64,000 bases of DNA, from positions 96,001-160,000 of IMG/VR virus record IMGVR_UViG_3300037851_000671; one strand, written 5' to 3'. Positions within the stretch are counted from its first letter, which is position 1. Every line of letters begins with the position of its first letter. The translations under genes and the position numbers were made by a program. Below the pieces are notes generated by a model. It was given only the letters and a program-made list of their open reading frames with translations. It had not been told where the DNA came from and ran no database searches. Below, in pieces: positions 1 to 64,000 of the stretch. This DNA comes from a virus (Duplodnaviria; Caudoviricetes).

Positions 1-36
1 GCTGCGGCAGCTCTATCTTTTCCAGAAATCAAGGAT

Positions 37-897
37 GTGATAGGTGATAACACTATGGGTATTTCCACACAGCAACTAAAGCAATTGAAAGCGGCTCTTG
101 GGAACCTGGATCCATATGCCCCAAGCGTTGATGACATGATCAATGCCAGCAACTTTATTGAGCTTAGGACCCTTGATGAGTATGTCAGGACTCTAAAAGG
201 TGTTATCATTATTTATGCTCAAGCTTTGGATACTATAAAACGGGTAAGTAGTGAAATAACATGGGTTCCGTTTTGCCGTGACCGTGGTCCAGAAGGTGGA
301 ACACAGATGATTCCCGGTTTCGCTGTTCCAAGAAAATTCCTTAAATCATGGGAGCTTGAGAGGCGGATTATTGGCCTAAAAGCCAGGGCGCAAATAGCAA
401 AGAACCAGCAGAATCTTGGTTCTGTAACCGATGATGGCCAACCATCAGATGAAGACAAGATAGATTACAGTGACTTTGTATTCTCTCAGCACAACAATGT
501 GGTAAGCACTTTTGATAATGAGTTAGCACAAGCGGAACAGCAAAAGAAACAACTAGAGACAGAGGCCAGTGATGCCATCAGAACTATTGAGATAGTGATG
601 GGTGAGGTTTCTGGACTTGGCCTAGTTGACATATTGGCAGTTCATATTGCTCTATGGTCACTTGATATCTCTGTTTTGCTTAGTCTTCTTGATGATGCCG
701 CAGCTGAAAGACTGTGGAATTTGAAGTATCTACGTACTCAAGAAGTTCAGGATAGAAAAGATAACGGATCTGATATTGAAACTGCTTTGAAAAAGTTTGA
801 TGACAGGGTTTATAGCATTCTTTCGTATTCAGACATGATCTTCGACATTGTAACTGGAAATTACAAGTCAGGAATCGGAGACGTACCAAGAGGGTAA
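37..897 (+). CDS. hypothetical protein, probably virion/baseplate-associated
   Basis: 286-aa ORF ending 2 nt before the gp25-like gene; no recognisable motif; the start may be the downstream ATG (MGIST). Confidence 0.6.
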   Translation: MIGDNTMGISTQQLKQLKAALGNLDPYAPSVDDMINASNFIELRTLDEYVRTLKGVIIIYAQALDTIKRVSSEITWVPFCRDRGPEGGTQMIPGFAVPRKFLKSWELERRIIGLKARAQIAKNQQNLGSVTDDGQPSDEDKIDYSDFVFSQHNNVVSTFDNELAQAEQQKKQLETEASDAIRTIEIVMGEVSGLGLVDILAVHIALWSLDISVLLSLLDDAAAERLWNLKYLRTQEVQDRKDNGSDIETALKKFDDRVYSILSYSDMIFDIVTGNYKSGIGDVPRG

Positions 898-899
898 AT

Positions 900-1334
900 A
901 TGTCATTTGATTTGAAGCTGTTCAATGGAGACTTGGTTATCGGAAAGAAAGGTGACGTGGACATAGTTGAAAATGGGGATAAACTTGTCCAAGATGTTCT
1001 GAAGATAGTCAGCACTCCGCTGGGGTCCAATCCATTTTTTCCTTGGTATGGTTCTCCCATGAGTTCAGCTTTGATTGGAACTGGGTATGAAGAAGAGTTC
1101 ATAAGTACAGTTGCTTCCCAGCAGCTCAACGCAGCTCTTGATAACCTGAAGCAACTTCAGAACCAGCAAAAGCAATACAATCAAATAATTACGCCGGCTG
1201 AGCAAATCGCCGCTGTGCAAGATGTTTCGGTAAATCAGGACGCTCACGATCCAAGATTTTACATAGTGAGGCTAACCGTTATTTCCAAGGCCTTTCAGCG
1301 GGTTGAACCAACGTTTGCTGTTCCAATCAGCTAA
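900..1334 (+). CDS. baseplate wedge subunit, GPW/gp25-like
   Basis: 144 aa; 'LVQDVLKIVSTPLGSNPFFPWYGS' matches the gp25-family TxxGx(6)YG pattern; directly upstream of baseplate J. Confidence 0.75.
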   Translation: MSFDLKLFNGDLVIGKKGDVDIVENGDKLVQDVLKIVSTPLGSNPFFPWYGSPMSSALIGTGYEEEFISTVASQQLNAALDNLKQLQNQQKQYNQIITPAEQIAAVQDVSVNQDAHDPRFYIVRLTVISKAFQRVEPTFAVPIS

Positions 1335-1379
1335 ACAACCACGCATTCTCAGGCATAACAGAGCCAGCACTAAGGTGTT

Positions 1380-1386
1380 GGATATA
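1380..1386 (+). promoter_or_regulatory. GGATATA intergenic motif, putative late promoter element
   Basis: Same heptamer in intergenic DNA at 21462, 50661 and 60767-60761 (minus); 23 nt upstream of the baseplate J ATG. Confidence 0.3.
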
Positions 1387-1409
1387 TGCTATTTTGAGGC
1401 CGAGGAGAC

Positions 1410-4400
1410 ATGGTAAATATCAAGACATCGGATGAAATCATCCTTGAAATTTTGGACTTCTTGCGAACGGCGATACCTCAACTTGATCTGAAGCCAGGAA
1501 CCGTTGCGCGAGATTTGTTCGTTGATGCTCCCGGTAATCAGCTTGGTAGCTTGTATGATGAGCTGGCAAATGTCAGCGGTTCTCAATCGCTAAGCCAGGC
1601 GCTTGGTTCGGATCTTGATGATATTGCTGCAAATTTCGGCGCCATAAGAAAACAGGGTTCCCGCGCCTCAGGAACAGCCCTGCTTACTTTCAACGCTATT
1701 GATGCTGACATTCCAATCAACTCTGGAGACATTGTTGTAGCCACGAACGGCACTTCTTTCCAGGTAGTCAACAGCATGACCGTGGGAGCGGCCAGCAAGA
1801 ACACCTACAGAGCGGTTGCGGCCAAATACGCAGCTGACTTGAATTTCCTTGGAATCACAGATCAGTATGCAGTTGAAGTGAATGTTCAGGCCACAACCTC
1901 TGGAATCGGTGGAAACATATCCAAGTATACCCTGACATCTACTACAATCTCGGGCGTATCAAATGTAACAAACGTAGTGTCATTTGGTGGTGGTTCTGAT
2001 GTTGAAACTGACGAAGCCCTCAAACGCAGAGTGTATGGAATTTTCTCTGGTTCAAATACCGGTACCACAGCAGGTTATCGTGACACTGTAAGAGGAGACC
2101 CTGAGGTTATTGATGCGGTTGTGGTTGGGCCAGGAGACCCTTTGATGACAAGGGACGGCACCATAGTAAACGTAGCTGAGGATGGCACGAAAACAATCGT
2201 ATCAGAGGGAACCGGAGGAAAGGTTGATATTTACACTTTTGGCTTCCGTCTTACACAAGTGATAGATAGCTACATCTATCATGACAAGAGCAACAAGGAC
2301 GATCCAACAGATCCAATCAATGATTTCGTTCTTGGACAGATTGATTCAGATGCCGGAAAGAGCGTAACCAGGAAAAGGATTGATGACCTGCAAAACGGAG
2401 TTTTGCCTGACCAACCTGTAAATAACATCATTCAAGTGTCTGGTTCAAACAGCGGATCAAACTATGTAGAGATGAGTGTTGATTCGCTGGGGCGTGTATC
2501 TGGAAACTATGAACTACTCAAGGACACAGGGGCTTACGCCGGTAGTGTTTGGGGTTTCGATAAACTGCACTGGATAAGTAATCACATTAGCGGATTTGAA
2601 GAGGACCAGACCAAAGGCAAGTTCAATAGCGTTGACCCCACAGGATTCTCTGACGTGTTGAACATCTCTGGCATAAAGCAGAACATCCAGGTGATCAATG
2701 AAAACAGTAAAGTAAACCCATCTGATAGGTCTTCCATACAGCTGTTCCACGCTCCATTGACATCTGTCAGCAGGGTATACAACCAGACAACAGGAGAAAG
2801 GTATACCGTTTCAAATCAGAACCCTGACGGATCGGGAAGCACCAACACATCTGGAAGAATTATCATCTCTGGTAATTCTCTGCCGTCTGTCAGTGATATT
2901 CTACAGGTAGACTACACCTGGATATTCAGCTACGATCCAACATTCGATTTTGACAACAAGTCAACATCAAACAATCCAAGAGAGGTTCTTGACAGCATAG
3001 ATTGGGGATACTCAAGCGCTGTTAGAAGGGAAGAGTCAGTAATTGCCGCAAGTGGTAGTCAGAAAATAGTTACCACTACCCATCCAGTCAACGCTGTCAT
3101 ATCTGTAAACTCATTTGTTGAAGATTCATCAGTTGTAACACTGATTAGCAATCGTCTGGCTGTAGTTGTTACAGGACAAGTAACCAACGTCATATCAGTA
3201 TACCAAAGCACAACAGAGGCAGAGTTCTACAATACCGGAGCTAATGACGGTAGTTTTAGCGGGTTTGCTATCTTCTTGCCAACCGATACACCTGCAAAAA
3301 TTGGTGAAAGTGTGTTGGTAAGATACAATGCCAACAACCTGTTCATGGACAACGGTATATCTGGAAACTTCAGCAGCAACATAATTACTCTTCCATCTGG
3401 AGTGACGGCTTTGGCAGGTACCATTGTGGAGTGTACCTACATTGCTGATATCAGGCAGCTTCTCCCGGCAACAACGATATCCACGCTGCCAGTCATGCGT
3501 AACTTGAACTCTTTCCAGAACACAGCTAATACAAGTTTTGGAAATCAGCTAACCACACACTTGTACAGTTATGGAACAACAATAAGAAAGAACCTCGTTC
3601 TGGCGCCAAGCAGACTGAAGCTTACCATTGCCGGAACAATCTCGCCTGGAACCATGACGGTATCTGGCACAACGTTCCAAGGTATTTTTGATGGTGTATT
3701 CGTCGCTAGTGCTAATGGGTTGGCACACGATCTGTCTTCTTTGATTAGACAGGCGCTTGGACAAAACAGCAATCAAACGGTCCCGTCCAACGTCTCGATT
3801 GTAAGGCTTGTGAAATTTGAGAAGGTTGAGACAACATCTGATCTTCAGGTGCTAAGTGTCCTGACCAACTATGACATCACAGGGTACAAGATGCAATCCA
3901 ATGATTTTGCCAAAGATACCGCTTTGGCAAACACGCTGCTAACACCATCTCAGATTGAGTTGCCATCAACCCTGACTAACACAGAAAATATGCCAAAGAT
4001 TGGTGACAGATTCAGGGTCACGTTCTACATCTCAAAAACCGGCGATGTAGAAAGCGTTCCATTCAGCAAGAGCGGTACGCTGTACACTGACAAGATATTT
4101 GCCTTTGTTGATACGATATCTGTATCGAATGGATTTACATCAACAGCTTCACAGTCAGCAACACTAAGTGTAGCGGCTCAGAACCAACCAGTACAAGGAT
4201 CAAGGTACACCGCTACATACGATTATCTTGCACCAAAACCAAACGAAAGAATCACAATACAGTACAACAAGAATACTGTGATATCAGACAACACGTTCCA
4301 GATTGAAAGAACAAGAACCATTGGCGCTGACGTGCTGGTAAAAGCGGCTGAGCCTGTTTTAGTGGATGCTTCCTTGTCTGTTGTTGTACAGTCTAATTTC

Positions 4401-4652
4401 ACCAATTCAAGTACAGTAATCAAACAGAACATACAAGACGCTGTGGTATCAGCCCTAAATGCTCAGTCTCTTGGCACTATTGTGGATGCCTCTGATTTGG
4501 TCAATACAGCCTACACAATCAGCGGAGTTGATAGGGTAAGAATAACACACTTCAACTACGCAAATACAGTTGGTAACCTACTAAGCATCACGGCAGAGAA
4601 AAACCAGTATATCCAAGCGAACAACGTTGAGATAACCATTGAAGAGAGATAA
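1410..4652 (+). CDS. baseplate J/gp47-like protein, greatly extended
   Basis: N-terminal 'LDDIAANFGAIRKQGSRASGTALLT' and 'GGSDVETDEALKRR' baseplate-J motifs; C-terminal 'NTAYTISGVDRVRI'; AGGAG RBS. Confidence 0.85.
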   Translation: MVNIKTSDEIILEILDFLRTAIPQLDLKPGTVARDLFVDAPGNQLGSLYDELANVSGSQSLSQALGSDLDDIAANFGAIRKQGSRASGTALLTFNAIDADIPINSGDIVVATNGTSFQVVNSMTVGAASKNTYRAVAAKYAADLNFLGITDQYAVEVNVQATTSGIGGNISKYTLTSTTISGVSNVTNVVSFGGGSDVETDEALKRRVYGIFSGSNTGTTAGYRDTVRGDPEVIDAVVVGPGDPLMTRDGTIVNVAEDGTKTIVSEGTGGKVDIYTFGFRLTQVIDSYIYHDKSNKDDPTDPINDFVLGQIDSDAGKSVTRKRIDDLQNGVLPDQPVNNIIQVSGSNSGSNYVEMSVDSLGRVSGNYELLKDTGAYAGSVWGFDKLHWISNHISGFEEDQTKGKFNSVDPTGFSDVLNISGIKQNIQVINENSKVNPSDRSSIQLFHAPLTSVSRVYNQTTGERYTVSNQNPDGSGSTNTSGRIIISGNSLPSVSDILQVDYTWIFSYDPTFDFDNKSTSNNPREVLDSIDWGYSSAVRREESVIAASGSQKIVTTTHPVNAVISVNSFVEDSSVVTLISNRLAVVVTGQVTNVISVYQSTTEAEFYNTGANDGSFSGFAIFLPTDTPAKIGESVLVRYNANNLFMDNGISGNFSSNIITLPSGVTALAGTIVECTYIADIRQLLPATTISTLPVMRNLNSFQNTANTSFGNQLTTHLYSYGTTIRKNLVLAPSRLKLTIAGTISPGTMTVSGTTFQGIFDGVFVASANGLAHDLSSLIRQALGQNSNQTVPSNVSIVRLVKFEKVETTSDLQVLSVLTNYDITGYKMQSNDFAKDTALANTLLTPSQIELPSTLTNTENMPKIGDRFRVTFYISKTGDVESVPFSKSGTLYTDKIFAFVDTISVSNGFTSTASQSATLSVAAQNQPVQGSRYTATYDYLAPKPNERITIQYNKNTVISDNTFQIERTRTIGADVLVKAAEPVLVDASLSVVVQSNFTNSSTVIKQNIQDAVVSALNAQSLGTIVDASDLVNTAYTISGVDRVRITHFNYANTVGNLLSITAEKNQYIQANNVEITIEER

Positions 4653-7600
4653 TGGCAAATCTAAGAGTTCTTGACATAAATGCAGCTGACAGCAGAACCA
4701 TCAAGGTCAGGTTTTCAAGCCCTGTAACTGAGTATGTTTCTGCGTCAAACGTTCTTGTGGTTTCTAAAGAAAGCGGCATCCCAGATGCTGAGGTTATTGG
4801 TGTCTCAACGACAGATGACATCCTGATCATAGAAACGCAACCAATGACACCATTCAGCAGGTATGATGTCATATTCAGATCCACTAACGCAGTGAAGTTT
4901 ACCAGCGTAGACGGCCAAAGCTATCTGGTAGAGGATGGTCAAGCCAATGTTCGCCAGGTTTTGGGTTCAGAAGACCCTGATAATCAGATACGAGATTATC
5001 TGGCTATGGCTATCGGTGGAATGGAAGGTGTATACGACATATCAAGAGAGTCTTTGGTAAGAACCATTCTAAACATGTTGTCTGATGAAATCAGAAAAGC
5101 AAAAGCTGACATTCGCGAATCGAAAAGCGCTGTGTTTTTGAGAAGGTTCGTAAAAGACGAGCAGAAGGTACGTGGGTTTGGTCCGTGGGATCGTTTGAAT
5201 CAGGAAGGCGCTTACAGTGTGGTTCGTGTTGGTCTTCAACCAACCGATACCACAATCCCCGGTTCTATACCTTTCTCCTATTTCCCACACGATCCGGTAA
5301 CACTACAAAGAGTCGTTATATCGAAAGAAACCCTGTCTGCTGGCTTTGGTTCTGGAACTTTTGATGGGTTATTGCTTACAGTTGAGAATAGTCCTGTAAC
5401 AAAACTAAAGTCTGTCTCCATCCAGTACGAGAACGGTGATGTGTACAACTACAACATATCCTCATACGGTTACAGAATCAACAACACTCGCTATGATAGT
5501 CAATTTTCTCGTACATTGGTAACACTGGAAGATAACCAGTTCCAACTTAGTGATGATCTTCTTGATGATGCTACGTTTGTTTTGCCAGGTGGTAATGACA
5601 AAATAGTTGTCTCATATGAGTACAAGAATCTTGGCATCAATGTCGATGAGCAGTCCGTTACCGTAACTCAAGTGATACCTGTTGTAAGAGAGCCAGCCCC
5701 AGCATTGTCTACGGTTTTCTCGCTGATAGGTGGTCCGGTAGTGACGGCTGGAGATCAGATTCCAACGTCAGGCGGGGTGGTTTTTCTAGACCCTTACTCG
5801 GCCACACCATTTAGAAACATACATCCGGCTTTCTTGAGAGAGCTACCATACAGACAGGAAGGATTGCCAAAGCAACCAGGCGAGTATTGTGTTGATTACA
5901 GCACAGGAAGAGTCTACGTCTATGGGGCCTCTTCCAATGATGGTACTGGTTATTTCCCTCCGGCCATGACGTATAACTACCGCAAGTCATATGTCTCTAA
6001 ACTGGACTACACCTATGTACCAGAATACATGGACTTGGTTGCATCTCCTTTGAGAGAGTTGATTGGGCAACCGGCCAAAATCAACTTCAACCTACAGGTT
6101 TCTCTAGTCCCAGGAAAGGACTATGTTGCCAATGTACATGAGGAATCACGTAACGAACGCATAGGAAACAAGATAGCTTCTCTTGGTTCCGTTTACACAT
6201 CACACTCCCCAATCACCAATGTATTCAGAGTTTACAATGAAACAAGTGGTGAGGTGTACACAATCAACAGATTCAACAAGAACAGAATCTATTACTCATA
6301 CAGAACTCCGCCAAACATCCAAGATGCCATAAGAGAACGCGCAACGTTCGCTCAGGTATTGAATGAACAGCTTGTTTTGGATTCGGAGACAATCAATGGT
6401 CTTGGAACAAGGATTTTCAAGTTCGTTTTGAGAAATAGCGTTGTGATATCTGCAACGGATGATTCAATAGGATCTAATTACAACACAAGCGCAACATTCA
6501 GCAGGCCTGACATTTTTGGTACAGAGCTTTACTATGATGGACAAGAGCTTCCTGTATCAACCAACATCAACAGGATAACTGTAGGGGATTACCAGATCAA
6601 CTACAGAACTGGCGAGGTATATGTTGGTGTTCCAAATTCTCAAGAAGCAAATGTAGGAAGCATTACCTACAAGAAAAAAGTCATAGCGCCAAACAACCCA
6701 CACGTAATATCTGTGTCCGATGTTTACTACAGCATTGCGCAAAACACAGGTATAACCAAAAAACTTGATTTCACGTCATTCGATGATGGAGAGATAACCC
6801 CAAGTGTGGTTGATCCTTCTGATGAAAGGTTCACGAACAATGACACCTCTGCACCGTACTTTTTCTACAATGGTACTATAACTGTAACTGATGACATCAA
6901 AACAGTCAGAGGTGTTTATGATGCCTACGATCTGAACAACAACCGTTCTCCGGTAAACTTTGCTGACAGTGCGAGCTGGGACGCTAACGTAATCACACTC
7001 TCTGCAACTGGAATCAACCAAACGGCCACAGTGGTAGTTGGGCCTGGGCTGGTTATCTCAACGCCATTCATATCTCCTGGCATGAATGTATCACTTGCCA
7101 TCAGCGCAATCAGAGCTTCAGACAACCAGCAGTTGATAGATGGGTACGAAACAATCAGTGGAAATGACATAACCCTTAGTGTTACATCAGGGGCTGTGGT
7201 TGGTGATGTTGTAAACGTCATATACACAATAGTTCTAAATGGCGCGTCAACACCTGTTGTCGATTACAACAAGGGAGATTATTTCGTTGACTATAGCTAC
7301 TTATTAGACGAAATCCTGGTGACATACGAGTGGGGAGATAATGTCATAGACTTCAGGACAAGCAAAGCCCTTGACGAGAATGATGAATACTATGTTTCGT
7401 ACATAGTTGGAGCCTTGCGCGATGACCTGTTGAAAAACTTTGGTTCAATGGTCCAGATTGATGAGCTTCAGGCTTTTGATGAGGACATGGATCGTGAGAT
7501 TTACAGAGCGGCTTTGTCTGGTGCTCTGCAAACGTTTACACAGGGACCAACGCTTCCAGCCATGAAACAGCTTGTAGCTTTCATAACCAAAATCGAACCA

Positions 7601-10600
7601 GAGATTGTGGAAGCTTTGTTCAATGCTTGGACGCTTGGCACCAGCTATCTTGGAAAAGTAGAGCCATCAGTATTGGGCGCTCCTGAATTCGTTTCAGCGG
7701 TATTCGATCAAGGATTGCTTGCAAACAAGAAACAGGACGCGGTAGCATTCCCGATATCCAACAATCTTCGTCTAGAAGAGGGCACCATTCAGATGTTTGT
7801 CATACCAGAATGGAACGGTCTTGACAATGACGCAGCGCTTACGTTCGAGCTGTTCAAAGACGGCTATAACATGGTCTCTCGTGACATATACATTGGAGCT
7901 ACTGGATACAACCCAACCATAGTTGATGGCAAGTTCACAGTTAGCCGTCTTGATGAGCCTTCCCCAATAGGAATACCAGCTACCATTTACACGAACAAGG
8001 GAATGTTCATATACTATGACATTGACGTAAGCCAATGGAAAGTATTAGCCAAAGATATACCAGCCATTACAGATGGGTATATGTACTCAGGCACCATCAC
8101 AAGCGATGGTAGTTTCTACAACGCAAAAAACATCCCTGGACTTGGGGAGCCTTCTGACGTGATACGATCTGGTATCAAAACCATTGATTTTGAGCTCCAT
8201 CTTGACGGCTATGATGTAGCTGGCCCTGATGGGTACAATGGTCTTCCAGATGGTTATGTACCAGGATACTCTTTTGACGGAATTCAGTTCATGTCAGATA
8301 GGGACCATTACCTGTTCGACTTTGGAAGAAGCGAATTTGAGAACAGATTCTCTTTGTACAAGGACGGAAGAGGTTATTTGGTATTCGAGGTTTGGGACAA
8401 GGGAGGAACACCATATTCCTCAGCTCCGCCAAGAAGAAAGAATGTATACCAAGTCAGTGCAGATATCAGCTCTTGGAAGGTTGGAGAGAAACATAACGTT
8501 GCGGCGTCTTGGATACTGAATTCTGTCGATAAACGAGACGAGATGCATCTGTTTGTTGATGGTTTCGAGACACCAAACGTGGCCAGGTACGGAAACATTC
8601 CAAGCATAGCATCTTCCAATAGGTTCCGTACCGTTGTTCCAGAACAGGTTGTTGGAACTGTTACAAAGACATCCATAGCCGGAAATGACCTGAAGACAAC
8701 CGCCGGTCTTCAAACCGTTACATCCGCTACCCAAAATTTCTCTGCATCTGGTATTGTTCCTGGCGATACAATCCAAATCAACGAACAAGGATTTGGAACA
8801 TATACAATTGTATTTGTAAATGGAAATGAGCTTACACTGACATCAAGCATGCCAGCCTCTCTTGATGACGCCAGGTTCTCTGTCAACCCAGCCACATTCA
8901 TTGTTTCAACTGAGGTTGATATCTACAAGAACATTGCAGTGTTTGTTTCTTCTGGCGGCGTTGAAACAGAGATACCAGGACAGAGCGCTAGTATCCCTTC
9001 TTACAGCATAGGGCGCAACGCTAACAACCAAAGAATACTAACTATTCTTGGTAATGTGAGTGTTGGTGATACTGTGTTACTAAAAACATTTGGATTGAAC
9101 CACAGACGCTCAAGAGACAAGCTTTACCTATGGTCAGATGGAGAGTCTATTCTAAAGACACAGCTTCCACCTCCAATCAATCTGGATGACGTTATTATAA
9201 AGGCTGTTCCACTTACTCTCACGCCAATCGGACCAGCAAACTCAACTTTGATTCTTGGTGATTTCCAGGCCTCTCTTACTGGCATTGGCCAACCAACCAA
9301 CTCCACTACAGGTCGTCATCTTGAGATAAGGATTACTGGTGATAATACCAATTTCACTAACCCTGTAACTGTAACAATCAATGGAACATCAAGCGCTGGG
9401 CCATCTGAGATTGTAACGTTTACACAGCCAGGCAAGAAGAGCACTGTTGCCAATTGGAAGACAATTACCTCCGTTGATGTTGTTGTAACCCCATCAATCA
9501 CAACCAAGGACGCTACAGGCGTTGAGATAAAAGAACTGTACTCGGTAACGGTACCTGATGGAAGCACTAATGTACCGGTGATTAGGTATGCTTACAGAAC
9601 CCAATCAGGATCTGCTCTTGAGGGTGTTGGTGGTGGTTCTCCAATAGTCTCCGATACCATGGGTGCTTTCTACGACTCTGATATTGGAAACCTACTTGAG
9701 ATTACATCACCCCCAAGCGTGGCTGGAATATACACAATTGCTGATCGTCTTGATTCAAACACGATAAGGATTGATACGGGTTTGACCACAGCGTTCTCAA
9801 ACGGAACTTATGGGGTTTACAATATCTCTATAGGAAGAAGCGGTTTCCAAAACGGTTTCTTTTTCTTGGAGAAAAAAAACGTTACCAATCAGCCTTATGG
9901 CCTACCAAAGGGCTGGTATGAGATTGACTATGCCACATATCTAGCTGTGCCGATGGATCCGATTGACAATATCAACGCTTTCGTTGGCAATGATATGACT
10001 GGAAACAAGCCATCAAACGCAATCATTGATGAGCTTAGAATACTGAACATGCAGCTAACGGATACAAGGGTTGGGGAAACCATTGGCGAGAATGAGGATT
10101 CAATCACGGTCGATGCTTCTGCATTTTCACCTTTTGTTAAAACAAAAGACACTCTGACACTACTTCACTTTGACGAGAACCCTCCAATAAATGATGTTGA
10201 TTTTTATAGATTTGCAACAAAGGAATACATACAATCAGGCACCAGTGTAAACGACAGGTTTGGAAAGTCAATTGTAGTAAAGGATAAGGGTCTGGTGTTT
10301 GATAACGAGGGCAAACTATCCACAAATAAAGAGGGCATGATTGAGTTCTGGGTAAACCCAAGATTTGACACCTTCAACGATCCGAACGTAAGGGTATATT
10401 TTGATGCATCGGCTAATGCTGTTGAAACCGTGACAAGCATAACCAAGGGTAGGGTTATGGTAAACGGTCGTGTAAGCCGCGTTGTTTCTGTAAAACTGGC
10501 ATCTGATCCGAAGAGTTCTGATGATTATTTTGCAGGTGGTACGATTGATACTGACAGAAAAACACTGATACTGAATCGTCCTTTACCATACCAACAGACT

Positions 10601-11335
10601 CCAGTGATTGTATCTTATGTTCCATCTGGATCTGCTGGAGATAGGATTGTCATTGCAAAGGACAGTGATGGCGGAATCACGTTCACGGTTTGGGCTTCTG
10701 GAAAAGAGTATCAGGTAAGACAGATGGTATTCTGGCCTCGTGATACCTGGCACAGAATCAGGGCATCTTTCAAGTTCAATCGTCCTGACCACAACGATGA
10801 AATAAGACTGTTTGTGGATGGAGAGGAAAGAGGAACTATTCTGTTCGGAACCAATTTGGTGTTCGGTCCTGAGTCAATCTTTGGACAGGCCCCTGTAGGC
10901 GCAGGATCATCTCTGATTGATGATATAAATTTCACCGATACCGTAACACAATTTTCATTAGGCCAAGATTTCACGGGGGCGTATGGAGCGCAGGCCAGAT
11001 TTGACAACTTGAAAATATCAAACAAGTCAATCAACCCGCTTGTGGTTGGCGGGCAGTCCAAGGATGTGTATTACAACATAAACAAGGATTTCATTTACCC
11101 ATCAATAGAGGATGCTTTTACGACGTTCTTGTTTGATTTCGATCAGTTGGTTGAAAAAGTGACTGATTTTGCGATACTGAGAGATCCAACTGTTGGTATA
11201 TTCAACTTCGATTTGAACATCATTGATTCTTTCGGCATAGTGCTAGGTGATGCAAAGGTAAAGAAGGTTCTAGAAGCCATGATTGCAGCGCTAAAGCCAG
11301 CCGTATCCAAGGCTAACATTACCTATGTGAAGTGA
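4652..11335 (+). CDS. large baseplate wedge protein with LamG/ConA-like domains
   Basis: 2227 aa; N-terminal Ig-like 'SRTIKVRFSSPV'; LamG signatures 'EGTIQMFVIP..HNVAASW..MHLFVDG..IIDELRI' and 'EGMIEFWVNP..WHRIRASF..RLFVDG..FDNLKIS'; C-terminal 'ALKPAVSKANITY' resembles the gpI/DUF2313 LKPA end; overlaps the baseplate J stop. Confidence 0.65.
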   Translation: MANLRVLDINAADSRTIKVRFSSPVTEYVSASNVLVVSKESGIPDAEVIGVSTTDDILIIETQPMTPFSRYDVIFRSTNAVKFTSVDGQSYLVEDGQANVRQVLGSEDPDNQIRDYLAMAIGGMEGVYDISRESLVRTILNMLSDEIRKAKADIRESKSAVFLRRFVKDEQKVRGFGPWDRLNQEGAYSVVRVGLQPTDTTIPGSIPFSYFPHDPVTLQRVVISKETLSAGFGSGTFDGLLLTVENSPVTKLKSVSIQYENGDVYNYNISSYGYRINNTRYDSQFSRTLVTLEDNQFQLSDDLLDDATFVLPGGNDKIVVSYEYKNLGINVDEQSVTVTQVIPVVREPAPALSTVFSLIGGPVVTAGDQIPTSGGVVFLDPYSATPFRNIHPAFLRELPYRQEGLPKQPGEYCVDYSTGRVYVYGASSNDGTGYFPPAMTYNYRKSYVSKLDYTYVPEYMDLVASPLRELIGQPAKINFNLQVSLVPGKDYVANVHEESRNERIGNKIASLGSVYTSHSPITNVFRVYNETSGEVYTINRFNKNRIYYSYRTPPNIQDAIRERATFAQVLNEQLVLDSETINGLGTRIFKFVLRNSVVISATDDSIGSNYNTSATFSRPDIFGTELYYDGQELPVSTNINRITVGDYQINYRTGEVYVGVPNSQEANVGSITYKKKVIAPNNPHVISVSDVYYSIAQNTGITKKLDFTSFDDGEITPSVVDPSDERFTNNDTSAPYFFYNGTITVTDDIKTVRGVYDAYDLNNNRSPVNFADSASWDANVITLSATGINQTATVVVGPGLVISTPFISPGMNVSLAISAIRASDNQQLIDGYETISGNDITLSVTSGAVVGDVVNVIYTIVLNGASTPVVDYNKGDYFVDYSYLLDEILVTYEWGDNVIDFRTSKALDENDEYYVSYIVGALRDDLLKNFGSMVQIDELQAFDEDMDREIYRAALSGALQTFTQGPTLPAMKQLVAFITKIEPEIVEALFNAWTLGTSYLGKVEPSVLGAPEFVSAVFDQGLLANKKQDAVAFPISNNLRLEEGTIQMFVIPEWNGLDNDAALTFELFKDGYNMVSRDIYIGATGYNPTIVDGKFTVSRLDEPSPIGIPATIYTNKGMFIYYDIDVSQWKVLAKDIPAITDGYMYSGTITSDGSFYNAKNIPGLGEPSDVIRSGIKTIDFELHLDGYDVAGPDGYNGLPDGYVPGYSFDGIQFMSDRDHYLFDFGRSEFENRFSLYKDGRGYLVFEVWDKGGTPYSSAPPRRKNVYQVSADISSWKVGEKHNVAASWILNSVDKRDEMHLFVDGFETPNVARYGNIPSIASSNRFRTVVPEQVVGTVTKTSIAGNDLKTTAGLQTVTSATQNFSASGIVPGDTIQINEQGFGTYTIVFVNGNELTLTSSMPASLDDARFSVNPATFIVSTEVDIYKNIAVFVSSGGVETEIPGQSASIPSYSIGRNANNQRILTILGNVSVGDTVLLKTFGLNHRRSRDKLYLWSDGESILKTQLPPPINLDDVIIKAVPLTLTPIGPANSTLILGDFQASLTGIGQPTNSTTGRHLEIRITGDNTNFTNPVTVTINGTSSAGPSEIVTFTQPGKKSTVANWKTITSVDVVVTPSITTKDATGVEIKELYSVTVPDGSTNVPVIRYAYRTQSGSALEGVGGGSPIVSDTMGAFYDSDIGNLLEITSPPSVAGIYTIADRLDSNTIRIDTGLTTAFSNGTYGVYNISIGRSGFQNGFFFLEKKNVTNQPYGLPKGWYEIDYATYLAVPMDPIDNINAFVGNDMTGNKPSNAIIDELRILNMQLTDTRVGETIGENEDSITVDASAFSPFVKTKDTLTLLHFDENPPINDVDFYRFATKEYIQSGTSVNDRFGKSIVVKDKGLVFDNEGKLSTNKEGMIEFWVNPRFDTFNDPNVRVYFDASANAVETVTSITKGRVMVNGRVSRVVSVKLASDPKSSDDYFAGGTIDTDRKTLILNRPLPYQQTPVIVSYVPSGSAGDRIVIAKDSDGGITFTVWASGKEYQVRQMVFWPRDTWHRIRASFKFNRPDHNDEIRLFVDGEERGTILFGTNLVFGPESIFGQAPVGAGSSLIDDINFTDTVTQFSLGQDFTGAYGAQARFDNLKISNKSINPLVVGGQSKDVYYNINKDFIYPSIEDAFTTFLFDFDQLVEKVTDFAILRDPTVGIFNFDLNIIDSFGIVLGDAKVKKVLEAMIAALKPAVSKANITYVK

Positions 11336-14322
11336 GAAATATGAACAATAGAACAACAGTGTCACAAGTTGAGCCTCGTTGGTACGATGGACAGAGGGTA
11401 GATCAGACGGACATGCAGCTAGAGCAGGACCGTGGGGTAAAAACCGATGCATCTATCATCAGTAACCATGTGGGTTCTGGCGTACTTCCATCAGCCATTT
11501 ATGCCCCTGTGTTATTCGATAGTGATAACATGTTTCCTGACCAAGTGGCTTTGGTGGCTTCAAAAGACTTTGATGGTACTGGTCTAAGACCATTGCTTCA
11601 GCCGAGCGATCCAAACCTTGGAAATCAGCTAGAGGTCGAATACACAGACTCTGATATTTTCGGGATGGCTACTGCCTTTGGCCGTCTATCGGTCAAGGCT
11701 CTAATCATAGGACTTGACTTCCAGGGAAACACGCAATACGACCGTTTCTATTTTCACACCAAGGAAAAGCAGGTTACCAGAAAGCATTACGCCAAGATAT
11801 TGAGTGTGTTGTTCAATGACTTTTTGGGCAACAGCAACTGTTCAAGAACGCTAGGTGGGCGTGTAATCATCAGGGAAGCAGAGAGCTTTGAGCTTTCAAG
11901 AGACCCTATAATGATATCCCAAGATCTATCACCAAACCTGTTCTTCAGGGATTTTAAGATCTCTAACTTCTCAACATCGCCAAATCCAACGGTAACCCTT
12001 TACCAAACATTGCAAGAGGCAATGGGCTCAGAGTACACAGTTGATTCTTTGAACATCAACACAACGGTAAAGCGCAATGTCTATTTGGCGGCAGGTGATG
12101 TTACAACCAAACTAGCCCAGAAGTTTCAAGCATCAACTGACAACATTCAGAAGATATCTATCTTGTTAGGTGTTGATGAGAACACTACAGTATCTGACGA
12201 AAACAAGTTTGATTGGAGCGGAGAGTTCGTAGTTAGCGTATATGCGTTACAGACAACCGTCAGCAATCCATCAGACCTTGTACCACAGTTGGCTATAGAA
12301 TTTGATCCTAACCCAGAACCAATTACTCAGTTCACGTTTGATCAAGAGAGTCTGAGAGACCTTGGGTACGTTTTGAACAACGTGCTTCAACCGGTTGACT
12401 TCATATTCGGGGCGTCTGCTCTTGGAAACAAAATCAACCCCGTTGTTGTGCCTGGAAAATACTATGCAATCAGCATCTGTAGGGCCGGGGACACAACCAA
12501 CGGAAACATATTTACTGGCGTTGGTAATAGCTTTAGCACAGCTGACAGGTTCAGTATTTTCAGTGGTATTTGGTCTGACGTACCAAGCGAGGACATGTGG
12601 TATCAGGTTTGGACAGATGCAGCCAAGGTAGCTGACGGTCAGGCTTATGATGGTGGCAATGGTGTACAGATACCAAAAACCATTGTCAATTCTGTAGGTG
12701 CCACGGTTGATAATTCGTTGAGTGGTCAGTCATTCAATGAAACGGGCCAGAACACGCTTAACACAGCTGTTGTGGAAGCTGTTCTAACGCCAAGTGGTCA
12801 GGAACAGGATGAGCGTACTGGAAGTCCGGTGTATTCAAGGCAGCAGTTTGAGGCGGCCGTCAGCTTTGTATCAAGCTCATCTCTGACAACTCTAAAGGAG
12901 TCTGGAGATCCTTTGATTATCGGATGTGCCAGGGACACAAACCCAAAGAGCAATTCCATCATCAAAGGCATTCAGAATATACCAGGACTTACCAAGGGGA
13001 ATACCTTCAAGGTGGTGAACCCGGATCCAAACTTGCTTTCACAGCAGTTGGTTGGAAGTAAGTTGATACCTAACGATGACTGTGAGGGTCTGGATTACAG
13101 AATCTTCGAGGTCAGGGTGTGCTTGGATGGTTATGGAGATGTCAATGGCGATGGCATCATTGACCAGTACGATGTTTACAGAGCTTCTGAACTGTTGTCA
13201 GAATCGATATACAGTTCCACCACGCAGCAGAAGATCATAGATGGATACATTGATCCGCTAGAGCTTCTGCGTGCTGATGTGAATGGAGATGGTTTTGTAA
13301 CCGCTGAGGACATCAATCTTATATCTGCGTTCGTCTCACGCACCATAACATCCTTCCCTGTTGGAACTAGTTTCCGTCACATTGAGCTGGTGGTTCAAGA
13401 GAGTATTGGCAGGTATGATGGTTACTTTGATTGTGGTGATGGGTATGTAAGGCTTGATGGGTACGTTGGTAAAAATGTCATTCCAATAGAAGACCTGAAT
13501 CAGTACGATTTAGTGTATGATGGTTACAACTCCCCAGTAAACATGGAGTTGAATGATCCTATATTCAGAACAGTGCCGTTCAGCCCGATACCATACAAGA
13601 TAAGGCCACAGGCATTCTGGCAGGATTGGTTGGTTCAATTCAGTAGTGAGGCGAGGATTGTTCCAGCAGTATTCACGTCTTTTGTGGAGGAACCAAAACT
13701 AAGAGATAGTCATGGTCAATGTTTGGAAGCATCGCTCACACTGTGTGAGGATCCGTTAGCTTTCGGAAGTCCATGCAACCCTGGTAAGAATGATTTTCTT
13801 ATTCCTGACAACTTATTCATAAAGCGTGGTCAGATTCTAAACGCTGATGGAACATTTTTCAAGCAGGATTTTGAGATTGGAATAATCAACATTGAGCTAC
13901 CACAAGAGCAGTTCATAGAGACGCCAATCAATGTGTTTGAGAAATTTGTTTGCAACAGTGCTGGAAATGGTTTTACAACAGCTGGTTTCAAGGCAATGAA
14001 ATTTGCTGATTGTTCGTGGGTTGAGCCAGACGCAATACTCAAAAACCAAGTAAGGTTTGGTGTTGCTTTGCAATCAATTGTACCAAACAGCGATGGTTAC
14101 GATCCGATAGATGGTTACGGAATTATCATTGACGAGTTGGTTGGCGTTTACATGGACAATCTAACCGGTATCATGACGCTATCGATGAAAGACCTGTTAT
14201 ATGAGCCAGTATACAGAACACTTGTTACAAGGATAGAGGTTACTGTGTACTTGAAGAAAGCAGGATGGAACAACCAGATGGTTTACGTCACGCCAGATCA
14301 GGTCGCCGGCTTGTTCTTGTAA
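11332..14322 (+). CDS. putative virion structural protein with a dockerin-like repeat pair
   Basis: 996 aa, in the baseplate operon; 'GDVNGDGIIDQYD' and 'ADVNGDGFVTAED' at 13135-13335; eight DGY motifs in the C-terminal part. Confidence 0.6.
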   Translation: MRNMNNRTTVSQVEPRWYDGQRVDQTDMQLEQDRGVKTDASIISNHVGSGVLPSAIYAPVLFDSDNMFPDQVALVASKDFDGTGLRPLLQPSDPNLGNQLEVEYTDSDIFGMATAFGRLSVKALIIGLDFQGNTQYDRFYFHTKEKQVTRKHYAKILSVLFNDFLGNSNCSRTLGGRVIIREAESFELSRDPIMISQDLSPNLFFRDFKISNFSTSPNPTVTLYQTLQEAMGSEYTVDSLNINTTVKRNVYLAAGDVTTKLAQKFQASTDNIQKISILLGVDENTTVSDENKFDWSGEFVVSVYALQTTVSNPSDLVPQLAIEFDPNPEPITQFTFDQESLRDLGYVLNNVLQPVDFIFGASALGNKINPVVVPGKYYAISICRAGDTTNGNIFTGVGNSFSTADRFSIFSGIWSDVPSEDMWYQVWTDAAKVADGQAYDGGNGVQIPKTIVNSVGATVDNSLSGQSFNETGQNTLNTAVVEAVLTPSGQEQDERTGSPVYSRQQFEAAVSFVSSSSLTTLKESGDPLIIGCARDTNPKSNSIIKGIQNIPGLTKGNTFKVVNPDPNLLSQQLVGSKLIPNDDCEGLDYRIFEVRVCLDGYGDVNGDGIIDQYDVYRASELLSESIYSSTTQQKIIDGYIDPLELLRADVNGDGFVTAEDINLISAFVSRTITSFPVGTSFRHIELVVQESIGRYDGYFDCGDGYVRLDGYVGKNVIPIEDLNQYDLVYDGYNSPVNMELNDPIFRTVPFSPIPYKIRPQAFWQDWLVQFSSEARIVPAVFTSFVEEPKLRDSHGQCLEASLTLCEDPLAFGSPCNPGKNDFLIPDNLFIKRGQILNADGTFFKQDFEIGIINIELPQEQFIETPINVFEKFVCNSAGNGFTTAGFKAMKFADCSWVEPDAILKNQVRFGVALQSIVPNSDGYDPIDGYGIIIDELVGVYMDNLTGIMTLSMKDLLYEPVYRTLVTRIEVTVYLKKAGWNNQMVYVTPDQVAGLFL

Positions 14323-14348
14323 AATGTCATATGAAGGAAGTTTGACAG

Positions 14349-15467
14349 ATGAAAATAAAAATACAACAATTCCTTTTTGGCGTTAACCATTCTTGGGCGT
14401 TTGTTGGTCAGAATCTAGGAAGATCTCTGCTGAAACTTGGGCATGATGTAGAGTTCGTTTCAACAGATGGAATAGTTGAAAAATATGTTCCATCTGATTT
14501 GAAGCCGCACGTTAGAATCAAGCCAACCGGAATTTATGACTGCCAAATAAGTTATACAGCTCCGCATAATTGGCATTATTATCTTGCACACGGCACAAAG
14601 AACAAATTTGGAATATGGAATTACGAATATAACAATCGTCAATTTACAGATGAATATAGAACCCTATTAGCTGGGTTTGCCAAGCATTACAAAGCATGTA
14701 ATTATGTATTGCCATCATCTGAGTTTACGAGAGAAGTATTCAGGAGCATGTCTATTCCAGATGAAAAGATGAGGGTAGTGCCCCACGGCATCAACCTTGA
14801 AGATTTCGCTTCAGAAAAAGCCATAACACTAAGAACTAACAAGAAAAGAAAAATACTCCTAAACATTGCCCAACCACACAAGCGCAAGGCACTTCATTTG
14901 GCTCTGAAGGCATTTGGAAAAGCATTCACGAAAGATGATGATGTTTGTTTAGTTGCCAAGGTGTTCAAAGAGAATAAGAAAGACCACCAATTTGATGTTG
15001 ACTTTCCTTCCCTGTATAGAACGTTCGAGAGCAAATTTCCGAATCATGCAGAGGTCGAGTTCGTATATGATTTCATCCCAAACATTGCAGAGATTTACAA
15101 AGCATGTGATGTGAACTTCTCGGCAACATTTGCGGAATGCTGGCATCTTCCATCACTTGAAGCATTGGCAGCAGGAATAATTAACGTAGTTCCAAGATAT
15201 GGTGGTCAACTTGATTTCTGCAATGATGAGAACTCTTTGTTAATAGATGGGTCAGTTGTAAGAGCACCAAGAGATCATCAATATTGGCAGTTCAATCCTT
15301 ATGCTGTTCATTTTGAAATAGACACAGATAATGCGGCTAAGAAACTGCAACAGGCTGTTTTTGAGCATGATTCGCTGAAGGCGAAGTTTCAGTCGAGAAT
15401 GCTAGACACCGCCAAACAATTTACCTGGGATTCCGCTGCAACACAAATTCTCAATCTCTGTGAGTGA
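14349..15467 (+). CDS. glycosyltransferase family 4 (GT-B)
   Basis: 'VVPHGIN', 'RKALHLALKAF' and the EX7E motif 'ECWHLPSLE'. Confidence 0.9.
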   Translation: MKIKIQQFLFGVNHSWAFVGQNLGRSLLKLGHDVEFVSTDGIVEKYVPSDLKPHVRIKPTGIYDCQISYTAPHNWHYYLAHGTKNKFGIWNYEYNNRQFTDEYRTLLAGFAKHYKACNYVLPSSEFTREVFRSMSIPDEKMRVVPHGINLEDFASEKAITLRTNKKRKILLNIAQPHKRKALHLALKAFGKAFTKDDDVCLVAKVFKENKKDHQFDVDFPSLYRTFESKFPNHAEVEFVYDFIPNIAEIYKACDVNFSATFAECWHLPSLEALAAGIINVVPRYGGQLDFCNDENSLLIDGSVVRAPRDHQYWQFNPYAVHFEIDTDNAAKKLQQAVFEHDSLKAKFQSRMLDTAKQFTWDSAATQILNLCE

Positions 15468-15553
15468 ATTTTCTTGTTTCGGAAATGCTAAAAACTGCGC
15501 CAAGGTTAATTAACTTAAGATCTATCTATTAATCAGATCATTTAGCAAGGAGT

Positions 15554-16339
15554 ATGCCAATGAAGCCAAGACTGTCCATCGTTGTTCCGGCCTACAACAA
15601 CTACGCAGAATACACTAAGAAATGCCTTGAGGATCTAGTTAAGCTGCCGGAAAATCATCAGATTATTCTGGTGGACAATGGAAGTACCGATGGAACACAA
15701 GAGCTTGTAAACTACCATTGGTTTCCTGGGGATTTGTTTGGGGTACCTGCTCCTGTTCCAGACGAAACACTGGATGATGATGCTTCTTGGGCCAAGCAGC
15801 TACGAGAACAGCGCTTATATGTCAGGGCCAACGGAGAAAACTTGGGTTTCGCCAAGGCTTGTAACATCGGATATCAGGCGGCCAAAGAGAACGGGGCGGA
15901 ATTCGTAATGTTCTTGAACAACGATATACGAGTTCGCAGCAATCATGCCGAGTGGACAAAACCAATTCTAGAAGTGGCGGCTTCTGGCAGGTTGGCCGGA
16001 CCAACCATGGGACTTTTGGATAACAGTTTTGTTTTTGTTGGCGAGTATGCACGAATGCCATCTGGTAAAAACGTGTATATGAGCGGGTGGTGTATCACAG
16101 CATCGATAGATACCTGGGAAAAACTTGTTCCTGAAAATCACATCGGTCCTTTCTGCGAAGATTTTGGATTGGCGTTCCACGAAGATACTGACCTTGGTTT
16201 CCGAGCACGCAAACTTGGAATTGAGTTTGGTATAGTTCCAATTCCAGTTCATCATTTTGGTCATAAAACAACTGACAAATTAAACACCAGTCTGTTATAC
16301 AGGCAGTCTCGTGTTGTGTTCATGAAAAAATGGGGATGA
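15554..16339 (+). CDS. glycosyltransferase family 2
   Basis: 'SIVVPAYN', 'VDNGSTDG', 'NLGFAKACN', 'FLNND', 'EDTD'. Confidence 0.92.
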   Translation: MPMKPRLSIVVPAYNNYAEYTKKCLEDLVKLPENHQIILVDNGSTDGTQELVNYHWFPGDLFGVPAPVPDETLDDDASWAKQLREQRLYVRANGENLGFAKACNIGYQAAKENGAEFVMFLNNDIRVRSNHAEWTKPILEVAASGRLAGPTMGLLDNSFVFVGEYARMPSGKNVYMSGWCITASIDTWEKLVPENHIGPFCEDFGLAFHEDTDLGFRARKLGIEFGIVPIPVHHFGHKTTDKLNTSLLYRQSRVVFMKKWG

Positions 16340-16340
16340 T

Positions 16341-17150
16341 ATGACAGTTCTTCATATACTTACATTGAATTGGAATGGCATCGGTATTATCGGTGATCTT
16401 CACAAATCACTGAAGCCAGCTCTTGATGTTTTGAAAGATATACAGACTGTTTGGCATGTTAGAGACAATGGCTCAACCGATGGTTCGCTTGAGTATATCA
16501 ACACAATCAAAGATATTCCAACAAACATATTGGCAGCTGGTCATAACAGGGATTCATTTGCTGGTGGTGTAAATTCTCTTTGGTGTGAAGCAAAGCCAAA
16601 TGACAATGACTATCTCCTTCTTTTGAATAATGACGTGGTGTTTTTTGATCCTACGTCAATTGAAAAGATGATCAGCCTACAGAAAGCAACCAAGGCAGGG
16701 GTTGTTGGGGCAAGGTTACTATTCACAGGAACGAACAAACTACAACACGCTGGTGTCATTTTCAGCGATAGGTATGGGAGAATGCCTTTCCATTATCGCC
16801 CAAATGAACCAACGGATGCCGCTGCTGAGAAGAACCGTTATTTCCAAGCCGTAACCGCTGCGTGTTGCCTGGTGAAGGCGGGAGCTTTTGCCAAGATCGG
16901 TGGTTTGGACGAAGGTTATCGTTGGGCCTTTGAAGACATAGATATGTGTTTGGCTATTGGAAAAGATCATAAGATTGTCTATTGTGGCAACACCGGCATC
17001 TTCCATGGCGAGAGTGTAAGCTTGAAAAAGAACAATGTGAATAAGTTGTTCTTGAACCCAAACGTAAAACTGTTCAGGGAGAAGTGGACAGGTAAGTATA
17101 AGATAGATCACGATGCGTATTTGCGTGATGTAAATTTCAACGTTGTTTGA
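16341..17150 (+). CDS. glycosyltransferase family 2
   Basis: 'DNGSTDG', 'LLLNND', 'AVTAACCLV', 'GGLDEGY..FEDIDMC'. Confidence 0.92.
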   Translation: MTVLHILTLNWNGIGIIGDLHKSLKPALDVLKDIQTVWHVRDNGSTDGSLEYINTIKDIPTNILAAGHNRDSFAGGVNSLWCEAKPNDNDYLLLLNNDVVFFDPTSIEKMISLQKATKAGVVGARLLFTGTNKLQHAGVIFSDRYGRMPFHYRPNEPTDAAAEKNRYFQAVTAACCLVKAGAFAKIGGLDEGYRWAFEDIDMCLAIGKDHKIVYCGNTGIFHGESVSLKKNNVNKLFLNPNVKLFREKWTGKYKIDHDAYLRDVNFNVV

Positions 17151-18130
17151 CGATGGCAAAGAAGCGGTGTTACAAGCCTCAGTTTTTCCCATTCTGCCCT
17201 GGTATTCAGTGGAAGGTTGAGAGGGGCAAATACGTAGTTCCAGAGGTTGATTCTGAGACGTGGCAGAAAACCATTCATGGCAAAGAGATTGTTGTTACTG
17301 TTTTTGGAGGACTGTTAGAGTCCTTCATCTCTTTAAGCGTACTTGAAGCCATAACATCAATTGAACCTTCCAGAAACGTAACATGGCTTGGCAACGCTGG
17401 TTTCAATCAACTGTTACAACTGCATGGTTTGTGTAAAAGCTCCTCTATTGGTTTGACTAAGGAGCATCTTGCCAAATATCCTGCGCCTGTGTTTTTCGAT
17501 CAGGACAACAGGGTATACTTCAACGTATTGAACAACTACCTGACACGCTATAGTTATTGGGGAGAAAACCCAGAGACCGTTGATGACCCGGTGGTGAAGC
17601 AGATATTCTCCAATTCACTATTGCCGTGGAACTATCAGGTTCCGAGACTGAGGGCTTTGAATCCTGTTGATTCTAGCAAGATCATGAAAGACAACAAGGA
17701 TAGGGTTATCCTTTTTGTTTTGGATGGTGTATACGAACATTCTTTCAAAACTCTAGAGTGGGGTGTTCACAACATCAGAGAGTTGGCGGCCATGTTGTTT
17801 GGCAAAAAGTTCAAGGTGGTTGTGGCTACTGATAAACCTGGACCGTTCTATGGTACGAAAGCTGTGCCGATTCCATGTGACCAAAAAACCGTACTCACCA
17901 TGATTAGCAAGGCATGGATGGTTTTGTCACCAACGATAGATTGGCTTTTGATTGCCCTGATGCTTTCCAAGGCTATCGTTGTCGAGAATCATATTGGAGA
18001 GATTCCACCTGCGTTTGATTTATTTGCAAACGCCGAATTTCTTAACGCTCAGAACGTTATATCAACAGATCACAACGATAGGATATCACCAATAGATATT
18101 TACGCACTGTGTTGCAATGAGGGATTATGA
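17147..18130 (+). CDS. glycosyltransferase-like protein, possibly GT9-like
   Basis: N-terminal 'VFGGLLESFISLSVLEAI' resembles the GT9 start segment; located in the GT cluster; weak match. Confidence 0.4.
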   Translation: MTMAKKRCYKPQFFPFCPGIQWKVERGKYVVPEVDSETWQKTIHGKEIVVTVFGGLLESFISLSVLEAITSIEPSRNVTWLGNAGFNQLLQLHGLCKSSSIGLTKEHLAKYPAPVFFDQDNRVYFNVLNNYLTRYSYWGENPETVDDPVVKQIFSNSLLPWNYQVPRLRALNPVDSSKIMKDNKDRVILFVLDGVYEHSFKTLEWGVHNIRELAAMLFGKKFKVVVATDKPGPFYGTKAVPIPCDQKTVLTMISKAWMVLSPTIDWLLIALMLSKAIVVENHIGEIPPAFDLFANAEFLNAQNVISTDHNDRISPIDIYALCCNEGL

Positions 18131-18903
18131 CAAGTAAAGTTTGTTTGATGATGGTCACGTACAACCGCCTTGCTCTAACCAGGCGTACCATGGTTGGCCT
18201 TGGTAAAAGCATTCAGATGCCGTTCGATATGGTGGTTGTTGATAATGGTTCGGCTGATGGAACGGTGTCCTATTTCGATAGTCGTGATTTTGACACTGAC
18301 ATCGGTAACAAGCCAGATTGGAAACAGAACAAACTATCCAACCTATTCATCACTGACAACAAAGAGAACAAGGGGATTGCGATTGGAAGGAACCAAGCTC
18401 TCAAGCATGGGATGGAAGGAGGGTACGATTGGCTTGTTACCTTGGATAATGATGTGGAGATGCCCGAGGGTTGGCTAGAGGAAGCAATCTCAATTCTATC
18501 AGCTAACAGAAGCTACGGTGCTATTGGTGTGAATATGGAAAATACACCATATCCTTTGGTTACCAAGAATGGATTTACTTTCCAAGATAAACCGGCAGGC
18601 AACCTTGGAACTGCCTGTATAGTGTTCCCGAAATCAACACCAAAGATGCTTGGATACTTCAACACAGAATACGGAAGGTATGGTGAGGAGGATGCTGATT
18701 ACGGCATGAGGATACGTGTTGCCGGTTTCAAACTGGGATACATTGAAAGAATGGGGACACACTTTGGCGAGGGTGAGTTGGACAAAGGTGAGTATAGAGA
18801 ATTTAAGACTAAGGCTCATAGGGATAATCTGAGAAAGTTTCAGGAGAATTGTGCGGCTTATGCCCAACGCCGAAAGCCTATATTTATCCCATATAAGGAC
18901 TGA
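18127..18903 (+). CDS. glycosyltransferase family 2
   Basis: 'VTYNR', 'VVDNGSADG', 'NKGIAIGRNQAL', 'TLDND', 'EEDADY'. Confidence 0.9.
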   Translation: MTSKVCLMMVTYNRLALTRRTMVGLGKSIQMPFDMVVVDNGSADGTVSYFDSRDFDTDIGNKPDWKQNKLSNLFITDNKENKGIAIGRNQALKHGMEGGYDWLVTLDNDVEMPEGWLEEAISILSANRSYGAIGVNMENTPYPLVTKNGFTFQDKPAGNLGTACIVFPKSTPKMLGYFNTEYGRYGEEDADYGMRIRVAGFKLGYIERMGTHFGEGELDKGEYREFKTKAHRDNLRKFQENCAAYAQRRKPIFIPYKD

Positions 18904-18904
18904 T

Positions 18905-20551
18905 ATGTTTCAGAAAGTGATAAAAAACGAAGATCTAAAAAACTACATATTATCTTCCAATCATACCTTTTCTTCTGGCGAATTCACCACCATTCAACCA
19001 AAGTTCGGTTTGTTGACTTTGGATTTTTCAAGTGAGCCTGATGCTGTTTCTTGTTTGTTGAGGTTCAGGAGAGTATCTGGTAATGGGCTTGTTATTCTCA
19101 CAGCTGACTCAATCACCAAAGAGATTCAGATCATTTCTCAAACATCTCAAGAGGCAGCTTTCGAGCTTGGTCCTTCTAAGATTCTGAAAATACAAAGAGC
19201 CAATAGAAGTAGTGGTGATCTTTGTTTGTCTCAAGTTTCATTAGTATACAGGACACAGCAAGCAGTCGAACCCAATCTGATAGGTGAGCTGAAAAAAGCC
19301 AAGAGCTATAGCCTTATCAGAGTAGTTGATGGAAAGCTGTTCGCTAGTGGTGGTGGCGGAAGCATTGAAAGCTCATCAATCTCAAACATACAAACAGATC
19401 CTCCTGGTGTGTTTAAGAAGACAGATACAGGTGTTGTTTTCAATGATTCGTGTGTAATAACCTCATTAAGTATAGATGTAAATGAAAGCGTCCAAAAACA
19501 TGTTGTCGATGTTGTTGTCAAAGCACAACCTGAACCTATTGAGCCTACGGTTTTGACAAAGGAGACAGAATACGTTCCAACAGATCCTATAGTGGTTAAT
19601 AAAACCTTTGTGTACGACACTTCATCGAGTCATTTCAACCCGGCTTTCTGCGTAAAGTCTTCTGAGGTTAATGGAAACTCTGCTGTAATTGATTTTGACG
19701 GATCATACACAATACCTCTAAAGATGCTTGGCGAAAAAACCGGATACAGCGTTACGGTTGAAGTAGAGAGGGTTAATGGTAATGGAAAGTTTGCATTTGG
19801 TATTCTGCCTGACACGGAGACCATCAATGTAAAGGTGGCAGCTGGTGCGTCTAGAACATTTGGTTGTACGGTTTTCATTGAAGATGCTGGAAGGGATTAT
19901 AGTTTCTCAATCTGGAGGACTGCATCTTCTGTTGGTAAAATAAGGGTAAACAGAATAGTTATCAAGCCAGATGGGGCTATTCGTTCTGCCAGGTTTGCCG
20001 CTAGAGAGAATCATGTCACTCATCAGCCAATCGGATACATACCAAATGCCCCATATGCCTCTAAGCTTGAACAGAAGGCGCCTGAATTCACTGGTCGTGA
20101 TATACTTTCATCAGCTAGGCCTTTGTCTATTCCAATTGCCAGGTGCAACGGAGATATGGTAATGCGTTCTGCTATGCAGTATTCGGCAGAGCAAGGATAT
20201 TTGTGGAATCTGTTGAACAACGTGTCTTTGCCGTGGGATAGGTCTACGTCAAAAAGATTTGTACCAGTTACACATGATGGTTTTATTGTAATAATCAACA
20301 GGGACTATCAGCTTACAAACAACGTTTTGAAGAAGCTTACAAACTCTAGTAATGTGGTTGTTGTGGGGGCTAGAGGGGTTTATCCTAATTGCATAATATC
20401 AATCAATGACTATACTGAGTACGAGTGCGTGATGGATGTGCTTGAAAGAAGCTCAGCTGTAGTGGATACAGCGGACTCTGGTATAGTTCCGTTATTACAC
20501 GTACTTGGAAAGAGGTTTGTTGATATCAATGGAACGTTAGAGGACTTCTAA
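18905..20551 (+). CDS. multidomain protein: two beta-rich repeats plus a GT9-like C-terminal segment
   Basis: ATG at 18905 chosen; repeated 'FRRVSGNG' / 'VERVNGNG'; C-terminal 'SSAVVDTADSGIVPLLHVLG' resembles the GT9 DSG motif. Confidence 0.4.
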   Translation: MFQKVIKNEDLKNYILSSNHTFSSGEFTTIQPKFGLLTLDFSSEPDAVSCLLRFRRVSGNGLVILTADSITKEIQIISQTSQEAAFELGPSKILKIQRANRSSGDLCLSQVSLVYRTQQAVEPNLIGELKKAKSYSLIRVVDGKLFASGGGGSIESSSISNIQTDPPGVFKKTDTGVVFNDSCVITSLSIDVNESVQKHVVDVVVKAQPEPIEPTVLTKETEYVPTDPIVVNKTFVYDTSSSHFNPAFCVKSSEVNGNSAVIDFDGSYTIPLKMLGEKTGYSVTVEVERVNGNGKFAFGILPDTETINVKVAAGASRTFGCTVFIEDAGRDYSFSIWRTASSVGKIRVNRIVIKPDGAIRSARFAARENHVTHQPIGYIPNAPYASKLEQKAPEFTGRDILSSARPLSIPIARCNGDMVMRSAMQYSAEQGYLWNLLNNVSLPWDRSTSKRFVPVTHDGFIVIINRDYQLTNNVLKKLTNSSNVVVVGARGVYPNCIISINDYTEYECVMDVLERSSAVVDTADSGIVPLLHVLGKRFVDINGTLEDF

Positions 20552-21445
20552 CATCTTCTTGTACACTGTTGTATTTACGATTCTGGAACACAATCCGTTA
20601 GGATCTGATAACGTAGTACGAATAGCAGATCTAAATAGTTCATAGTCCTGTTTACCGTAGTTTTTGATAACATCAATGATTGCGGGATTGATGTTGATAT
20701 TTGATCCGTTCTTTGTGACAAACTTTCTAAGATCAATGTAAGTGTGTTCTGGCAGGTTGAAAGAGTCTATGTTGTAGCATCCCATGTACATTGGGACCGT
20801 GCCTGAGAATATAGAATCAGGTAGTTTTTCCGTCATGTAGTTCTTGGAATACACTGGGTCATATGTGTTCTCAGAGCATAGAGAAAAACAGAATTTTGCA
20901 ATGGTTTGTGCTTTATTGTCAACTCTGCCTTTGTAGTATGATCTGTTCAATGGCATTGTACCGAACCAAGAAACTTTAATACCTGAATTGTAAAACAAAT
21001 CAGCCAGCATAACTCTAAGATTATATATACTGGCCGGATGATCTGAATGTTTTGCATTTGCAACAATAACAATCTCTTTTTCTCTATTTTCCCAAGGAAA
21101 CCATGAGTCAACTATATTTGGGTTCTCTCCGTAAAAATAACTTGGGTAGTTTATCTGTACTGTATTTTTTAGTGTTGGGAAAGCTTCCGAACACCATGTA
21201 AAAACCTTCTTGAATTTACTGAGAAAACCTACATCATAATCATTTGGAGAAACCACTATTGGTTCAAGTATAAGGGCACTATCTTCTGGTCTTGGATTGT
21301 TGTTAGCATACCATCCAGTGAATACATTTGGAACGCTTTCTTTACGGGCATTGGACATGTACACTGATCCATCATCTCCTTGGTAGTGTAAATACGGCTC
21401 TCCATAATGTGATTGATAGATTACGTTTACTTCTCTTGTCACCAT
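20537..21445 (-). CDS. glycosyltransferase family 10 (alpha-1,3-fucosyltransferase-like)
   Basis: 'FCFSLCSENTYDPVYSKNYMTEKL..SIFSGTVPMYMG' matches the GT10 motif. Confidence 0.85.
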   Translation of the reverse strand: MVTREVNVIYQSHYGEPYLHYQGDDGSVYMSNARKESVPNVFTGWYANNNPRPEDSALILEPIVVSPNDYDVGFLSKFKKVFTWCSEAFPTLKNTVQINYPSYFYGENPNIVDSWFPWENREKEIVIVANAKHSDHPASIYNLRVMLADLFYNSGIKVSWFGTMPLNRSYYKGRVDNKAQTIAKFCFSLCSENTYDPVYSKNYMTEKLPDSIFSGTVPMYMGCYNIDSFNLPEHTYIDLRKFVTKNGSNININPAIIDVIKNYGKQDYELFRSAIRTTLSDPNGLCSRIVNTTVYKKMLEVL

Positions 21446-21452
21446 GTTAGCT

Positions 21453-21470
21453 CATATACCAGGATATATG
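21453..21470. promoter_or_regulatory. CATATA-N6-TATATG inverted repeat between divergent GT10 and GT2 genes
   Basis: Sequence catataccaggatatatg; contains GGATATA. Confidence 0.35.
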
Positions 21471-21477
21471 TACGTTT

Positions 21478-22239
21478 GTGAGTGAAACATCGACAATGAC
21501 ACATAGGTTTGTAGCTTGCATACCATCGTACAACAATAGCCAATGGTATGAGAAGAATCTCCTATCCGTTATGTCACAGCAATACGCTGATTTTCGGGTA
21601 ATCATCACAGATGACTGTTCTACCGATGGGGGCGGAGATCAGATCGAATCATTGATCGAGCGCAAGAATTTTGGCAATGTTGTAACTTTGATTAGAAACC
21701 CTGAACGTCTTGGGGCTATGGCGAATATGTACAACATGTACCGTATGTGCGATGACAAAGAGATCATCGTACACATTGATGGTGATGATTGGCTAGCTCA
21801 CGATAAGGTTTTTCAGAAGTTGAATGAAGTATACCAAGACCAGAACATTTGGCTTACTTACGGCCAGCATCAATTATATCCAGATGGTGGGCTTGGCTGT
21901 TCAAGAGAGATTCCGAAACACGTTATTGACAAAAACTCTTTCAGAAGGTTTAGATGGTGTTCTTCACACTTGCGTACTTTTTATGCGGCATTGGCCAAGA
22001 ACATCTGCATGATAGACTGTATGATTAATGGGGAATTTTATCCGATGACTAGCGATCTGGCTACCATGTTTCCCATGCTGGAAATGGCTGGTCATCACCA
22101 AAAATTCATACCAGACATTCTTTACATCTACAATTACTCATCTGACATAAATGACGCAAAGGTAAATATAAAGTTGCAACAAAATCTTGAGAGGTTTATA
22201 CGAAGTAAACCTTCATACAGTAAACTGGAAGCTCTATGA
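21478..22239 (+). CDS. glycosyltransferase family 2 (paralog A)
   Basis: 'IPSYN', 'TDDCSTDG', 'HIDGDDW'; start GTG 21478 or ATG 21496. Confidence 0.9.
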   Translation: MSETSTMTHRFVACIPSYNNSQWYEKNLLSVMSQQYADFRVIITDDCSTDGGGDQIESLIERKNFGNVVTLIRNPERLGAMANMYNMYRMCDDKEIIVHIDGDDWLAHDKVFQKLNEVYQDQNIWLTYGQHQLYPDGGLGCSREIPKHVIDKNSFRRFRWCSSHLRTFYAALAKNICMIDCMINGEFYPMTSDLATMFPMLEMAGHHQKFIPDILYIYNYSSDINDAKVNIKLQQNLERFIRSKPSYSKLEAL

Positions 22240-22976
22240 ACAAGTTTGTATTTGTAATGCCATCGTATCAGAACAAAGACTGGTATGAAAAGAACCTAAC
22301 ATCTGTACTGGGACAAACATATCCACACTGGAGAGCTATCTATACTGACGATGCTTCTCCAGATGGAACGGGTAAACTGGTAGAAGAATTCCTGAGGCAT
22401 TTTGACAAGGGTGGCAGGTTCAAACTTTGGCGAAGAACAGAGCGTGTTGGTGCCATGGCCAACATTTACGAAATGTCTCATACCTGCGATGATGACGAGA
22501 TACTTATCCACCTCGATGGTGATGATTGGTTGCCGGATAACGACACACTGAACAGATTGAATAAAGTGTATGGTCGAGGAAACGTTTGGATTACTTATGG
22601 GCAATACAGGTCTTATCCAGACCAGAGGATTGGGTGTGCAAAACAGATACCGGACAACGTGATTGCCAACAATAGTTTCCGTTCATATGACTGGTGCACC
22701 TCTCACATGCGTACCTACTACGCTTGGCTTTTCAAGAAGGTGAAACGTGAAGACTTTATGTACAATGACAAGTTCATAGAGATGACTAGTGATTTGTGGA
22801 CGATGTTTCCAATGCTAGAGATGGCTGGGCCCAATCAGGCGTTCATCTCTGATGTTATGTACATTTACAACTACGGAACACCACTCAACGATGCCAAGGT
22901 CAATGGTGGTTTACAGACAAAGCTTGAGCATATTGTCAGGTCTAAGGCGCCATACCAAAGGATTGTAAATAGATGA
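22236..22976 (+). CDS. glycosyltransferase family 2 (paralog B)
   Basis: 'MPSYQ', 'TDDASPDG', 'HLDGDDW'; colinear with paralog A. Confidence 0.9.
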   Translation: MNKFVFVMPSYQNKDWYEKNLTSVLGQTYPHWRAIYTDDASPDGTGKLVEEFLRHFDKGGRFKLWRRTERVGAMANIYEMSHTCDDDEILIHLDGDDWLPDNDTLNRLNKVYGRGNVWITYGQYRSYPDQRIGCAKQIPDNVIANNSFRSYDWCTSHMRTYYAWLFKKVKREDFMYNDKFIEMTSDLWTMFPMLEMAGPNQAFISDVMYIYNYGTPLNDAKVNGGLQTKLEHIVRSKAPYQRIVNR

Positions 22977-23716
22977 CAGCAACATTCTCTCATCTTGGTT
23001 CATATGGAAGGCTGGCTAATGGGCTTTTCCAGATAGCCGCAACCGTTGGGTATGCCAGAAAGCATGGTGACAACTTTCTTTTCCCTAAGTGGCAGTACCA
23101 GGACGCTTTCGAGATAGGTAAGCTTGGATGTTTTGGTAACCCACGGTGTATACAGTTTTCAAAGTATGTTGAGCCGAAGTTTGCATACACAGAGATACCT
23201 AAAATTCAAAACATAGATCTTTATGGGTATTTCCAGAGTCCGAAGTATTTTCAGCACTGTGAGGGAGAGATTAAGAAGTTGCTAACACCAAGCGAGAACA
23301 AAGACGATCCTGCCATGTTCCGTGGAATCTGTAGTGTTCATGTAAGGAGAGGAGATTACGTTCACCTTAGCCATTGTCATCCGCCATTGACCATGGACTA
23401 TTACAGGGCTGCTATGGATAAAGTACCAGCATCCAGGTTCATGATTTTCTCTGATGATGTAGCTTGGTGCCGTGAGAATTTCGGACATGACTCAAGGTGT
23501 ATAGTGACAGATCCGGCAGATCCTGTTGTTGATTTTTCATTACAGCGCATTTGTAATTACAACATCATAGCCAACTCATCCTTTTCATGGTGGGCGGCAT
23601 GGTTAAATCCGCATGAAGACAAGGTTATAGTAGCTCCTAGTAAGTGGTTTGGTCCCAGTCTGGAGAAAGACCATCCAACAAACGATTTGATTCCAGAGTC
23701 ATGGGTGAGAGTATGA
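22973..23716 (+). CDS. glycosyltransferase family 11 (alpha-1,2-fucosyltransferase-like)
   Basis: 'GRLANGLFQ', 'SVHVRRGDY', 'FSDD', 'IIANSSFSWWAAWL'. Confidence 0.93.
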   Translation: MTATFSHLGSYGRLANGLFQIAATVGYARKHGDNFLFPKWQYQDAFEIGKLGCFGNPRCIQFSKYVEPKFAYTEIPKIQNIDLYGYFQSPKYFQHCEGEIKKLLTPSENKDDPAMFRGICSVHVRRGDYVHLSHCHPPLTMDYYRAAMDKVPASRFMIFSDDVAWCRENFGHDSRCIVTDPADPVVDFSLQRICNYNIIANSSFSWWAAWLNPHEDKVIVAPSKWFGPSLEKDHPTNDLIPESWVRV

Positions 23717-24687
23717 GAGTTTTGTTTGCCCCATTAAATTTCGGTGACGTAATACAGGATGGAATATACGATGCGTTCATTCAACTTGGTTGTGAGTTTC
23801 GTGTTTTCGACTTCATGTCCAAATATCTGAAAACCAAAAACCATAACACCATACGTGATGAGTTTGTGAGAGAGGTTCGGGCATTCAAGCCGCACCTGGC
23901 ATTGTTCCAGATACAGCATACGTCAGTTATAGACGGTGACACTATTAGCCGGGCCAAGGCAGAGTTTCCTGATATGGTGACCGTCAACTGGACAGGAGAT
24001 GTTAGAAACTACATACCATCAACCTACAAGGATGTAGCCAGGGCGTGTGATTTCAACCTCATATCTTCCACTGGACAATTGCAGATGTTTGAGAGCGGTA
24101 TTGGAAAGGCTATTGGATACTGGCAGATTGGATACAATCCTAAACTGTATAAGCCAGCAGATTATCCGGTCAGAGAGTTTGAGAATGATGCCGTATTCAT
24201 TGGAAATTGTGACTTGAATGAGAGGTATCCTGGCACAAATGACAGGCAGAATACGTGCCGTCTTCTGAGGGGCGCTTTCGGATCAAGGTTCAAGCTGTAT
24301 GGAACTCGTTGGCCACAAGGGCTGGGTAGTCTTGGAAGCGTTGATCAAAGAACAATATCATCAATCTATCATAAAACATGCGCACTTGTAAGTGTGAATC
24401 ACTACAACGATTTGTCACATTACTTTTCTGATAGATTGTTGATGTGTATGGCTTCAGGAAGACCGACAATCTCTTTGAAGTTTCCAAACATAGAAACATA
24501 CTTTACAAACATGTGTGATCTGGTGGTTGTTGATTCTGTAGATCAGATACCGGATAAGGTTAGGATGTTGAAAGACAACCCTGAGCTGGCAAATTTCATT
24601 GGCACCTCTGGAGCTGCCAAGGTACGGGCCGAACACACCTATTTTAGCAGAGTAAAAGAACTGTTTAACATAGTTGGATTAACATGA
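23713..24687 (+). CDS. CgeB-like glycosyltransferase (GT-B)
   Basis: ATG 23713 overlaps the GT11 stop; 'NWTGD', 'AVFIGN', 'YFSDRLLMCMASG'. Confidence 0.75.
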   Translation: MRVLFAPLNFGDVIQDGIYDAFIQLGCEFRVFDFMSKYLKTKNHNTIRDEFVREVRAFKPHLALFQIQHTSVIDGDTISRAKAEFPDMVTVNWTGDVRNYIPSTYKDVARACDFNLISSTGQLQMFESGIGKAIGYWQIGYNPKLYKPADYPVREFENDAVFIGNCDLNERYPGTNDRQNTCRLLRGAFGSRFKLYGTRWPQGLGSLGSVDQRTISSIYHKTCALVSVNHYNDLSHYFSDRLLMCMASGRPTISLKFPNIETYFTNMCDLVVVDSVDQIPDKVRMLKDNPELANFIGTSGAAKVRAEHTYFSRVKELFNIVGLT

Positions 24688-25352
24688 ATCTTAATGAAAA
24701 CACAATACATTGCATTGGTGATAGTCATGTTTCTGTGTTTACTGGACAAGACGTTATATCAAACGGTTTCCATGGCGAAGAAGATACATTACCGTATTTC
24801 AAGACATATCGTTTGGGAGCGTGTTTGGCATACAACACACTGACAGAGGGTCACGGAAACAGATCTTCATTTTTCAAGATTCTGTTAGCATTGCCGCCTA
24901 CCGATTTCATACTCCTATCATATGGTGAGATTGATTGTAGGGTACATATACTACGACAAGCAGAGAAGCAGGGTAAAACCAAGTACAGTGTTGCCATAGG
25001 ATGTGCGGCTAGGTACTTCAGGTTTGTGTTAGAGGTTTTTTGGCTTGGGTACAAGAACCTTATAGTCTACGCAGCTCCTCCAACACCATACAACACCCCA
25101 ACTCCAGAAGACCTGAGATACAACGAGGATCTGCCTCATAGTGGAAGTTATGAGGATAGAAGATACGTTACCAGCGTCTTCAACAAGGCATTGAAGAGAA
25201 TGTGCAAGAGGAGCGGTATACATTTCCTTTCTGTTGAAGACGTTGTATTGAAGGATGGCCTGGTAAAAGATGATAGTTTCTTCATGGACAAGGTACACTT
25301 ATCACAGAAGGTCATGCCACACATAGAGCAAGAAATAAAAGGATTCAAATGA
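24684..25352 (+). CDS. SGNH/GDSL hydrolase-family protein
   Basis: 'IGDSH', 'LSYGEIDCR', 'DKVHL'. Confidence 0.8.
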   Translation: MNLNENTIHCIGDSHVSVFTGQDVISNGFHGEEDTLPYFKTYRLGACLAYNTLTEGHGNRSSFFKILLALPPTDFILLSYGEIDCRVHILRQAEKQGKTKYSVAIGCAARYFRFVLEVFWLGYKNLIVYAAPPTPYNTPTPEDLRYNEDLPHSGSYEDRRYVTSVFNKALKRMCKRSGIHFLSVEDVVLKDGLVKDDSFFMDKVHLSQKVMPHIEQEIKGFK

Positions 25353-25957
25353 ACGAGTTTGAGGAAATGGTAGAGCTGTGCAAAAGGGATAACGCTGAGA
25401 AAGACCTGATGTACAAGTTTGATTTGAACAGTGATAGTTTTGTGGTTGATTTGGGTGGATATCACGGAGATTGGTCAGCAGAGATAGCTAAGAGATACAA
25501 TCCAAACATTGTTATTGTGGAGGCTGTTCCAGATTTCTACAACGGAATTGTAGAGAGGTTCAAGGACAACACAAAAATTGCAACGCTAAATTTCGCTGTT
25601 GGAAATGAGGTTGGTAGAGATGTTATATCTGTAGAGAATGATGGATCTAGTTTGTTTGGTGTTTCGTTTGCTCACGTGGTGAGTGTGTCGGTAGAGCGTC
25701 TGAGTAATCTTATCCCAAACGATAGTGTAATTGACCTGCTAAAGATGAATATAGAAGGGTCTGAGTACGATGTGTTTCAAGACCTATTTGAATCAAAGAT
25801 GATAAACAACATTCGCAATTTGGTGGTTCAGTTTCACAAGATTACAAAGATACCATCTGTAGAAAGGCGGAACGAAATACGCGCAATGCTGAGTCAAACA
25901 CATACATGCGAATGGAACTATGAGTTCGTGTTTGAGTGCTGGAAAATGAATATTTGA
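25349..25957 (+). CDS. FkbM-family methyltransferase
   Basis: 'VVDLGGYHG', 'IDLLKMNIEGSEY'. Confidence 0.88.
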   Translation: MNEFEEMVELCKRDNAEKDLMYKFDLNSDSFVVDLGGYHGDWSAEIAKRYNPNIVIVEAVPDFYNGIVERFKDNTKIATLNFAVGNEVGRDVISVENDGSSLFGVSFAHVVSVSVERLSNLIPNDSVIDLLKMNIEGSEYDVFQDLFESKMINNIRNLVVQFHKITKIPSVERRNEIRAMLSQTHTCEWNYEFVFECWKMNI

Positions 25958-25970
25958 GCGAGATGAACCA

Positions 25971-26876
25971 ATGAAAGAGATGTGCTTCTATAACGATTTT
26001 CATAACGGTGATGTTCATTTGTCTCGTGGCCTGGTTAGATATATAGTTAAAGAGCGCCCATCGCTAAAATACAGTTACATTCATGGGTGTAATGCCGATC
26101 TTCTTAGTGATATAGAAAACGTTACGCTTGTACAAGATCGAAGCGCATTGGATTTGATTTGCAAACACAGGTATGAGTGGGGTTTTTCTATAGATGAGAT
26201 TTTGTACGTAAACACTTGGTATGGTTCTTGTGAACATAGAAACATGCACAAATACGGCCTGACCTTTGACTGTTTATTAAATGTGCTCAATGATATTACT
26301 AGTCATACATTAGATCTTGATCTGCGTACCGTTGATGCAAAGATACTATTCCCATGGATTGATTTCTCAAAATACCAAATTCAACAAGCAACAGGTAAGT
26401 TATCAGGTATTGCAAAGCCAATGGTAATGGTTGCGAACAACCTAGCACTAAGCGGGCAGGCTGAGAACTTCTCATTCAACCCTGTCATAGACACGCTTTC
26501 AGATAGGTATCCAAATGTGTTATTTGTGGTAACAAACAAGATAGATCCAGTCAACAAGCAAAACGTAATGTATGTATCTGATATCGTTGGTAAAAACGGG
26601 TTCGACTTAAATGAGTTGGCATATGTATCAACGTATTGCAGTGTTATTGTTGGGCGGCCATCTGGTCCGTTTTCATTTGCTTTAAATCGTGTCAATATGT
26701 TTGATAGGACTTGTGATATGCTGTCTATCTCAAACCTCCAAAACTCAGATGAGTTTTGGATTGGACCAATGCTATCTGGTAAACTGCGATACAGTGGAAT
26801 TTGCAAAAACTACAACACCAACGATATGTCTGTTATCATTAAGATGGTTGATGAATTGATACAGAAAAACCTATAA
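25971..26876 (+). CDS. hypothetical protein, possibly glycosyltransferase-like
   Basis: 'FHNGDVHLSR' and 'SVIVGRPSGP' loosely resemble GT9-type motifs; cluster context. Confidence 0.4.
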   Translation: MKEMCFYNDFHNGDVHLSRGLVRYIVKERPSLKYSYIHGCNADLLSDIENVTLVQDRSALDLICKHRYEWGFSIDEILYVNTWYGSCEHRNMHKYGLTFDCLLNVLNDITSHTLDLDLRTVDAKILFPWIDFSKYQIQQATGKLSGIAKPMVMVANNLALSGQAENFSFNPVIDTLSDRYPNVLFVVTNKIDPVNKQNVMYVSDIVGKNGFDLNELAYVSTYCSVIVGRPSGPFSFALNRVNMFDRTCDMLSISNLQNSDEFWIGPMLSGKLRYSGICKNYNTNDMSVIIKMVDELIQKNL

Positions 26877-26989
26877 CTAATCCCATTACCAATGTTTTAC
26901 ATTGATCCGGTTGTTGGTGAAGATGGCAGTGATATATAGATGGTCATGCGCAAATGAGTTATTATACCAGTAGCGCGCAAAGGTTAATC

Positions 26990-27298
26990 ATGTCAGATAC
27001 GCTTGGTAGCATTATAGACAAACTGATCACTGCTGATTTGAAAATGTGGAACAACCAGGAGTTGCTTTACGAGATTCGTAGGATGACATTCGATGAGTTC
27101 AAGGAAAAATATTGGGCCACAGAAGATGGTGCAGAGCGCTTGTGGAAATATCTCAAGAAAGCATGTGACCTAAACCTTCAACGAAATGCTCTTATAGATG
27201 AAATTGACGAGGCAGTGGTTGAAGTGGTCAAAGCCGCTCAATCAGGGGAAGACCTAGACAATGGAAAATTCATCCAACGAAAACACAAAACATACTAA
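26990..27298 (+). CDS. small helical protein, DUF4254-like
   Basis: 'DTLGSIIDKL' and 'LNLQRNALIDEID' resemble that family, known from polysaccharide loci; the start may be 26954. Confidence 0.5.
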   Translation: MSDTLGSIIDKLITADLKMWNNQELLYEIRRMTFDEFKEKYWATEDGAERLWKYLKKACDLNLQRNALIDEIDEAVVEVVKAAQSGEDLDNGKFIQRKHKTY

Positions 27299-27881
27299 AT
27301 TTTCTGGTAATCGTCAGTTTTTCTTTTCACAAGACGATGATTTCAAACTGCCAAGGCAATCCTCGTTTGATTTTGCAAAAGTCATAGCTGACTATGTAAC
27401 CAAACATGACAACCTGAAGGTTCTGGAAATAGGACCTTCAGGATCGTTTGATCCAAATACTTCATACGATGAATTTGATACCTCAAGTTTGATACGTCAG
27501 TCTTGCAAATCATCACAGTATTTGACATGCGATCTTGTTGATACTAGGTGTGACTATACTTGTTCTGTAGAAAATCTGTCGAGCCTTGGAGTGAAGTTTG
27601 ATGTCATTGTAATGCTATCGGTTCTTGAGCATGTACGTGATGTTTTCTCGGTTCCAGAAGAACTACACAAATCATTAAATGATGGAGGTGTAGTATTCAT
27701 TAGCACTCCTTTTCTGTTCAAGGTACATGGCCCAGTGCCAGATTATTGGCGTCTGACACAATACTCATATGATGTTTTGTTTGGTAGTTTGTTTGATCTT
27801 GATGTAACCACTTACCCACCGAATCAACTTGGCAAGAATTCGTTTCCTTTATGTTTCAATGTAGTTGCGGAGAAGAAATGA
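27261..27881 (+). CDS. class I SAM-dependent methyltransferase
   Basis: 'VLEIGP', 'FDVIVMLSVLEHV', 'LNDGGVVFISTPF'. Confidence 0.85.
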   Translation: MENSSNENTKHTKFSGNRQFFFSQDDDFKLPRQSSFDFAKVIADYVTKHDNLKVLEIGPSGSFDPNTSYDEFDTSSLIRQSCKSSQYLTCDLVDTRCDYTCSVENLSSLGVKFDVIVMLSVLEHVRDVFSVPEELHKSLNDGGVVFISTPFLFKVHGPVPDYWRLTQYSYDVLFGSLFDLDVTTYPPNQLGKNSFPLCFNVVAEKK

Positions 27882-28789
27882 AAGTGTTGTTTTTGGGTGG
27901 TGGAAGGCGCAATTCTTTGGCTAGAAGATTCAAGGCTAAAGGCTGTGAGGTTTTAGCTTACGAACTTTCAGAGAGCGTTCCAATAGCCAAAGAATGTAAA
28001 GTGATTGTTGGTAAACCATGGCAGACTGCGGAACGTCATGTATCTGAAGTCTGTTCTGAGTATGGTATAAATTTGACGATACCACTTGATGATAGAGCAA
28101 CCTTGATTGCTGCTAGTATATCTATGGCCGGTGTGGTCAAATCGCCAACATCAACTGTTGAAACAAACAATATATGTTTAGATAAACGTGCATTTGAATC
28201 CTCAATTGTACTTGGTACAAACATTCCTTATCCAACGCTAAGTGATGATTTTAAAATCATTCGAAAACCTAGATTCGGTTTTAATTCAAAAAACATTTCT
28301 GTAGTTGAAAATATAACAGAGAAAGATGAAGATTTCGTATATCAAAGTTTCATAGAAAACGGGATTGAGTATTCTGTTGATTGTTATTTTGATGTTGACT
28401 CACATTTGGTAGGGGCTGTTCCAAGGACAAGGTTATTGGTACAAGGTGGTGAGGTTGCAAAGAGCCAAACCGTATCAAGAGAAAGTTTAGACTATCAACT
28501 TCTCAGAAGTTATGTTCATGAGCTTGGTTCAGTGTTGAATATGAGGGGGCCTGCGTGTGTTCAATTCATCAAGCATCCAATCACCGGTATTTTTTACATC
28601 ATGGAAGCAAACGCTAGGTTTGGCGGTGGCGTAATACTATCTTTAGAAGCTGGATTTGATATCATACAAATGATTCTAGATGAGTATATAAACGACAAGG
28701 CTGTTTCGTGCTATGAAAAATGGACAGAAAACCTTGTAATGCATAGGTATTTTGATGAGTATTTCTACGAAGAAAAGATATGTGTTTGA
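27878..28789 (+). CDS. ATP-grasp enzyme
   Basis: 'RKPRFGFNS', 'EYSVD', 'EANARFGGG'. Confidence 0.85.
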   Translation: MKVLFLGGGRRNSLARRFKAKGCEVLAYELSESVPIAKECKVIVGKPWQTAERHVSEVCSEYGINLTIPLDDRATLIAASISMAGVVKSPTSTVETNNICLDKRAFESSIVLGTNIPYPTLSDDFKIIRKPRFGFNSKNISVVENITEKDEDFVYQSFIENGIEYSVDCYFDVDSHLVGAVPRTRLLVQGGEVAKSQTVSRESLDYQLLRSYVHELGSVLNMRGPACVQFIKHPITGIFYIMEANARFGGGVILSLEAGFDIIQMILDEYINDKAVSCYEKWTENLVMHRYFDEYFYEEKICV

Positions 28790-29090
28790 TCTTGATGGGA
28801 CGTTGTGCGAAGAGCGCCCTACTTTTGAGAGGTCTTTATCTCAACCAATTACAACAATGATTGAGTTTGTAAATTGTCTATATGACCATGGACATAGAAT
28901 TACAATCTATACCGCCAGAAGCTGGGCTGAGTATGAAATGACAGAACACTGGTTGAAAGCAAACAGCGTTAGATATCATACGCTTCTTTGTGGTAAACCG
29001 ATATATGATACCTGGATAGACGATAGGGCAATCAATGTCAAAGACGTCCAGGTGAAAAATGATTCCGATATATGCACCTTACCTAAATGA
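28755..29090 (+). CDS. HAD-superfamily phosphatase (capsule-biosynthesis type)
   Basis: 'FDLDGT', 'YTAR', 'GKP', 'IDD'. Confidence 0.85.
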   Translation: MSISTKKRYVFDLDGTLCEERPTFERSLSQPITTMIEFVNCLYDHGHRITIYTARSWAEYEMTEHWLKANSVRYHTLLCGKPIYDTWIDDRAINVKDVQVKNDSDICTLPK

Positions 29091-30168
29091 AAACATACTT
29101 AAATACGCTCATCAGGCGATTGACTCTACATGGATATCGTCAAAAGGTAGGTTTCTTGAGGAGGCTACCTATGACATTGCTAATTTTTACGAACATAGGA
29201 AATTGCCGCTATTGTGTAGCAACGGTACAACGGCAATGCACCTTCTGGCTAGGTGCTTAAAAAAATACCACCCTCATATCAAAAAGATCATTGTACAAAA
29301 CAATGTGTATGTAGCTGCATGGAACGCGTTCCTTTTTGACCAGAGTTATGAGCTAGAAGCTGTTGATGCTTCTGTTGATACCTGGAACTATGATCTTGAT
29401 TTGTTATACGATGTTCTTGGTAAGCAAAACATTGAAGAAACTGCCTTGTTAGTTGTACACAATGTTGGCAACATCATAAACGTTCCAAAAATTCAAAGGG
29501 ATTGGCCTGGACTTGTTGTAGTGGAAGATAACTGTGAGGGTTTTGGCGGAACCTACGAGGACATGAGGTCAGGTGAAGCTGCTGTGTTTTCGGCTATCAG
29601 TTTCTTCGGTAACAAAAACATTACTAGCGGTGAGGGCGGGGCCATTATCTTGAACACGCAAGAAGAACATGATTTTGCGTTTTGTTTACATGGACAAGGA
29701 CAATCATCCAAGCGTTTTATTCATGATGAGCTTGGTTACAACTACCGTATGACCAATATACAAGCAGCTATCCTTCATGGACAGATGCTTGCGTACTCTG
29801 AGATAGCAGATAAAAAACGAAAACTATTCGCTGCGTACCAATCTCTCTTAGAAAACGTTGAAGATGTTGTTTTACCACAGATAGAACCAGGAACCACACA
29901 CTCTAATTGGATGTTTGGTATTCGTGTGCTGAATGGTAATTACAGCGATATGGAATCGTTTTTCAATGAGCGTGCGATAGAGGTAAGGCCAATGTTCTAT
30001 CCCATGACCTCTCACAAGTATCTTGGTCACATAAAACAGAACGGTCTAAAAGTGGCGAAGCAACTAAACCAAGAGTGTTTGATTTTACCAAGCTATCCTG
30101 ACTTAAAAGATCACGAGATATATCACGTTGTGCAAACACTTAAGTGTTATGTAGAAGGAGTTAAATGA
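29059..30168 (+). CDS. per: DegT/DnrJ aminotransferase, GDP-perosamine synthase-like
   Basis: 'DSTWISSKG', 'SNGT.AMHL', 'SFFGNKNITSGEGG', 'GYNYRMTN'; adjacent to gmd. Confidence 0.85.
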   Translation: MIPIYAPYLNENILKYAHQAIDSTWISSKGRFLEEATYDIANFYEHRKLPLLCSNGTTAMHLLARCLKKYHPHIKKIIVQNNVYVAAWNAFLFDQSYELEAVDASVDTWNYDLDLLYDVLGKQNIEETALLVVHNVGNIINVPKIQRDWPGLVVVEDNCEGFGGTYEDMRSGEAAVFSAISFFGNKNITSGEGGAIILNTQEEHDFAFCLHGQGQSSKRFIHDELGYNYRMTNIQAAILHGQMLAYSEIADKKRKLFAAYQSLLENVEDVVLPQIEPGTTHSNWMFGIRVLNGNYSDMESFFNERAIEVRPMFYPMTSHKYLGHIKQNGLKVAKQLNQECLILPSYPDLKDHEIYHVVQTLKCYVEGVK

Positions 30169-31142
30169 GGAAAGCGTGCATCACTGGAATTACTGGGCAA
30201 ACGGGTAGCTATCTAACAGAACTTTTGCTTGATAAAGGCTACGAAATTCACGGCATGGTCAGACGTAGCAGCTCTTTCAACACAGAGCGTATCGACCATG
30301 TATTCGATAGAGTAAAATTGGTCTACGGAGATCTTTCTGACTACTCTTCTATCTCTAACTGGATCCAAAAGGTTCAACCAGACGAGTTCTATAACCTGGG
30401 GGCCATGAGCCATGTTCGTGTGTCGTTTGATATCCCAGAGTACACAATGGACATTGGAGCTACTGGAGTGGTGCGTTGTCTGGAGGCTATTCGTCAACAC
30501 AGTCCTAAAACCAAGTTCCTACAAGCTTCTACCAGCGAACTGTTTGGTGGTTTCAATCCGCCACAGAACGAGAACTCTCCATTCTATCCGCGTTCACCAT
30601 ATGGAGCGGCCAAGATTGCTGGTTACTGGTCTACCATAAACTACAGAGAGGCATATAACATTTACGCAGTGAATTCAATCAGTTACAATCACGAATCAAG
30701 CAGGAGAGGTGAGACATTTGTAACGCGAAAGATTACAAGAGCGGCTACTCGCATCAAGCTTGGTTTACAAGACAAACTTGTTCTTGGTAATCTATCAGCC
30801 AAGCGTGACTGGAATCATGCCAAAGATGTAGCGAATGCCATGTGGCTGATGATGAACGCCCCTCAGGCTGATAACTGGGTTGTGTCTTCTGGTGAGATGC
30901 ACTCTGTTCAAGAGTTTGCAGAGATGGTGTTCAAGAAATTAGACCTTGACTGGAATAGGTACGTTGAAAGCGATGCTAAGTATTTTCGACCAACAGAAGT
31001 CGAGGAACTGTGTGGCGATAGCACTAAAATTAGGACCCAGCTTGGTTGGAAACCAGAATATTCATTTGAGCAACTTGTTGACGAAATGATTCAACATGAT
31101 TTGAAATTAGCTGGACAAGAGCTTATCATAAAAAGGATGTGA
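30165..31142 (+). CDS. gmd: GDP-mannose 4,6-dehydratase
   Basis: 'ITGITGQTGSYL', 'SHVRVSF', 'STSELFG', 'PRSPYGAAK', 'NHESSRRGETFVTRKIT'. Confidence 0.97.
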   Translation: MRKACITGITGQTGSYLTELLLDKGYEIHGMVRRSSSFNTERIDHVFDRVKLVYGDLSDYSSISNWIQKVQPDEFYNLGAMSHVRVSFDIPEYTMDIGATGVVRCLEAIRQHSPKTKFLQASTSELFGGFNPPQNENSPFYPRSPYGAAKIAGYWSTINYREAYNIYAVNSISYNHESSRRGETFVTRKITRAATRIKLGLQDKLVLGNLSAKRDWNHAKDVANAMWLMMNAPQADNWVVSSGEMHSVQEFAEMVFKKLDLDWNRYVESDAKYFRPTEVEELCGDSTKIRTQLGWKPEYSFEQLVDEMIQHDLKLAGQELIIKRM

Positions 31143-31143
31143 G

Positions 31144-32133
31144 ATGAAGAAAATACTAGTTACCGGATCTGGCTCTTTTTTGGGTCAGCATGTGGTTCCG
31201 TTGCTTAAAAGCGTTACTGGTTTCGAGGTTCTAACACCACGTAGAGATGAGCTGGATCTTTTCGACAGGGCACAGACAAAAACGTATCTGCGTAGACACC
31301 AGCCAGATACCATCCTTCATATGGCGGCTCTTTGTGGTGGGATTGGAGCAAACAAAAATAGCCCTGCCATGTTCCTTCAGCGCAACGTTGAGATGACCAT
31401 GAACTTGTTTGAGGGGGTCCTGTTCACCAATAGATACAATGACAGCGTGCCATACTTTCGTGGGTTCGAACCAATCCAACGTGTCTATGGACTTGGTTCG
31501 GTGTGTATGTATCCGAAGTTCACTCCGGTGCCATTCAAGGAGGAGAACATCTGGAACGGCATGCCAGAGGAAACCAATTTTCCATACGGCGAGTCAAAAA
31601 GGGTTTTGCTGGTGATGCAGCAGGCATATCGCAAACAGTTCGGACTTCGTGGTGCTCATCTGGTTCCTGTCAACATGTACGGCGAGCATGACCACTTTGA
31701 CCTTGAGAACAGTCACGTCATTCCAGCTCTCATTCGTAAGTTCGTGGAGGCCAGGGATTTCGACATTCCATCTGTTGAAGTGTGGGGCAACGGCGAGGCT
31801 ACCAGAGAGTTCTTGTATGCTGGAGATTGTGCCAAAGCTATCGTTAAAGCTGTGACCACCTCTTTGGACTACAATGAACCTATAAATCTCGGCACTGGCG
31901 TTGATATATCAATCAAGAGGCTGGCCGAGAAGATTAAGAATCTCACCGGATACAACGGACAGATAACCTTCACTGGTGATGTGGTTATCAACGGTCAGCC
32001 AGCCAGACGCTTAGATGTTAGCAGGGCCAAGGAAGTTTTGGATTGGCAGGCTGAGATCGACCTGGATAATGGATTATACAAAACCATACATTGGTTTGAA
32101 AAGAATTTGAAGGAACAACGTGTTCACACCTAA
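31144..32133 (+). CDS. fcl: GDP-L-fucose synthase
   Basis: 'HMAALCGGIGAN', 'LGSVCMYP', 'TNFPYGESK', 'SHVIPALIRK', 'WGNGEATREFL'. Confidence 0.92.
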   Translation: MKKILVTGSGSFLGQHVVPLLKSVTGFEVLTPRRDELDLFDRAQTKTYLRRHQPDTILHMAALCGGIGANKNSPAMFLQRNVEMTMNLFEGVLFTNRYNDSVPYFRGFEPIQRVYGLGSVCMYPKFTPVPFKEENIWNGMPEETNFPYGESKRVLLVMQQAYRKQFGLRGAHLVPVNMYGEHDHFDLENSHVIPALIRKFVEARDFDIPSVEVWGNGEATREFLYAGDCAKAIVKAVTTSLDYNEPINLGTGVDISIKRLAEKIKNLTGYNGQITFTGDVVINGQPARRLDVSRAKEVLDWQAEIDLDNGLYKTIHWFEKNLKEQRVHT

Positions 32134-33535
32134 ATTGATCAATACATTAAGCAAGATACAAGAGAAGATTACCGATATCCCTCTTGATAAATTTGAAACC
32201 ATATCCAAAGAGGTTATGGCTTTGGATGCTCTTTGCGATAAGCTTTCGGAAAAGAAAGAAGAGCAGAGTATTTTCACTGAGAAAGACCTTGAGTCAATAC
32301 ACTTCCTTGAAAAATATGTCAGGGAATGTATTGCAAAGAAAGCGCAAAAGAAGGTTGATAAACCAACTGGTATCAGGGCTCGTTTCGATTTTTGGAAAGC
32401 AGTAAAACCATACAATGTTACAGTTGAAGAGGTCAACGTCATCAAGGATAAGAAAGAGGTTATCAAGGGCAAAAGGGAAGAAGCTCAGACTTTTGATCTT
32501 ACGACAGAAGATTTGCAGAAGTTTGTTGATGGCACTTTGACAATGGCTGATTTGGCTAAGATGATCAAACCCCTTAGCGAGGCTGATAAAGAGCTATTGA
32601 AACCAATACCTCCGGTTTGGGAAAAGGAAACGTCAACAGATGAGGTAAAAGAAAACAAACCCGTAAAAACACTTGAGTATTTCCAGAAGAATAAGGGCAA
32701 GTGGGTAAGGGCAGATTGGTTTACTAAGCACGAACAAGAGAAAGAGGAAAAGGCAAAGCAAGAGCAAGATGAAAAAGCCAGGGCAGACGAACTCAAAGTA
32801 GAGATTGTTAAAAACACCACAAGGGTCAATGACATCAAACACAAACTTGAGGTTTTCTGTCGTAAACTGTTATCTATCACATTAAACAAACCAGTTGCCG
32901 AAGAGACTTACAATCCAGATGACAAATATCCTTGGAATGTAAAATCACAAGCAAACTCTCTAATATCTCAATGCAACAAGATATTGGTTCTTATCAAGGG
33001 CATTGATAGAGCCTGTTTTCACAAGCATCATGGTGGTAAAGATGCCATTTCAAACGATGAGCTTTCCAAACAGTTGATGAAAGCTATCGTTGATTTTGGT
33101 GCCATAGATAGCGATGTCCAAACATTCCTTAACAAATACTACGATGAGTCTATTGATATCATCCATCCTGTTAGAAAACTAAGTGATGTAAAGCTTGATT
33201 ACATAGCGGAGCAGCAAAAGAACAAAGAAGAACTCATAAAAGCTGAGCGTGAGTTTGCTTCCACCATTGGGTTTGGACCACGCCAGAAAACAGTTGGTCG
33301 TGGGGCTGGTGGTTGGTTTGTCATGGCCGGTGATAAACTTGGTGATGTTGAAATACTGACAGCCAAGAAAGTTGGTATGACAAAGAAGAGAGACTATGTG
33401 AAAGAGCTTAAGTCTTTGAAGGTGTCTGACATTAAGAAATGGGTTGTCAGCATTTGGAACCACAAAATAATGAAGAAGCCAACAGAAGCTCAGAAAATCA
33501 AAGAGCGTTTTGAGAAGCTTGGTCTGGATGGTTAA
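32120..33535 (+). CDS. hypothetical Lys/Glu-rich protein
   Basis: 471-aa ORF with GTG start and GAAGGA RBS; no recognisable motif. Confidence 0.7.
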   Translation: MFTPKLINTLSKIQEKITDIPLDKFETISKEVMALDALCDKLSEKKEEQSIFTEKDLESIHFLEKYVRECIAKKAQKKVDKPTGIRARFDFWKAVKPYNVTVEEVNVIKDKKEVIKGKREEAQTFDLTTEDLQKFVDGTLTMADLAKMIKPLSEADKELLKPIPPVWEKETSTDEVKENKPVKTLEYFQKNKGKWVRADWFTKHEQEKEEKAKQEQDEKARADELKVEIVKNTTRVNDIKHKLEVFCRKLLSITLNKPVAEETYNPDDKYPWNVKSQANSLISQCNKILVLIKGIDRACFHKHHGGKDAISNDELSKQLMKAIVDFGAIDSDVQTFLNKYYDESIDIIHPVRKLSDVKLDYIAEQQKNKEELIKAEREFASTIGFGPRQKTVGRGAGGWFVMAGDKLGDVEILTAKKVGMTKKRDYVKELKSLKVSDIKKWVVSIWNHKIMKKPTEAQKIKERFEKLGLDG

Positions 33536-33546
33536 TTGGGTAGGCT

Positions 33547-33612
33547 ATGGGAAAGAAGCAGAAGATACTTGTGACAGGAAGTGGTGGTTTCTGTCAATAT
33601 TGTGATATTTAG
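33547..33612 (+). pseudogene. truncated 5' stub of an NAD-dependent epimerase gene (MGKKQKILVTGSGGF-CQYCDI*)
   Basis: Translated by hand; the first 15 codons align with the N-terminus of the 34503 gene (10/15 aa, 30/45 nt identical). Confidence 0.8.
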
Positions 33613-34547
33613 ATATGTTTACATCAAAACGTCACGTTAGAGATAAGAACGGAAAACTCAAATTTGAGTTTCTAATAAAGTGTCAGTGTTGCAATGTTGA
33701 AAAATGGGTCATGTGTTCAATAACACGGGCCAGAAATATGAAATATTGCTCTCGCAAGTGTATCAATATAGGAAAAAAACATACACAAGAGTGGAAAGAC
33801 TCTATTTCAGAACGCAATTTAGGATCTAATAACCATTTCTTTGGAAAAAAGCACACACAACAAACAAAACAAAAAATGTCAGATTCACATGAACACAAAA
33901 ATGTTTACTGGATCATGAAAGAAAAGCTTAAGCCAGATGAGTTTGTAATATATTGGGGAAAATTACTGCAACAAGTTCGTAGGAGATAAAAACCATTTCT
34001 TTGGAAAGCAACATACACAAGAGACGCGTCAACACCTGTCGGAAGTTAGGTCTATAGGTATAGCTAACGGAACAATAGACATTAAACCTAGTCATTATGG
34101 GTTGAAGGGTTATTACACATCAACAAAAACAAATACCAAATTTAGATTTGACTCTTTCGTTGAGCTAATAAGAATGAATTTGCTAGACAATGACGATGAA
34201 GTTGTTTCATGGACAAAAAGACACGGTATTAGAATAAAATACATATTAGACGGCGTAATGAAACGTTACATTCCAGATTTTATGATAGTGAAAAAGGACG
34301 GTAGTACGGTAATAGAAGAAGTTAAAGGATATGAAAATGCAAAAAAGAAAGAATGTAAATTTCAGGCTTTGTGTGAATTCTGTATAGAAAACGGATATAT
34401 TTCGAGCATTGTGACATATGAGCATATCCGGTCTATTTGTCCAAAAGAGTTTGGGAAAAGCTTATGCTCCCTTAGAGGGTATTACAAAAAGGGTGATTTG
34501 TCGTGGATAAAAAGAAAAAATTACTTATAACTGGAACAGGCGGCTTC
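33592..34547 (+). mobile_element. free-standing homing-endonuclease-like insertion carrying a replacement 5' end for its target gene
   Basis: Lies between two diverged copies of the epimerase N-terminus; contains the NUMOD3 + PD-(D/E)xK ORF; visibly A-rich. Confidence 0.65.
33615..34530 (+). pseudogene. NUMOD3 + TnsA-like PD-(D/E)xK endonuclease split by a 1-nt frameshift
   Basis: Track ORFs 33615-33989 and 34102-34530; the second frame is open from 33949 and has a further NUMOD3 repeat 'GDKNHFFGKQHTQET'; removing one G from GGGG at 33955-33958 joins the two; nuclease motif 'YIPDF..IEEVKG'. Confidence 0.75.
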
Positions 34548-35438
34548 ATTTTTGGAAACTTCATCAGACAGGCATTGTTCAACAAGAAGCCATACGTTCT
34601 TTCCAGCATAGATAGGGTCAAGGAGACGCATGTCCTTTACAATATCTATGTGAACCAGGACCATGCTTTCTACATAGCTGATCTTAGAGATAATCACACG
34701 TTGAACATCATAGTGAAAAAGGAGGAGCCGGATATCATAATCCATGGTGCGTCTGAGAACGCACCGTCCTCCTTTGTCAGCTGTAATGTTGTAGGAACGC
34801 AAAACGTAATCGATGTCTGTGCTGATAATGGGTGTAAGTTGATCTACGTTAGCACAGATGAGGTTTTTGGGCCTCAATCATCTGAGAAAGATCCTCGTTG
34901 GACTGAGAATAGCCCACTCAAACCGGTTACTCCTTTTGCCGCATCAAAAGCCGCAGGGGAGTTGTTGGTCAAGGCTGCGAGAGGGTTGAACTACAACATT
35001 GTCAGGCTATCGAACGTATATGGTATGTGGCAGCCACAGAACAAACTCATTCCCAAAATAGTAAAGAGTGTTCTGTCTGAAACTCCGTTTACCATGTACG
35101 GTAAGGGAGATGAGCTAAGGGAGTGGACACATGTCTATGACGTGTGTTCTGCCATTTTCCAACTCGTGGATAACTGGACCGCTAACGAGGTTTACAATGT
35201 TAGCTCAAACCAAGAGTTCATGAATGTTGAAGTATTTCAGATGGTTTGCAATGTTTTGGGCAAAGGGCATAATCTGTTAAAGTTCTCGGAAGCCAAAGAG
35301 AAAATTGCTTCACGATATGCGATGAACGCTGATAAGATCAAATCTCTTGGCTGGAAACCAAACTATGCTAAATTGAAAGAAGGTTTAACTGACACTTGCC
35401 AATGGTATGTAAGTAATCAATTTGTTCTAAGGATGTAA
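34503..35438 (+). CDS. NAD-dependent epimerase/dehydratase, RmlB-like, with a degenerate active site
   Basis: 'ITGTGGFIF', 'YVSTDEVFG', 'LSNVYG', 'REWTHVYD'; YxxxK reads 'FAASK'. Confidence 0.85.
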   Translation: MDKKKKLLITGTGGFIFGNFIRQALFNKKPYVLSSIDRVKETHVLYNIYVNQDHAFYIADLRDNHTLNIIVKKEEPDIIIHGASENAPSSFVSCNVVGTQNVIDVCADNGCKLIYVSTDEVFGPQSSEKDPRWTENSPLKPVTPFAASKAAGELLVKAARGLNYNIVRLSNVYGMWQPQNKLIPKIVKSVLSETPFTMYGKGDELREWTHVYDVCSAIFQLVDNWTANEVYNVSSNQEFMNVEVFQMVCNVLGKGHNLLKFSEAKEKIASRYAMNADKIKSLGWKPNYAKLKEGLTDTCQWYVSNQFVLRM

Positions 35439-35487
35439 AATAGTCGAGTTTGGCAAACGATCAGAAAAATCAAAAAGAGGTATTGTC

Positions 35488-36873
35488 ATGACAGCTAGAA
35501 CATCTAAGGAAACAATACAGAGACAGGAGATAGAGGATAACATGACTAACGAAGAAAACACAGAGGCAAAGCCGCAAGAAAATGAGAAGAAGGTTTCGGA
35601 TGAGACCGAAGCAAAACTAGCAGCTCTCAAAGCAAAGTTCGCGGCAAAGGAGGAGAAAGTGCCACCACGTATAGTAGCTCAAAAAGAGGTTAGTATCAGG
35701 TTCGGTGTAGTAGGCTCTGGACAGGCTGGCTCACGTTTGGCCGAGGCCCTGTACAAGCTAAGCTATCCCGCTGTTGTTATCAATACCGCTAGACAAGATC
35801 TGGCTGACATTGATGTTCCAGAAACCAACAAACTGCTACTTGAGTACGGTCTTGGTGGTGCTGCAAAAGATCTCAGCATTGGACACGCGGCTGCTGAGGC
35901 TTTCTCTGATGACATCAAGGACACACTCAGGAAGCACTTGAGAGATCAGGAAATCATCCTGTTCTGCACATCGCTTGGTGGTGGTTCTGGTGCCGGTTCT
36001 TCAGAGGTTATAGTAGACATCCTTGTTCAGACACTGGAAGTTCCGGTGGTTGTTCTTACTGTACTTCCACAGGCCAGTGATGACACTCAGGTCAAACACA
36101 ACGCTCTACAGACATTGAGCAAGTTCGCCAAGATGGTTCAGGGCAAGAAAATTGCTAACCTGATTGTTGCTGACAACGCCAAGATTGAGAGCGTGTTCAG
36201 TGACGTTAGCCCGTTCAATTTTTTCAAGGTATCTAACCAGGCTATTGTAAACCCGATAGATGTCTTCAATACTTTGAGCACATACACATCAGCAGTAAAA
36301 CCGCTTGACTCCAATGAGTTTGCCAAGCTGTTCTTGGATGGTCAGGGTCTCACGGTGTACGGAACCATGAAGGTTTCTAACTATGAGGATGAGATGGCTA
36401 TTGCTCAGAGTTTGATTGAGAACCTGGGCGGTAACCTTCTGGCTTCTGGGTTTGATACCAAGCAGGCCAGATATGCTGGATTCATGCTCGTAGCTCCATC
36501 TGCGGTTTGGGAAAAGATCCCATCCTCAAGTTTGCATTATGCCAACAGTTTGATTGATGAGGCTTGTGCCAATCCGCGTGGTATTTTCCGTGGTATCTAT
36601 GCGGTTGAGAATGGTGAGGATTGCATCACTGTGTATAGCATGTTCTCTGGACTTGGTTTGCCAACTGATCGTGTTGAGCAGTTGAAGAATGAAACCAAGG
36701 AGAGAATGGCTGCCGCTGATAAGAAAGACAATGACAGGAACCTTACCCTGAAGCTTGATGTTGGAGAGTCCAGCGTTTCTGCTGCTGAAGACATCAAGAA
36801 AAAGATTGCGGCCAAGAAATCCGCTTTCGGTATGCTTCATGGTAAGGCGATTGATGACAGGAGAAAGAGATGA
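35488..36873 (+). CDS. tubulin/FtsZ-family GTPase (TubZ/CetZ/PhuZ-like)
   Basis: 'GSGQAGSRLA', signature 'SLGGGSGAGS', 'DNAK', T7-like 'LDSNEF'; alternative start 35542. Confidence 0.9.
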   Translation: MTARTSKETIQRQEIEDNMTNEENTEAKPQENEKKVSDETEAKLAALKAKFAAKEEKVPPRIVAQKEVSIRFGVVGSGQAGSRLAEALYKLSYPAVVINTARQDLADIDVPETNKLLLEYGLGGAAKDLSIGHAAAEAFSDDIKDTLRKHLRDQEIILFCTSLGGGSGAGSSEVIVDILVQTLEVPVVVLTVLPQASDDTQVKHNALQTLSKFAKMVQGKKIANLIVADNAKIESVFSDVSPFNFFKVSNQAIVNPIDVFNTLSTYTSAVKPLDSNEFAKLFLDGQGLTVYGTMKVSNYEDEMAIAQSLIENLGGNLLASGFDTKQARYAGFMLVAPSAVWEKIPSSSLHYANSLIDEACANPRGIFRGIYAVENGEDCITVYSMFSGLGLPTDRVEQLKNETKERMAAADKKDNDRNLTLKLDVGESSVSAAEDIKKKIAAKKSAFGMLHGKAIDDRRKR

Positions 36874-37298
36874 AATCGTATTCGTGTATCCTTGGGTGGA
36901 TAGGAGACAAGTAACCAAGACCAGTCAGCAGTGGTTGGCTTCTGGTTCCTTGGATTGATGACAAGGCTCCAGAGCCAGGAACTCCGGTACAACTTACGGT
37001 TGCCAATAACAAAGTTGTACTAAAACCCTGCAATTCAACCGAGGATTGTTGTGGGATTGTAAATCATGTCGTAGAAGATCCTGCACAAGCTGGTATTCAA
37101 ACGATACTTGTCCGTTTCGATAGGTCAATATACACAACAACCATATACGATGTTGAGAAAAGGTATCCGGTAAACGCCAGGATATTTGTCAGGGATGGCA
37201 AGTTTACAACAGAGTCTAATGGAGATGAGTATTCAATTGGGTTTGTGACAATACCACCAACATCCACAGACTCTGTCTTGAAGTTCTTTTGGTTCTAA
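36870..37298 (+). pseudogene. ORF absent from the track, with one in-frame TAA at 36912-36914
   Basis: ATG overlaps the tubulin stop (ATGA); after the TAA the frame is open for 127 sense codons (PRPVSSGWLLVPWIDDKAPEPGTPVQLTV...KFFWF*) and fills the gap up to 37309. Confidence 0.65.
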
Positions 37299-37308
37299 CA
37301 GGAGAAAG

Positions 37309-37848
37309 ATGACGATACCAAGTAACGTTGTTCATAAGTACAGCAAATTTGCAAGTGTGTTCGTTGAGACAGGAACTCATATTGGTAAGACGGTGCTTGC
37401 CGCTCACAACGCTGGTTTCAAGCGCATCTATACCATTGAGCTTGCCGATCACTTCTACGCAGATGCTGTCAAGAAATTTGCAGGTTATCCTGGTATCAAG
37501 TGCATCCATGGTGATTCTTCTAAGAAACTGAAAGAGGTGTTGGCTGAGTTAGATGAACGCGCTGTGTTTTGGCTGGATGGTCATTGGAGCATGGGGGACA
37601 CGGCGCGTGGGGATAAGGACGTTCCACTTTGTGAAGAGCTGGAATCAATTGCCAATCATCACATCAAAAATCATATCTTGTTGATTGATGATATACGATT
37701 GTTTGGAGACAAATCAGAAGCAGTTACAGGTTGGCACACCTTATCTGTTGATAAGATAAAAGCCTTGTGTTTGAAGATTAATCCAGAATACAAATTCAGT
37801 TATGAGAATGGACACGTGCCAAATGATATCCTAGTAGCAATGGCATAA
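37309..37848 (+). CDS. class I SAM methyltransferase-like protein
   Basis: 'FVETGT', 'IHGDS', 'FWLDGH', 'ILLIDD'; AGGAG RBS. Confidence 0.7.
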   Translation: MTIPSNVVHKYSKFASVFVETGTHIGKTVLAAHNAGFKRIYTIELADHFYADAVKKFAGYPGIKCIHGDSSKKLKEVLAELDERAVFWLDGHWSMGDTARGDKDVPLCEELESIANHHIKNHILLIDDIRLFGDKSEAVTGWHTLSVDKIKALCLKINPEYKFSYENGHVPNDILVAMA

Positions 37849-37857
37849 GAGGTTTAC

Positions 37858-38382
37858 ATGGGACATATATTTGCTAAAAATCTAGTGATTCATTCTAAAG
37901 GTGACAAATCATCTGACACAATGGTGTACTTGACATCTTGTCAGTCACTAAGAGACATGTCAAGCACAAGAGATGAAAAACGAGAAGATCGTTGGGTTAC
38001 TTTTGGGTTACTTCAGCAGGTGTCATTCTCGGCAAACGCTGACCGTCCTTGTACTCAGGTGAATTTCGGATGTTTGGCTTTCAGTGCTGGTGAACTTCTA
38101 GACCTTCCAGTCAGGGAAGATTTTGAGGGAGGGATTACATTTTTCTTTGAGGACTTCGGCCAGTTCCCGCCAATACCACACAAGATTATCATTCTCGATC
38201 ATACCGTAAACCCGATTGGATTCATAAACAGGGCCGATTTCAGTTGTGATGTAACTACCAACAAGACCAATGTTGAGTTGTTTTACATGATTGAATCGCC
38301 TAGCGTGGACAGGTTCAATCAGCTTCCTTCGTGGATCAAAAGGAACCCGTTGAATTTCCGAGAAACTTTGCACGAGAGATGA
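37858..38382 (+). CDS. hypothetical protein
   Basis: 174-aa ORF with GAGG RBS. Confidence 0.7.
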   Translation: MGHIFAKNLVIHSKGDKSSDTMVYLTSCQSLRDMSSTRDEKREDRWVTFGLLQQVSFSANADRPCTQVNFGCLAFSAGELLDLPVREDFEGGITFFFEDFGQFPPIPHKIIILDHTVNPIGFINRADFSCDVTTNKTNVELFYMIESPSVDRFNQLPSWIKRNPLNFRETLHER

Positions 38383-38404
38383 AAGCCGTTTACGATACAT
38401 AAAC

Positions 38405-39895
38405 ATGGTTTCGATTATCAGGTTTGAAAATTCATGTCAGATTATTGAAGAAGACGATGTAGACCTATACAAACAGGTTGACCGTTTATTGTCGTACAAG
38501 ATACAGGGCGCAGAGTATTCCAAGGCATACAAGGGGTACACGAACGCACAAGGCGAGGAGGTATCTTGGGACGGGCATCGTCACATCATGTCTTCTACTG
38601 GGCGCTTCCCTCCTGGGTTATTTGAGCGTGTCAAAGAGTTCTATAACCAACACGGCATATTCCCTGAGGTTATAGACAAGCGCCATGTAAGGGAGCTGGC
38701 TCAGGAAATCAGCATCATCTCAAAACTGAGGGAGCTTGATAAAGAGCCAAGACCTTACCAGATTGATGCTGTTGAAAAAGCTGTCCAAACGGATCGTGGC
38801 ATCATTCGTATAGCCACAGGCGGAGGGAAAACACTGGTAGCCGGGCTCATCACAGCCAAACTAGGCAAGCGCACCATTATCTATGTTATTGGTAAGGACT
38901 TGCTTTACCAGCTTCAGAGTTTCTTCTCTGATATCTTCGGTACGGAGATAGGGATCATTGGGGATGGTAAATGTGAGATACGTGACATCAACATCGCTAC
39001 TGTGTGGAGCGTTGGAAAGGTTCTTGGAATAAAGAAAACCAAATTACTTGATGATGAGGGTAATACCAAAGAGAAGGATATTGATCCATCTAAGTTCAAG
39101 TACATCAAGCAAATGCTTCTTGATGCAAAGGTTCATATATTGGATGAGTGTCACCTTGCGGCTTGTGACACTGTTCAGACAATAGCAAAGAACATCAAAG
39201 CCGAGTACGTGTATGGCATGAGCGCATCTCCATGGAGAGATGATGGCGCTGATTTACTTATTGAGGCTTTTCTTGGCAGGAAGATAGTTGATCTGTCTGC
39301 AAAGAAGCTGATCGAGCAAGGCTGGTTGGTTCCGCCTGACATCAGGTTCCTTGCGCCTGCTCCGTACCCTTACAAGAGCGGCGCATACCCAAAGATCTAC
39401 TCCAAATACATTGTGGAGAATGCTCAAAGGAACCAAATGATTCTCAAAGGGGCCACGAAACTGGTCGAGCAGGGCTTCCCGACTTTGGTTCTCTTCCACA
39501 GCATCAAGCATGGCGAGAGCCTTAAACAGCTATTGTCACAGAACCTTTCTGTTGGATTGCTTAGTGGAGAAGATAACCAGAAGCAACGAGACAAGATAAA
39601 GGATCAGCTTGAGGAAGGAAAGATACAGTGCATTATTGCCAGCAAGATATTCGACATCGGAATAGACCTTCCAACTCTATCTGGTCTCATTGTATCTGGT
39701 GGCGGTAAATCATCTGTAAGAGCTTTGCAGCGAATAGGTAGAGTCATCCGAAAGAATCCAGGCAAAAAGAAAGCTGCCGTATTAGACTTTGCCGATCAGG
39801 CGCCACACCTTAATGATCACGCCCATACACGCAAAGAGATATATTCTCAGGAGTTCGATGTAAAATGGCCGGAAGAACAAAAACAACCAAAGTAA
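38405..39895 (+). CDS. superfamily 2 DExH helicase, UvsW-like
   Basis: 'PRPYQ', 'ATGGGKT', 'ILDECH', 'SASP', 'GIDLP', 'QRIGRVIR'. Confidence 0.93.
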   Translation: MVSIIRFENSCQIIEEDDVDLYKQVDRLLSYKIQGAEYSKAYKGYTNAQGEEVSWDGHRHIMSSTGRFPPGLFERVKEFYNQHGIFPEVIDKRHVRELAQEISIISKLRELDKEPRPYQIDAVEKAVQTDRGIIRIATGGGKTLVAGLITAKLGKRTIIYVIGKDLLYQLQSFFSDIFGTEIGIIGDGKCEIRDINIATVWSVGKVLGIKKTKLLDDEGNTKEKDIDPSKFKYIKQMLLDAKVHILDECHLAACDTVQTIAKNIKAEYVYGMSASPWRDDGADLLIEAFLGRKIVDLSAKKLIEQGWLVPPDIRFLAPAPYPYKSGAYPKIYSKYIVENAQRNQMILKGATKLVEQGFPTLVLFHSIKHGESLKQLLSQNLSVGLLSGEDNQKQRDKIKDQLEEGKIQCIIASKIFDIGIDLPTLSGLIVSGGGKSSVRALQRIGRVIRKNPGKKKAAVLDFADQAPHLNDHAHTRKEIYSQEFDVKWPEEQKQPK

Positions 39896-40488
39896 GTGGT
39901 CTAAAACTTGACGGTGAGCCAAACGCGGCTTGGCGCAAGTTTAAAGAGCGGTTGGAAAAGTATGACTCAAAACCGGTGACAGAATGGAAAGCAGAAGAAC
40001 TGCTCGGACATATATGCAAGCGCTATCGTGAGCTTGGTAGTGAGTTCGAGTATGCCCTTTCCTACAGTGGGCCTCCTTCCAAGTGTAAGGAGATCTACTG
40101 CGTTAGGAGAATGGTTCTGGCTCTTGGAAATGAAGATCCTGTCATTTCCAAGAACTATATCGACTGGTTGTTCGACACCATCATCATCCCTAAGAAGGTT
40201 ACTCTAACGAGCGTTGCCTACTTTTTCACCGATGCTTTCATACGTGATTTCAAGATAGATCGCAAGAAGAGCAAAAAGGTCACGAGGAATACTCAGATAC
40301 CTCATGAGTTTGAGATAGCTGCCGAAGAGTTGCAGCTTTCAATTATGACGTATGGAGACCTGGCTTTTGCCAAGGCTGCCATAGATCAGGATCCTACCAA
40401 TGAGGACTATGCCCCTTACCACACACTGTTTCAGAAGCTTTCTTCCATGGGTTTTGATCCAAATACACTTGGGACAATGGATGTATGA
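39865..40488 (+). CDS. hypothetical protein in the replication module
   Basis: 207-aa ORF between the helicase and the loader. Confidence 0.7.
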   Translation: MAGRTKTTKVSGLKLDGEPNAAWRKFKERLEKYDSKPVTEWKAEELLGHICKRYRELGSEFEYALSYSGPPSKCKEIYCVRRMVLALGNEDPVISKNYIDWLFDTIIIPKKVTLTSVAYFFTDAFIRDFKIDRKKSKKVTRNTQIPHEFEIAAEELQLSIMTYGDLAFAKAAIDQDPTNEDYAPYHTLFQKLSSMGFDPNTLGTMDV

Positions 40489-40925
40489 TTGGTAAATGTA
40501 TAAAGGTCACCTGTCATAATGGATTTATTCAAGAGGGAATAGTTGAGCAATTTTCAGATGATAGAATGGATCTGAAATTAATTGACGGCTCTACACTAAT
40601 ACTCTTGAATCCCAAGACGCACATTTTCACGATACACGTATTTGGGGAGGTGCAAGACAAACCCAAGGCTGTTGCAAAAGATACAACAGAGCTGGAAGCA
40701 AAAGAAAAATTTAGCCATGAGTTGAGGTTCAAGAGTTTGGCGGAGCTACATAAGCTCAAGGCACACGAAGAGCAAAGAACAGCAAAAGAGCTTTTAACAT
40801 CTAAATCGATTTCTACAATTGCACCAGAGGTGAAATTTGAATACCCAAACTTCGGAAGTTTACGACAGCCCGGTCAACCCCTTCCAAAACGTCCCAAGAA
40901 AAAAGCTAGATCAGGCGCTAAATGA
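40485..40925 (+). CDS. hypothetical protein
   Basis: 146-aa ORF, ATGA-coupled to the previous gene. Confidence 0.65.
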   Translation: MIGKCIKVTCHNGFIQEGIVEQFSDDRMDLKLIDGSTLILLNPKTHIFTIHVFGEVQDKPKAVAKDTTELEAKEKFSHELRFKSLAELHKLKAHEEQRTAKELLTSKSISTIAPEVKFEYPNFGSLRQPGQPLPKRPKKKARSGAK

Positions 40926-41571
40926 CACACTGAAAGTATTCTCCAAGAGTGGAGTGTTGACAAAAGACGGAGTTCATTTGACTGAAGCATTCCAAAGGTA
41001 CTGGCAATCAAATATACCTGTAGACTACTGGTTCAGAGACATGAACGAATTCAAGGGAGATAAGTCCCTTGTAAAACGATACCAAGAGATCGTAAAGGAC
41101 ATTGAGAAAACATACACAGAAGGGGTTCGTGTGTGTTTTGCAGGTAAACACGGCTCCGGCAAAAGCATGGTGTGTTCATGCATTCTGAAGCGTGTTGTTG
41201 AGCAGGGCAAGTACACGGCTCTGTATGTAAACCTGACAGATATCATCAATGTAATGACATCCCCAAACGGCGATAGGGACGAGTCACGCAGGCTTCTTCT
41301 TGAAACTGATTTTTTGGTAATAGATGAAGTTGATCAGCGTTTCATGGGAACGGAGAACGCTGCTGACTTGTTTGGAAGAATTCTTGAGCCTGTCATTAGA
41401 ACGCGCATACAGAATCGTATGCCTGTTTTCTTTTGCACAAACAGCCCAAATGTAACTGACAGTTTTACCGGCTCTTTGAAAGCTAGTTTTTCTAGTTTAA
41501 TGCATATGGTTCAGTTACATGCCATTATGCCTGGTAAAGATTTCCGCACAGATGAGAAGGGGTCCAAATGA
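40837..41571 (+). CDS. DnaC/IstB-like AAA+ ATPase (helicase loader)
   Basis: Walker A 'GKHGSGKS', Walker B 'FLVIDEV', 'FFCTN'; directly upstream of the DnaB-like gene. Confidence 0.85.
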   Translation: MNTQTSEVYDSPVNPFQNVPRKKLDQALNDTLKVFSKSGVLTKDGVHLTEAFQRYWQSNIPVDYWFRDMNEFKGDKSLVKRYQEIVKDIEKTYTEGVRVCFAGKHGSGKSMVCSCILKRVVEQGKYTALYVNLTDIINVMTSPNGDRDESRRLLLETDFLVIDEVDQRFMGTENAADLFGRILEPVIRTRIQNRMPVFFCTNSPNVTDSFTGSLKASFSSLMHMVQLHAIMPGKDFRTDEKGSK

Positions 41572-43034
41572 TGATTGAGGAACTTGATCTTAACATACTG
41601 AAAACCATTACTCAGGACAAGGTACAGGCTCTTACTTTCTCATATCGTTATGACCACTCTCTGTTTGCTCCAGAGGCTCAGCGATTTGGCAAATGTGTAC
41701 TTGACTACATCAAGTCATTTAGATCTCCTCCAACCAAACGCACACTGATTGATAGGTACAAGGATAATCAGGACCTTGTAAATCACATTGGGGATGTTTG
41801 GGATCAGCTGGACGCTCTGGAGTATGACCAGAAAGAGTACACCTATGATGTTGGGCGTCTGAAGCGCCGGTTTCAGGAAACAGCTGTTGATGAGATTAGG
41901 GTCAAGGCAGAGAACGAACATCCAGAAAACCCAGAGGAGTTTTTCAAGAGTCTTTCTCTGTCAATTCAGAAGGTTGTTTCTCTTGACCTTGAGAGAACCC
42001 ATATACAGAAGCCTGTTGGCGATCATATAGAGGAGTTCAAGGACCAATATGATGCCCGTCAACAAAGGCCAGATGATGTTCCTGAGATAAAAACCAAGTA
42101 CAGCATGATGGATGCAATCACTGGTGGCCTGGCCCCCGGCGAATTGATTATGCTTGGTGGTGAAACCAACTCTGGAAAGAGCATGTTGCTTAACAACATG
42201 GCTCGCCAGTTGTGGATGCAGGAAAATACTATTGATACTCCTTCCACAGAATTTGTAAAGGGTTTCAATGTTCTTTATTTCTCGTTGGAGATGTCTTACA
42301 ACGAGTGTTTCATAAGGTTCCTGGCTAGCGTTGCCAATGTTCCACAGAGGGGTTTGCAGCGCCCTCATGAGAACCCTCTTTCTCCCGAGGAAGAAGAAAG
42401 AGTTGCTAAGGCATTCAAATTCATAGAAGAATATCAGAATGCCGGCTACTATTTTGACATAGTAGATGTTCCGCGCAACCTTACTATTGAGGAGGTAGAG
42501 CTAAGATATCACGATGCATTGCTAAGATATCATCCAGACATTATTGTAGTAGACTACATGGGCTTGATGCATTCGATTGCATTTTCCAAAGAACCTGATT
42601 GGTTGAAGATGGGAGCCTATGCCGCGTCTCTTCATGAGTTTGCCAGAGCTTATAACTGTGTTGTTATCACAGCGGCTCAGTTGACGGACCTGAAGCGTAA
42701 CAGTAATTCACAGAAGGGTGAGGATTCAAAGAGGGTTGGCACACATAGGTGGGGACGATCCAGTTTGATAATGCATCACGTAAATCTAGGTATCCAGATT
42801 GAAACCAGACCCAATGAACGTGTGTACCCTGATATGCAAATTCACGCAGTGAAGAATAGGAAGGGTCCGTTGGGGCAGGGTAGTCTAGTGAAAAACTTCG
42901 CCAATGCGTTACTGATTGATGTCCCATTCGATGAGACAGAGATACCGGGAGACGTATCAGCGAACATACCTGATTTGATCAAAGCTATACAAGAGGCAAA
43001 GAACAAATTGGAAAATTCGACCAATGACTGTTGA
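41568..43034 (+). CDS. dnaB: DnaB-like replicative helicase
   Basis: 'GGLAPGELIMLGGETNSGKS', 'FSLEM', 'IVVDYM', 'VITAAQL', 'VKNRKGP'. Confidence 0.92.
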   Translation: MMIEELDLNILKTITQDKVQALTFSYRYDHSLFAPEAQRFGKCVLDYIKSFRSPPTKRTLIDRYKDNQDLVNHIGDVWDQLDALEYDQKEYTYDVGRLKRRFQETAVDEIRVKAENEHPENPEEFFKSLSLSIQKVVSLDLERTHIQKPVGDHIEEFKDQYDARQQRPDDVPEIKTKYSMMDAITGGLAPGELIMLGGETNSGKSMLLNNMARQLWMQENTIDTPSTEFVKGFNVLYFSLEMSYNECFIRFLASVANVPQRGLQRPHENPLSPEEEERVAKAFKFIEEYQNAGYYFDIVDVPRNLTIEEVELRYHDALLRYHPDIIVVDYMGLMHSIAFSKEPDWLKMGAYAASLHEFARAYNCVVITAAQLTDLKRNSNSQKGEDSKRVGTHRWGRSSLIMHHVNLGIQIETRPNERVYPDMQIHAVKNRKGPLGQGSLVKNFANALLIDVPFDETEIPGDVSANIPDLIKAIQEAKNKLENSTNDC

Positions 43035-43230
43035 CGATAAACTTAGCAAACCCCTTGGAGGGTTTGAGACCGTAGCGAGAGCTGTTCGTATTGAAATAGA
43101 TCCTACAACAAATGATATGTATCTTGTGTTTAGGATTATTGACGAGAGATTCAAAAGAAAAGTTCGAGAGAACTGGAACAACGATATACCAGTTGAGGTA
43201 CAGGGTTTAAGCCTTGTTGAAAGAAAATAG
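43024..43230 (+). CDS. hypothetical protein
   Basis: 68-aa ORF coupled to the end of dnaB. Confidence 0.6.
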   Translation: MTVDDKLSKPLGGFETVARAVRIEIDPTTNDMYLVFRIIDERFKRKVRENWNNDIPVEVQGLSLVERK

Positions 43231-43237
43231 GATTAAT

Positions 43238-43495
43238 ATGCCAACATACGAACATTTATGTCAAGAATGTAATCACGAATGGGAAGACATCTATAGTATT
43301 AGGGATGCCGTTCCAGAAGAGTGTCCGAAGTGCTCATGCAAAGGCAAGGTTATTCGATTAATTTCGAGGCCAACAGTCAGGGTTGAATTAACAGGTCGAG
43401 AGCTTGTACAGAAACTAAAAGCTGAAGGTAAAGCTTTGGCCAAGGAAGCTCAAAAAAATGAAACCTTGGCAGCCAATCTATATGGATTGGGCTAG
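43238..43495 (+). CDS. FmdB-family zinc-ribbon protein
   Basis: 'MPTYEHLCQECNHEWE..CPKC..VIRLIS'. Confidence 0.85.
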   Translation: MPTYEHLCQECNHEWEDIYSIRDAVPEECPKCSCKGKVIRLISRPTVRVELTGRELVQKLKAEGKALAKEAQKNETLAANLYGLG

Positions 43496-43512
43496 CCCTA
43501 GCAGGAGTTATA

Positions 43513-44169
43513 TTGAATAATGAACAACTTGAAGAGATCAAATCTCTATTGAACGAATTCGTTGCAGTACGCAGAAAATGTAAAAAATCAAAGAGCCAAA
43601 AACTTAAGAAGCAGTTTGATGATTTGCTACAGATATGTGCGTCTAAACTTGATTTCTTGGTAGACAGCAGAACCAAGAGATACAAGAAATTTGCTAATTA
43701 TGAGGATCTGAAACAAGACGGAAGGTTAGCTTTGTTTTTAGCCTTGCAGTCTTATGATCCTGAGAAGGGCGATTTCTTTTGGTGGGCCAATAAATACATC
43801 AAGACGAAAATCAGTCGAGAAGCCAATCGCCATTCCACTATCAAGATACCACTAAAGCATACCAAGTACGTTCAACCGTACAAAGTTGCAACGATACCCA
43901 TAATTACAGACACCGCGCCAACACCGGTTGAATCTATCAATGAAGTTGAAACAAGCTCTCTTATTCGACAGGCGATAGACAAATTGCCAGAAGATCAAAA
44001 GAACGCCATTAGACTTCATTTTGAGTTTGATACACATAGAAATGAAACATCTTCTTCTGTTGGTAAGATTTGTGAGAAGCTAAACATATCAAGACCAAGT
44101 TGCTTGAAGCTGTTGAATGACGCAAAGAAAACATTGAAACACGAACTTACATCTCAGTTTAAGGAATGA
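43513..44169 (+). CDS. sigma-70-family RNA polymerase sigma factor
   Basis: Region 2 'EDLKQDGRLALFLALQSYDPEKGDFFWWA'; region 4 'AIDKLPEDQK..ICEKLNISR'; AGGAG RBS with TTG start. Confidence 0.88.
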   Translation: MNNEQLEEIKSLLNEFVAVRRKCKKSKSQKLKKQFDDLLQICASKLDFLVDSRTKRYKKFANYEDLKQDGRLALFLALQSYDPEKGDFFWWANKYIKTKISREANRHSTIKIPLKHTKYVQPYKVATIPIITDTAPTPVESINEVETSSLIRQAIDKLPEDQKNAIRLHFEFDTHRNETSSSVGKICEKLNISRPSCLKLLNDAKKTLKHELTSQFKE

Positions 44170-44172
44170 CCT

Positions 44173-47100
44173 ATGAGACCCGCAATATCTGACGAAGTAT
44201 GGACACAGAATTATCGTGGACCTGATGAAATAACACTGCAAGATACTTGGGAAAGACAGGCTAGGGCTTGTGCGAGTGTAGAGGACCCAAGTGTAAGGGA
44301 TCAGGTATATCATCAGTTCAAATGGTTGCTTGATGATTTCAAGGGTATTGCGGGTGGTCGTATCACAGCTAATCTTGGTATAGACGGAAGAGCCGCCACT
44401 ACTTTGATGAACTGTTTCCTACCTGGAACAAAGGTTCTCACGAACAAAGGATACATTCCTATAGAGGATATTTCAATAGGAGATGTCGTTCTAACACATC
44501 GTGGTAACTGGAAAACTGTTCACAATATTTTATGCAGAGAATACGCTGGAAATATTGATGTATATCAGTCTTCTTTCTTGAATAACACACTTTCAACAAC
44601 ACCAGAACACAAGTTCTACCAAGGTGATGAACGGTGGAAAGAATCGTCTGAAAACGATACTCTTACCTTTCCCAAAATCTCTTTCGGTAAAGAGTATGTG
44701 ACCGTTGACGTATCAGTTTTTGCAGGTCCAGAGATGCTGCGTGATGAAAATTACGTTTGGTATTTTAAAGAGAGCTTTGGAGGTAATGGATGTATAGTAT
44801 CAAAGCCATGCGAAAAGGTAAATCGGCACATTGTTGTTGATGAAGATTTTGCATATGTGCTAGGAAGGTTTATTGGAGACGGATCTGTTTTCAAGACACT
44901 AAAAACACACTTCACAAATACTGCTATGAATATTGTTTTTTCCTCAAAAGAGGAGGGGGCAATGTACAAATGCCAACAAATACTTACAGATAAATTTGGT
45001 CCAACATTCAATGTAAACAAAGGCGTAACGTATCATTACATAAGAAAACACAATATTGTTGTTGCGGCTTTCCTTACGGCAATGTGTGGTTTTGGCTTTG
45101 ATGGCAAACATGTTCCATCGGTCATATTTGAATCACCAAAATCAGTAGTCAAATCTTTTCTGCTTGGGTTGTTAGATGCTGATGGTATGGTGACTAAAAA
45201 CGGTATAATCAAAATCACCTTATCAAACGAAGGATTGATAGATAGTATCAAATCGTTAATGAATGCCATAGGGCTATTTCCAAGGAAAACAATTGCCCAT
45301 AACAAGCATGTAACAAATGCATCTCCTGCATGGATGTTATCCGTTAGCCTAAGCAACGGCCAAACGTTGTTTGGTCAAATGTTGAAGGTATATGACGATG
45401 ACAGGTTGATGAGAAAGTTCTCTGTAGGAAAACCATTCACAAAAATGGTTGAGGATGGGTCTGTTATCACACATGATTTTGTCAAACATACAGAAGATTA
45501 TAGCGGGCCAGTATACAACATTTCAGTTGATACCGATGAGAGTTATGTTGTAGAGGGTGTTGTAGTTCACAACTGTTATGTCCACAATCCCTCTGACATA
45601 AACTATCAGGATTCAGATAGTATAGAGGGTATCTATGATATGCTGAAGGCCCAAGCTCACACTCTAAAAAGCGAGGGTGGGTATGGAATGAATTTCTCTT
45701 GGATTCGCCCTGCTGGTTCCTACGTAAAAGGGATCGGCGGGCGAACTCCTGGTGTTCTTAAATTCATGGAGCTTTGGGATAAGTCTTCAGAAATAATTAC
45801 CATGGGTTATGAAGACCCAATTGGCAATAAGAAAAAAGAAGAGAAAAAGAAGATTCGTAAGGGTGCTCAGATGGGTGTCCTTAACATTTGGCATCCAGAA
45901 ATAGAAGCATTCATAGATGCCAAGCTGGTGCCAGGCCGTCTGACCAAGTTCAATCTGTCAGTGGGTGTTACTCAGGGTTTCATGCAAGCTGTCAAAAATG
46001 ACGAGACATGGAACCTTGTATTCCCTGACATAGAACATCCAGAATACAAAACAAAGTGGTTTGGTAATCTGCGTGATTGGGAATCTCAAGGATTTCCTGT
46101 CATAATACACAAGACAGTGCGTGCCCGTGATCTTTGGGAGAAGATCATGAAGGCCACTTACACCAGAAATGATCCTGGTGTATTGTTCTTGGACATAGCT
46201 AATAAATACAACCCTCTGTATTATGCAGAGGAAATTATGACTACCAATCCTTGCGGCGAAATCGGTATGTCTACTGGTGTTTGCCTGCTTTTCTCACTGA
46301 ATCTTGTTAAGTACATACAGAAGAAAGAAGGTAAGTATACATTTGACTTCGACACCTTCAAGAAAGCTGTATCTATAGCAACTCGTTTTGCTGACAACAT
46401 CAATGACATATCAAGGGTTCCTCTTGTTGAGTACAAGAAGTCAATGCTGGAGAAGCGCCGCATTGGTCTTGGTGTTCTTGGGCTCGGTTCATTGTTCTAC
46501 ATACTTGGTATCAGGTATGGTTCTGATGAGTCTTTGAAACTCACAGAAGAGATATTCAAGGCCAAGCTTGAAACTGAGTTGCTAACAAGTGCGAAGCTGG
46601 GTCAAGAAAAAGGCAGCTTCACTCTTTTTGATAAAGAAGAGTATTTTTCAAGCTATTGGTGGTTGACACTTCCAATATCAGAAGATGTCAGGCAACAGAT
46701 TGAATCCATGGGATGCATGCGAAACTCACATCGCGCAGCTAATGCTCCAACAGGCAACATGAGCATTTATGCCGGGGTTGTTTCTGGTGGAATCGAACCG
46801 GTATTCCTCAAGTATTACATACGTTGGAGTATCGTGCCTGAGGGAGATAGAGCAGAGCTTCGTAAAGCTGGTTTTGAATTCCCTGATGTAAATAAGGGTG
46901 AGTGGTTTGAAACGGCAAATGTCAAACTGTCCAAAAGAGGAACAGATGAAGTTTTGCTTGGAAGTTTCAATGGTGTAAATTACCAAGTTGACAAGAACCG
47001 TGGCCTTACCAAAGAAACTCTTGTCGAGGATTATGGTTGGGCATTTGTTAAAACGGAGATGTCTGCCGAGGATATAGATGCCCGTGAAAAGGCTGGAGTA

Positions 47101-47865
47101 TTCGCTACTACAGAAGATCTGACAGCCGAAGAGCATGTTAAGGTATTGAAGGTGTTGGCTCGTTATGTTGACATGAACAGCTCTAAGACTGTCAACGTAC
47201 CGGCTGACTATCCATATGACAGTTTCAAGAATCTGTACATGGAGGCTTGGGAAGCTGGAATAAAGGGTATCACAACCTATCGTGCTGGAACGATGACTGC
47301 TGTACTTGAAAAGGTTACAGAAGACAAGTCAGAGGCATCGGGTCGTCCCACCAAGATACAGCATTCTCAGGCTCCAAAGCGTCCCAAGGATTTGGAGTGC
47401 GAGATTCATCAGCCCAAGATCAATGGCAAGAAATGGACCATTTTGGTTGGTCTTTTGCACGGTCAGCCATACGAAGTGTTTGCTGGTCCGGCTGAGAATG
47501 TTTCTATTCCAAAGAATATTACAACCGGCACTTTAAGAAGAAAAGGCAAGGGTAACTACACACTGATTGTTGGGGAAGAGGAAATCAAGGATATAGTTGA
47601 GACCTTCAGCGATCATGACAGTGCGTGGGCCACTAGAATGATTTCAATGCCGCTTCGACATGGCGTGCCGCTTGAGTTCGTATGTGAAGTCCTATCTAAA
47701 GATGGGTTTATCACTGACGTAAACAAGGTGCTTGCCAGAATATTGAAGAAGTACATGACAATTGATATCACCAACAAGACATGTCCGGCATGTGGAAGTA
47801 GCAAGGTTAACCTGGCAGAAAGCTGCTTGGTATGCCTGGAGTGTGGACACGGAAAATGTGGTTGA
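44173..47865 (+). CDS. nrdJ: class II (B12-dependent) ribonucleotide reductase containing an intein
   Basis: 'GGRI', 'EGGYG', 'RKGAQM', 'DPGVLF', 'TNPCGE', 'APTG', 'SKTVN', 'GITTYR'; C-terminal TSCPD-like domain and Zn ribbon; no beta subunit nearby. Confidence 0.9.
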   Translation: MRPAISDEVWTQNYRGPDEITLQDTWERQARACASVEDPSVRDQVYHQFKWLLDDFKGIAGGRITANLGIDGRAATTLMNCFLPGTKVLTNKGYIPIEDISIGDVVLTHRGNWKTVHNILCREYAGNIDVYQSSFLNNTLSTTPEHKFYQGDERWKESSENDTLTFPKISFGKEYVTVDVSVFAGPEMLRDENYVWYFKESFGGNGCIVSKPCEKVNRHIVVDEDFAYVLGRFIGDGSVFKTLKTHFTNTAMNIVFSSKEEGAMYKCQQILTDKFGPTFNVNKGVTYHYIRKHNIVVAAFLTAMCGFGFDGKHVPSVIFESPKSVVKSFLLGLLDADGMVTKNGIIKITLSNEGLIDSIKSLMNAIGLFPRKTIAHNKHVTNASPAWMLSVSLSNGQTLFGQMLKVYDDDRLMRKFSVGKPFTKMVEDGSVITHDFVKHTEDYSGPVYNISVDTDESYVVEGVVVHNCYVHNPSDINYQDSDSIEGIYDMLKAQAHTLKSEGGYGMNFSWIRPAGSYVKGIGGRTPGVLKFMELWDKSSEIITMGYEDPIGNKKKEEKKKIRKGAQMGVLNIWHPEIEAFIDAKLVPGRLTKFNLSVGVTQGFMQAVKNDETWNLVFPDIEHPEYKTKWFGNLRDWESQGFPVIIHKTVRARDLWEKIMKATYTRNDPGVLFLDIANKYNPLYYAEEIMTTNPCGEIGMSTGVCLLFSLNLVKYIQKKEGKYTFDFDTFKKAVSIATRFADNINDISRVPLVEYKKSMLEKRRIGLGVLGLGSLFYILGIRYGSDESLKLTEEIFKAKLETELLTSAKLGQEKGSFTLFDKEEYFSSYWWLTLPISEDVRQQIESMGCMRNSHRAANAPTGNMSIYAGVVSGGIEPVFLKYYIRWSIVPEGDRAELRKAGFEFPDVNKGEWFETANVKLSKRGTDEVLLGSFNGVNYQVDKNRGLTKETLVEDYGWAFVKTEMSAEDIDAREKAGVFATTEDLTAEEHVKVLKVLARYVDMNSSKTVNVPADYPYDSFKNLYMEAWEAGIKGITTYRAGTMTAVLEKVTEDKSEASGRPTKIQHSQAPKRPKDLECEIHQPKINGKKWTILVGLLHGQPYEVFAGPAENVSIPKNITTGTLRRKGKGNYTLIVGEEEIKDIVETFSDHDSAWATRMISMPLRHGVPLEFVCEVLSKDGFITDVNKVLARILKKYMTIDITNKTCPACGSSKVNLAESCLVCLECGHGKCG
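44413..45573 (+). mobile_element. intein (387 aa) with LAGLIDADG homing endonuclease
   Basis: Starts 'CFLPGTKVLT', ends 'VYNISV..SYVVEGVVVHN', followed by Cys; LAGLIDADG motifs 'YVLGRFIGDG' and 'FLLGLLDADG'. Confidence 0.95.
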
Positions 47866-47866
47866 T

Positions 47867-48247
47867 ATGGAGCGCTCAATTCTTGCAAACATAGAAGATG
47901 CTCGGAGTATTGCCGAAGAAGAGTGCCACGCATTTGTAAAAAACACACTTCAGAACATTGGTTTGCCTGTAGAAGAGGTTTGGCCTGATATATCATTGAC
48001 TGTTGAACAGAAAATCGCCCTAAGAAACATGTTGTCAAAATTCGATGTCGAGATTGTTGACGACAGGGATAAAGGGATTAAGATATATCATGAGAGGACT
48101 TTGCTGGCGGAGTGGTTCAAACCTCGGTTTGTTATGAGAGCGGACCCGGCAGCCGTAAACCCCAGTAAAAAAACATACTATGAAATCGTACTGAAAACAT
48201 GGAGTATGTACGAAGACGAAGGAGATACAACAGATGAGCAAGATTGA
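47867..48247 (+). CDS. hypothetical protein
   Basis: ATG 1 nt after the RNR stop. Confidence 0.7.
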   Translation: MERSILANIEDARSIAEEECHAFVKNTLQNIGLPVEEVWPDISLTVEQKIALRNMLSKFDVEIVDDRDKGIKIYHERTLLAEWFKPRFVMRADPAAVNPSKKTYYEIVLKTWSMYEDEGDTTDEQD

Positions 48248-48506
48248 AAAGTTGGACAAAGAACATTTGGATCTTATTCTTGTTGCACGTGATAAAGCAG
48301 CTGCGGCTTCTGCTGAGGCAGAGAAGCTTGTGTCTGCGGCCCGTATCGCAGAGCTTGAGTTCCGCGTCACAGTACAGGAAGTATTCCTTGCTAATGGCTT
48401 GGATCCAAATTGCAGAGTTGATCAGACAACTGGCAATATAACCTGGCCAGCCCCAGCGGAAGTTGTTGAAACAACAGCGGCAGCCATTGAAGAGAAGAAG
48501 GAATAA
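48234..48506 (+). CDS. hypothetical helical protein
   Basis: 90 aa; GGAG RBS. Confidence 0.65.
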   Translation: MSKIEKLDKEHLDLILVARDKAAAASAEAEKLVSAARIAELEFRVTVQEVFLANGLDPNCRVDQTTGNITWPAPAEVVETTAAAIEEKKE

Positions 48507-48507
48507 C

Positions 48508-49044
48508 ATGCTTAAAGATTTGGCAGCGTTAGTAGCTGTGCGAAATCATATTCTCAATGTGATGAATGACAAGTCAGTCACAAACAGAGATGAATTTCAG
48601 CCTTTGAATCAGCTACGTATTCGTCTTGATAAAAAATTCGTAGAGCTTGTAACAACAATAGATGTTGAAGCTCTTGGCATGCAGATAGCTCTTGGACGTT
48701 CTGATGAGGAAGAGCCAGCTGAGGACACTTCTTCATATGACAAGGTCTACGAACAGGCTTCTGCTGAGGTTGAAAAGGCTATGAAGTCTTTGTCCAATCA
48801 CGGCGTAACACCAACCCCTGAGGGAGCGGTAGCTGTTGTAGAGAAAGTTCTTGATGTTCCTACAGAGGTTGCAGAAGAGATAGTTAGCAAAAAAGAAGAG
48901 ATCCTTGCTGCTACCACTGCTGATGCCGAAGTGTCAAAGAGAATAGCGGAAGAAAAAGAACGCGTGGCTGCAAAGGTTGCTGCTGAAAAAGAGCTGATTC
49001 GTCAGAAGAGAGCTAGAAAAGCGGCAGAAGAAAAGAAGTCATGA
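48508..49044 (+). CDS. hypothetical acidic coiled-coil protein
   Basis: ATG 1 nt after the previous stop; E/A/K-rich C-terminal half. Confidence 0.7.
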   Translation: MLKDLAALVAVRNHILNVMNDKSVTNRDEFQPLNQLRIRLDKKFVELVTTIDVEALGMQIALGRSDEEEPAEDTSSYDKVYEQASAEVEKAMKSLSNHGVTPTPEGAVAVVEKVLDVPTEVAEEIVSKKEEILAATTADAEVSKRIAEEKERVAAKVAAEKELIRQKRARKAAEEKKS

Positions 49045-49045
49045 T

Positions 49046-49852
49046 ATGGCACAATACGCTCGCGGCGATATTGTCACATTGAAAGATGGTGAATGGCTCC
49101 GGCGGCAGAAAGCCGCCGGAGAGGTCATCTGCCACATTCATCAGACCATTGGAAAAATGGTCAAAGAACATCAGCCAATCAATCTTAAAGAGATTGAGAA
49201 TTTTGCACACGAGTATATCCTATCACATAGATGTACAAATGCATTTTATCAGTACAAAGGTTTTCCTGGTAAAATGTGTTGCTCACTGAATACAGAGTTG
49301 GTTCATGGTGTTGCAAAAGACTATCTGTTGAAAGATGGTGATGTTGTAAAGATAGACTTGGGAGCTAATTTTGAAGGAGCAATTGCCGATTGTGCATTCA
49401 CATATGTATACGGCAAACCCAAGACTGAGCAGATTGGAAAACTTCTAGTTGCATGCCAGAGGGCTCTTAATGAAGCCATAGACGAAGTCGAGGTCGGTAA
49501 AAGAATCGGCAGCATAGGCAAGAAGATATTTTCAGTCTCGAAAGAAACAGGTTTTGGCGTTATAGTGGAATTTGGTGGACACGGAATAGATTACAATAAG
49601 CTTCATTCATCTCCATTTGTACCAAACAAGTCGAGAGACGATGATAGTGTTGTTATTCAGCCAGGTCTGTCAATCGCGATAGAGCCAATGTTCGTGATCG
49701 GCAACAATACGAACACCAAGACGCTAGCTGATAAGTGGACTGTTATTACTAAGGAAATTGGCGCTCATTATGAACACTCCGTGACAATTGATGAGGATGG
49801 TAAAAAACACATCATCACAAATCATGGACTGGATATTAAAGAGTTCCTGTGA
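49046..49852 (+). CDS. map: methionine aminopeptidase type I
   Basis: 'SLNTELVHG', 'KIDLG..IADCAFT', 'GGHGI..H', 'AIEPM', 'AHYEHSV'. Confidence 0.95.
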   Translation: MAQYARGDIVTLKDGEWLRRQKAAGEVICHIHQTIGKMVKEHQPINLKEIENFAHEYILSHRCTNAFYQYKGFPGKMCCSLNTELVHGVAKDYLLKDGDVVKIDLGANFEGAIADCAFTYVYGKPKTEQIGKLLVACQRALNEAIDEVEVGKRIGSIGKKIFSVSKETGFGVIVEFGGHGIDYNKLHSSPFVPNKSRDDDSVVIQPGLSIAIEPMFVIGNNTNTKTLADKWTVITKEIGAHYEHSVTIDEDGKKHIITNHGLDIKEFL

Positions 49853-49870
49853 GAAGTAAAAGGTCGAGAG

Positions 49871-50077
49871 ATGAAGATAGCGTTCGCGGATGGAAGTTAC
49901 ATAGAACTAAGCCGGTCAAAAACCAGCAACAAAGTCTGGGTGACGGTAGCTGCTAAACAGCAATCGAACCCATTGGAGTTGGTGGTGAATGCCGCAGAGG
50001 TCGAGGCACTACAATTGTTAGATGCCTTGAAAACAATAATGGGACCTTTAGTGGTCGAAAAGGAAAAACAACAATGA
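49871..50077 (+). CDS. hypothetical protein
   Basis: 68-aa ORF coupled to the next gene. Confidence 0.6.
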   Translation: MKIAFADGSYIELSRSKTSNKVWVTVAAKQQSNPLELVVNAAEVEALQLLDALKTIMGPLVVEKEKQQ

Positions 50078-50589
50078 GTATTAAGAGTAAGATCCAGAAT
50101 TTCAAGCGTAGTGCCCTCAACAACAACACCCAGCGTGTTGCCCATACCCTTATCAGTGCCGAAGGCAAGTGGGTATCCCGCAGCAAGCTCGATGCTATTC
50201 CTTCTGTGACGGCGCGTATTCGTGACCTCCGCAAGGATCAGTTCGGTGGCTTTGATGTTGAGTGCAAGAGTTCAACAGAGCTTAAGCCCAAGAGCAAGGA
50301 AGAGAAGACGTTCTACTACCGCATCAATCCCGATACTGTGACTGATGCCAAGGTCCAGGTTTTGTTCCGCAGCGTAAGTGAGGCTAAGGAGCGCGCTGCT
50401 GCAAAAAAGGACAAGGATAAGACCAAGACCAAGACCAAGACCAAGACAAAGACCAAGAAAGCGGTCAAGAAAGCCGTAAAGCCGGCAAAGAAGGTTACCG
50501 CCAAGAAGAGCGCAGGCAAGAAGACAGCCTCTCGCCGTACCCGTGGTTCCCAGATTACCGTAACCACTGACGGAATTACGATTTCCTGA
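50074..50589 (+). CDS. putative nucleoid/histone-like DNA-binding protein (HTH-like N-terminus, K/A/T-rich tail)
   Basis: 'SVTARIRDLRK' helix; tail 'KTKTKTKTKTKTKKAVKKAVKPAKKVTAKKSAGKK'; strongly C/G-ending codons; followed by a terminator. Confidence 0.65.
   Translation: MSIKSKIQNFKRSALNNNTQRVAHTLISAEGKWVSRSKLDAIPSVTARIRDLRKDQFGGFDVECKSSTELKPKSKEEKTFYYRINPDTVTDAKVQVLFRSVSEAKERAAAKKDKDKTKTKTKTKTKTKKAVKKAVKPAKKVTAKKSAGKKTASRRTRGSQITVTTDGITIS
50419..50454 (+). repeat. in-frame hexanucleotide microsatellite (AAGACC)4 AAGACA AAGACC encoding (KT)6
   Basis: Read directly. Confidence 0.9.
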
Positions 50590-50613
50590 TAGATATCAGG
50601 CGATACTTGCCCC

Positions 50614-50646
50614 AAAGGCTCGGAAGGAAACTTCCGAGCCTTTTTT
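50614..50646 (+). terminator. Rho-independent terminator
   Basis: GGCTCGGAAG-GAAA-CTTCCGAGCC followed by T6; a small hairpin CCTGAT-AGAT-ATCAGG precedes it at 50585-50600. Confidence 0.92.
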
Positions 50647-50691
50647 ATTGGCATAATGAGGGATATAGTTGAAAACTTCCAAAGAGGAAAC

Positions 50692-53600
50692 ATGTCAAAC
50701 AACCCAGCGTTCCCTTATGCCAGGTATCCATTTGATTTGGATGACCACCGTCCCGTTGATACTTTTGGTGTACCAGTGGTTAGTGATGGTACAACCCCTG
50801 TAAAAGCAGAGGTTCCTAATCGTCATAGCGATATAGTTTTGGCTATTGAAGCCGAGCTTGGTCTTTTGCCAAGTGGTACGTTTGATACTGTCAGGGCGCG
50901 TTTGGATGCCATTGAAGCCATGATCCGTAGCGGCGGCGGGACAGGTGCAACAGGGCCCACAGGTGCAACAGGGCCTGTGGGCCCTACAGGAGCTACGGGT
51001 CCAACAGGAGCTACGGGTCCAACAGGATCCACCGGTCCTGCGGGTCCATTGGTTCCATTGTCAACCATTCTTGGTGTTGGAAATAGCACAGGTTCAAATA
51101 ACATTGATGTTCAAGATGGGTACAAGGTTATCCTTGGAAACAATGGTCTAGGAGTTGATTCTTATGTATCTGGTGCTGTTGGTGGAGATTTCTTCCCAGG
51201 AACCATAAACCTGTACGCAAACCAAACTGCTATCAAAATTTTCCCAGTAGTAAATCCTAGTTTACCTGATGCAAGTGGTCAGATTGTACTAATCACATCC
51301 CCATATAGCACAGCGACTGGCGGTGGTAAAGAGGGTCAACTCTATGTACAGCCAGCTTTTTACATACCAGGAATAACCACTGATACTTGGGGAAGCCCTG
51401 GAGGTCTTGGGTACAACGGTATTGGTGGTGGTGTTGGTTGGTATGTAGGAGATGGATATGGAGATTTCTTTGCTGGTGGTGTAGGTTTTGGAGGCGGAGA
51501 TCACTATACCAATGACACATACTCAGTAATAGACGGGTACGGTGCTAGATGGCAAACGGCATCGGCTGGTGGAACAAATGGTGGGGCATATTGGGATGGT
51601 TGGCATGTATTCCAGGGTGCTTTAGAACTAGCGCCACTACACAGAGATCCTACAAGTTTAAATCATGCAACCCTTGGTTTTGGATCTTTGCTGTATGCAA
51701 AAACAGTTTCTGGAAACGCCTACAGCTCTCCAAAAGTGACGCCTGTTATCAATGAACTTTTCTGGAAACGTCAGGATGATACTGTTGAGCAAATAACCGG
51801 AATGAACTACGCAACCCAAACGTGGGTTGATGGGTATTTCGCTTCTTGGGGGTTACCACAAGTTCTAGGAATCAATCCTAACACCTCTGGTCATGACATA
51901 ATAATGACTACAACTGACAAGTTTCAGTTCAGTCATGGTTACATCCAGAACACAACATCATTCAACGTAAATGTTGATACCGGAATTGACTACATACTGA
52001 CGGTTGACAATAACATTATTGCTGGAAACTCACACTCTGTAACGGGCGTTGTAGTTGGAGCTGTAATTGCTGGTGGTAGCAACAACACCATAACAGACAC
52101 AAATAACTCTGTTATTGGTGGTGGTACACAGAATACCATAATTGATGCTACCGGATCATCAATACTATCTGGAATCGATGGGTACATAGCATATTCCAAA
52201 GGCTCAATAATATCAGGAGGAATACAAAACACAATCACTGTACTTGATTCTTCTTGGGATGGCTACAACGTAATTAGCGGTGGCGCCAGAAACAGCATCA
52301 TTAATAGCTCTGAATCTGCTATTTTTTCTGGTTACAACAACAAAATAACAGCCCTTGATGGTCTGGTAGTTAGTGGTGACTCTAATATAATTTCAGGAGG
52401 AAGAAACAATGAGATTATGCTTGGTTTTGGAAGTACGATTGCTGGTGGCCAAGGCAACAAATCTATTGGTTTCAATGTTTGGTCAATATGGCCTAGCCAA
52501 ACATTTATTGGAGGCGGTACAGACAATTTGGTTATTGGAAATTTCAATGCACCAATCATCGTTGGTGGAGAACGTAATGTTATAGCTGCAGTTAATAGTA
52601 GCGTGGGTGATGTGGTCGTAGGTGGTGAGGACAACATCATTGGAGCCACTGTACTTGGAACAGCCACAACATCAGTGTCTGGATCTACAGTGACATTGGT
52701 TATTGGACACGGTGTAACAGCATCAATAATCGGAGAGTACATACTAATCTCCGATTCAGAAAATATCGGAAACAACGGAAGATTTGCAATAACAGCGGTT
52801 CCAACAACCGGTACAATTGAGTATACAAATGCTAGTGCAGTTACTGGTACAACTGTATATTTCTTGCTAGACATCTTCAACCTGTCATTAAACAACTTTA
52901 TAGGATCTGGAGACTCAAACAAGATTCTGTCTAATATCAAAAATAGCGCAAGTGATCAGAATGTAATTACAGGCGGTTCACACAACACAATCAGTGCTAT
53001 AGCTACACACAGTGCAATCACGAACGTAATTGGTGGTGGACAAACAAACTCCATATACGGCGGCCTTGCTCATTTTATTGGTGCTGGTCAAGATAACACA
53101 ATAAGCTCTAGTTCTGTTGGTAATTCTGTTGCGTGTTCAATTGTTTCGGGTATAGATAACTCTATTGGTGCAACCAATGACACCTATGAATCATCAATAC
53201 TTGGCGGTCAACAAAATACAATTGACGCTTTTGATGGAAGTTCTGGAACATATCAGTCAATTATACTTGGTGGTCAAAATAACTATATAGGACGCACTCC
53301 AAATTCTCTAAGCGTTCAATCTATGATTGGTGTTGGTGGGTACAACACGGTTTCATCTATCTGGGGAACTTTGGGTAGCGGATACTACAACGCTTTATCT
53401 AATGATACAGCAACACCAAATGCCCAATCCAGAGTCCAAGGTGGATCTTCACTTGTAAATGGTTCTCATAACTTCATCCTGAATGAGCAAGAAGCATTCA
53501 TTGGAACCGGTTACAAGAATACTATTGTTGTTGGACAGGGGGATACAATTGTTGGCGGAGAGTCCAACACAATAGGTGGTATTGGAAGTTTCCAAGCAAC

Positions 53601-56600
53601 AACAACAATTGTATCACAAGCTGCTCCAATACCAATTCCAACAGATTCTGATACCAGCCTGCATTTCAGATTTGCAGAAAGTGCAGCGCCTTTCCTTAGC
53701 TCCGGTGTTAGTGCTCTATCACTTTCTGTTTTGGGCAACGCTCCAACTGTAACCACAAGTGTAAATGAGGTGTTTGGAAGCGCTGTTCAATTCAATGCAG
53801 ATGGATTGTTAACATCAAATGACACCACGGTTGGAGAGGTTAGCGGAACGGCATGTACCATCACTATGTGGGTTAAGATTCCGTCAGTAATTGCTAGCGG
53901 AGTTTTCCTTGCGAAAAAGTATGATTCATCTGTCAACGTTTGGGGATATCCGTTTATTTCTGTATACATGGCCCTTGAAGCGGCTTTGGACGGATCTTGG
54001 AACGTCTCACTAACAACAGGGGGAACGCTTACAGGAATAACAGTACCAACCGTTATCCCAATAGATACATGGACATTGATTGGTTTCACTTATGATGGTA
54101 GCGTTGTAAAAACATACCACAATGGTAGCTTGGTAAATGTAACCCCATTGGTTGGATCGATAGATTGGGGAGCACATGGACCGTGGTGTGTTGGTGGTGG
54201 TATCAGTAGTAGCACTGGTATTCAGCTTAATAACGCCACAGTTGACGACATAAGAATTGAAGGTGTTGTAAGAGATGCAACGTACATGTCAAACATGTAC
54301 AATGCTACTGGTCTGAAATTCAATGTTGGAACTACACTTCCACCATATGATGTTTGGGGAGATAACGTTGTCATAAACCATGCAGCAACTCCCGCAAACA
54401 ATAGCGTTGCAACTCCTTTCAAGGCTGTTGGATACATATCAACGAGCGAGGAGATTGTGTATTACAATCCTGCCGGAAGCGCGCCAGATTATGGAATAGC
54501 CGGCCCACGAGGTATTTCGTTTCCGGGCGTTACCTGGGAGTTGTATGGACCGAACGGAGCAAATGGTTCTGATAACTTCATTGGCAATGGTAGTCTTAAC
54601 CGTATTGATTCTCTTGGTAAATATCAATCTAACTACAGCTCCGTTGTTGGTGGTTATTCTAACGTAATCTCATCTTGTGCAGGTGCATTTGTTGGTGGTG
54701 GTAATGGTAACTCTATCACAAACGCATCCAACTATAGCGCTATTGTTGGTGGACAGAATGGAAAGATTTCAAATTCTACGAAATCTTTTATCGGAAGCGG
54801 AGACGGTGCAACTATAAACAACTCTTCAGCGGTTGGTGTTATAATTGGATGTGGAATCAATGGTAACATAAATGGTAGTCAGTCTTCTGTTGTTGGTGTT
54901 TTAGGTAGCGGGCCAAACACAATTGGTGGCGCTGGTATCAGGTATAGCCACCTTGGTGTTATGATGGGTAATGAAACCATCACTGATAGCGCCCTTCAAT
55001 ACTCAAACATTGGTGTCATGCTTAATGGAGCCACCATTAACAATGGAGGGTTGAATTACAGCAATATTGGTTATATGAATTACTCTGTAACCATCAGTAA
55101 TACTGGTGTTCAAAACTCAACCATTGGATATATAAGCGCCGGTGCTGTTGTTAACAATGTCTCAAGCTCATCTATTGGGTACCTACAGTCCGTAACTATA
55201 AACTCATCAGGTATATCTGGTTCATCTGTTGGTTATCTTGGAAGTGGAACAACAGTAACAAGTGCTGGTATTAGCTCGTCAAATATCGGAAGGATGAGTG
55301 GTGGTATAACCATAGACCAAAACGGAATACTATCTTCCAACGTTGGTTTTGTTGGTAGCGGTGGAGCGATAAGTCAGATACTTGACGCTGATATAGGTCT
55401 AATAAACGGAAACATATCACTAACACAAAACGGAATTCAGCACTCATCTGTTGGATATATTGGTGCTTCGACAACAATTGCTGATGGTGGTGTCACGTAC
55501 TCTGCTATTGGGTATATGTCAGGAAATACCTTAAACGATGGTGGTATAACCCACTCTTCAGTTGGAATAATGGATGGAGCATCTACCATTACCAATAACG
55601 GTATACAAAGATCTGCCATTGGTTATATTTCAGCAAGCTCCACAATAAACAATGTTCAATATTCACACATAGGAACGTTATCTGGCGGTGCAACGATTGG
55701 CACAGATGGCGTTACATACTCTACCATTGGATACATTAGTGGTGGAGCTAATATCTCTGCAATCTCTTACTCTGGTATTGTGGCAATAACCGGAGGTGCA
55801 AGCATCAACGCAAGTGCCAACGGAACGGTTGTTTCACAATCGTTCATTGGTTTGATGCAAGGTGGAACATCGGTTAGTTGCAATACAGGAAAGGGTATTG
55901 TAAACTCTTGTGTCGGGTATTTTGATGGTGGTGTTACAGTTGCTGGTGACGGTATCACAGGATCATATGTAGGACGTATTGGTGGCGGAACCAACATCAA
56001 CGGATCTGGAATACTTGGAGCTTCGTTCATTGGTCTTGTTGATGGTGGTTGCACTGTCAATAACGTAAGCGGCTCATCTCTGGTTAGGGTTGGTGGTGGT
56101 ATATCAGCAACCAACATTTCTAACTCTTTTGTTGGAAATGCTTTTGCTGGACCAACGATCTCCGGTCTAACAACTACATTTATTGGTATAATCCAAAGTG
56201 GTAGTACGGCATCAACCGTTGGATACAGCTTCCTTGGAACGCTAAACAACGGCGGAAGCGTTACAAATAGCAACTATGCTTTCTTTGGTGTTTGCGGAAA
56301 TAGCAGCTCTATTGCTGATAGTAACAACGCGTTCATTGGTGCCGGTGTATCAAATACAATATCAAACGCAGACTACTCAACAATTGTCAATGGTAACAAT
56401 TGCCATGTTGAAGCTGACTACGGAGAGGCTTCTGGTAAAAACAGCTCAGCAAGGTTGGTTGGACAGGTTGTCAGATCTTTGGGTCAGTTTGCTACACAGG
56501 CTGATAACCAGGTTTCAAATCTCATAGTAAATGGAACCGCCCCAGGAGGCCTTGCTTTTGCTCTTGAAATTCCTGGTGATGGATATGTAACTCTTGAGAA

Positions 56601-56886
56601 TGACAAGGTTTACGACATCTCTATCAGGGTTGTTGTAACGACCACATCTGGTTCTTTGCTAAGGGCAAGGTTCAATCTTGATGTTTTGGCATACAAGCAA
56701 TCTGGTGTGGTTTACATTGATGATGTAACTACGGTAAGTTCAGTGATTGCTGGAACAGACTGGAACGTTACAGTTGACTCTGGCCCAGGCACGGATGTTC
56801 TAAACATTGTGATAGATTCTTCTACTTACATACAAGACAGAAGAGCAATGGCAACGGTAGAGTGGAGAGAAATTGGAGTAGTATGA
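50692..56886 (+). CDS. long tail fibre / adhesin-like virion protein (collagen, Gly/Asn solenoid repeats, LamG)
   Basis: ATG 50692 with AGAGGA RBS (track start 50656); 12 GXY triplets; many 'xIxGGxxNxI' repeats; LamG at ~53641-54312. Confidence 0.8.
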   Translation: MSNNPAFPYARYPFDLDDHRPVDTFGVPVVSDGTTPVKAEVPNRHSDIVLAIEAELGLLPSGTFDTVRARLDAIEAMIRSGGGTGATGPTGATGPVGPTGATGPTGATGPTGSTGPAGPLVPLSTILGVGNSTGSNNIDVQDGYKVILGNNGLGVDSYVSGAVGGDFFPGTINLYANQTAIKIFPVVNPSLPDASGQIVLITSPYSTATGGGKEGQLYVQPAFYIPGITTDTWGSPGGLGYNGIGGGVGWYVGDGYGDFFAGGVGFGGGDHYTNDTYSVIDGYGARWQTASAGGTNGGAYWDGWHVFQGALELAPLHRDPTSLNHATLGFGSLLYAKTVSGNAYSSPKVTPVINELFWKRQDDTVEQITGMNYATQTWVDGYFASWGLPQVLGINPNTSGHDIIMTTTDKFQFSHGYIQNTTSFNVNVDTGIDYILTVDNNIIAGNSHSVTGVVVGAVIAGGSNNTITDTNNSVIGGGTQNTIIDATGSSILSGIDGYIAYSKGSIISGGIQNTITVLDSSWDGYNVISGGARNSIINSSESAIFSGYNNKITALDGLVVSGDSNIISGGRNNEIMLGFGSTIAGGQGNKSIGFNVWSIWPSQTFIGGGTDNLVIGNFNAPIIVGGERNVIAAVNSSVGDVVVGGEDNIIGATVLGTATTSVSGSTVTLVIGHGVTASIIGEYILISDSENIGNNGRFAITAVPTTGTIEYTNASAVTGTTVYFLLDIFNLSLNNFIGSGDSNKILSNIKNSASDQNVITGGSHNTISAIATHSAITNVIGGGQTNSIYGGLAHFIGAGQDNTISSSSVGNSVACSIVSGIDNSIGATNDTYESSILGGQQNTIDAFDGSSGTYQSIILGGQNNYIGRTPNSLSVQSMIGVGGYNTVSSIWGTLGSGYYNALSNDTATPNAQSRVQGGSSLVNGSHNFILNEQEAFIGTGYKNTIVVGQGDTIVGGESNTIGGIGSFQATTTIVSQAAPIPIPTDSDTSLHFRFAESAAPFLSSGVSALSLSVLGNAPTVTTSVNEVFGSAVQFNADGLLTSNDTTVGEVSGTACTITMWVKIPSVIASGVFLAKKYDSSVNVWGYPFISVYMALEAALDGSWNVSLTTGGTLTGITVPTVIPIDTWTLIGFTYDGSVVKTYHNGSLVNVTPLVGSIDWGAHGPWCVGGGISSSTGIQLNNATVDDIRIEGVVRDATYMSNMYNATGLKFNVGTTLPPYDVWGDNVVINHAATPANNSVATPFKAVGYISTSEEIVYYNPAGSAPDYGIAGPRGISFPGVTWELYGPNGANGSDNFIGNGSLNRIDSLGKYQSNYSSVVGGYSNVISSCAGAFVGGGNGNSITNASNYSAIVGGQNGKISNSTKSFIGSGDGATINNSSAVGVIIGCGINGNINGSQSSVVGVLGSGPNTIGGAGIRYSHLGVMMGNETITDSALQYSNIGVMLNGATINNGGLNYSNIGYMNYSVTISNTGVQNSTIGYISAGAVVNNVSSSSIGYLQSVTINSSGISGSSVGYLGSGTTVTSAGISSSNIGRMSGGITIDQNGILSSNVGFVGSGGAISQILDADIGLINGNISLTQNGIQHSSVGYIGASTTIADGGVTYSAIGYMSGNTLNDGGITHSSVGIMDGASTITNNGIQRSAIGYISASSTINNVQYSHIGTLSGGATIGTDGVTYSTIGYISGGANISAISYSGIVAITGGASINASANGTVVSQSFIGLMQGGTSVSCNTGKGIVNSCVGYFDGGVTVAGDGITGSYVGRIGGGTNINGSGILGASFIGLVDGGCTVNNVSGSSLVRVGGGISATNISNSFVGNAFAGPTISGLTTTFIGIIQSGSTASTVGYSFLGTLNNGGSVTNSNYAFFGVCGNSSSIADSNNAFIGAGVSNTISNADYSTIVNGNNCHVEADYGEASGKNSSARLVGQVVRSLGQFATQADNQVSNLIVNGTAPGGLAFALEIPGDGYVTLENDKVYDISIRVVVTTTSGSLLRARFNLDVLAYKQSGVVYIDDVTTVSSVIAGTDWNVTVDSGPGTDVLNIVIDSSTYIQDRRAMATVEWREIGVV
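50944..51051 (+). repeat. collagen-like (GXY)12, Thr-rich (GAT/GPT)
   Basis: GATGPTGATGPVGPTGATGPTGATGPTGSTGPAGPL. Confidence 0.92.
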
Positions 56887-57308
56887 CAAATACAAGGCAA
56901 ACAGTTATCGTTGATGCCACCGTACACTATGATGGATATGTGGTAACGTATGATGCCGGATTAGATGCATACATACCAAAACCAAATTCTGCTACAGTTT
57001 CAACAAGTGTGGAAGATGTGTCGGGCACTGGGGCAACCATTGCAGACCCATCATCAATGTCAAAACGGGTGAGGATGTTGGGCGCGGCGGCATGTACAGT
57101 GACGTTACCAGCTGATTCATCAATCAGTGACGGGGCAGTATGGAGCTTCAAGGATGTGCAAGGTAATGCAGGATCCTACACTTACACAGTGGCTGTAAAT
57201 AGTCCTATGACAATTGACGGTTCATCTTCATTTGTATTACCATCAGCCGCTCATAGCTCAGTGACAATTGCTTACCACAAAGCAACCAAGAACTGGGAAG
57301 TGCAATGA
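56883..57308 (+). CDS. small fibre-associated protein
   Basis: ATGA overlap with the fibre stop; 'DGYVVTY' and 'TVTLPA..FKD..G.A..TIDG..SVTIAY..W' module seen in phage fibres. Confidence 0.6.
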   Translation: MTNTRQTVIVDATVHYDGYVVTYDAGLDAYIPKPNSATVSTSVEDVSGTGATIADPSSMSKRVRMLGAAACTVTLPADSSISDGAVWSFKDVQGNAGSYTYTVAVNSPMTIDGSSSFVLPSAAHSSVTIAYHKATKNWEVQ

Positions 57309-58807
57309 CATACATACCACTAATGGCCAACTCCATAAAAGTGGATGATATGGTGAGCTATAGTAGCTTCATCAAAATGTTGCTGCATTGTGAAGGGGCG
57401 GAAGGTTCCACGTCAATCATAGAATCCAGTTCAGCGGCTTTGCCAGTAACCGCCTCTGGAAATGCCAAAATTACACTGGCGCGTAGTAAGCTTGGCACAG
57501 GATCTATATCGCTTGATGGAAACACGTCAAGCAAAGTAACTGTTAACAATTCTTCAGGTGCCTTGGCACTTGGCACTTCTGACTTTACACTAGAAGGGTA
57601 TTTCTATTTCACAACGATAAGTGCAGGGTACCAACCACTTATTTGTGCCTCTAACAGCGGAGATGGTCAGGGTCCGGTCCTGATAATGGAGACTAACAAT
57701 CGTCCAACATTTATAGTGTCTACAACTGGAAGTGGTTGGGCGGCATGGGTACAAGCAGACTATCCACCAACGTTGGGGTGGAACCATATAGCTGTTGTCA
57801 GGTATGGACCTCGTTTGATGTTGTTTCTTAATGGAGTAAGGCAAGCTACCGGATCATACATGGTCAACACTGGCTCTATATTTTCAAGCGCTACATGGCA
57901 CATTGGACACTACCCATATTTCCCAGGTGGAGCAAGAACTTTAAATGGAAATGTTGATGAGGTGTGTCTGACGGTTGGTAAGGCGAAATACCTAGATTCT
58001 TTCGTTCCGCCGACCATACCTTTTTTGGATCCGTCACCGCCAGCGTTTCCAAAATTTGGAGAAATGCGTCGTAACAATGATGGAACGGTGTATCTATGTA
58101 CAAATAAAAACACTAACACATGGATACCAAAAAGCTCTGCGAAAGTTTACAAAGCAGATAATGGTAGAGTAGAGTTTCTTTGTAATTTGAATGGCCCAAA
58201 CGGATCTACAACATTTACCGATGTTGGACCAAACCAAATGCCAATTTTGGTTGGAGCCGGAAGTCCTGTAATCAGTACCACAAGATCAAAATTCGGAAAC
58301 GGCTCTTTATACCTAAATGGCTCGTCATACCTTAGGGTTGATAACTTGGCGCAAGTTATGAACTTAGCGTCAAAGAATTTTACAATAGAGTATTTTCTGT
58401 ACCAGGAAACACGTGGGTCCAGCGTAAGCGTTGGTGGTTTTCAAAATAACTCAGATCAAGAGGGGCCTCTTTTAACCTTGAGTAGTGGATATCCTCAGGT
58501 ATGGTATAATTTACCAACTTCAAGTACATGGACCAATTTCCAAGGAACTTCCACAATTCCAACAGGACAATGGAATCATTATGCTCTAACAAGATCTCAG
58601 AACATATTTACACACTGGTTGAACGGAACTGCGATAGGTACAATGGACCTTGGTGATAGGATATCAACGAGTAACAACTTTTACATTGGAGGTTATCCTG
58701 GGTACATAAATTGGACTGGTTATATGGAGCAGGTTCGTGTGACTATTGGTAGGGCCATGTATCAGAAAGCTTTCACACCGCCAGCCGGTCCCTTCACATA
58801 TCCATGA
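57305..58807 (+). CDS. virion protein with two LamG/ConA-like domains
   Basis: Two units, each 'GSTxxxxxx..S..K(L/F)G.GS..', 'FT(L/I)E', 'WNH.A..R', 'T(V/I)G.A.Y...F.PP'. Confidence 0.85.
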   Translation: MTYIPLMANSIKVDDMVSYSSFIKMLLHCEGAEGSTSIIESSSAALPVTASGNAKITLARSKLGTGSISLDGNTSSKVTVNNSSGALALGTSDFTLEGYFYFTTISAGYQPLICASNSGDGQGPVLIMETNNRPTFIVSTTGSGWAAWVQADYPPTLGWNHIAVVRYGPRLMLFLNGVRQATGSYMVNTGSIFSSATWHIGHYPYFPGGARTLNGNVDEVCLTVGKAKYLDSFVPPTIPFLDPSPPAFPKFGEMRRNNDGTVYLCTNKNTNTWIPKSSAKVYKADNGRVEFLCNLNGPNGSTTFTDVGPNQMPILVGAGSPVISTTRSKFGNGSLYLNGSSYLRVDNLAQVMNLASKNFTIEYFLYQETRGSSVSVGGFQNNSDQEGPLLTLSSGYPQVWYNLPTSSTWTNFQGTSTIPTGQWNHYALTRSQNIFTHWLNGTAIGTMDLGDRISTSNNFYIGGYPGYINWTGYMEQVRVTIGRAMYQKAFTPPAGPFTYP

Positions 58808-58813
58808 GGGTTC

Positions 58814-59680
58814 ATGACTTATTCAACCTTGACAACAAAAGATGCTACAGTGGATGATGGATTGAAATTCTATGACACTCTTTTCCATTGTCGTGGCAAT
58901 GGCACTAACGGATCCACTACATTTACAGATATAAGCCCAAATGAAATATCATTGGTAGCATCTGGTCACGCACAAGTATCAACTGCCGTTACAAAATTTG
59001 GCAACGGATCTTTATATGTAGATGGTTATACGGTTGCTGACGGATATTCTTGTGTAGAAGGTGACAACGGAGCTGCTCAAATATACGTGGGTAATTCTGA
59101 TTATTGTATGGAAACGTGGTTCTATCTAAACTCATGGGGGGCATTTCTTATGGGGGCTGGTTTGGATAGGGATGGCCAAGGCACCGTATTACACGTTGAT
59201 GCTGGTGGAACTCATCAGCTTTGCACCACATACCACATAGGAACAACCGGATCTGGTTACAGTTTGTTCGAGTGGAGTATTGCCAGTTCTATTGGTGTTA
59301 CTTTAAATACCTGGCATCACGCAGCTGTTGTAAGAGATGGTGAAATGGGTGTTATGAGAGTGTTCTTGGATGGTGTTCCTGGTAGTTACTATTCAATTGG
59401 AACAAATGAAATACATATGTTTGGTGGTAGACTTTGGTTGGGTGCTTGTCCATTTGGTAGAATCAGTACCACCATGAATGGTTATCTAGAGGAGATGAGA
59501 ATCACAGTGGGTAGCCCAATGTATCGCGGTCCATTCACACCTCCAGCGGCCCCATTTTCTGGTAAACAAGCATATCCGGCTGATGGTGTTACAGGGGAGG
59601 TTAGAGATGGTACTATTGGAATGTACGTATGCGATTCCCCTTCGTACAAAAGATGGACACGATTGAATGTGATAAGGTGA
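58814..59680 (+). CDS. LamG/ConA-like domain virion protein
   Basis: 'FHCRGNGTNGSTTFTD', 'KFGNGSLY', 'WHHAAVVR', 'LEEMRITVG', 'FTPP'. Confidence 0.85.
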   Translation: MTYSTLTTKDATVDDGLKFYDTLFHCRGNGTNGSTTFTDISPNEISLVASGHAQVSTAVTKFGNGSLYVDGYTVADGYSCVEGDNGAAQIYVGNSDYCMETWFYLNSWGAFLMGAGLDRDGQGTVLHVDAGGTHQLCTTYHIGTTGSGYSLFEWSIASSIGVTLNTWHHAAVVRDGEMGVMRVFLDGVPGSYYSIGTNEIHMFGGRLWLGACPFGRISTTMNGYLEEMRITVGSPMYRGPFTPPAAPFSGKQAYPADGVTGEVRDGTIGMYVCDSPSYKRWTRLNVIR

Positions 59681-59683
59681 AAT

Positions 59684-60499
59684 ATGACGTATCTTCCTAT
59701 TGGTAAAAAAGACGCTGAAACGGAACCTCTATTAGACCATCTTTACACTAAGTTTCAACTAAGTGGTGATAGTTTTACAGATGTTAGTTTAAGTGCATTA
59801 CCAATAAGCAATACAAGTGTAACCATTGATACTAACATAAAACAATACGGAAATAGCTCTTTGTATTTTAATGGTGCGTCAAAACTGTTGATACAAAACT
59901 ATGCAAAGAAGATTGTGTTTTCAACATATCCATGGACTATTGAGATGTGGTTACGTTGGGGGCAGCCTGGGCAATATGGGCCAATGATATTTACAGGGAC
60001 TGGCCAACGTATGACTCCCAATGTGCTTGGTCAAGGAACTGTATTTAATTTCGCCTACACAGCTGCCAACGGCAATGTAACTTCATTTCTACAAACAACA
60101 GAATCTCAGAATGTTTGGTATCATTACGCAATACAGAGAGAAGAAAACAGAATTTACATGTATCTTAATGGAAATAGAGATTTGAGTAGTAACGCCACAA
60201 AGACGGTTGATCAGATTTGGCCGATACTTACAGAGGATGATTTTAGTATGGGTTGGGCACCATCATGGGGAGGTTTGAGCTGGGCGCATGCAGAGTTCAC
60301 CGGATGGATTCAAGATTTCAGAATTACCATAGGAAAAAACAGATACACAGGACCCACATTCACCCCTCCAACACAACCATTGCCAATTCCAGTAGCTCCT
60401 CCATCAGATCAGATTGGTAAAGTAAAAACAGATCTTGATGGAAAGTTCTGGATCTATGGGCATCTAAACAATACGCAACAAGGATGGCGTTTACTTTGA
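59684..60499 (+). CDS. LamG/ConA-like domain virion protein
   Basis: 'QYGNSSLYFNG', 'WTIEMW', 'WYHYAIQR', 'IQDFRITIG', 'FTPP'. Confidence 0.85.
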   Translation: MTYLPIGKKDAETEPLLDHLYTKFQLSGDSFTDVSLSALPISNTSVTIDTNIKQYGNSSLYFNGASKLLIQNYAKKIVFSTYPWTIEMWLRWGQPGQYGPMIFTGTGQRMTPNVLGQGTVFNFAYTAANGNVTSFLQTTESQNVWYHYAIQREENRIYMYLNGNRDLSSNATKTVDQIWPILTEDDFSMGWAPSWGGLSWAHAEFTGWIQDFRITIGKNRYTGPTFTPPTQPLPIPVAPPSDQIGKVKTDLDGKFWIYGHLNNTQQGWRLL

Positions 60500-60751
60500 G
60501 AAGTCAACGTGTATGACTTTGCCATCGGCTGGTGTAACGCTCTCTACAACTTTCAGTATTGTTTGATAAGGCTTCTCAAAATTAATGCTAGCGGCAATCT
60601 GAGATGATGGTATTTTCAGATCGGTATCACAGGTTTTACACCACAAGTGCAAGGCAAACCCTGACTTGTGACCAATGATGTTCCATTGTACTGCTTGTGC
60701 CTTGCAAGAGCATATTGGTTCTGAACATGTGATTGTGAAATCTGTAAGCAT
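60491..60751 (-). CDS. hypothetical Cys-rich protein (possible Zn-binding)
   Basis: 'CSEPICSC' and 'CKTC'; C-terminal 'KVIHVDFSK'; start ATG 60751 or GTG 60772. Confidence 0.65.
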   Translation of the reverse strand: MLTDFTITCSEPICSCKAQAVQWNIIGHKSGFALHLWCKTCDTDLKIPSSQIAASINFEKPYQTILKVVESVTPADGKVIHVDFSK

Positions 60752-60771
60752 ACCCAGATCTATATCCACCA

Positions 60772-60804
60772 CAAAACAAAAGAGCCCCCATGAGGAGGCT
60801 CTTT
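60772..60804 (-). terminator. Rho-independent terminator, minus strand
   Basis: AAAGAGCCTCC-TCAT-GGGGGCTCTTT followed by TGTTTTG. Confidence 0.7.
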
Positions 60805-60821
60805 CGGAGGAGGCTCTTTCG
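60792..60821. repeat. exact 15-bp tandem duplication GAGGAGGCTCTTTCG x2
   Basis: 60792-60806 and 60807-60821. Confidence 0.9.
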
Positions 60822-60838
60822 CTTGTTTGTTGGTTGCT

Positions 60839-61003
60839 TTACTTGGTATTAGCGCCGCCAACCTGGACAGAACCAGCTACGCCGCCAGCTCCACCAAAAG
60901 ACGCACCAGCTACAGAGGTAGCTGGAGCAACTGGGGCAGGAACGGTTTCCTGACATGCCGCAAACACAAACAAAGAAAGAACTAGAATCGCTATACTTTT
61001 CAT
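60839..61003 (-). CDS. small lipoprotein (54 aa)
   Basis: MKSIAILVLSLFVFAA-C lipobox; AAGGAG RBS 9 nt upstream; Pro/Ala/Gly-rich mature part. Confidence 0.75.
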   Translation of the reverse strand: MKSIAILVLSLFVFAACQETVPAPVAPATSVAGASFGGAGGVAGSVQVGGANTK

Positions 61004-61016
61004 TTGAACAAACTCC

Positions 61017-61742
61017 TTAGTATGGTATTGCATTGGCATCGCTAATCGCTTGCTCAATGTCAACGTAATTTAATCCGGCCGTGTCTATTTTGTTTCTTGT
61101 TAGATTGTAGTGGTTTACTATTCCACTATAACTTTCAGCGTCTGGTAACACTGTAGTAATCACATTGTCATCGGAATCGCGAGGGAATTTTGCAGGTACA
61201 TTTGGGAACAGTTGAGTATACCCTGCAATCAATCGTACAAGAGAATTGATCTGTGCTTCTGTTGGAGTGAAAACAAGCATCTGTTGACCATGTACTGTAG
61301 CCATTGCTGTTTCGTGTGGCTGTACATTGTACTTCTGTTGATTGGCTTCACTGTAGAGGTTTTTATTCTCCCATGCTTGTGGCATGTAAGCAATCTCTAC
61401 GCCTGATCCAAGGTTGTTGAAAACACCTCCCTGTGACCAGGCTCCATGTGTTATATCCAAACATTGATACACTGTAGCATAATTGTTCACACTATCGTCA
61501 TCTATGATGAAATTTACAGACAGGCCACGAGCCAACAGGCCTTGGAAGCAGCTTTTGGCAGTGTAAGTGACTGACCAATGAACAGCAAACTGCTTTATGG
61601 TATTCTGCAAATCTTCAAAGCTAAGGCTTCTTACATTGTATTTCTTTTTGGGAGTGAAGTCAAAACCACCATCTTCATCCCACTTAATTACTGGACAACC
61701 TATATCTACAGATTGTTCTCCAGCGTATATGCTTGTTCCCAT
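61017..61742 (-). CDS. N-acetylmuramoyl-L-alanine amidase (Amidase_2-like)
   Basis: 'FAVHWS', 'LSVNFIID', 'GVEI', 'QINSLVRL', 'IVNHY..KID'. Confidence 0.8.
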   Translation of the reverse strand: MGTSIYAGEQSVDIGCPVIKWDEDGGFDFTPKKKYNVRSLSFEDLQNTIKQFAVHWSVTYTAKSCFQGLLARGLSVNFIIDDDSVNNYATVYQCLDITHGAWSQGGVFNNLGSGVEIAYMPQAWENKNLYSEANQQKYNVQPHETAMATVHGQQMLVFTPTEAQINSLVRLIAGYTQLFPNVPAKFPRDSDDNVITTVLPDAESYSGIVNHYNLTRNKIDTAGLNYVDIEQAISDANAIPY

Positions 61743-61745
61743 GCT

Positions 61746-62474
61746 TTATCCTTTTTTCTCTGGTTTGAAATTCCCTTTCACTATATCAGCCATAGTTATT
61801 GGGTATTGAAAATGATCTCTGTCCTTGAATCCGAAGCTACCGTCACCACCCCACTTCAATCCAAGATCCTGTCCAAATTTCCCAAGACTATCCCACCAGC
61901 TCTCTGGTTTTTTCCACGCCATCTGTTCTTTCTCTATCGGAACAACGTCAACGGCTAGACCAAAGTTGTGCAGTGAGCTTCCTGGTTTGGCGTTGGTAAC
62001 TATAGTAAGAGCTTTGCCGTTTTTGTCTTCTTTTACGGTACGACCCTGGTCATACAACTCTTGCTGTCTGGCATTGCTTCTATACCCTTCAACAATACGA
62101 AGCCTGACTCCAACTTGAGCCGCACTCTCCAACAGTTTCTTTACCATTGGTTGGAATCTTGAATCCAACTCTGACAGCCGTGACATAGACATGGAATCCA
62201 CCTCAACTGGCGTTCCTGATCCGATGCCCTGGTGTTGAGGTTCTTCCGTTGCTGCCGGTGTCTTGGTGGCTGAAGAAACCTCTGGCTGCTGTTGTTGAGC
62301 AGGCGCTACCTCTGATTGATCGTTTATCGGAGGCGCACCTTGCCAAAACTGTTTCATCAGTGTTGAGACCTGTTTCTCAACATCAGACATACCTGTATCG
62401 GCGGTAGTAGTATTGCTGTCTAATGCGGCTTTATAGAAAGCTGTTGAGTATTGGTATAGGCGCTTAAAATCCAT
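61746..62474 (-). CDS. peptidase M15 family (L-Ala-D-Glu peptidase-like) with an acidic Q/P/T-rich N-terminus
   Basis: 'EGYRS..RQQELYDQGR', 'TNAKPGSSLHNFGLAVD', 'WGG..DRDHFQ'. Confidence 0.9.
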   Translation of the reverse strand: MDFKRLYQYSTAFYKAALDSNTTTADTGMSDVEKQVSTLMKQFWQGAPPINDQSEVAPAQQQQPEVSSATKTPAATEEPQHQGIGSGTPVEVDSMSMSRLSELDSRFQPMVKKLLESAAQVGVRLRIVEGYRSNARQQELYDQGRTVKEDKNGKALTIVTNAKPGSSLHNFGLAVDVVPIEKEQMAWKKPESWWDSLGKFGQDLGLKWGGDGSFGFKDRDHFQYPITMADIVKGNFKPEKKG

Positions 62475-62497
62475 GACAAGATGCTAGAATATACGCA

Positions 62498-62821
62498 TCA
62501 ACTTAGGGTTGAGGTTTTGTTTTTGCGCTTCTTCACCTTATTGCGCACCAAGCCTTTTTCCAGCCCTCGTTTGATGTGGTTCAACAGGTTATCAGGTATA
62601 GGTGATTTATCAATTGACTCGAAAGAAAAAGGGTACACACAGACAACATAGTCATCTGAATTGTACCCTGCTTCTTTAATCAGATCGTTGACCTCATTTG
62701 TCAGAGCTGTAAACATTGAGACCAGAGAGTGCCTAAGTTCTGTTTTGAACTCAAGCAATTCATCTGGCTTTAGAACGTCTTTGGTTTTGGCCACACACTC
62801 TTCCACAAGTTTATCAGCCAT
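62498..62821 (-). CDS. hypothetical protein
   Basis: 107-aa ORF, 6 nt after the macro-domain stop. Confidence 0.65.
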   Translation of the reverse strand: MADKLVEECVAKTKDVLKPDELLEFKTELRHSLVSMFTALTNEVNDLIKEAGYNSDDYVVCVYPFSFESIDKSPIPDNLLNHIKRGLEKGLVRNKVKKRKNKTSTLS

Positions 62822-62827
62822 ACTTTC

Positions 62828-63334
62828 TCATTCTGGAAGATCGTAGACCACAACATTGATATTGCGCTTGATCAGTTCGTCATCAATTATTTGCTGAACC
62901 TTAGCCCAATCACCTCCAGCCAAACCGCAACCGATACGTGGCATGTGGGCAGTGCCGTTGTACTCGCTGATTTCATCACCGGCTTTGGACAGACACTTTT
63001 TCAGAGCCTCATAACGGATTGGTGGCTCGCCTTTTTCATCTTCACCAATGCCATGCTGTGCAATCATGTTGATAATTGCAAGGTCACTGAGAACCTGAAT
63101 AACCTGAATCTCTCCTAGCGGAATCTTTCCAAACTTCAGGCGCCAGAGGTTACGATACTCTGATTCGGCCTTTGGCCAGCGTTTTGCCAAAGCTCCTGAA
63201 AATCCGGCGCCATATCCGCCTACGTCATTACATACCTGAAGGATGTATCGCATGTTACTGCCCTGAGGCTGTGTTGCATCACCCTTGATGAACTTGAATG
63301 TACCCTGTGGGCCAAACTTGCTTGGTTTTCTCAT
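62828..63334 (-). CDS. macro-domain (ADP-ribose binding/processing) protein
   Basis: 'KGDAT', 'CND.GGYGAGF..ALAKRWP', 'HMPRIGCGLAGGDW'. Confidence 0.92.
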   Translation of the reverse strand: MRKPSKFGPQGTFKFIKGDATQPQGSNMRYILQVCNDVGGYGAGFSGALAKRWPKAESEYRNLWRLKFGKIPLGEIQVIQVLSDLAIINMIAQHGIGEDEKGEPPIRYEALKKCLSKAGDEISEYNGTAHMPRIGCGLAGGDWAKVQQIIDDELIKRNINVVVYDLPE

Positions 63335-63335
63335 T

Positions 63336-63563
63336 TTACTTTTTCCTGTATATTATACGACCCCTAGTCATATTGTATGGATCTAATTCCACTTCTACAA
63401 TATCACCGTCCACTATCTTTATGTTATGAGTTCTAATCTTACCTGACAATTGACATAGAACTATTGTCGGACCTTTTTCTGTTTGAATTGAAACAGTAAA
63501 GAACCCATTACCTTTAGCGGCTTCTACTCGGCCGTCGAATCTTGGTTTATCATCTGAAGACAC
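63336..63563 (-). CDS. infA: translation initiation factor IF-1
   Basis: 'NGFFTV', 'LSGKIR..IKIVDGD.VEVEL.PY.MTRGRIIYR'. Confidence 0.93.
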   Translation of the reverse strand: MSSDDKPRFDGRVEAAKGNGFFTVSIQTEKGPTIVLCQLSGKIRTHNIKIVDGDIVEVELDPYNMTRGRIIYRKK

Positions 63564-63994
63564 TTCAATTTCCTTTTTAAATAATCATCCTCAACGGGAA
63601 CACCACTCACAAATACTTCGTTGAATATATCTTGTTCCAAAATCGGAATATGTTTCAATGACAGAGAGTTGAGTTCTCTTGCTTCGTTTTCAAGGTAGGA
63701 TACAGTTACCATGTTGAGAATAACGTATCCCAACAGCAATGGACTGAAGTTGTATAGCCAACTCGACCCGAAAAGTGATGACCTGAGTAGACCATCATTT
63801 CCCAAAAACACCAATACAGATTTAGAAGAAGAGAAAAAACCAGCCATCCAATAACTATGTTTCATTATCTGGCCTGGTTTTGATTTCCTTAGGATATCAC
63901 CCGTTTGATATAACACTGTTTTGGCAGGACAAACCACACCCATGCGATTTTTTGTCAATCGCAAACGGTTCCCCTCGGCATCCCTCCACTCCAT
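63524..63994 (-). CDS. hypothetical protein, possibly 5'-truncated by the window edge
   Basis: Frame is open to the end of the window; true start uncertain. Confidence 0.45.
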   Translation of the reverse strand: MEWRDAEGNRLRLTKNRMGVVCPAKTVLYQTGDILRKSKPGQIMKHSYWMAGFFSSSKSVLVFLGNDGLLRSSLFGSSWLYNFSPLLLGYVILNMVTVSYLENEARELNSLSLKHIPILEQDIFNEVFVSGVPVEDDYLKRKLKCLQMINQDSTAE

Positions 63995-64000
63995 CCACGA

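Follow-up and report, generated by a model that had tools for sequence, protein, structure and literature searches.

Why does one exact tripeptide, Asp-Gly-Tyr (DGY), recur in the outer tail and fibre proteins of a huge phage, and what would it mark there? The question is raised by a 64,000-nucleotide stretch of DNA (the window) from an uncultured huge freshwater phage, of which no cultured relatives were found in the phage GenBank collection. A sequence-only reading of the window had tallied 24 DGY copies by hand and taken the motif for a candidate modification or docking tag. An ORF scan returns identical counts, with every copy at the position originally given, from the first site at 7139 to the last, which ends at 59047, and with the triplets at 8204-8257 and 13417-13464 reading as described. 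As detailed below, DGY is a real, undescribed surface mark; literature searches on the motif found no report of it.

Genome-wide, DGY is the top over-represented tripeptide, with 79 copies against 11 expected (z 13; the runner-up reaches z 6.7) and against 20 expected from a first-order Markov model. Within-protein shuffling yields 5.6±2.3 copies for the virion block, which holds 75, and 1.9±1.5 for the virion proteins of the window, which hold 24 (maximum over 500 shuffles, 8). The enrichment holds after composition correction. Asp-Gly-Tyr stands at about 13 times above chance in outer neck, sheath, baseplate and fibre proteins throughout the clade. A per-position test limits the enrichment to D, to G and to Y, respectively: DGF and NGY are not enriched, DYG, GDY, YGD, EGY and DGW also lie at background, and permutations are found at about 1x. 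The copies are clustered (19 gaps of at most 15 residues vs 5.5 expected), and tandem arrays of variable copy number are seen. A scan for in-frame threefold tandems gave 28 loci for DGY, 9 for GDY and 11 for DGF, a modest difference, with the DGY arrays lying in giant proteins and those of the GDY and DGF controls in small ones.

The motif had also been described as confined to virion proteins and missing from non-structural ones. Over the 12,468 aa of the window's 46 non-virion ORFs there is indeed no copy where 1.8 would be expected; this avoidance is not significant (0 vs 1.8 in the window, 3 vs 3.9 and 1 vs 1.6 in further counts), and the non-virion proteins of the related genome G006 carry DGY at background. 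Since non-virion proteins are not depleted, the tripeptide alone cannot be the entire signal. The description stands for the outer virion proteins and fails for several others of the virion, as the major capsid protein, the portal, the protein after the sheath (the tube by position), a weak tape-measure-like protein, a gp25-like protein and a J-like baseplate protein all have no DGY, nor has the terminase.

There is practically no chance that the motif is a by-product of composition, of internal repeats or paralogy, or of a signal in the DNA. The carriers are slightly richer in Gly and Tyr, some sites fall within repeated units of the 1786-aa head fibre, and GGG codons are over-used within DGY in this genome, but the reading is already contradicted by the shuffling (75 observed vs 5.6±2.3), Markov (79 vs 20), frame and gain tests. 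The codons of DGY vary, as had been observed in arguing that it is not a DNA repeat, and the pattern GAYGGNTAY in plus-strand genes occurs 76 times in frame 0, never in frame 1 and 5 times in frame 2, with about 6 antisense occurrences; this frame specificity rules out a DNA-level origin and places selection on the protein. The GGG excess was considered as a DGY-specific signal and rejected, being a general Gly-before-Tyr context effect (20% in xGY) that is absent in G006. In addition, DGY has been gained at non-homologous sites of unrelated proteins.

All carriers in the window are encoded on the plus strand. The first is a 2227-aa baseplate wedge/fibre protein with a LamG domain (4652..11335), whose 6 DGY (0.63 expected) start at nt 7139, 7859, 8072, 8204, 8228 and 8249, the last three forming a cluster; its orthologue in G006 has 7, and that in the related locus L026 reads DGYDGYDGY at the equivalent cluster. 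It is followed by a 996-aa peripheral baseplate protein (11332..14322) that combines jelly-roll/CBM-like domains with a true dockerin module (Pfam Dockerin_1 match, dockerin fold recovered by Foldseek) and holds 8 DGY against 0.22 expected, at nt 13126, 13240, 13417, 13438, 13456, 13519, 14092 and 14110. Farther downstream, a 2076-aa fibre (50656..56886) with collagen-like, LamG and beta-flower matches contains 7 (0.58 expected), at nt 51115, 51451, 51532, 51829, 52177, 52258 and 56578. A 148-aa protein (56862..57308) has a single DGY at nt 56931, within an N-terminal stretch similar to that of the 1786-aa head fibre, DGY included. The last carrier, a 288-aa LamG protein (58814..59680), has 2, at nt 59021 and 59039. 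Here the motifs had been thought to be inserted into a loop, and the protein does show six extra residues (YTVADG) with respect to three sibling units; the insertion follows the LY-x-[ND]-G turn conserved in those siblings and creates the second DGY. Beyond the window, carriers include the head fibre, the neck, the tail terminator and an inserted domain of the sheath, with 13 DGY in one protein and 3 per sheath subunit. Most DGY proteins have no match in PHROGs or Pfam, and peptide patterns found no close relatives of the 1023-aa protein in viral_contigs.

Two confident AF2 monomer models place all 11 mapped sites in coil or turn. In the model of the 996-aa protein (pLDDT 84.4) the 8 sites are all in coil, 5 of them within two loops of low confidence (pLDDT 56-87 by block, and below 50 at residues 900-903). 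In that of the sheath, whose identity is given by a PHROG tail sheath match and by a VIA-align superposition on the phi812 sheath (Z 33.8, rmsd 2.6 Å over 322 residues), several sites are well-ordered tight turns with pLDDT of about 90, which could be structural, and the DGY sites lie outside the core of about 320 residues common to minimal sheaths. DGY is thus predicted to lie in turns and loops, probably exposed, of outward-facing virion proteins. Repetition of some known fibre motif does not account for the sites, although the sequence-only reading had raised that possibility against its own proposal. Unlike the DxDxDG Ca2+ loop, the 79 sites have no conserved DxDx upstream; the sole overlap seen is in the 996-aa family, where DGY coincides with the D-G of the second dockerin Ca2+ loop in 106 of 120 orthologues, this genome's copy not being among them.

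The enrichment extends over the clade, with 494 DGY vs 64.5 expected in 78 related loci. The 996-aa family, which has more than 600 members in metagenomes, shows a mean of 7.8 per protein vs 0.23 expected over 120 orthologues, core sites that read DGY in 89-117 of these, and 20 columns of sporadic gain. Conservation takes the form of islands amid variable flanks, Tyr being conserved at 0.83 within DGY vs 0.50 elsewhere. Where the Tyr of a DGY is lost, its replacements are mostly polar or aliphatic and Phe makes up just 10-22% of them; together with the lack of DGF enrichment, this suggests that the hydroxyl matters. At the three sheath sites the inner clade has DGYG, the intermediate clade D-[SAD]-Y-G and the outgroup D-S-N-G or D-D-T-G, from which DGY appears to have replaced older D-x-x-G turns, and the terminator sites show a similar evolution. 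Judged from these alignments, the pattern looks typical of a motif that something reads. The outgroup G002, a complete genome, is enriched only about twofold. All DGY-rich genomes belong to one lineage, so that co-occurrence of the motif with any gene island amounts to about one evolutionary event; among testable large contigs with an in-frame DGYDGYDGY no independent DGY-rich lineage was found, since every one of them has the same sheath family, and these contigs therefore offer no independent replicate.

What could read the motif is suggested by the genes that follow. Directly after the fibre genes lies an island of ten or more soluble glycosyltransferases and sugar-nucleotide enzymes on the plus strand. 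Its first gene, adjoining that of the 996-aa protein, encodes a GT4-family (GT-B) glycosyltransferase (14349..15467; Pfam Glyco_transf_4 and Glycos_transf_1). The rest (15554..35438), whose encoded proteins contain zero DGY, comprises five clear GT2 and one marginal GT2 match, GT10, GT11 and Glyco_trans_1_2 transferases, an FkbM and a second methyltransferase, an ATP-grasp protein, a DegT aminotransferase, a GDP-mannose 4,6-dehydratase and two epimerases/reductases, with homing-endonuclease-like inserts at 33615-34530. For those island proteins that are unannotated, neither the ESM Atlas nor relaxed Pfam searches yielded a usable lead. A weak GT2-like gene is also found 3' of the head fibre gene.

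The cassette at 15554-24687 is syntenic in G006. GT4 is conserved in its place beside the fibre genes in 8 of 8 genomes tested (this one, G006, G002, G003, G009, G004, G005 and G016); it lies directly 3' of the 996-aa orthologue in G006 and G002, and its coordinates in G003 and G004 are beside DGY-rich fibre genes or a GT2 cluster. It has 527 homologues at E ≤ 0.001, with 51-73% identity among the 120 matches listed. The co-occurrence of DGY with glycosyltransferase islands, which had been proposed as a check, gives a divided answer: the island is kept in place across the clade, but the DGY-poor outgroup G002 also has one, at the equivalent position and with different content, GT4 included. 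Island presence or absence consequently does not discriminate, and motif density does not track the island. Scoring by GT2 (PF00535) alone, with 3-7 matches in DGY-rich genomes vs 0-1 in the outgroup, was discarded as misleading because the syntenic island of G002 includes GT4. As for an alternative substrate, the thymidylate-synthase/hydroxymethylase family was not found in G004, G005 and G014, three of the four near-complete relatives that bear an island, which makes glycosylation of 5-hydroxymethyl-pyrimidine DNA unlikely there.

The leading explanation, at a probability of roughly 0.4, is that DGY serves a phage-encoded glycosylation of the virion in the cytoplasm, as its acceptor or recognition site. 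Selection appears to have placed, kept and multiplied DGY in exposed turns and loops of the head fibre, neck, terminator, sheath insertion, peripheral baseplate and fibres. A soluble transferase, the best candidate being the GT4 whose gene comes next after that of the distal fibre, would put a first sugar on the Tyr hydroxyl, and the glycan would be extended by the GT2, GT10 and GT11 enzymes and methyltransferases of the island, with GDP-sugar derivatives supplied by its dehydratase, epimerases and aminotransferase, so that the tail and fibres would end up coated with sugar. In its full form we put the proposal forward tentatively, as a clade-specific code in which Asp-Gly-Tyr may mark exposed loops for Tyr-linked glycans, which GT4 would start and some ten soluble phage enzymes would extend, on neck, sheath, baseplate and fibres. 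As would be asked of a sequon, the motif is short, over-represented in and confined to its target proteins. A lipid-independent route is consistent with the absence of an initiating phosphoglycosyltransferase (Bac_transf, PF02397) and a flippase (Wzx, PF01943) from five genomes (three with a completeness of at least 96%), and with an island that has one candidate transmembrane segment only, in a 327-aa unknown protein; host genes could still supply both functions. The link between DGY and glycosylation is circumstantial: we infer that the island acts on protein, that Tyr is the acceptor and that GT4 starts the chain. No family known for Tyr glycosylation was identified. Against glycosylation speak the lack of DGY in the major capsid protein, which viral glycosylation usually targets, and the well-ordered tight turns of the sheath, which could be structural.

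The same observations can be read without any modification. It is rather unlikely that DGY is an intrinsic binding motif, in which the Asp-Gly turn presents Tyr, and the Asp carboxylate, as a small sticky patch, and equally so that such patches make polysaccharide, cell-surface or Ca2+ contacts for a weak multivalent adhesion of tail and fibres to particles, a biofilm matrix or the envelope of the host. Recognition surfaces favour Tyr, Gly and Asp, and the sites are predicted in exposed turns and loops; many carriers have lectin-like LamG or CBM-type domains, the dockerin Ca2+-loop overlap noted above points the same way, and clusters and tandem arrays suit avidity. Generic stickiness, however, needs no exact D-G-Y order, whereas all the permuted and substituted tripeptides are at background; the sheath, terminator and neck are not receptor-binding parts, and the upstream DxDx of Ca2+ loops is missing at most sites. 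Docking or self-association, through DGY loops that bind a common partner (a decoration protein, a LamG lectin unit or a fibre-assembly chaperone) or Tyr 'stickers' that gather tail parts in assembly, is unlikely. A motif common to many unrelated outer proteins and conserved as islands within variable flanks would suit it, and the tandem arrays resemble tyrosine-sticker low-complexity tracts, but most sites are single ordered turns rather than such tracts, a stoichiometric dock would hardly call for 13 copies in one protein or three per sheath subunit, and no partner was identified.

Other chemistry at the Tyr or the Asp-Gly, be it phosphorylation, sulfation, nucleotidylation, oxidative Tyr cross-linking or succinimide/isoaspartate formation, of phage, host or spontaneous origin, is quite unlikely. 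It would agree with a strictly required Tyr for which Phe does not substitute in the enrichment, and no sequence is more prone to isoaspartate formation than Asp-Gly. That last chemistry nevertheless leaves Tyr without a role, no kinase, sulfotransferase, Fic protein or oxidase is found among the annotated genes of the window, and the sole large enzyme set conserved beside these genes makes sugars.

If the glycosylation reading is true, DGY would be the first tyrosine sequon defined in any system, which would be useful for glyco-engineering, and its use here the first tyrosine-linked glycosylation of a virion. Phage enzymes that read DGY would provide a simple sequence rule for modified sites on the virions of an abundant uncultured clade, with a compact set of parts (a DGY domain, GT4, the island and its sugar-nucleotide genes) that is testable outside the host. 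Sugar-coated tails and fibres would be relevant to the survival of large phages, to how they avoid sticking to wrong surfaces and to their escape from recognition. Even without modification, an exact tripeptide repeatedly gained in unrelated surface proteins demands explanation.

Among known systems, the chlorovirus PBCV-1 glycosylates its capsid at non-canonical sequons with soluble glycosyltransferases of its own, the glycans being N-linked to Asn in the major capsid protein. Both cases have a soluble, virus-encoded multi-enzyme set, fucose-type sugars, methyltransferases, no lipid carrier and an acceptor rule of their own, but PBCV-1 is a eukaryotic virus and the candidate acceptor here is Tyr, on phage tail and fibre proteins. 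The general O-glycosylation sequon of Bacteroidota, D-(S/T)-(A/I/L/V/M/T), likewise has three residues with Asp first and marks many surface proteins, there for one glycan; its Ser/Thr acceptor stands beside Asp and transfer is periplasmic and host-encoded, whereas in DGY a Gly separates Asp from Tyr, and the carriers are virion proteins, assembled in the cytoplasm. The DxDxDG or dockerin Ca2+ loop has the Asp-Gly turn in common with DGY, while an exact Tyr is not part of DxDxDG. The S-layer proteins of Paenibacillus alvei and Thermoanaerobacter carry Tyr O-glycans on a repetitive surface array (PMC2943079), as is proposed for the Tyr here, and that review gives no tripeptide sequon for them. 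In S-layers the glycan is assembled on a lipid carrier, and an oligosaccharyltransferase transfers it outside the membrane, in contrast with the five phage genomes, in which genes of a lipid-carrier pathway were looked for and not found. Mycobacteriophages glycosylate their virions with enzymes that they encode, and experiments located the glycans on capsid and tail-tube subunits, at the C-termini (Freeman et al. 2023, Cell Host Microbe, as cited in PMC12619734). Unlike the mycobacteriophage case as cited there, the present one is predicted from sequence, its capsid and tube-position proteins lack the motif, its candidate sites are internal loops with an exact Tyr tripeptide, and its enzyme set is far larger; as in the mycobacteriophages, glycosyltransferase genes adjoin structural genes and a cytoplasmic glycan coat is proposed on virion proteins.

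All 24 Asp-Gly-Tyr (DGY) sites that the sequence-only reading had placed between positions 7139 and 59047 of the window were reproduced by an independent ORF scan. The 218,772-bp contig to which the window belongs (bases 96001-160000; genome coordinates below are positions on this contig) derives from an uncultured huge phage and represents about half a genome according to the CheckV estimate. It contains 79 DGY copies in 69,268 residues, against 11.0 expected from composition and 20.3 from a first-order Markov model, which makes DGY its top over-represented tripeptide (z = 13, runner-up 6.7). The enrichment survives composition correction, since shuffling each protein separately yields 5.6±2.3 copies against 75 observed in the virion block (genome 36.5-110.3 kb and 146.6-156.5 kb). 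Within the window, per-protein shuffles give 1.9±1.5 for the virion proteins, which hold 24, and 1.8 for the non-virion proteins, which hold none; the remainder of the genome shows 3 versus 3.9 and the head block 1 versus 1.6. Hence, non-virion proteins are at background, without depletion.

The enrichment is specific for each of the three residues: in the x-G-Y series D alone is enriched (7.2x, all other first residues at most 1.9x), as are Y alone in D-G-x and G alone in D-x-Y, the permutations DYG, GDY and YGD remain at 1x, and NGY, EGY, DGF and DGW are at expectation or lower. At the DNA level, GAYGGNTAY occurs in + strand genes 76 times in frame 0, never in frame 1 and 5 times in frame 2, and is rare in antisense, which confirms that the motif is not a DNA repeat and shows that selection acts on the peptide. 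An excess of GGG codons within DGY was traced to a general Gly-before-Tyr effect of this genome, and a relative does not show it.

Concerning gene order, the window starts with gp25-like and J-like baseplate proteins, followed by a LamG-bearing wedge/fibre protein of 2227 aa and a dockerin-containing protein of 996 aa. An island of ~21 kb for glycan synthesis comes next, and after it genes for a TubZ-like tubulin, helicases, a sigma factor, an intein-bearing ribonucleotide reductase and an M24 peptidase; a fibre of 2076 aa and several LamG proteins come last. DGY carriers are a LamG/collagen-like fibre of 1786 aa, whose gene follows that of the capsid protein, several proteins without annotation at 43-61 kb, a putative neck protein of 534 aa (L004:5206-6810, genome 65206-66810; five copies), appendage proteins of 1023 aa (13 copies) and 1689 aa (7 copies), a 315-aa putative tail terminator, the sheath (three sites) and a 715-aa protein; the window's 2227-aa, 996-aa, 2076-aa, 148-aa and 288-aa LamG proteins complete the list. 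The motif is absent from the terminase, the portal, the protein after the sheath, a weak tape-measure-like protein, the large proteins between sheath and baseplate, the gp25-like and J-like proteins and the intron-split major capsid protein (exon junction peptides confirmed), the functional labels of several carriers and non-carriers coming from gene position or weak matches only. Because terminase, portal, major capsid and others are DGY-free, "outer virion proteins" is the accurate description, in place of the earlier "virion proteins only".

Several genes of the contig are interrupted. The major capsid gene (genome 34113-36077, stretch L002) is split into exon 1, ending in ANPIR and a stop, and exon 2, beginning with RNLDY, separated by ~1.17 kb with a 304-aa endonuclease-like ORF in between, which would fit a group I intron. 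The ribonucleotide reductase large subunit (window 44173-47865) is split by an intein containing an endonuclease of LAGLIDADG type (matches to Hint, Intein_splicing and LAGLIDADG_3), and the LAGLIDADG homing-endonuclease match at residues 310-483 of the 985-aa terminase large subunit (L001:4876-7833) is probably an intein as well. The structural gene block also harbors a cysteine desulfurase (IscS/NifS-like; L003:17446-18546, genome 57446-58546; E 4e-30 to solved structures), kept at the same position in relatives.

DGY richness extends to related contigs. Neighbourhoods found via 1023-aa homologues show observed/expected values of 24/1.5, 18/1.1, 21/1.0, 21/1.5 and 15/1.3, and a sheath profile search of IMG/VR retrieved 78 loci, on contigs up to 459 kb, with 494 DGY versus 64.5 expected. 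Homologues of the 996-aa protein number more than 600, and the 120 matches listed (50-65% identical) average 7.8 DGY per protein versus 0.23 expected. Over all viral contigs, codon sets for three tandem DGY matched in frame 28 times, for the most part within giant proteins (1000-3400 aa), the controls giving 9 cases in proteins of mixed size (GDY) and 11 cases all below 450 aa (DGF). Every testable large contig among the tandem-DGY matches carries the same sheath family; hence, the richness belongs to one lineage, with no between-lineage convergence. No cultured relative was found in the GenBank phage set, nor any mention of the motif in the literature. Three records of clade proteins (P0065, P0140 and P0236) are publicly labelled Candidatus Pacearchaeota archaeon or Babeliales bacterium and are probably phage contigs mis-binned into cellular genomes.

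Modelled from an alignment of 45 sequences (mean pLDDT 83.6), the sheath agrees with solved sheaths (phi812: Z 33.8, rmsd 2.6 Å, 322 residues), only ~320 of its 825 residues being alignable to minimal sheaths. Its DGY sites, at residues 179, 186 and 203, occupy coil segments between the beta strands of an inserted domain (pLDDT ~90). Inserted domains of other sheaths are located on the outside of the tail, and judged from these the present one would also face the exterior. In the 996-aa model (118 sequences, pLDDT 84.4, pTM 0.76) all eight DGY are in coil, three at strand or helix ends and five within two loops of low confidence (block pLDDT 56-87, <50 at residues 900-903).

At the three sheath sites nearly all inner-clade members show DGYG, the intermediate clade D-[SAD]-Y-G or other residues, and the outgroup D-S-N-G, D-D-T-G or P-G-L; these alternative residues indicate that the sheath fold is independent of DGY, which arose at older D-x-x-G turns. 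The tail terminator site follows the same clade-by-clade pattern. In the 996-aa family ten columns read DGY in 30-117 of 120 sequences, and twenty further columns in 1-11. Conservation inside the motif versus elsewhere is 0.83/0.50 for Tyr, 0.97/0.79 for Gly and 0.84/0.72 for Asp, directly flanking residues often being below 40%. Sites lie closer together than expected (19 of 55 gaps span ≤15 residues, versus 5.5), tandem arrays vary in copy number between orthologues, and the second DGY of the 288-aa protein was gained through a 6-residue loop insertion, as first proposed.

The island (window 14349-35438) encodes one GT4 (14349-15467), five clear and one marginal GT2, a GT10, a GT11, a Glyco_trans_1_2 protein, two methyltransferases (one FkbM-type), an ATP-grasp enzyme, a DegT aminotransferase, a GDP-mannose 4,6-dehydratase and two epimerases/reductases, with a single hydrophobic segment across these proteins. 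Its cassette 15554-24687 is syntenic with the related genome G006 (27-57% identity), in which the NUMOD3 and TnsA-like endonuclease genes at 33615-34530, probably mobile inserts, have no counterpart. A TubZ/PhuZ-like tubulin gene (35488-36873) follows directly. No Bac_transf initiating transferase or Wzx-type flippase was found in five clade genomes (three at least 96% complete), so a self-contained lipid-linked pathway in the phage is unlikely. Sugar-modified DNA by the known 5-hydroxymethyl-pyrimidine route is also unlikely, since three of four near-complete island-bearing relatives (G004, G005 and G014) lack a thymidylate-synthase/hydroxymethylase-family gene, which G022 has. Protein is therefore the most plausible acceptor by elimination, itself incomplete.

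GT2 counts alone (3-7 in DGY-rich genomes versus 0-1 in the outgroup) had suggested a clean co-occurrence of island and motif. This was overturned by the complete outgroup genome G002, whose island of ~27 kb, between the 996-aa orthologue and the TubZ gene, contains, besides many genes without annotation, two GT4-like genes, one GT2, a dehydratase and an epimerase. As DGY there is only ~2x expected, motif density cannot be predicted from the presence of an island. Even G002 retains the gene order of fibre genes, GT4, glycan island, tubulin and helicase. The GT4, as first island gene, is the part conserved everywhere: homologues occur in 8/8 genomes tested and in hundreds of contigs, adjoining distal fibre genes in every readable neighbourhood, and it is a candidate enzyme for acting on virion proteins. 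A second glycosyltransferase may lie within the virion module: the 267-aa protein encoded two genes downstream of the 1786-aa head fibre (L003:2575-3378, genome 42575-43378) shows a weak GT2 match below threshold (E 0.001) and is 25% identical to a G006 GT2.

Overall, the DGY motif is real, exact, old and selected in probably exposed parts of outer virion proteins, and it is likely, with a probability of about three in four, that something reads it. The phage's own glycosylation machinery, with tyrosine as its target, is tentatively the single most likely reader, at somewhat short of even odds. Tyr lost from DGY is replaced mainly by Glu, Thr, Val, Asn, Ser or Asp, and not by Phe, a pattern that suggests exposed positions where the hydroxyl is important rather than the aromatic ring. 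Rivals to tyrosine glycosylation are a motif that is itself adhesive or Ca2+-binding, one that serves for docking or as a sticker, and a target of another modification, of Tyr or of Asp-Gly.

Some carriers display further modules. The 148-aa protein (window 56862-57308) and the 1786-aa head fibre (L020:1-150) have a similar N-terminal stretch, DGY included, which may be a shared attachment module. The dockerin module of the 996-aa baseplate protein (window 13126-13330; Pfam E 3e-8), kept in more than 100 orthologues, is genuine and matches cellulosomal dockerins with a Foldseek probability of 1.0 and a TM of 0.72. Finally, the C-terminal end of the 534-aa protein presents several H-x-H motifs (e.g. 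HMH, HTH, HTH) that resemble the metal-binding tips of some phage fibres.

Follow-up and report, generated by a model that had tools for sequence, protein, structure and literature searches.

A glycan-synthesis gene island between the tail and tubulin genes of freshwater phages of about 450 kb: a possible system for cytoplasmic virion glycosylation

Large sugar clusters in phages and glycosylation of phage virions are both already known in the literature. In the mycobacteriophages Che8, Corndog and Myrna, phage-encoded glycosyltransferases (GTs) glycosylate capsid and tail-tube proteins (PMC12363180, PMC11600133), the acceptor sites being described as the C-termini of the capsid and tail-tube subunits (PMC12619734), and glycoproteins were detected in virions of the jumbo phage XacN1 (PMC5852040). 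Mimivirus and the chloroviruses are reported to combine a viral GDP-sugar route with many GTs and methyltransferases in clusters of clade-specific content, making bacterial-type sugars in the cytoplasm for the virion surface (PMC9614988). Jumbo cyanophages also carry such clusters (15 genes in P-SSM2), and their published description reads them as altering the outer polysaccharide of the host (PMC7824862).

Here we analyzed a window of 64,000 nucleotides from a 218-kb record (IMGVR_UViG_3300037851_000671) of an uncultured freshwater phage with a genome of roughly 450 kb. The window contains a glycan island of 21,090 bp (14349–35438) with 25 ORFs, 24 of them on the + strand, joined mostly by 4-nt overlaps or gaps of 1–13 nt and starting 26 nt past the stop (14322) of a 996-aa tail gene (BP996), in agreement with the original prediction of a co-directional, tightly coupled block behind the baseplate operon. 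Families were assigned using Pfam with its cut-offs, NCBIfam/TIGR, PHROG, ESM Atlas structure matches, Foldseek and PDB sequence searches (Table 1). Eleven genes are of GT type (GT4, five GT2, GT10, GT11, PF13524 and two GT9-fold); the others include gmd, an fcl-like gene, a perosamine-synthase-like aminotransferase, two methyltransferases, an ATP-grasp enzyme, a HAD phosphatase and an RmlB-like dehydratase.

Table 1. Features of the glycan island and its flanks in window coordinates.
Feature	Position	Strand	Basis of assignment
Sheath-initiator-like	900–1334	+	Pfam, PHROG
Baseplate_J	1410–4652	+	Pfam, PHROG
2227-aa LamG protein	4652–11335	+	Pfam, PHROG; 6 DGY
BP996, 996-aa dockerin-bearing tail protein	11332–14322	+	Pfam, PHROG; 8 DGY
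GT4-type retaining GT-B	14349–15467	+	PF13439 and PF00534 over cut-off; PHROG 2170 E 2e-31
GT2a	15554–16339	+	PF00535 61.9 bits
GT2b	16341–17150	+	PF00535 weak, 25.3 vs cut-off 23.3
GT9-fold protein, 327 aa	17147–18130	+	ESM Atlas GT9 clusters, TM 0.63–0.64
GT2c	18127–18903	+	PF00535 52.2 bits; PHROG 2456
566-aa protein	18851–20551	+	AlphaFold: three beta-sandwich domains, disordered linker, short Rossmann-like C-terminus
GT10 (alpha-1,3-fucosyltransferase family)	20537–21445	-	PF00852 28 vs 23.9
GT2d and GT2e, tandem	21478–22976	+	PF00535 62.6 and 60.3 bits
GT11 (alpha-1,2-fucosyltransferase family)	22973–23716	+	PF01531 E 4e-25; PHROG 2644 E 1e-55
Glyco_trans_1_2 glycosyltransferase	23644–24687	+	PF13524 71.9 vs 25
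SGNH-like ORF, weak	24684–25352	+	PF13472 19.8 vs 32.9, below cut-off
FkbM methyltransferase	25349–25957	+	PF05050 44.7; TIGR01444 66.7
GT9-fold protein, phage-specific	25971–26876	+	ESM Atlas GT9 cluster, TM 0.71
DUF4254-like small protein	26954–27298	+	
Class I methyltransferase (start 27261), ATP-grasp (start 27851), small HAD phosphatase	27261–29090	+	Pfam, NCBIfam, PHROG
DegT aminotransferase, perosamine-synthase-like	start 29059 (block 29059–32133)	+	Pfam
gmd, GDP-mannose 4,6-dehydratase	start 30165	+	GDP_Man_Dehyd; equivalog TIGR01472 438.9 vs 415
GDP-fucose-synthase-like SDR (fcl-like)	start 31144	+	NF047922 242 vs 500
Insertion: Lys/Glu-rich 471-aa ORF, NUMOD3 ORF, TnsA-like endonuclease ORF	32120–34530	+	Pfam, NCBIfam; GC 0.369
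NDP-hexose 4,6-dehydratase-like SDR (RmlB-like)	34503–35438	+	TIGR01181 233 vs 365
TubZ/PhuZ-like tubulin	35488–36873	+	PF00091, PF22453; conserved downstream neighbor

Like the mycobacteriophage systems, the island has soluble phage GTs with methyltransferase and no export genes, although it differs in scale, with about 11 GT-type genes against about three tandem GTs and one O-methyltransferase (PMC11600133), and in having nucleotide-sugar pathways of its own, in contrast to those systems as described. Structural proteins are the target in the mycobacteriophages and a proposed target here. A distant homologue of the Myrna baseplate-J gene (28.9% identity) occurs in this phage, and Myrna has no GT gene behind its baseplate genes. 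The Bacillus cge/sps loci offer a mechanistic analogue from a cellular system: there, nucleotide-sugar enzymes and soluble GTs, one of them of PF13524 type, modify an assembled spore-surface protein particle inside the cell with neither lipid carrier nor exporter. The link to the island established by test is the PF13524 family. The giant viruses also have a GDP-sugar route with clustered GTs and methyltransferases and, as is proposed for the island, direct cytoplasmic sugars to the virion surface, the clade-specific glycogene clusters of mimiviruses matching the core and swappable middle of the island (PMC9614988). Those viruses have eukaryotic hosts and chemically solved glycans, whereas the island belongs to a tailed phage and is known from its genes. 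The cyanophage clusters are large and polymorphic like the island and share with it NAD-dependent dehydratases/epimerases, several GT families, methyltransferases and HAD phosphatases, but they have sugar kinases and nucleotidyltransferases that the island lacks (PF00483 in 0/5 records), and the description in PMC7824862 reports no fixed position behind tail genes such as the island has.

The GT4, five GT2, GT10, GT11 and PF13524 enzymes foreseen for this locus all scored above Pfam cut-offs. The GT4, the first island gene, was found in every relative examined, and its model (pLDDT 87) matched PimA and the chlorovirus NY-2A GT 3oy2 in Foldseek (TM 0.73 for each); with the NY-2A enzyme it shares just the GT-B fold, sequence identity being about 16%. 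Its fold neighbors are generic (PimA, BshA, MshA, GlgM, glycogen synthase). It had 526 homologues, the best 120 at least 51% identical, with some on contigs of 446–463 kb. GT2a and GT2b are core genes with orthologues in all relatives, and GT2d and GT2e both match one single orthologue; GGATATAT sits 9 nt upstream of the GT2d start. The GT10 gene, the only one on the - strand, also has opposite-strand orthologues in L073, L074, L075, L076, G004 and G005. The PF13524 enzyme, which we take to be CgeB-like, has orthologues in G001, G002, G003 and G005. The suggestion of three GT9-like genes stood for ORFs 17147 and 25971 on the basis of fold, with no match to Pfam GT9 for either and none to Pfam, PDB sequences or PHROG for ORF 17147; the Atlas clusters nearest to ORF 25971 (341, 165, 97 and 54 members) were 92–100% viral. 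ORF 18851 lacks support as a GT9-like gene and is modeled instead with beta-sandwich domains (pLDDT 62.5 overall, about 80–90 within the sandwiches). Its Foldseek matches to tandem CBM22/CBM51, Cry/Vip3 C-terminal and malectin-like domains (E 1e-10 to 1e-7, low TM) suggest that the sandwiches are carbohydrate-binding-module-like, and orthologues occur in G001, G002, G003, G005, L073 and L076.

Among the nucleotide-sugar genes, gmd passed its equivalog model, and the nearest solved relatives of the DegT aminotransferase were perosamine synthetases (3bn1, 3dr4; E 1e-41), both as anticipated. The fcl-like gene had GDP-fucose synthase (NF047922) as its best match, with a score beneath the cut-off, and the terminal gene at 34503, first taken for an epimerase, is closest instead to dTDP-glucose 4,6-dehydratases (E 6e-47 in PDB). 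This SDR is the last core gene, with orthologues in G002, G003, G004, G005 and L077, always ahead of the tubulin gene. The FkbM and class I methyltransferases and the ATP-grasp enzyme exceeded their Pfam cut-offs; the HAD phosphatase was recognized by PHROG 1238 (E 1e-25), its Pfam domain falling under the cut-off, and the SGNH call failed to reach its threshold. Together these genes support a predicted route of the island's own to GDP-fucose and a perosamine-like amino sugar, plus methyltransferases. The DUF4254-like protein is 72–78% identical in G003, G004 and LR756504. Directly behind it, the cassette at 27261–29090 (GC 0.389) is variable, with no BLAST orthologues in relatives save a 37% partial match to the HAD gene. 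The three ORFs at 32120–34530 are not glycan genes: the NUMOD3 and TnsA-like ORFs are homing-endonuclease-like, and the insertion is specific to this genome, with no orthologues in relatives.

The island ORFs lack the 19-residue hydrophobic stretch typical of a membrane helix (maximum Kyte-Doolittle mean <1.5; 2.06 in ORF 17147), so that the predicted lack of membrane segments in the GTs applies to the whole island by this scale. Only two ORFs in the 218-kb record have at least two hydrophobic 19-mers, and the maximum in the complete 459-kb relative G003 is five segments per ORF, the ORF with five being an orthologue of a tail-module protein. No flippase, polymerase, ABC permease or priming transferase was found in this record or in G003, and the priming transferase family PF02397 was absent from all five related records (0/5, the complete one included), which bears out the reported absence of Wzx, Wzy, an ABC exporter and a lipid-carrier initiating transferase. 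This gene content supports a putative soluble, stepwise system with neither carrier nor exporter. Against a protein acceptor stands that no enzyme with a recognizable protein-initiating signature was identified.

Pathways for O-antigen and capsule, which use a host carrier and exporter, likewise typically contain soluble GT2 and GT4 enzymes, so the missing export genes are compatible with a host-surface product as well. The main rival explanation, somewhat less likely in our estimate than virion glycosylation, is that the phage GTs remodel the host envelope, acting at the inner membrane face on undecaprenyl-linked O-antigen, capsule or teichoic-acid intermediates of the host, whose flippase and ligase would export the altered glycan; the changed surface could, for example, block superinfection or re-adsorption of progeny during a long infection. 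Peripheral O-antigen GTs normally have no membrane segments, and GT2, GT4, the GT9 fold, GT10 and GT11 are classic LPS/capsule families. Envelope remodeling is moreover the published view for jumbo cyanophage clusters such as that of P-SSM2 (PMC7824862), and a 2026 preprint classes huge-phage GTs as envelope-associated (10.64898/2026.10.24.761521). What speaks against it is that G003 lacks a ligase as well as the priming transferase, flippase, polymerase and ABC permease, so the phage would need a compatible host pathway for all extracytoplasmic steps. No tyrosine integrase was found in the five records and, judged from its genes, the phage is probably lytic, so no benefit from serotype conversion during lysogeny is to be expected.

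Freshwater phages of about 450 kb, distant kin of Bacillus phage G, form a large clade in which the island is constant. In 12/12 informative contigs the GT4 is the first island gene after a tail or fiber gene, which confirms the linkage to baseplate genes in relatives proposed as a check and counts against envelope remodeling. It lies directly behind BP996 in 10/12 contigs with downstream sequence (the window, L073, L074, L076, L077, L011, L012, L075 from G001, G003 and G005). The two exceptions, L014 and L015, are near-identical contigs, L015 coming from G004; other genes stand behind BP996 there, and G004 has its intact island at another place, with the GT4 behind a 468-aa ORF containing a Peptidase_S74 endosialidase-chaperone domain. 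This domain is a tail-fiber hallmark. GT4 identity (45–73%) tracks BP996 identity (39–62%) across relatives, and codon usage in the larger gene groups is like that elsewhere in the genome (RSCU r 0.87–0.92), both pointing to an old island, vertically inherited in phages. Its core GTs appear to be an old phage family with mainly viral kin and not recent loans from hosts, again unlike what envelope remodeling would suggest. The architecture is a conserved core with a swappable middle: L077 has a minimal island of GT4, GT2a, GT2b and SDR, while G003 adds GNAT, formyltransferase, KdsA-like and CMP-transferase genes and G004 a sulfotransferase and a C-methyltransferase. Such variation between relatives resembles O-antigen loci and, with the KdsA-like and CMP-transferase genes, favors remodeling of the envelope.

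At its other end the island stops before the tubulin gene, itself outside the glycan system, in all records that show this end (6/6). The island is bound at least as firmly to this downstream tubulin/replication module as to the upstream tail genes, and therefore marks a module boundary and is not clearly part of a late operon. Strand and spacing say little on timing, since the whole 60–400 kb span of G003 (about 340 kb) is on one strand. Promoter-like (44 vs 48.2) and terminator-like sites (13 vs 14.6) were at chance level. The adjoining tubulin and replication genes would fit another cytoplasmic acceptor, be it a protein of phage or host that is not part of the virion, a small molecule that becomes a glycosylated metabolite, a free oligosaccharide or a storage polymer. 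Metabolite tailoring would be a fitting role for the ATP-grasp, methyltransferase and HAD genes, and the last four of the GT4 fold neighbors named above are small-molecule or polymer enzymes. We nevertheless regard such an acceptor as improbable: eleven transferases with fucosyl/heptosyl-type folds far exceed known metabolite pathways, Pfam/NCBIfam searches gave no scaffold-forming core enzyme (PKS, NRPS, aminocyclitol), and the conserved tail/fiber adjacency would be left unexplained.

A DNA target is, on gene content, an unlikely role for the island. DNA hypermodification, in which the transferases would glycosylate hydroxymethylated phage bases and so evade restriction, has precedent in phage GTs described as building glycans on 5hmC (10.1101/2023.12.21.572611), and GT2c faintly matched the TET-associated GT (TAGT) family (PF20691, E 0.005), under the cut-off at 17.3 vs 27.5. 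The five records, the complete one included, contain no ThyA-type hydroxymethylase, and the phage has ThyX and an N6/N4 DNA methylase instead. To our knowledge, GDP-fucose, GDP-perosamine, GT10 and GT11 have no place in DNA modification, and we give this explanation very little weight.

The best, if tentative, reading of the island is that it glycosylates outward-facing virion proteins in the cytoplasm without a lipid carrier. Host GDP-mannose, whose supply may be aided by a phosphomannomutase gene of the phage about 4.5 kb beyond the window, would be converted by Gmd to GDP-4-keto-6-deoxymannose. This intermediate would feed two enzymes, the Fcl-like reductase for GDP-L-fucose and the DegT enzyme for an amino sugar of the GDP-perosamine type. 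A second 6-deoxyhexose route may be opened by the RmlB-like dehydratase. About eleven soluble GTs would then add sugars singly and directly onto a phage-made protein acceptor, and the methyltransferases, the ATP-grasp enzyme and the weak SGNH-like protein may decorate the glycan. The acceptors would be tail, baseplate, fiber, neck and head-decoration proteins, modified during late assembly. The original prediction of stepwise cytoplasmic virion glycosylation thus holds for the soluble, carrier-free gene set and the tail linkage, while the virion as acceptor is what we infer.

A candidate tag in such acceptors is the tripeptide Asp-Gly-Tyr (DGY), the most over-represented in the record (79 observed vs 11 expected; next best 2.7-fold). 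All ORFs with at least two copies lie in the head-to-tail and fiber gene blocks, and DGY is absent from the island proteins. An excess is also seen in G003 (84 vs 23), at the G004 baseplate locus L015 (24 vs 1.6) and in L077 (17 vs 1.3). The link between DGY and the island is nevertheless weak: no DNA-level excess was seen in LR756501 and LR756504, two other huge phages with GT-rich regions (33/53 vs 24/31; 32/23 vs 23/32), and the clade counts in effect as one evolutionary event. This clade-specific excess of free-standing DGY on outward-facing virion proteins weakly suggests an acceptor tag. The copies form tandem runs and have no conserved flanks. Also against a tag, some lie within dockerin/EF-hand-like DxDGDGY calcium loops.

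The island begins 26 nt after the gene for BP996, a 996-aa dockerin-bearing tail protein, and contains 25 ORFs (named here by their start coordinate in the window), 24 of which are co-directional on the plus strand with junctions that are mostly 4-nt overlaps or gaps of a few bases, in agreement with the co-directional, tightly coupled genes directly after the baseplate operon described in the original prediction. Searches against Pfam, PHROG and NCBIfam also recovered most of the predicted families, i.e. GT4, five GT2 (one weak), GT10 (minus strand), GT11, a PF13524 transferase, FkbM and class I methyltransferases, an ATP-grasp enzyme, a small HAD phosphatase, a DegT aminotransferase and Gmd, the latter passing the TIGR01472 equivalog model with 438.9 bits (cut-off 415). 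The gene proposed as fcl showed NF047922 as its best match but reached only 242 bits against a cut-off of 500, and is described here as an Fcl-like SDR. The DegT aminotransferase matched PF01041 at 206 bits and its top three PDB sequence matches were perosamine synthetases (E 1e-41); its best NCBIfam match, the LegC family, was under cut-off. The SGNH assignment fell under threshold, and the terminal SDR, previously read as an epimerase, has dTDP-glucose 4,6-dehydratases as its nearest solved relatives. The adjacent GT2d and GT2e genes form a tandem pair, both matching a single gene in relatives, and a genome-specific insertion between the fcl-like and terminal SDR genes, with a GC content of 0.369, is probably a mobile element. 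The positions of the features are collected in the table.

Positions of the island, neighbouring genes and further features in the source record and its relatives
Feature	Sequence	Position	Strand	Remarks
BP996	window	11332-14322	+	last gene before the island
Island	window	14349-35438		21,090 bp
GT10-GT2d gap	window	21446-21477		32 nt
GT2d and GT2e	window	21478-22976		
DUF4254-like protein	window	26954-27298		near GT9-fold gene
DUF4254-like protein	locus L030	14645-14953		near GT9-fold gene
DUF4254-like protein	relative's locus L037 (G004)	18806-19114		near GT9-fold gene
DUF4254-like protein	locus L072	21415-21810		near GT9-fold gene
Genome-specific insertion	window	32120-34530	+	Lys/Glu-rich 471-aa ORF, NUMOD3 ORF, TnsA-like endonuclease ORF
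Terminal SDR	window	34503-35438		
Ribonucleotide reductase	window	44173-47865		intein/LAGLIDADG insertion
Macro-domain protein	window	62828-63334	-	
Large terminase	source record G000	4876-7833		intein/LAGLIDADG insertion
GH5 cellulase-family and radical SAM/SPASM genes	source record G000	161005-162913		~1-3 kb beyond window end
Phosphomannomutase	source record G000	164474-165226		
PARP-like protein	source record G000	176231-177757	-	WGR, regulatory and catalytic domains
NADAR protein	source record G000	199002-199436	-	
gmd with in-frame insertion	L032 (G002)	11185-13347		
Lengthened fcl-like gene	L032 (G002)	13354-15864		836 aa
Lengthened fcl-like gene	L037 (G004)	7332-8873	-	513 aa
TnpB/IS605 OrfB-like gene	L037 (G004)	11926-13074	-	
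TnpB/IS605 OrfB-like gene	L037 (G004)	17042-18337	-	

Three further genes had been tentatively called GT9-like. None of them (ORFs 17147, 25971 and 18851) matched PF01075, the GT9 heptosyltransferase family, even at E up to 1, but structure comparison with the ESM Atlas supported a GT9 fold for ORF 25971 (TM 0.71 to a cluster that is 100% PF01075) and ORF 17147 (TM 0.63-0.64 to GT9 clusters); for ORF 18851 such a fold was not shown. The model of this 566-aa protein comprises three carbohydrate-binding-module-like beta-sandwiches and a short Rossmann-like end, a picture that, with a pTM of 0.30 and low overall model confidence, serves as a lead only. Profile searches of the three no-Pfam island proteins against PDB sequences gave nothing below E 0.1, and hhalign comparison of their profiles detected no kinship among these proteins (probability <2%). 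The GT4 model (pLDDT 87) is that of a standard retaining GT-B enzyme with PimA, BshA, glycogen synthase and a chlorovirus GT as structural neighbours, none of which reveals the acceptor. In a tblastn search of 50,697 phage records the PF13524 "CgeB-like" transferase had no match; matches to the GT9-fold protein were confined to three uncultured huge phages.

The original prediction further held that the island lacks export and lipid-carrier components and that its GTs are free of obvious membrane segments. Indeed, no membrane-helix-like stretch was present in any island protein, and the search was widened by scanning all ORFs of at least 70 aa for hydrophobic 19-mer segments, standing in for a search for flippase, polymerase, ligase and ABC permease genes. 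In the 218-kb source record only two ORFs had at least two such segments. Among 694 ORFs from the tiled genome of relative G003 there were 12, of which 11 were of 73-199 aa; the remaining, larger protein has five segments and is orthologous to a tail-module protein, and no ORF had more than five. The scan thus gave no flippase, polymerase, ligase or ABC permease candidate in the source record or the complete G003 genome, nor a polytopic WecA-type priming transferase in the latter. The WbaP/PglC-type priming transferase family PF02397 was absent from all five records searched (the control matched in 10 of 14 genomes), as was the sugar-1-phosphate nucleotidyltransferase family PF00483, so the phage must draw its GDP-mannose from the host; the phage does encode a phosphomannomutase.

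This gene complement is consistent with a cytoplasmic assembly line in which sugars would be added singly onto an acceptor without a lipid carrier. Gmd would provide GDP-4-keto-6-deoxymannose, which the Fcl-like enzyme could convert to GDP-fucose, the kind of substrate expected for GT10 and GT11. A perosamine-type amino sugar may come from the DegT enzyme and could then be modified by the ATP-grasp enzyme or the methyltransferases, and the RmlB-like terminal SDR may open a second 6-deoxyhexose route. The same complement could alternatively act on the host envelope. Peripheral O-antigen GTs are also devoid of membrane segments, and clusters of the Wzx/Wzy or ABC type for O-antigen or capsule share with the island the grouping of nucleotide-sugar enzymes with several GTs. 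The missing membrane segments are therefore compatible with envelope remodelling, for which the host could provide carrier and export, but the phage would then depend completely on host steps.

The IMG/VR source record of this uncultured phage (218,772 bp), of which the window spans positions 96001-160000, has a CheckV completeness of 51%, and the complete genome is probably ~450 kb, given that relative G003, with a completeness rating of 100%, measures 458,729 bp. A single co-directional head-to-tail block takes in the first 96 kb of the record plus window positions 1-14322 and includes, by Pfam and PHROG, an intein-containing terminase, a tape-measure protein, a sheath initiator, Baseplate_J, a 2227-aa LamG protein and BP996. 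On the 3′ side of the island, genes for a TubZ/PhuZ-like tubulin and a sigma factor occur along with those for helicases, more LamG/collagen fibre proteins and a ribonucleotide reductase that bears an intein. Judged by baseplate J, the closest cultured relative of the phage is Bacillus phage G (34% identity across 25% of the protein); cluster C actinophages, Myrna among them, come next. Phage G has no such island after its baseplate genes, only one sub-threshold GT2 match, and a megablast of the island against the 50,697 phage records gave zero matches. Membership of the Moraphages was considered and rejected, as these are 200-307 kb and placed with Lak and T4 phages (PMC12619734).

The predicted linkage to baseplate genes was found to hold in relatives. 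Of the 12 contigs that continue far enough beyond BP996, 10 have GT4, GT2a and GT2b directly after it (the window, L073, L074, L076, L077, L011, L012, L075 from G001, G003 and G005; L013 ends too early to be counted). The two exceptions, the near-identical L014 and L015 (the latter from G004), have other genes after BP996. In G004 the intact island, from GT4 through to the SDR and then tubulin, lies elsewhere, and the gene before it is a 468-aa ORF whose Peptidase_S74 endosialidase-chaperone domain is a hallmark of tail fibres. At the 3′ end the order SDR then tubulin was identical in all six records where it is visible (G000, G002, G003, G004, G005 and L077). L077, the most distant relative (BP996 39% identical), has a minimal island of GT4, GT2a, one unrelated ORF, GT2b and SDR, to which other relatives add GT9-fold proteins, GT2c, the 566-aa protein, GT10, GT11, the PF13524 enzyme, Gmd/Fcl and DegT. 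Lineage-specific cassettes are also present, comprising GNAT, formyltransferase, KdsA-like and CMP-transferase genes in G003, sulfotransferase, C-methyltransferase and TnpB genes in G004, and ATP-grasp, methyltransferase and HAD genes in the source record. Presence and absence across G000-G005, L073-L077 and L011/L012 thus vary between related clades, as in glycogene clusters of the giant-virus type. GT4 identity tracks BP996 identity across relatives, and codon usage in the island is like that of the remaining genome. At E up to 1e-5 the search returned 526 members of the GT4 family; identity is at least 51% for the best 120, several of which lie on contigs of 446-463 kb.

Beyond this clade, two uncultured huge phages (636 and 735 kb) also have the GT9-fold protein, a DUF4254-like protein (72% identical) and DegT. 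The 735-kb phage (LR756501.1), which belongs to a different huge-phage lineage, carries another large glycan region, with seven GT2 matches within ~30 kb at 305-336 kb (locus L071), two of them in one 1756-aa ORF, along with gmd and two GT9-fold genes. The DUF4254-like helical protein (~102 aa) retains 72-78% identity between lineages in which the rest of the island proteins share 30-50%; in the window its true start is probably the second Met, residue 13. Two relatives show altered copies of the sugar-nucleotide genes. Specifically, gmd of G002 is interrupted at the conserved NHE|S.RRGE motif by an in-frame insertion of 395 aa, with a LAGLIDADG-like motif, a His-Asn end before Ser and weak Pfam intein and LAGLIDADG matches, which from its sequence looks like an intein in a sugar-nucleotide enzyme. 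The fcl-like gene is lengthened by C-terminal additions in G002, where a DXD sugar-binding-region match was faint and non-significant, and in G004, whose island also contains two TnpB/IS605 OrfB-like genes.

Outward-facing virion proteins may be the acceptor, a reading to which we give slightly less than an even chance on account of the fixed slot after a tail/fibre gene, the old, phage-specific core enzymes, the finding of no integrase and published precedent. As in virion glycosylation systems of the mycobacteriophage type, phage GTs occur here with methyltransferase and without export genes. Virion glycosylation by phage GTs is reported for Che8, Corndog and Myrna (cited in PMC12363180 and PMC11600133), glycoproteins were detected in virions of XacN1 (PMC5852040), and clade-specific glycogene clusters are described for the fibrils of mimiviruses (PMC9614988). 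For jumbo cyanophage clusters, the published interpretation is remodelling of the host envelope (PMC7824862); for the present island this appears somewhat unlikely, since the core GTs are of viral ancestry, the island adjoins tail or fibre genes and the phage is probably lytic. Some other cytoplasmic acceptor would agree with the generic neighbours of GT4 but is at odds with how many transferases there are and of what kinds, and is very doubtful. Glycosylation of DNA through 5hmC or 5hmU is extremely improbable, as no ThyA-type hydroxymethylase was found (PF00303 in none of five records, with a matching control); a search of the five records for the TET/JBP family PF12851 gave no match but is uninformative, its control having been silent too.

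Sequence signals gave no indication of expression timing. About 340 kb of G003 lies on a single strand and co-directionality is therefore uninformative on timing, and scans of 13500-33400 for sigma-70 promoters and terminators remained at chance level. A G(A/T)TATA word occurs 9 nt before the start codons of 19 ORFs of mixed kinds, including GT2d and another GT2-like gene elsewhere, and does not sort the island into a timing class. In the gap separating the divergently oriented GT10 and GT2d genes, G(A/T)TATAT occurs on both strands, 9 nt upstream of the start of GT2d and 8 nt upstream of that of GT10. A look-up of sequencing runs gave two DNA runs, one of which probably represents the source sample, and no RNA run.

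The tripeptide Asp-Gly-Tyr (DGY) is the most over-represented in the record, with 79 copies observed against 11 expected (the runner-up is at 2.7-fold). All ORFs with at least two copies lie in the head-to-tail and fibre blocks, and island proteins carry none. The flanks are unconserved and tandem runs occur, one of them in a 1023-aa protein encoded at 67739-70810 of the source record. In four BP996 orthologues, 12 DGY sites were distinguished, of which four were common to all, four present in two or three and four private. The excess is also found in G003, the G004 baseplate locus and L077; locus L022 has no DGY and gives no information on island presence. In the tail region of phage G there was no excess (2 against 2.6 expected), and its 52 forward-strand DNA matches were evenly spread. 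Nor was there an excess, in a DNA-level count, in LR756501 and LR756504, both of which have GT-rich regions. Some copies fall in dockerin/EF-hand-like calcium loops, including several in or beside the loops of the dockerin type I/EF-hand-like calcium-binding segment of BP996 (residues 601-666). The clade in effect represents one evolutionary event, which counts against a link between DGY and the island; for this reason, and given the lack of excess in two GT-rich huge phages and the calcium-loop copies, DGY is kept only as a candidate acceptor tag. The fullest proposal, that the island attaches complex glycans with fucose, amino-deoxy sugars and methyl groups to the Tyr (or Asp) residue of a free-standing DGY sequon scattered over outward-facing virion proteins, by a carrier-free cytoplasmic route with a new sequon and yielding a variable glycan coat for the whole ~450-kb freshwater clade, is accordingly improbable; if true, that coat would be comparable to those of giant eukaryotic viruses.

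Jumbo phages with large sugar clusters have already been published, as has the glycosylation of virions by phage GTs; supplements aside, a literature search found no published description of the island of this clade. New here are its scale, with about eleven transferases and two or three nucleotide-sugar branches, its constant location between the tail genes and tubulin throughout a large clade of ~450-kb phages, the minimal core of three GTs, the phage-specific GT9-fold families and the co-occurring DGY excess. If virion proteins are the acceptor, tailed bacterial phages would make glycan coats that equal those of mimiviruses and chloroviruses in complexity, using about eleven transferases, clade-specific cassettes and deoxy and amino sugars of their own making. 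This would matter for adsorption, particle stability, grazing and immune recognition, and for the interpretation of the "auxiliary metabolic" GT genes that dominate huge-phage gene catalogues. If the host surface is the target, the island would represent a very large investment by a lytic phage in envelope remodelling, likewise of interest. The clade is abundant, with hundreds of GT4 homologues and contigs of up to 463 kb. The minimal island of L077, comprising three GTs and a dehydratase, offers a small core testable by heterologous reconstitution, and DGY-rich fragments, for example BP996 at about residues 590-730, are ready candidate acceptors.

Elsewhere in the record, intein/LAGLIDADG insertions are present in both the ribonucleotide reductase and the large terminase, and a GH5 cellulase-family gene adjoins a radical SAM/SPASM gene. 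The record also encodes a PARP-like protein, a Macro-domain protein and a NADAR protein, which together form a possible ADP-ribosylation toolkit.
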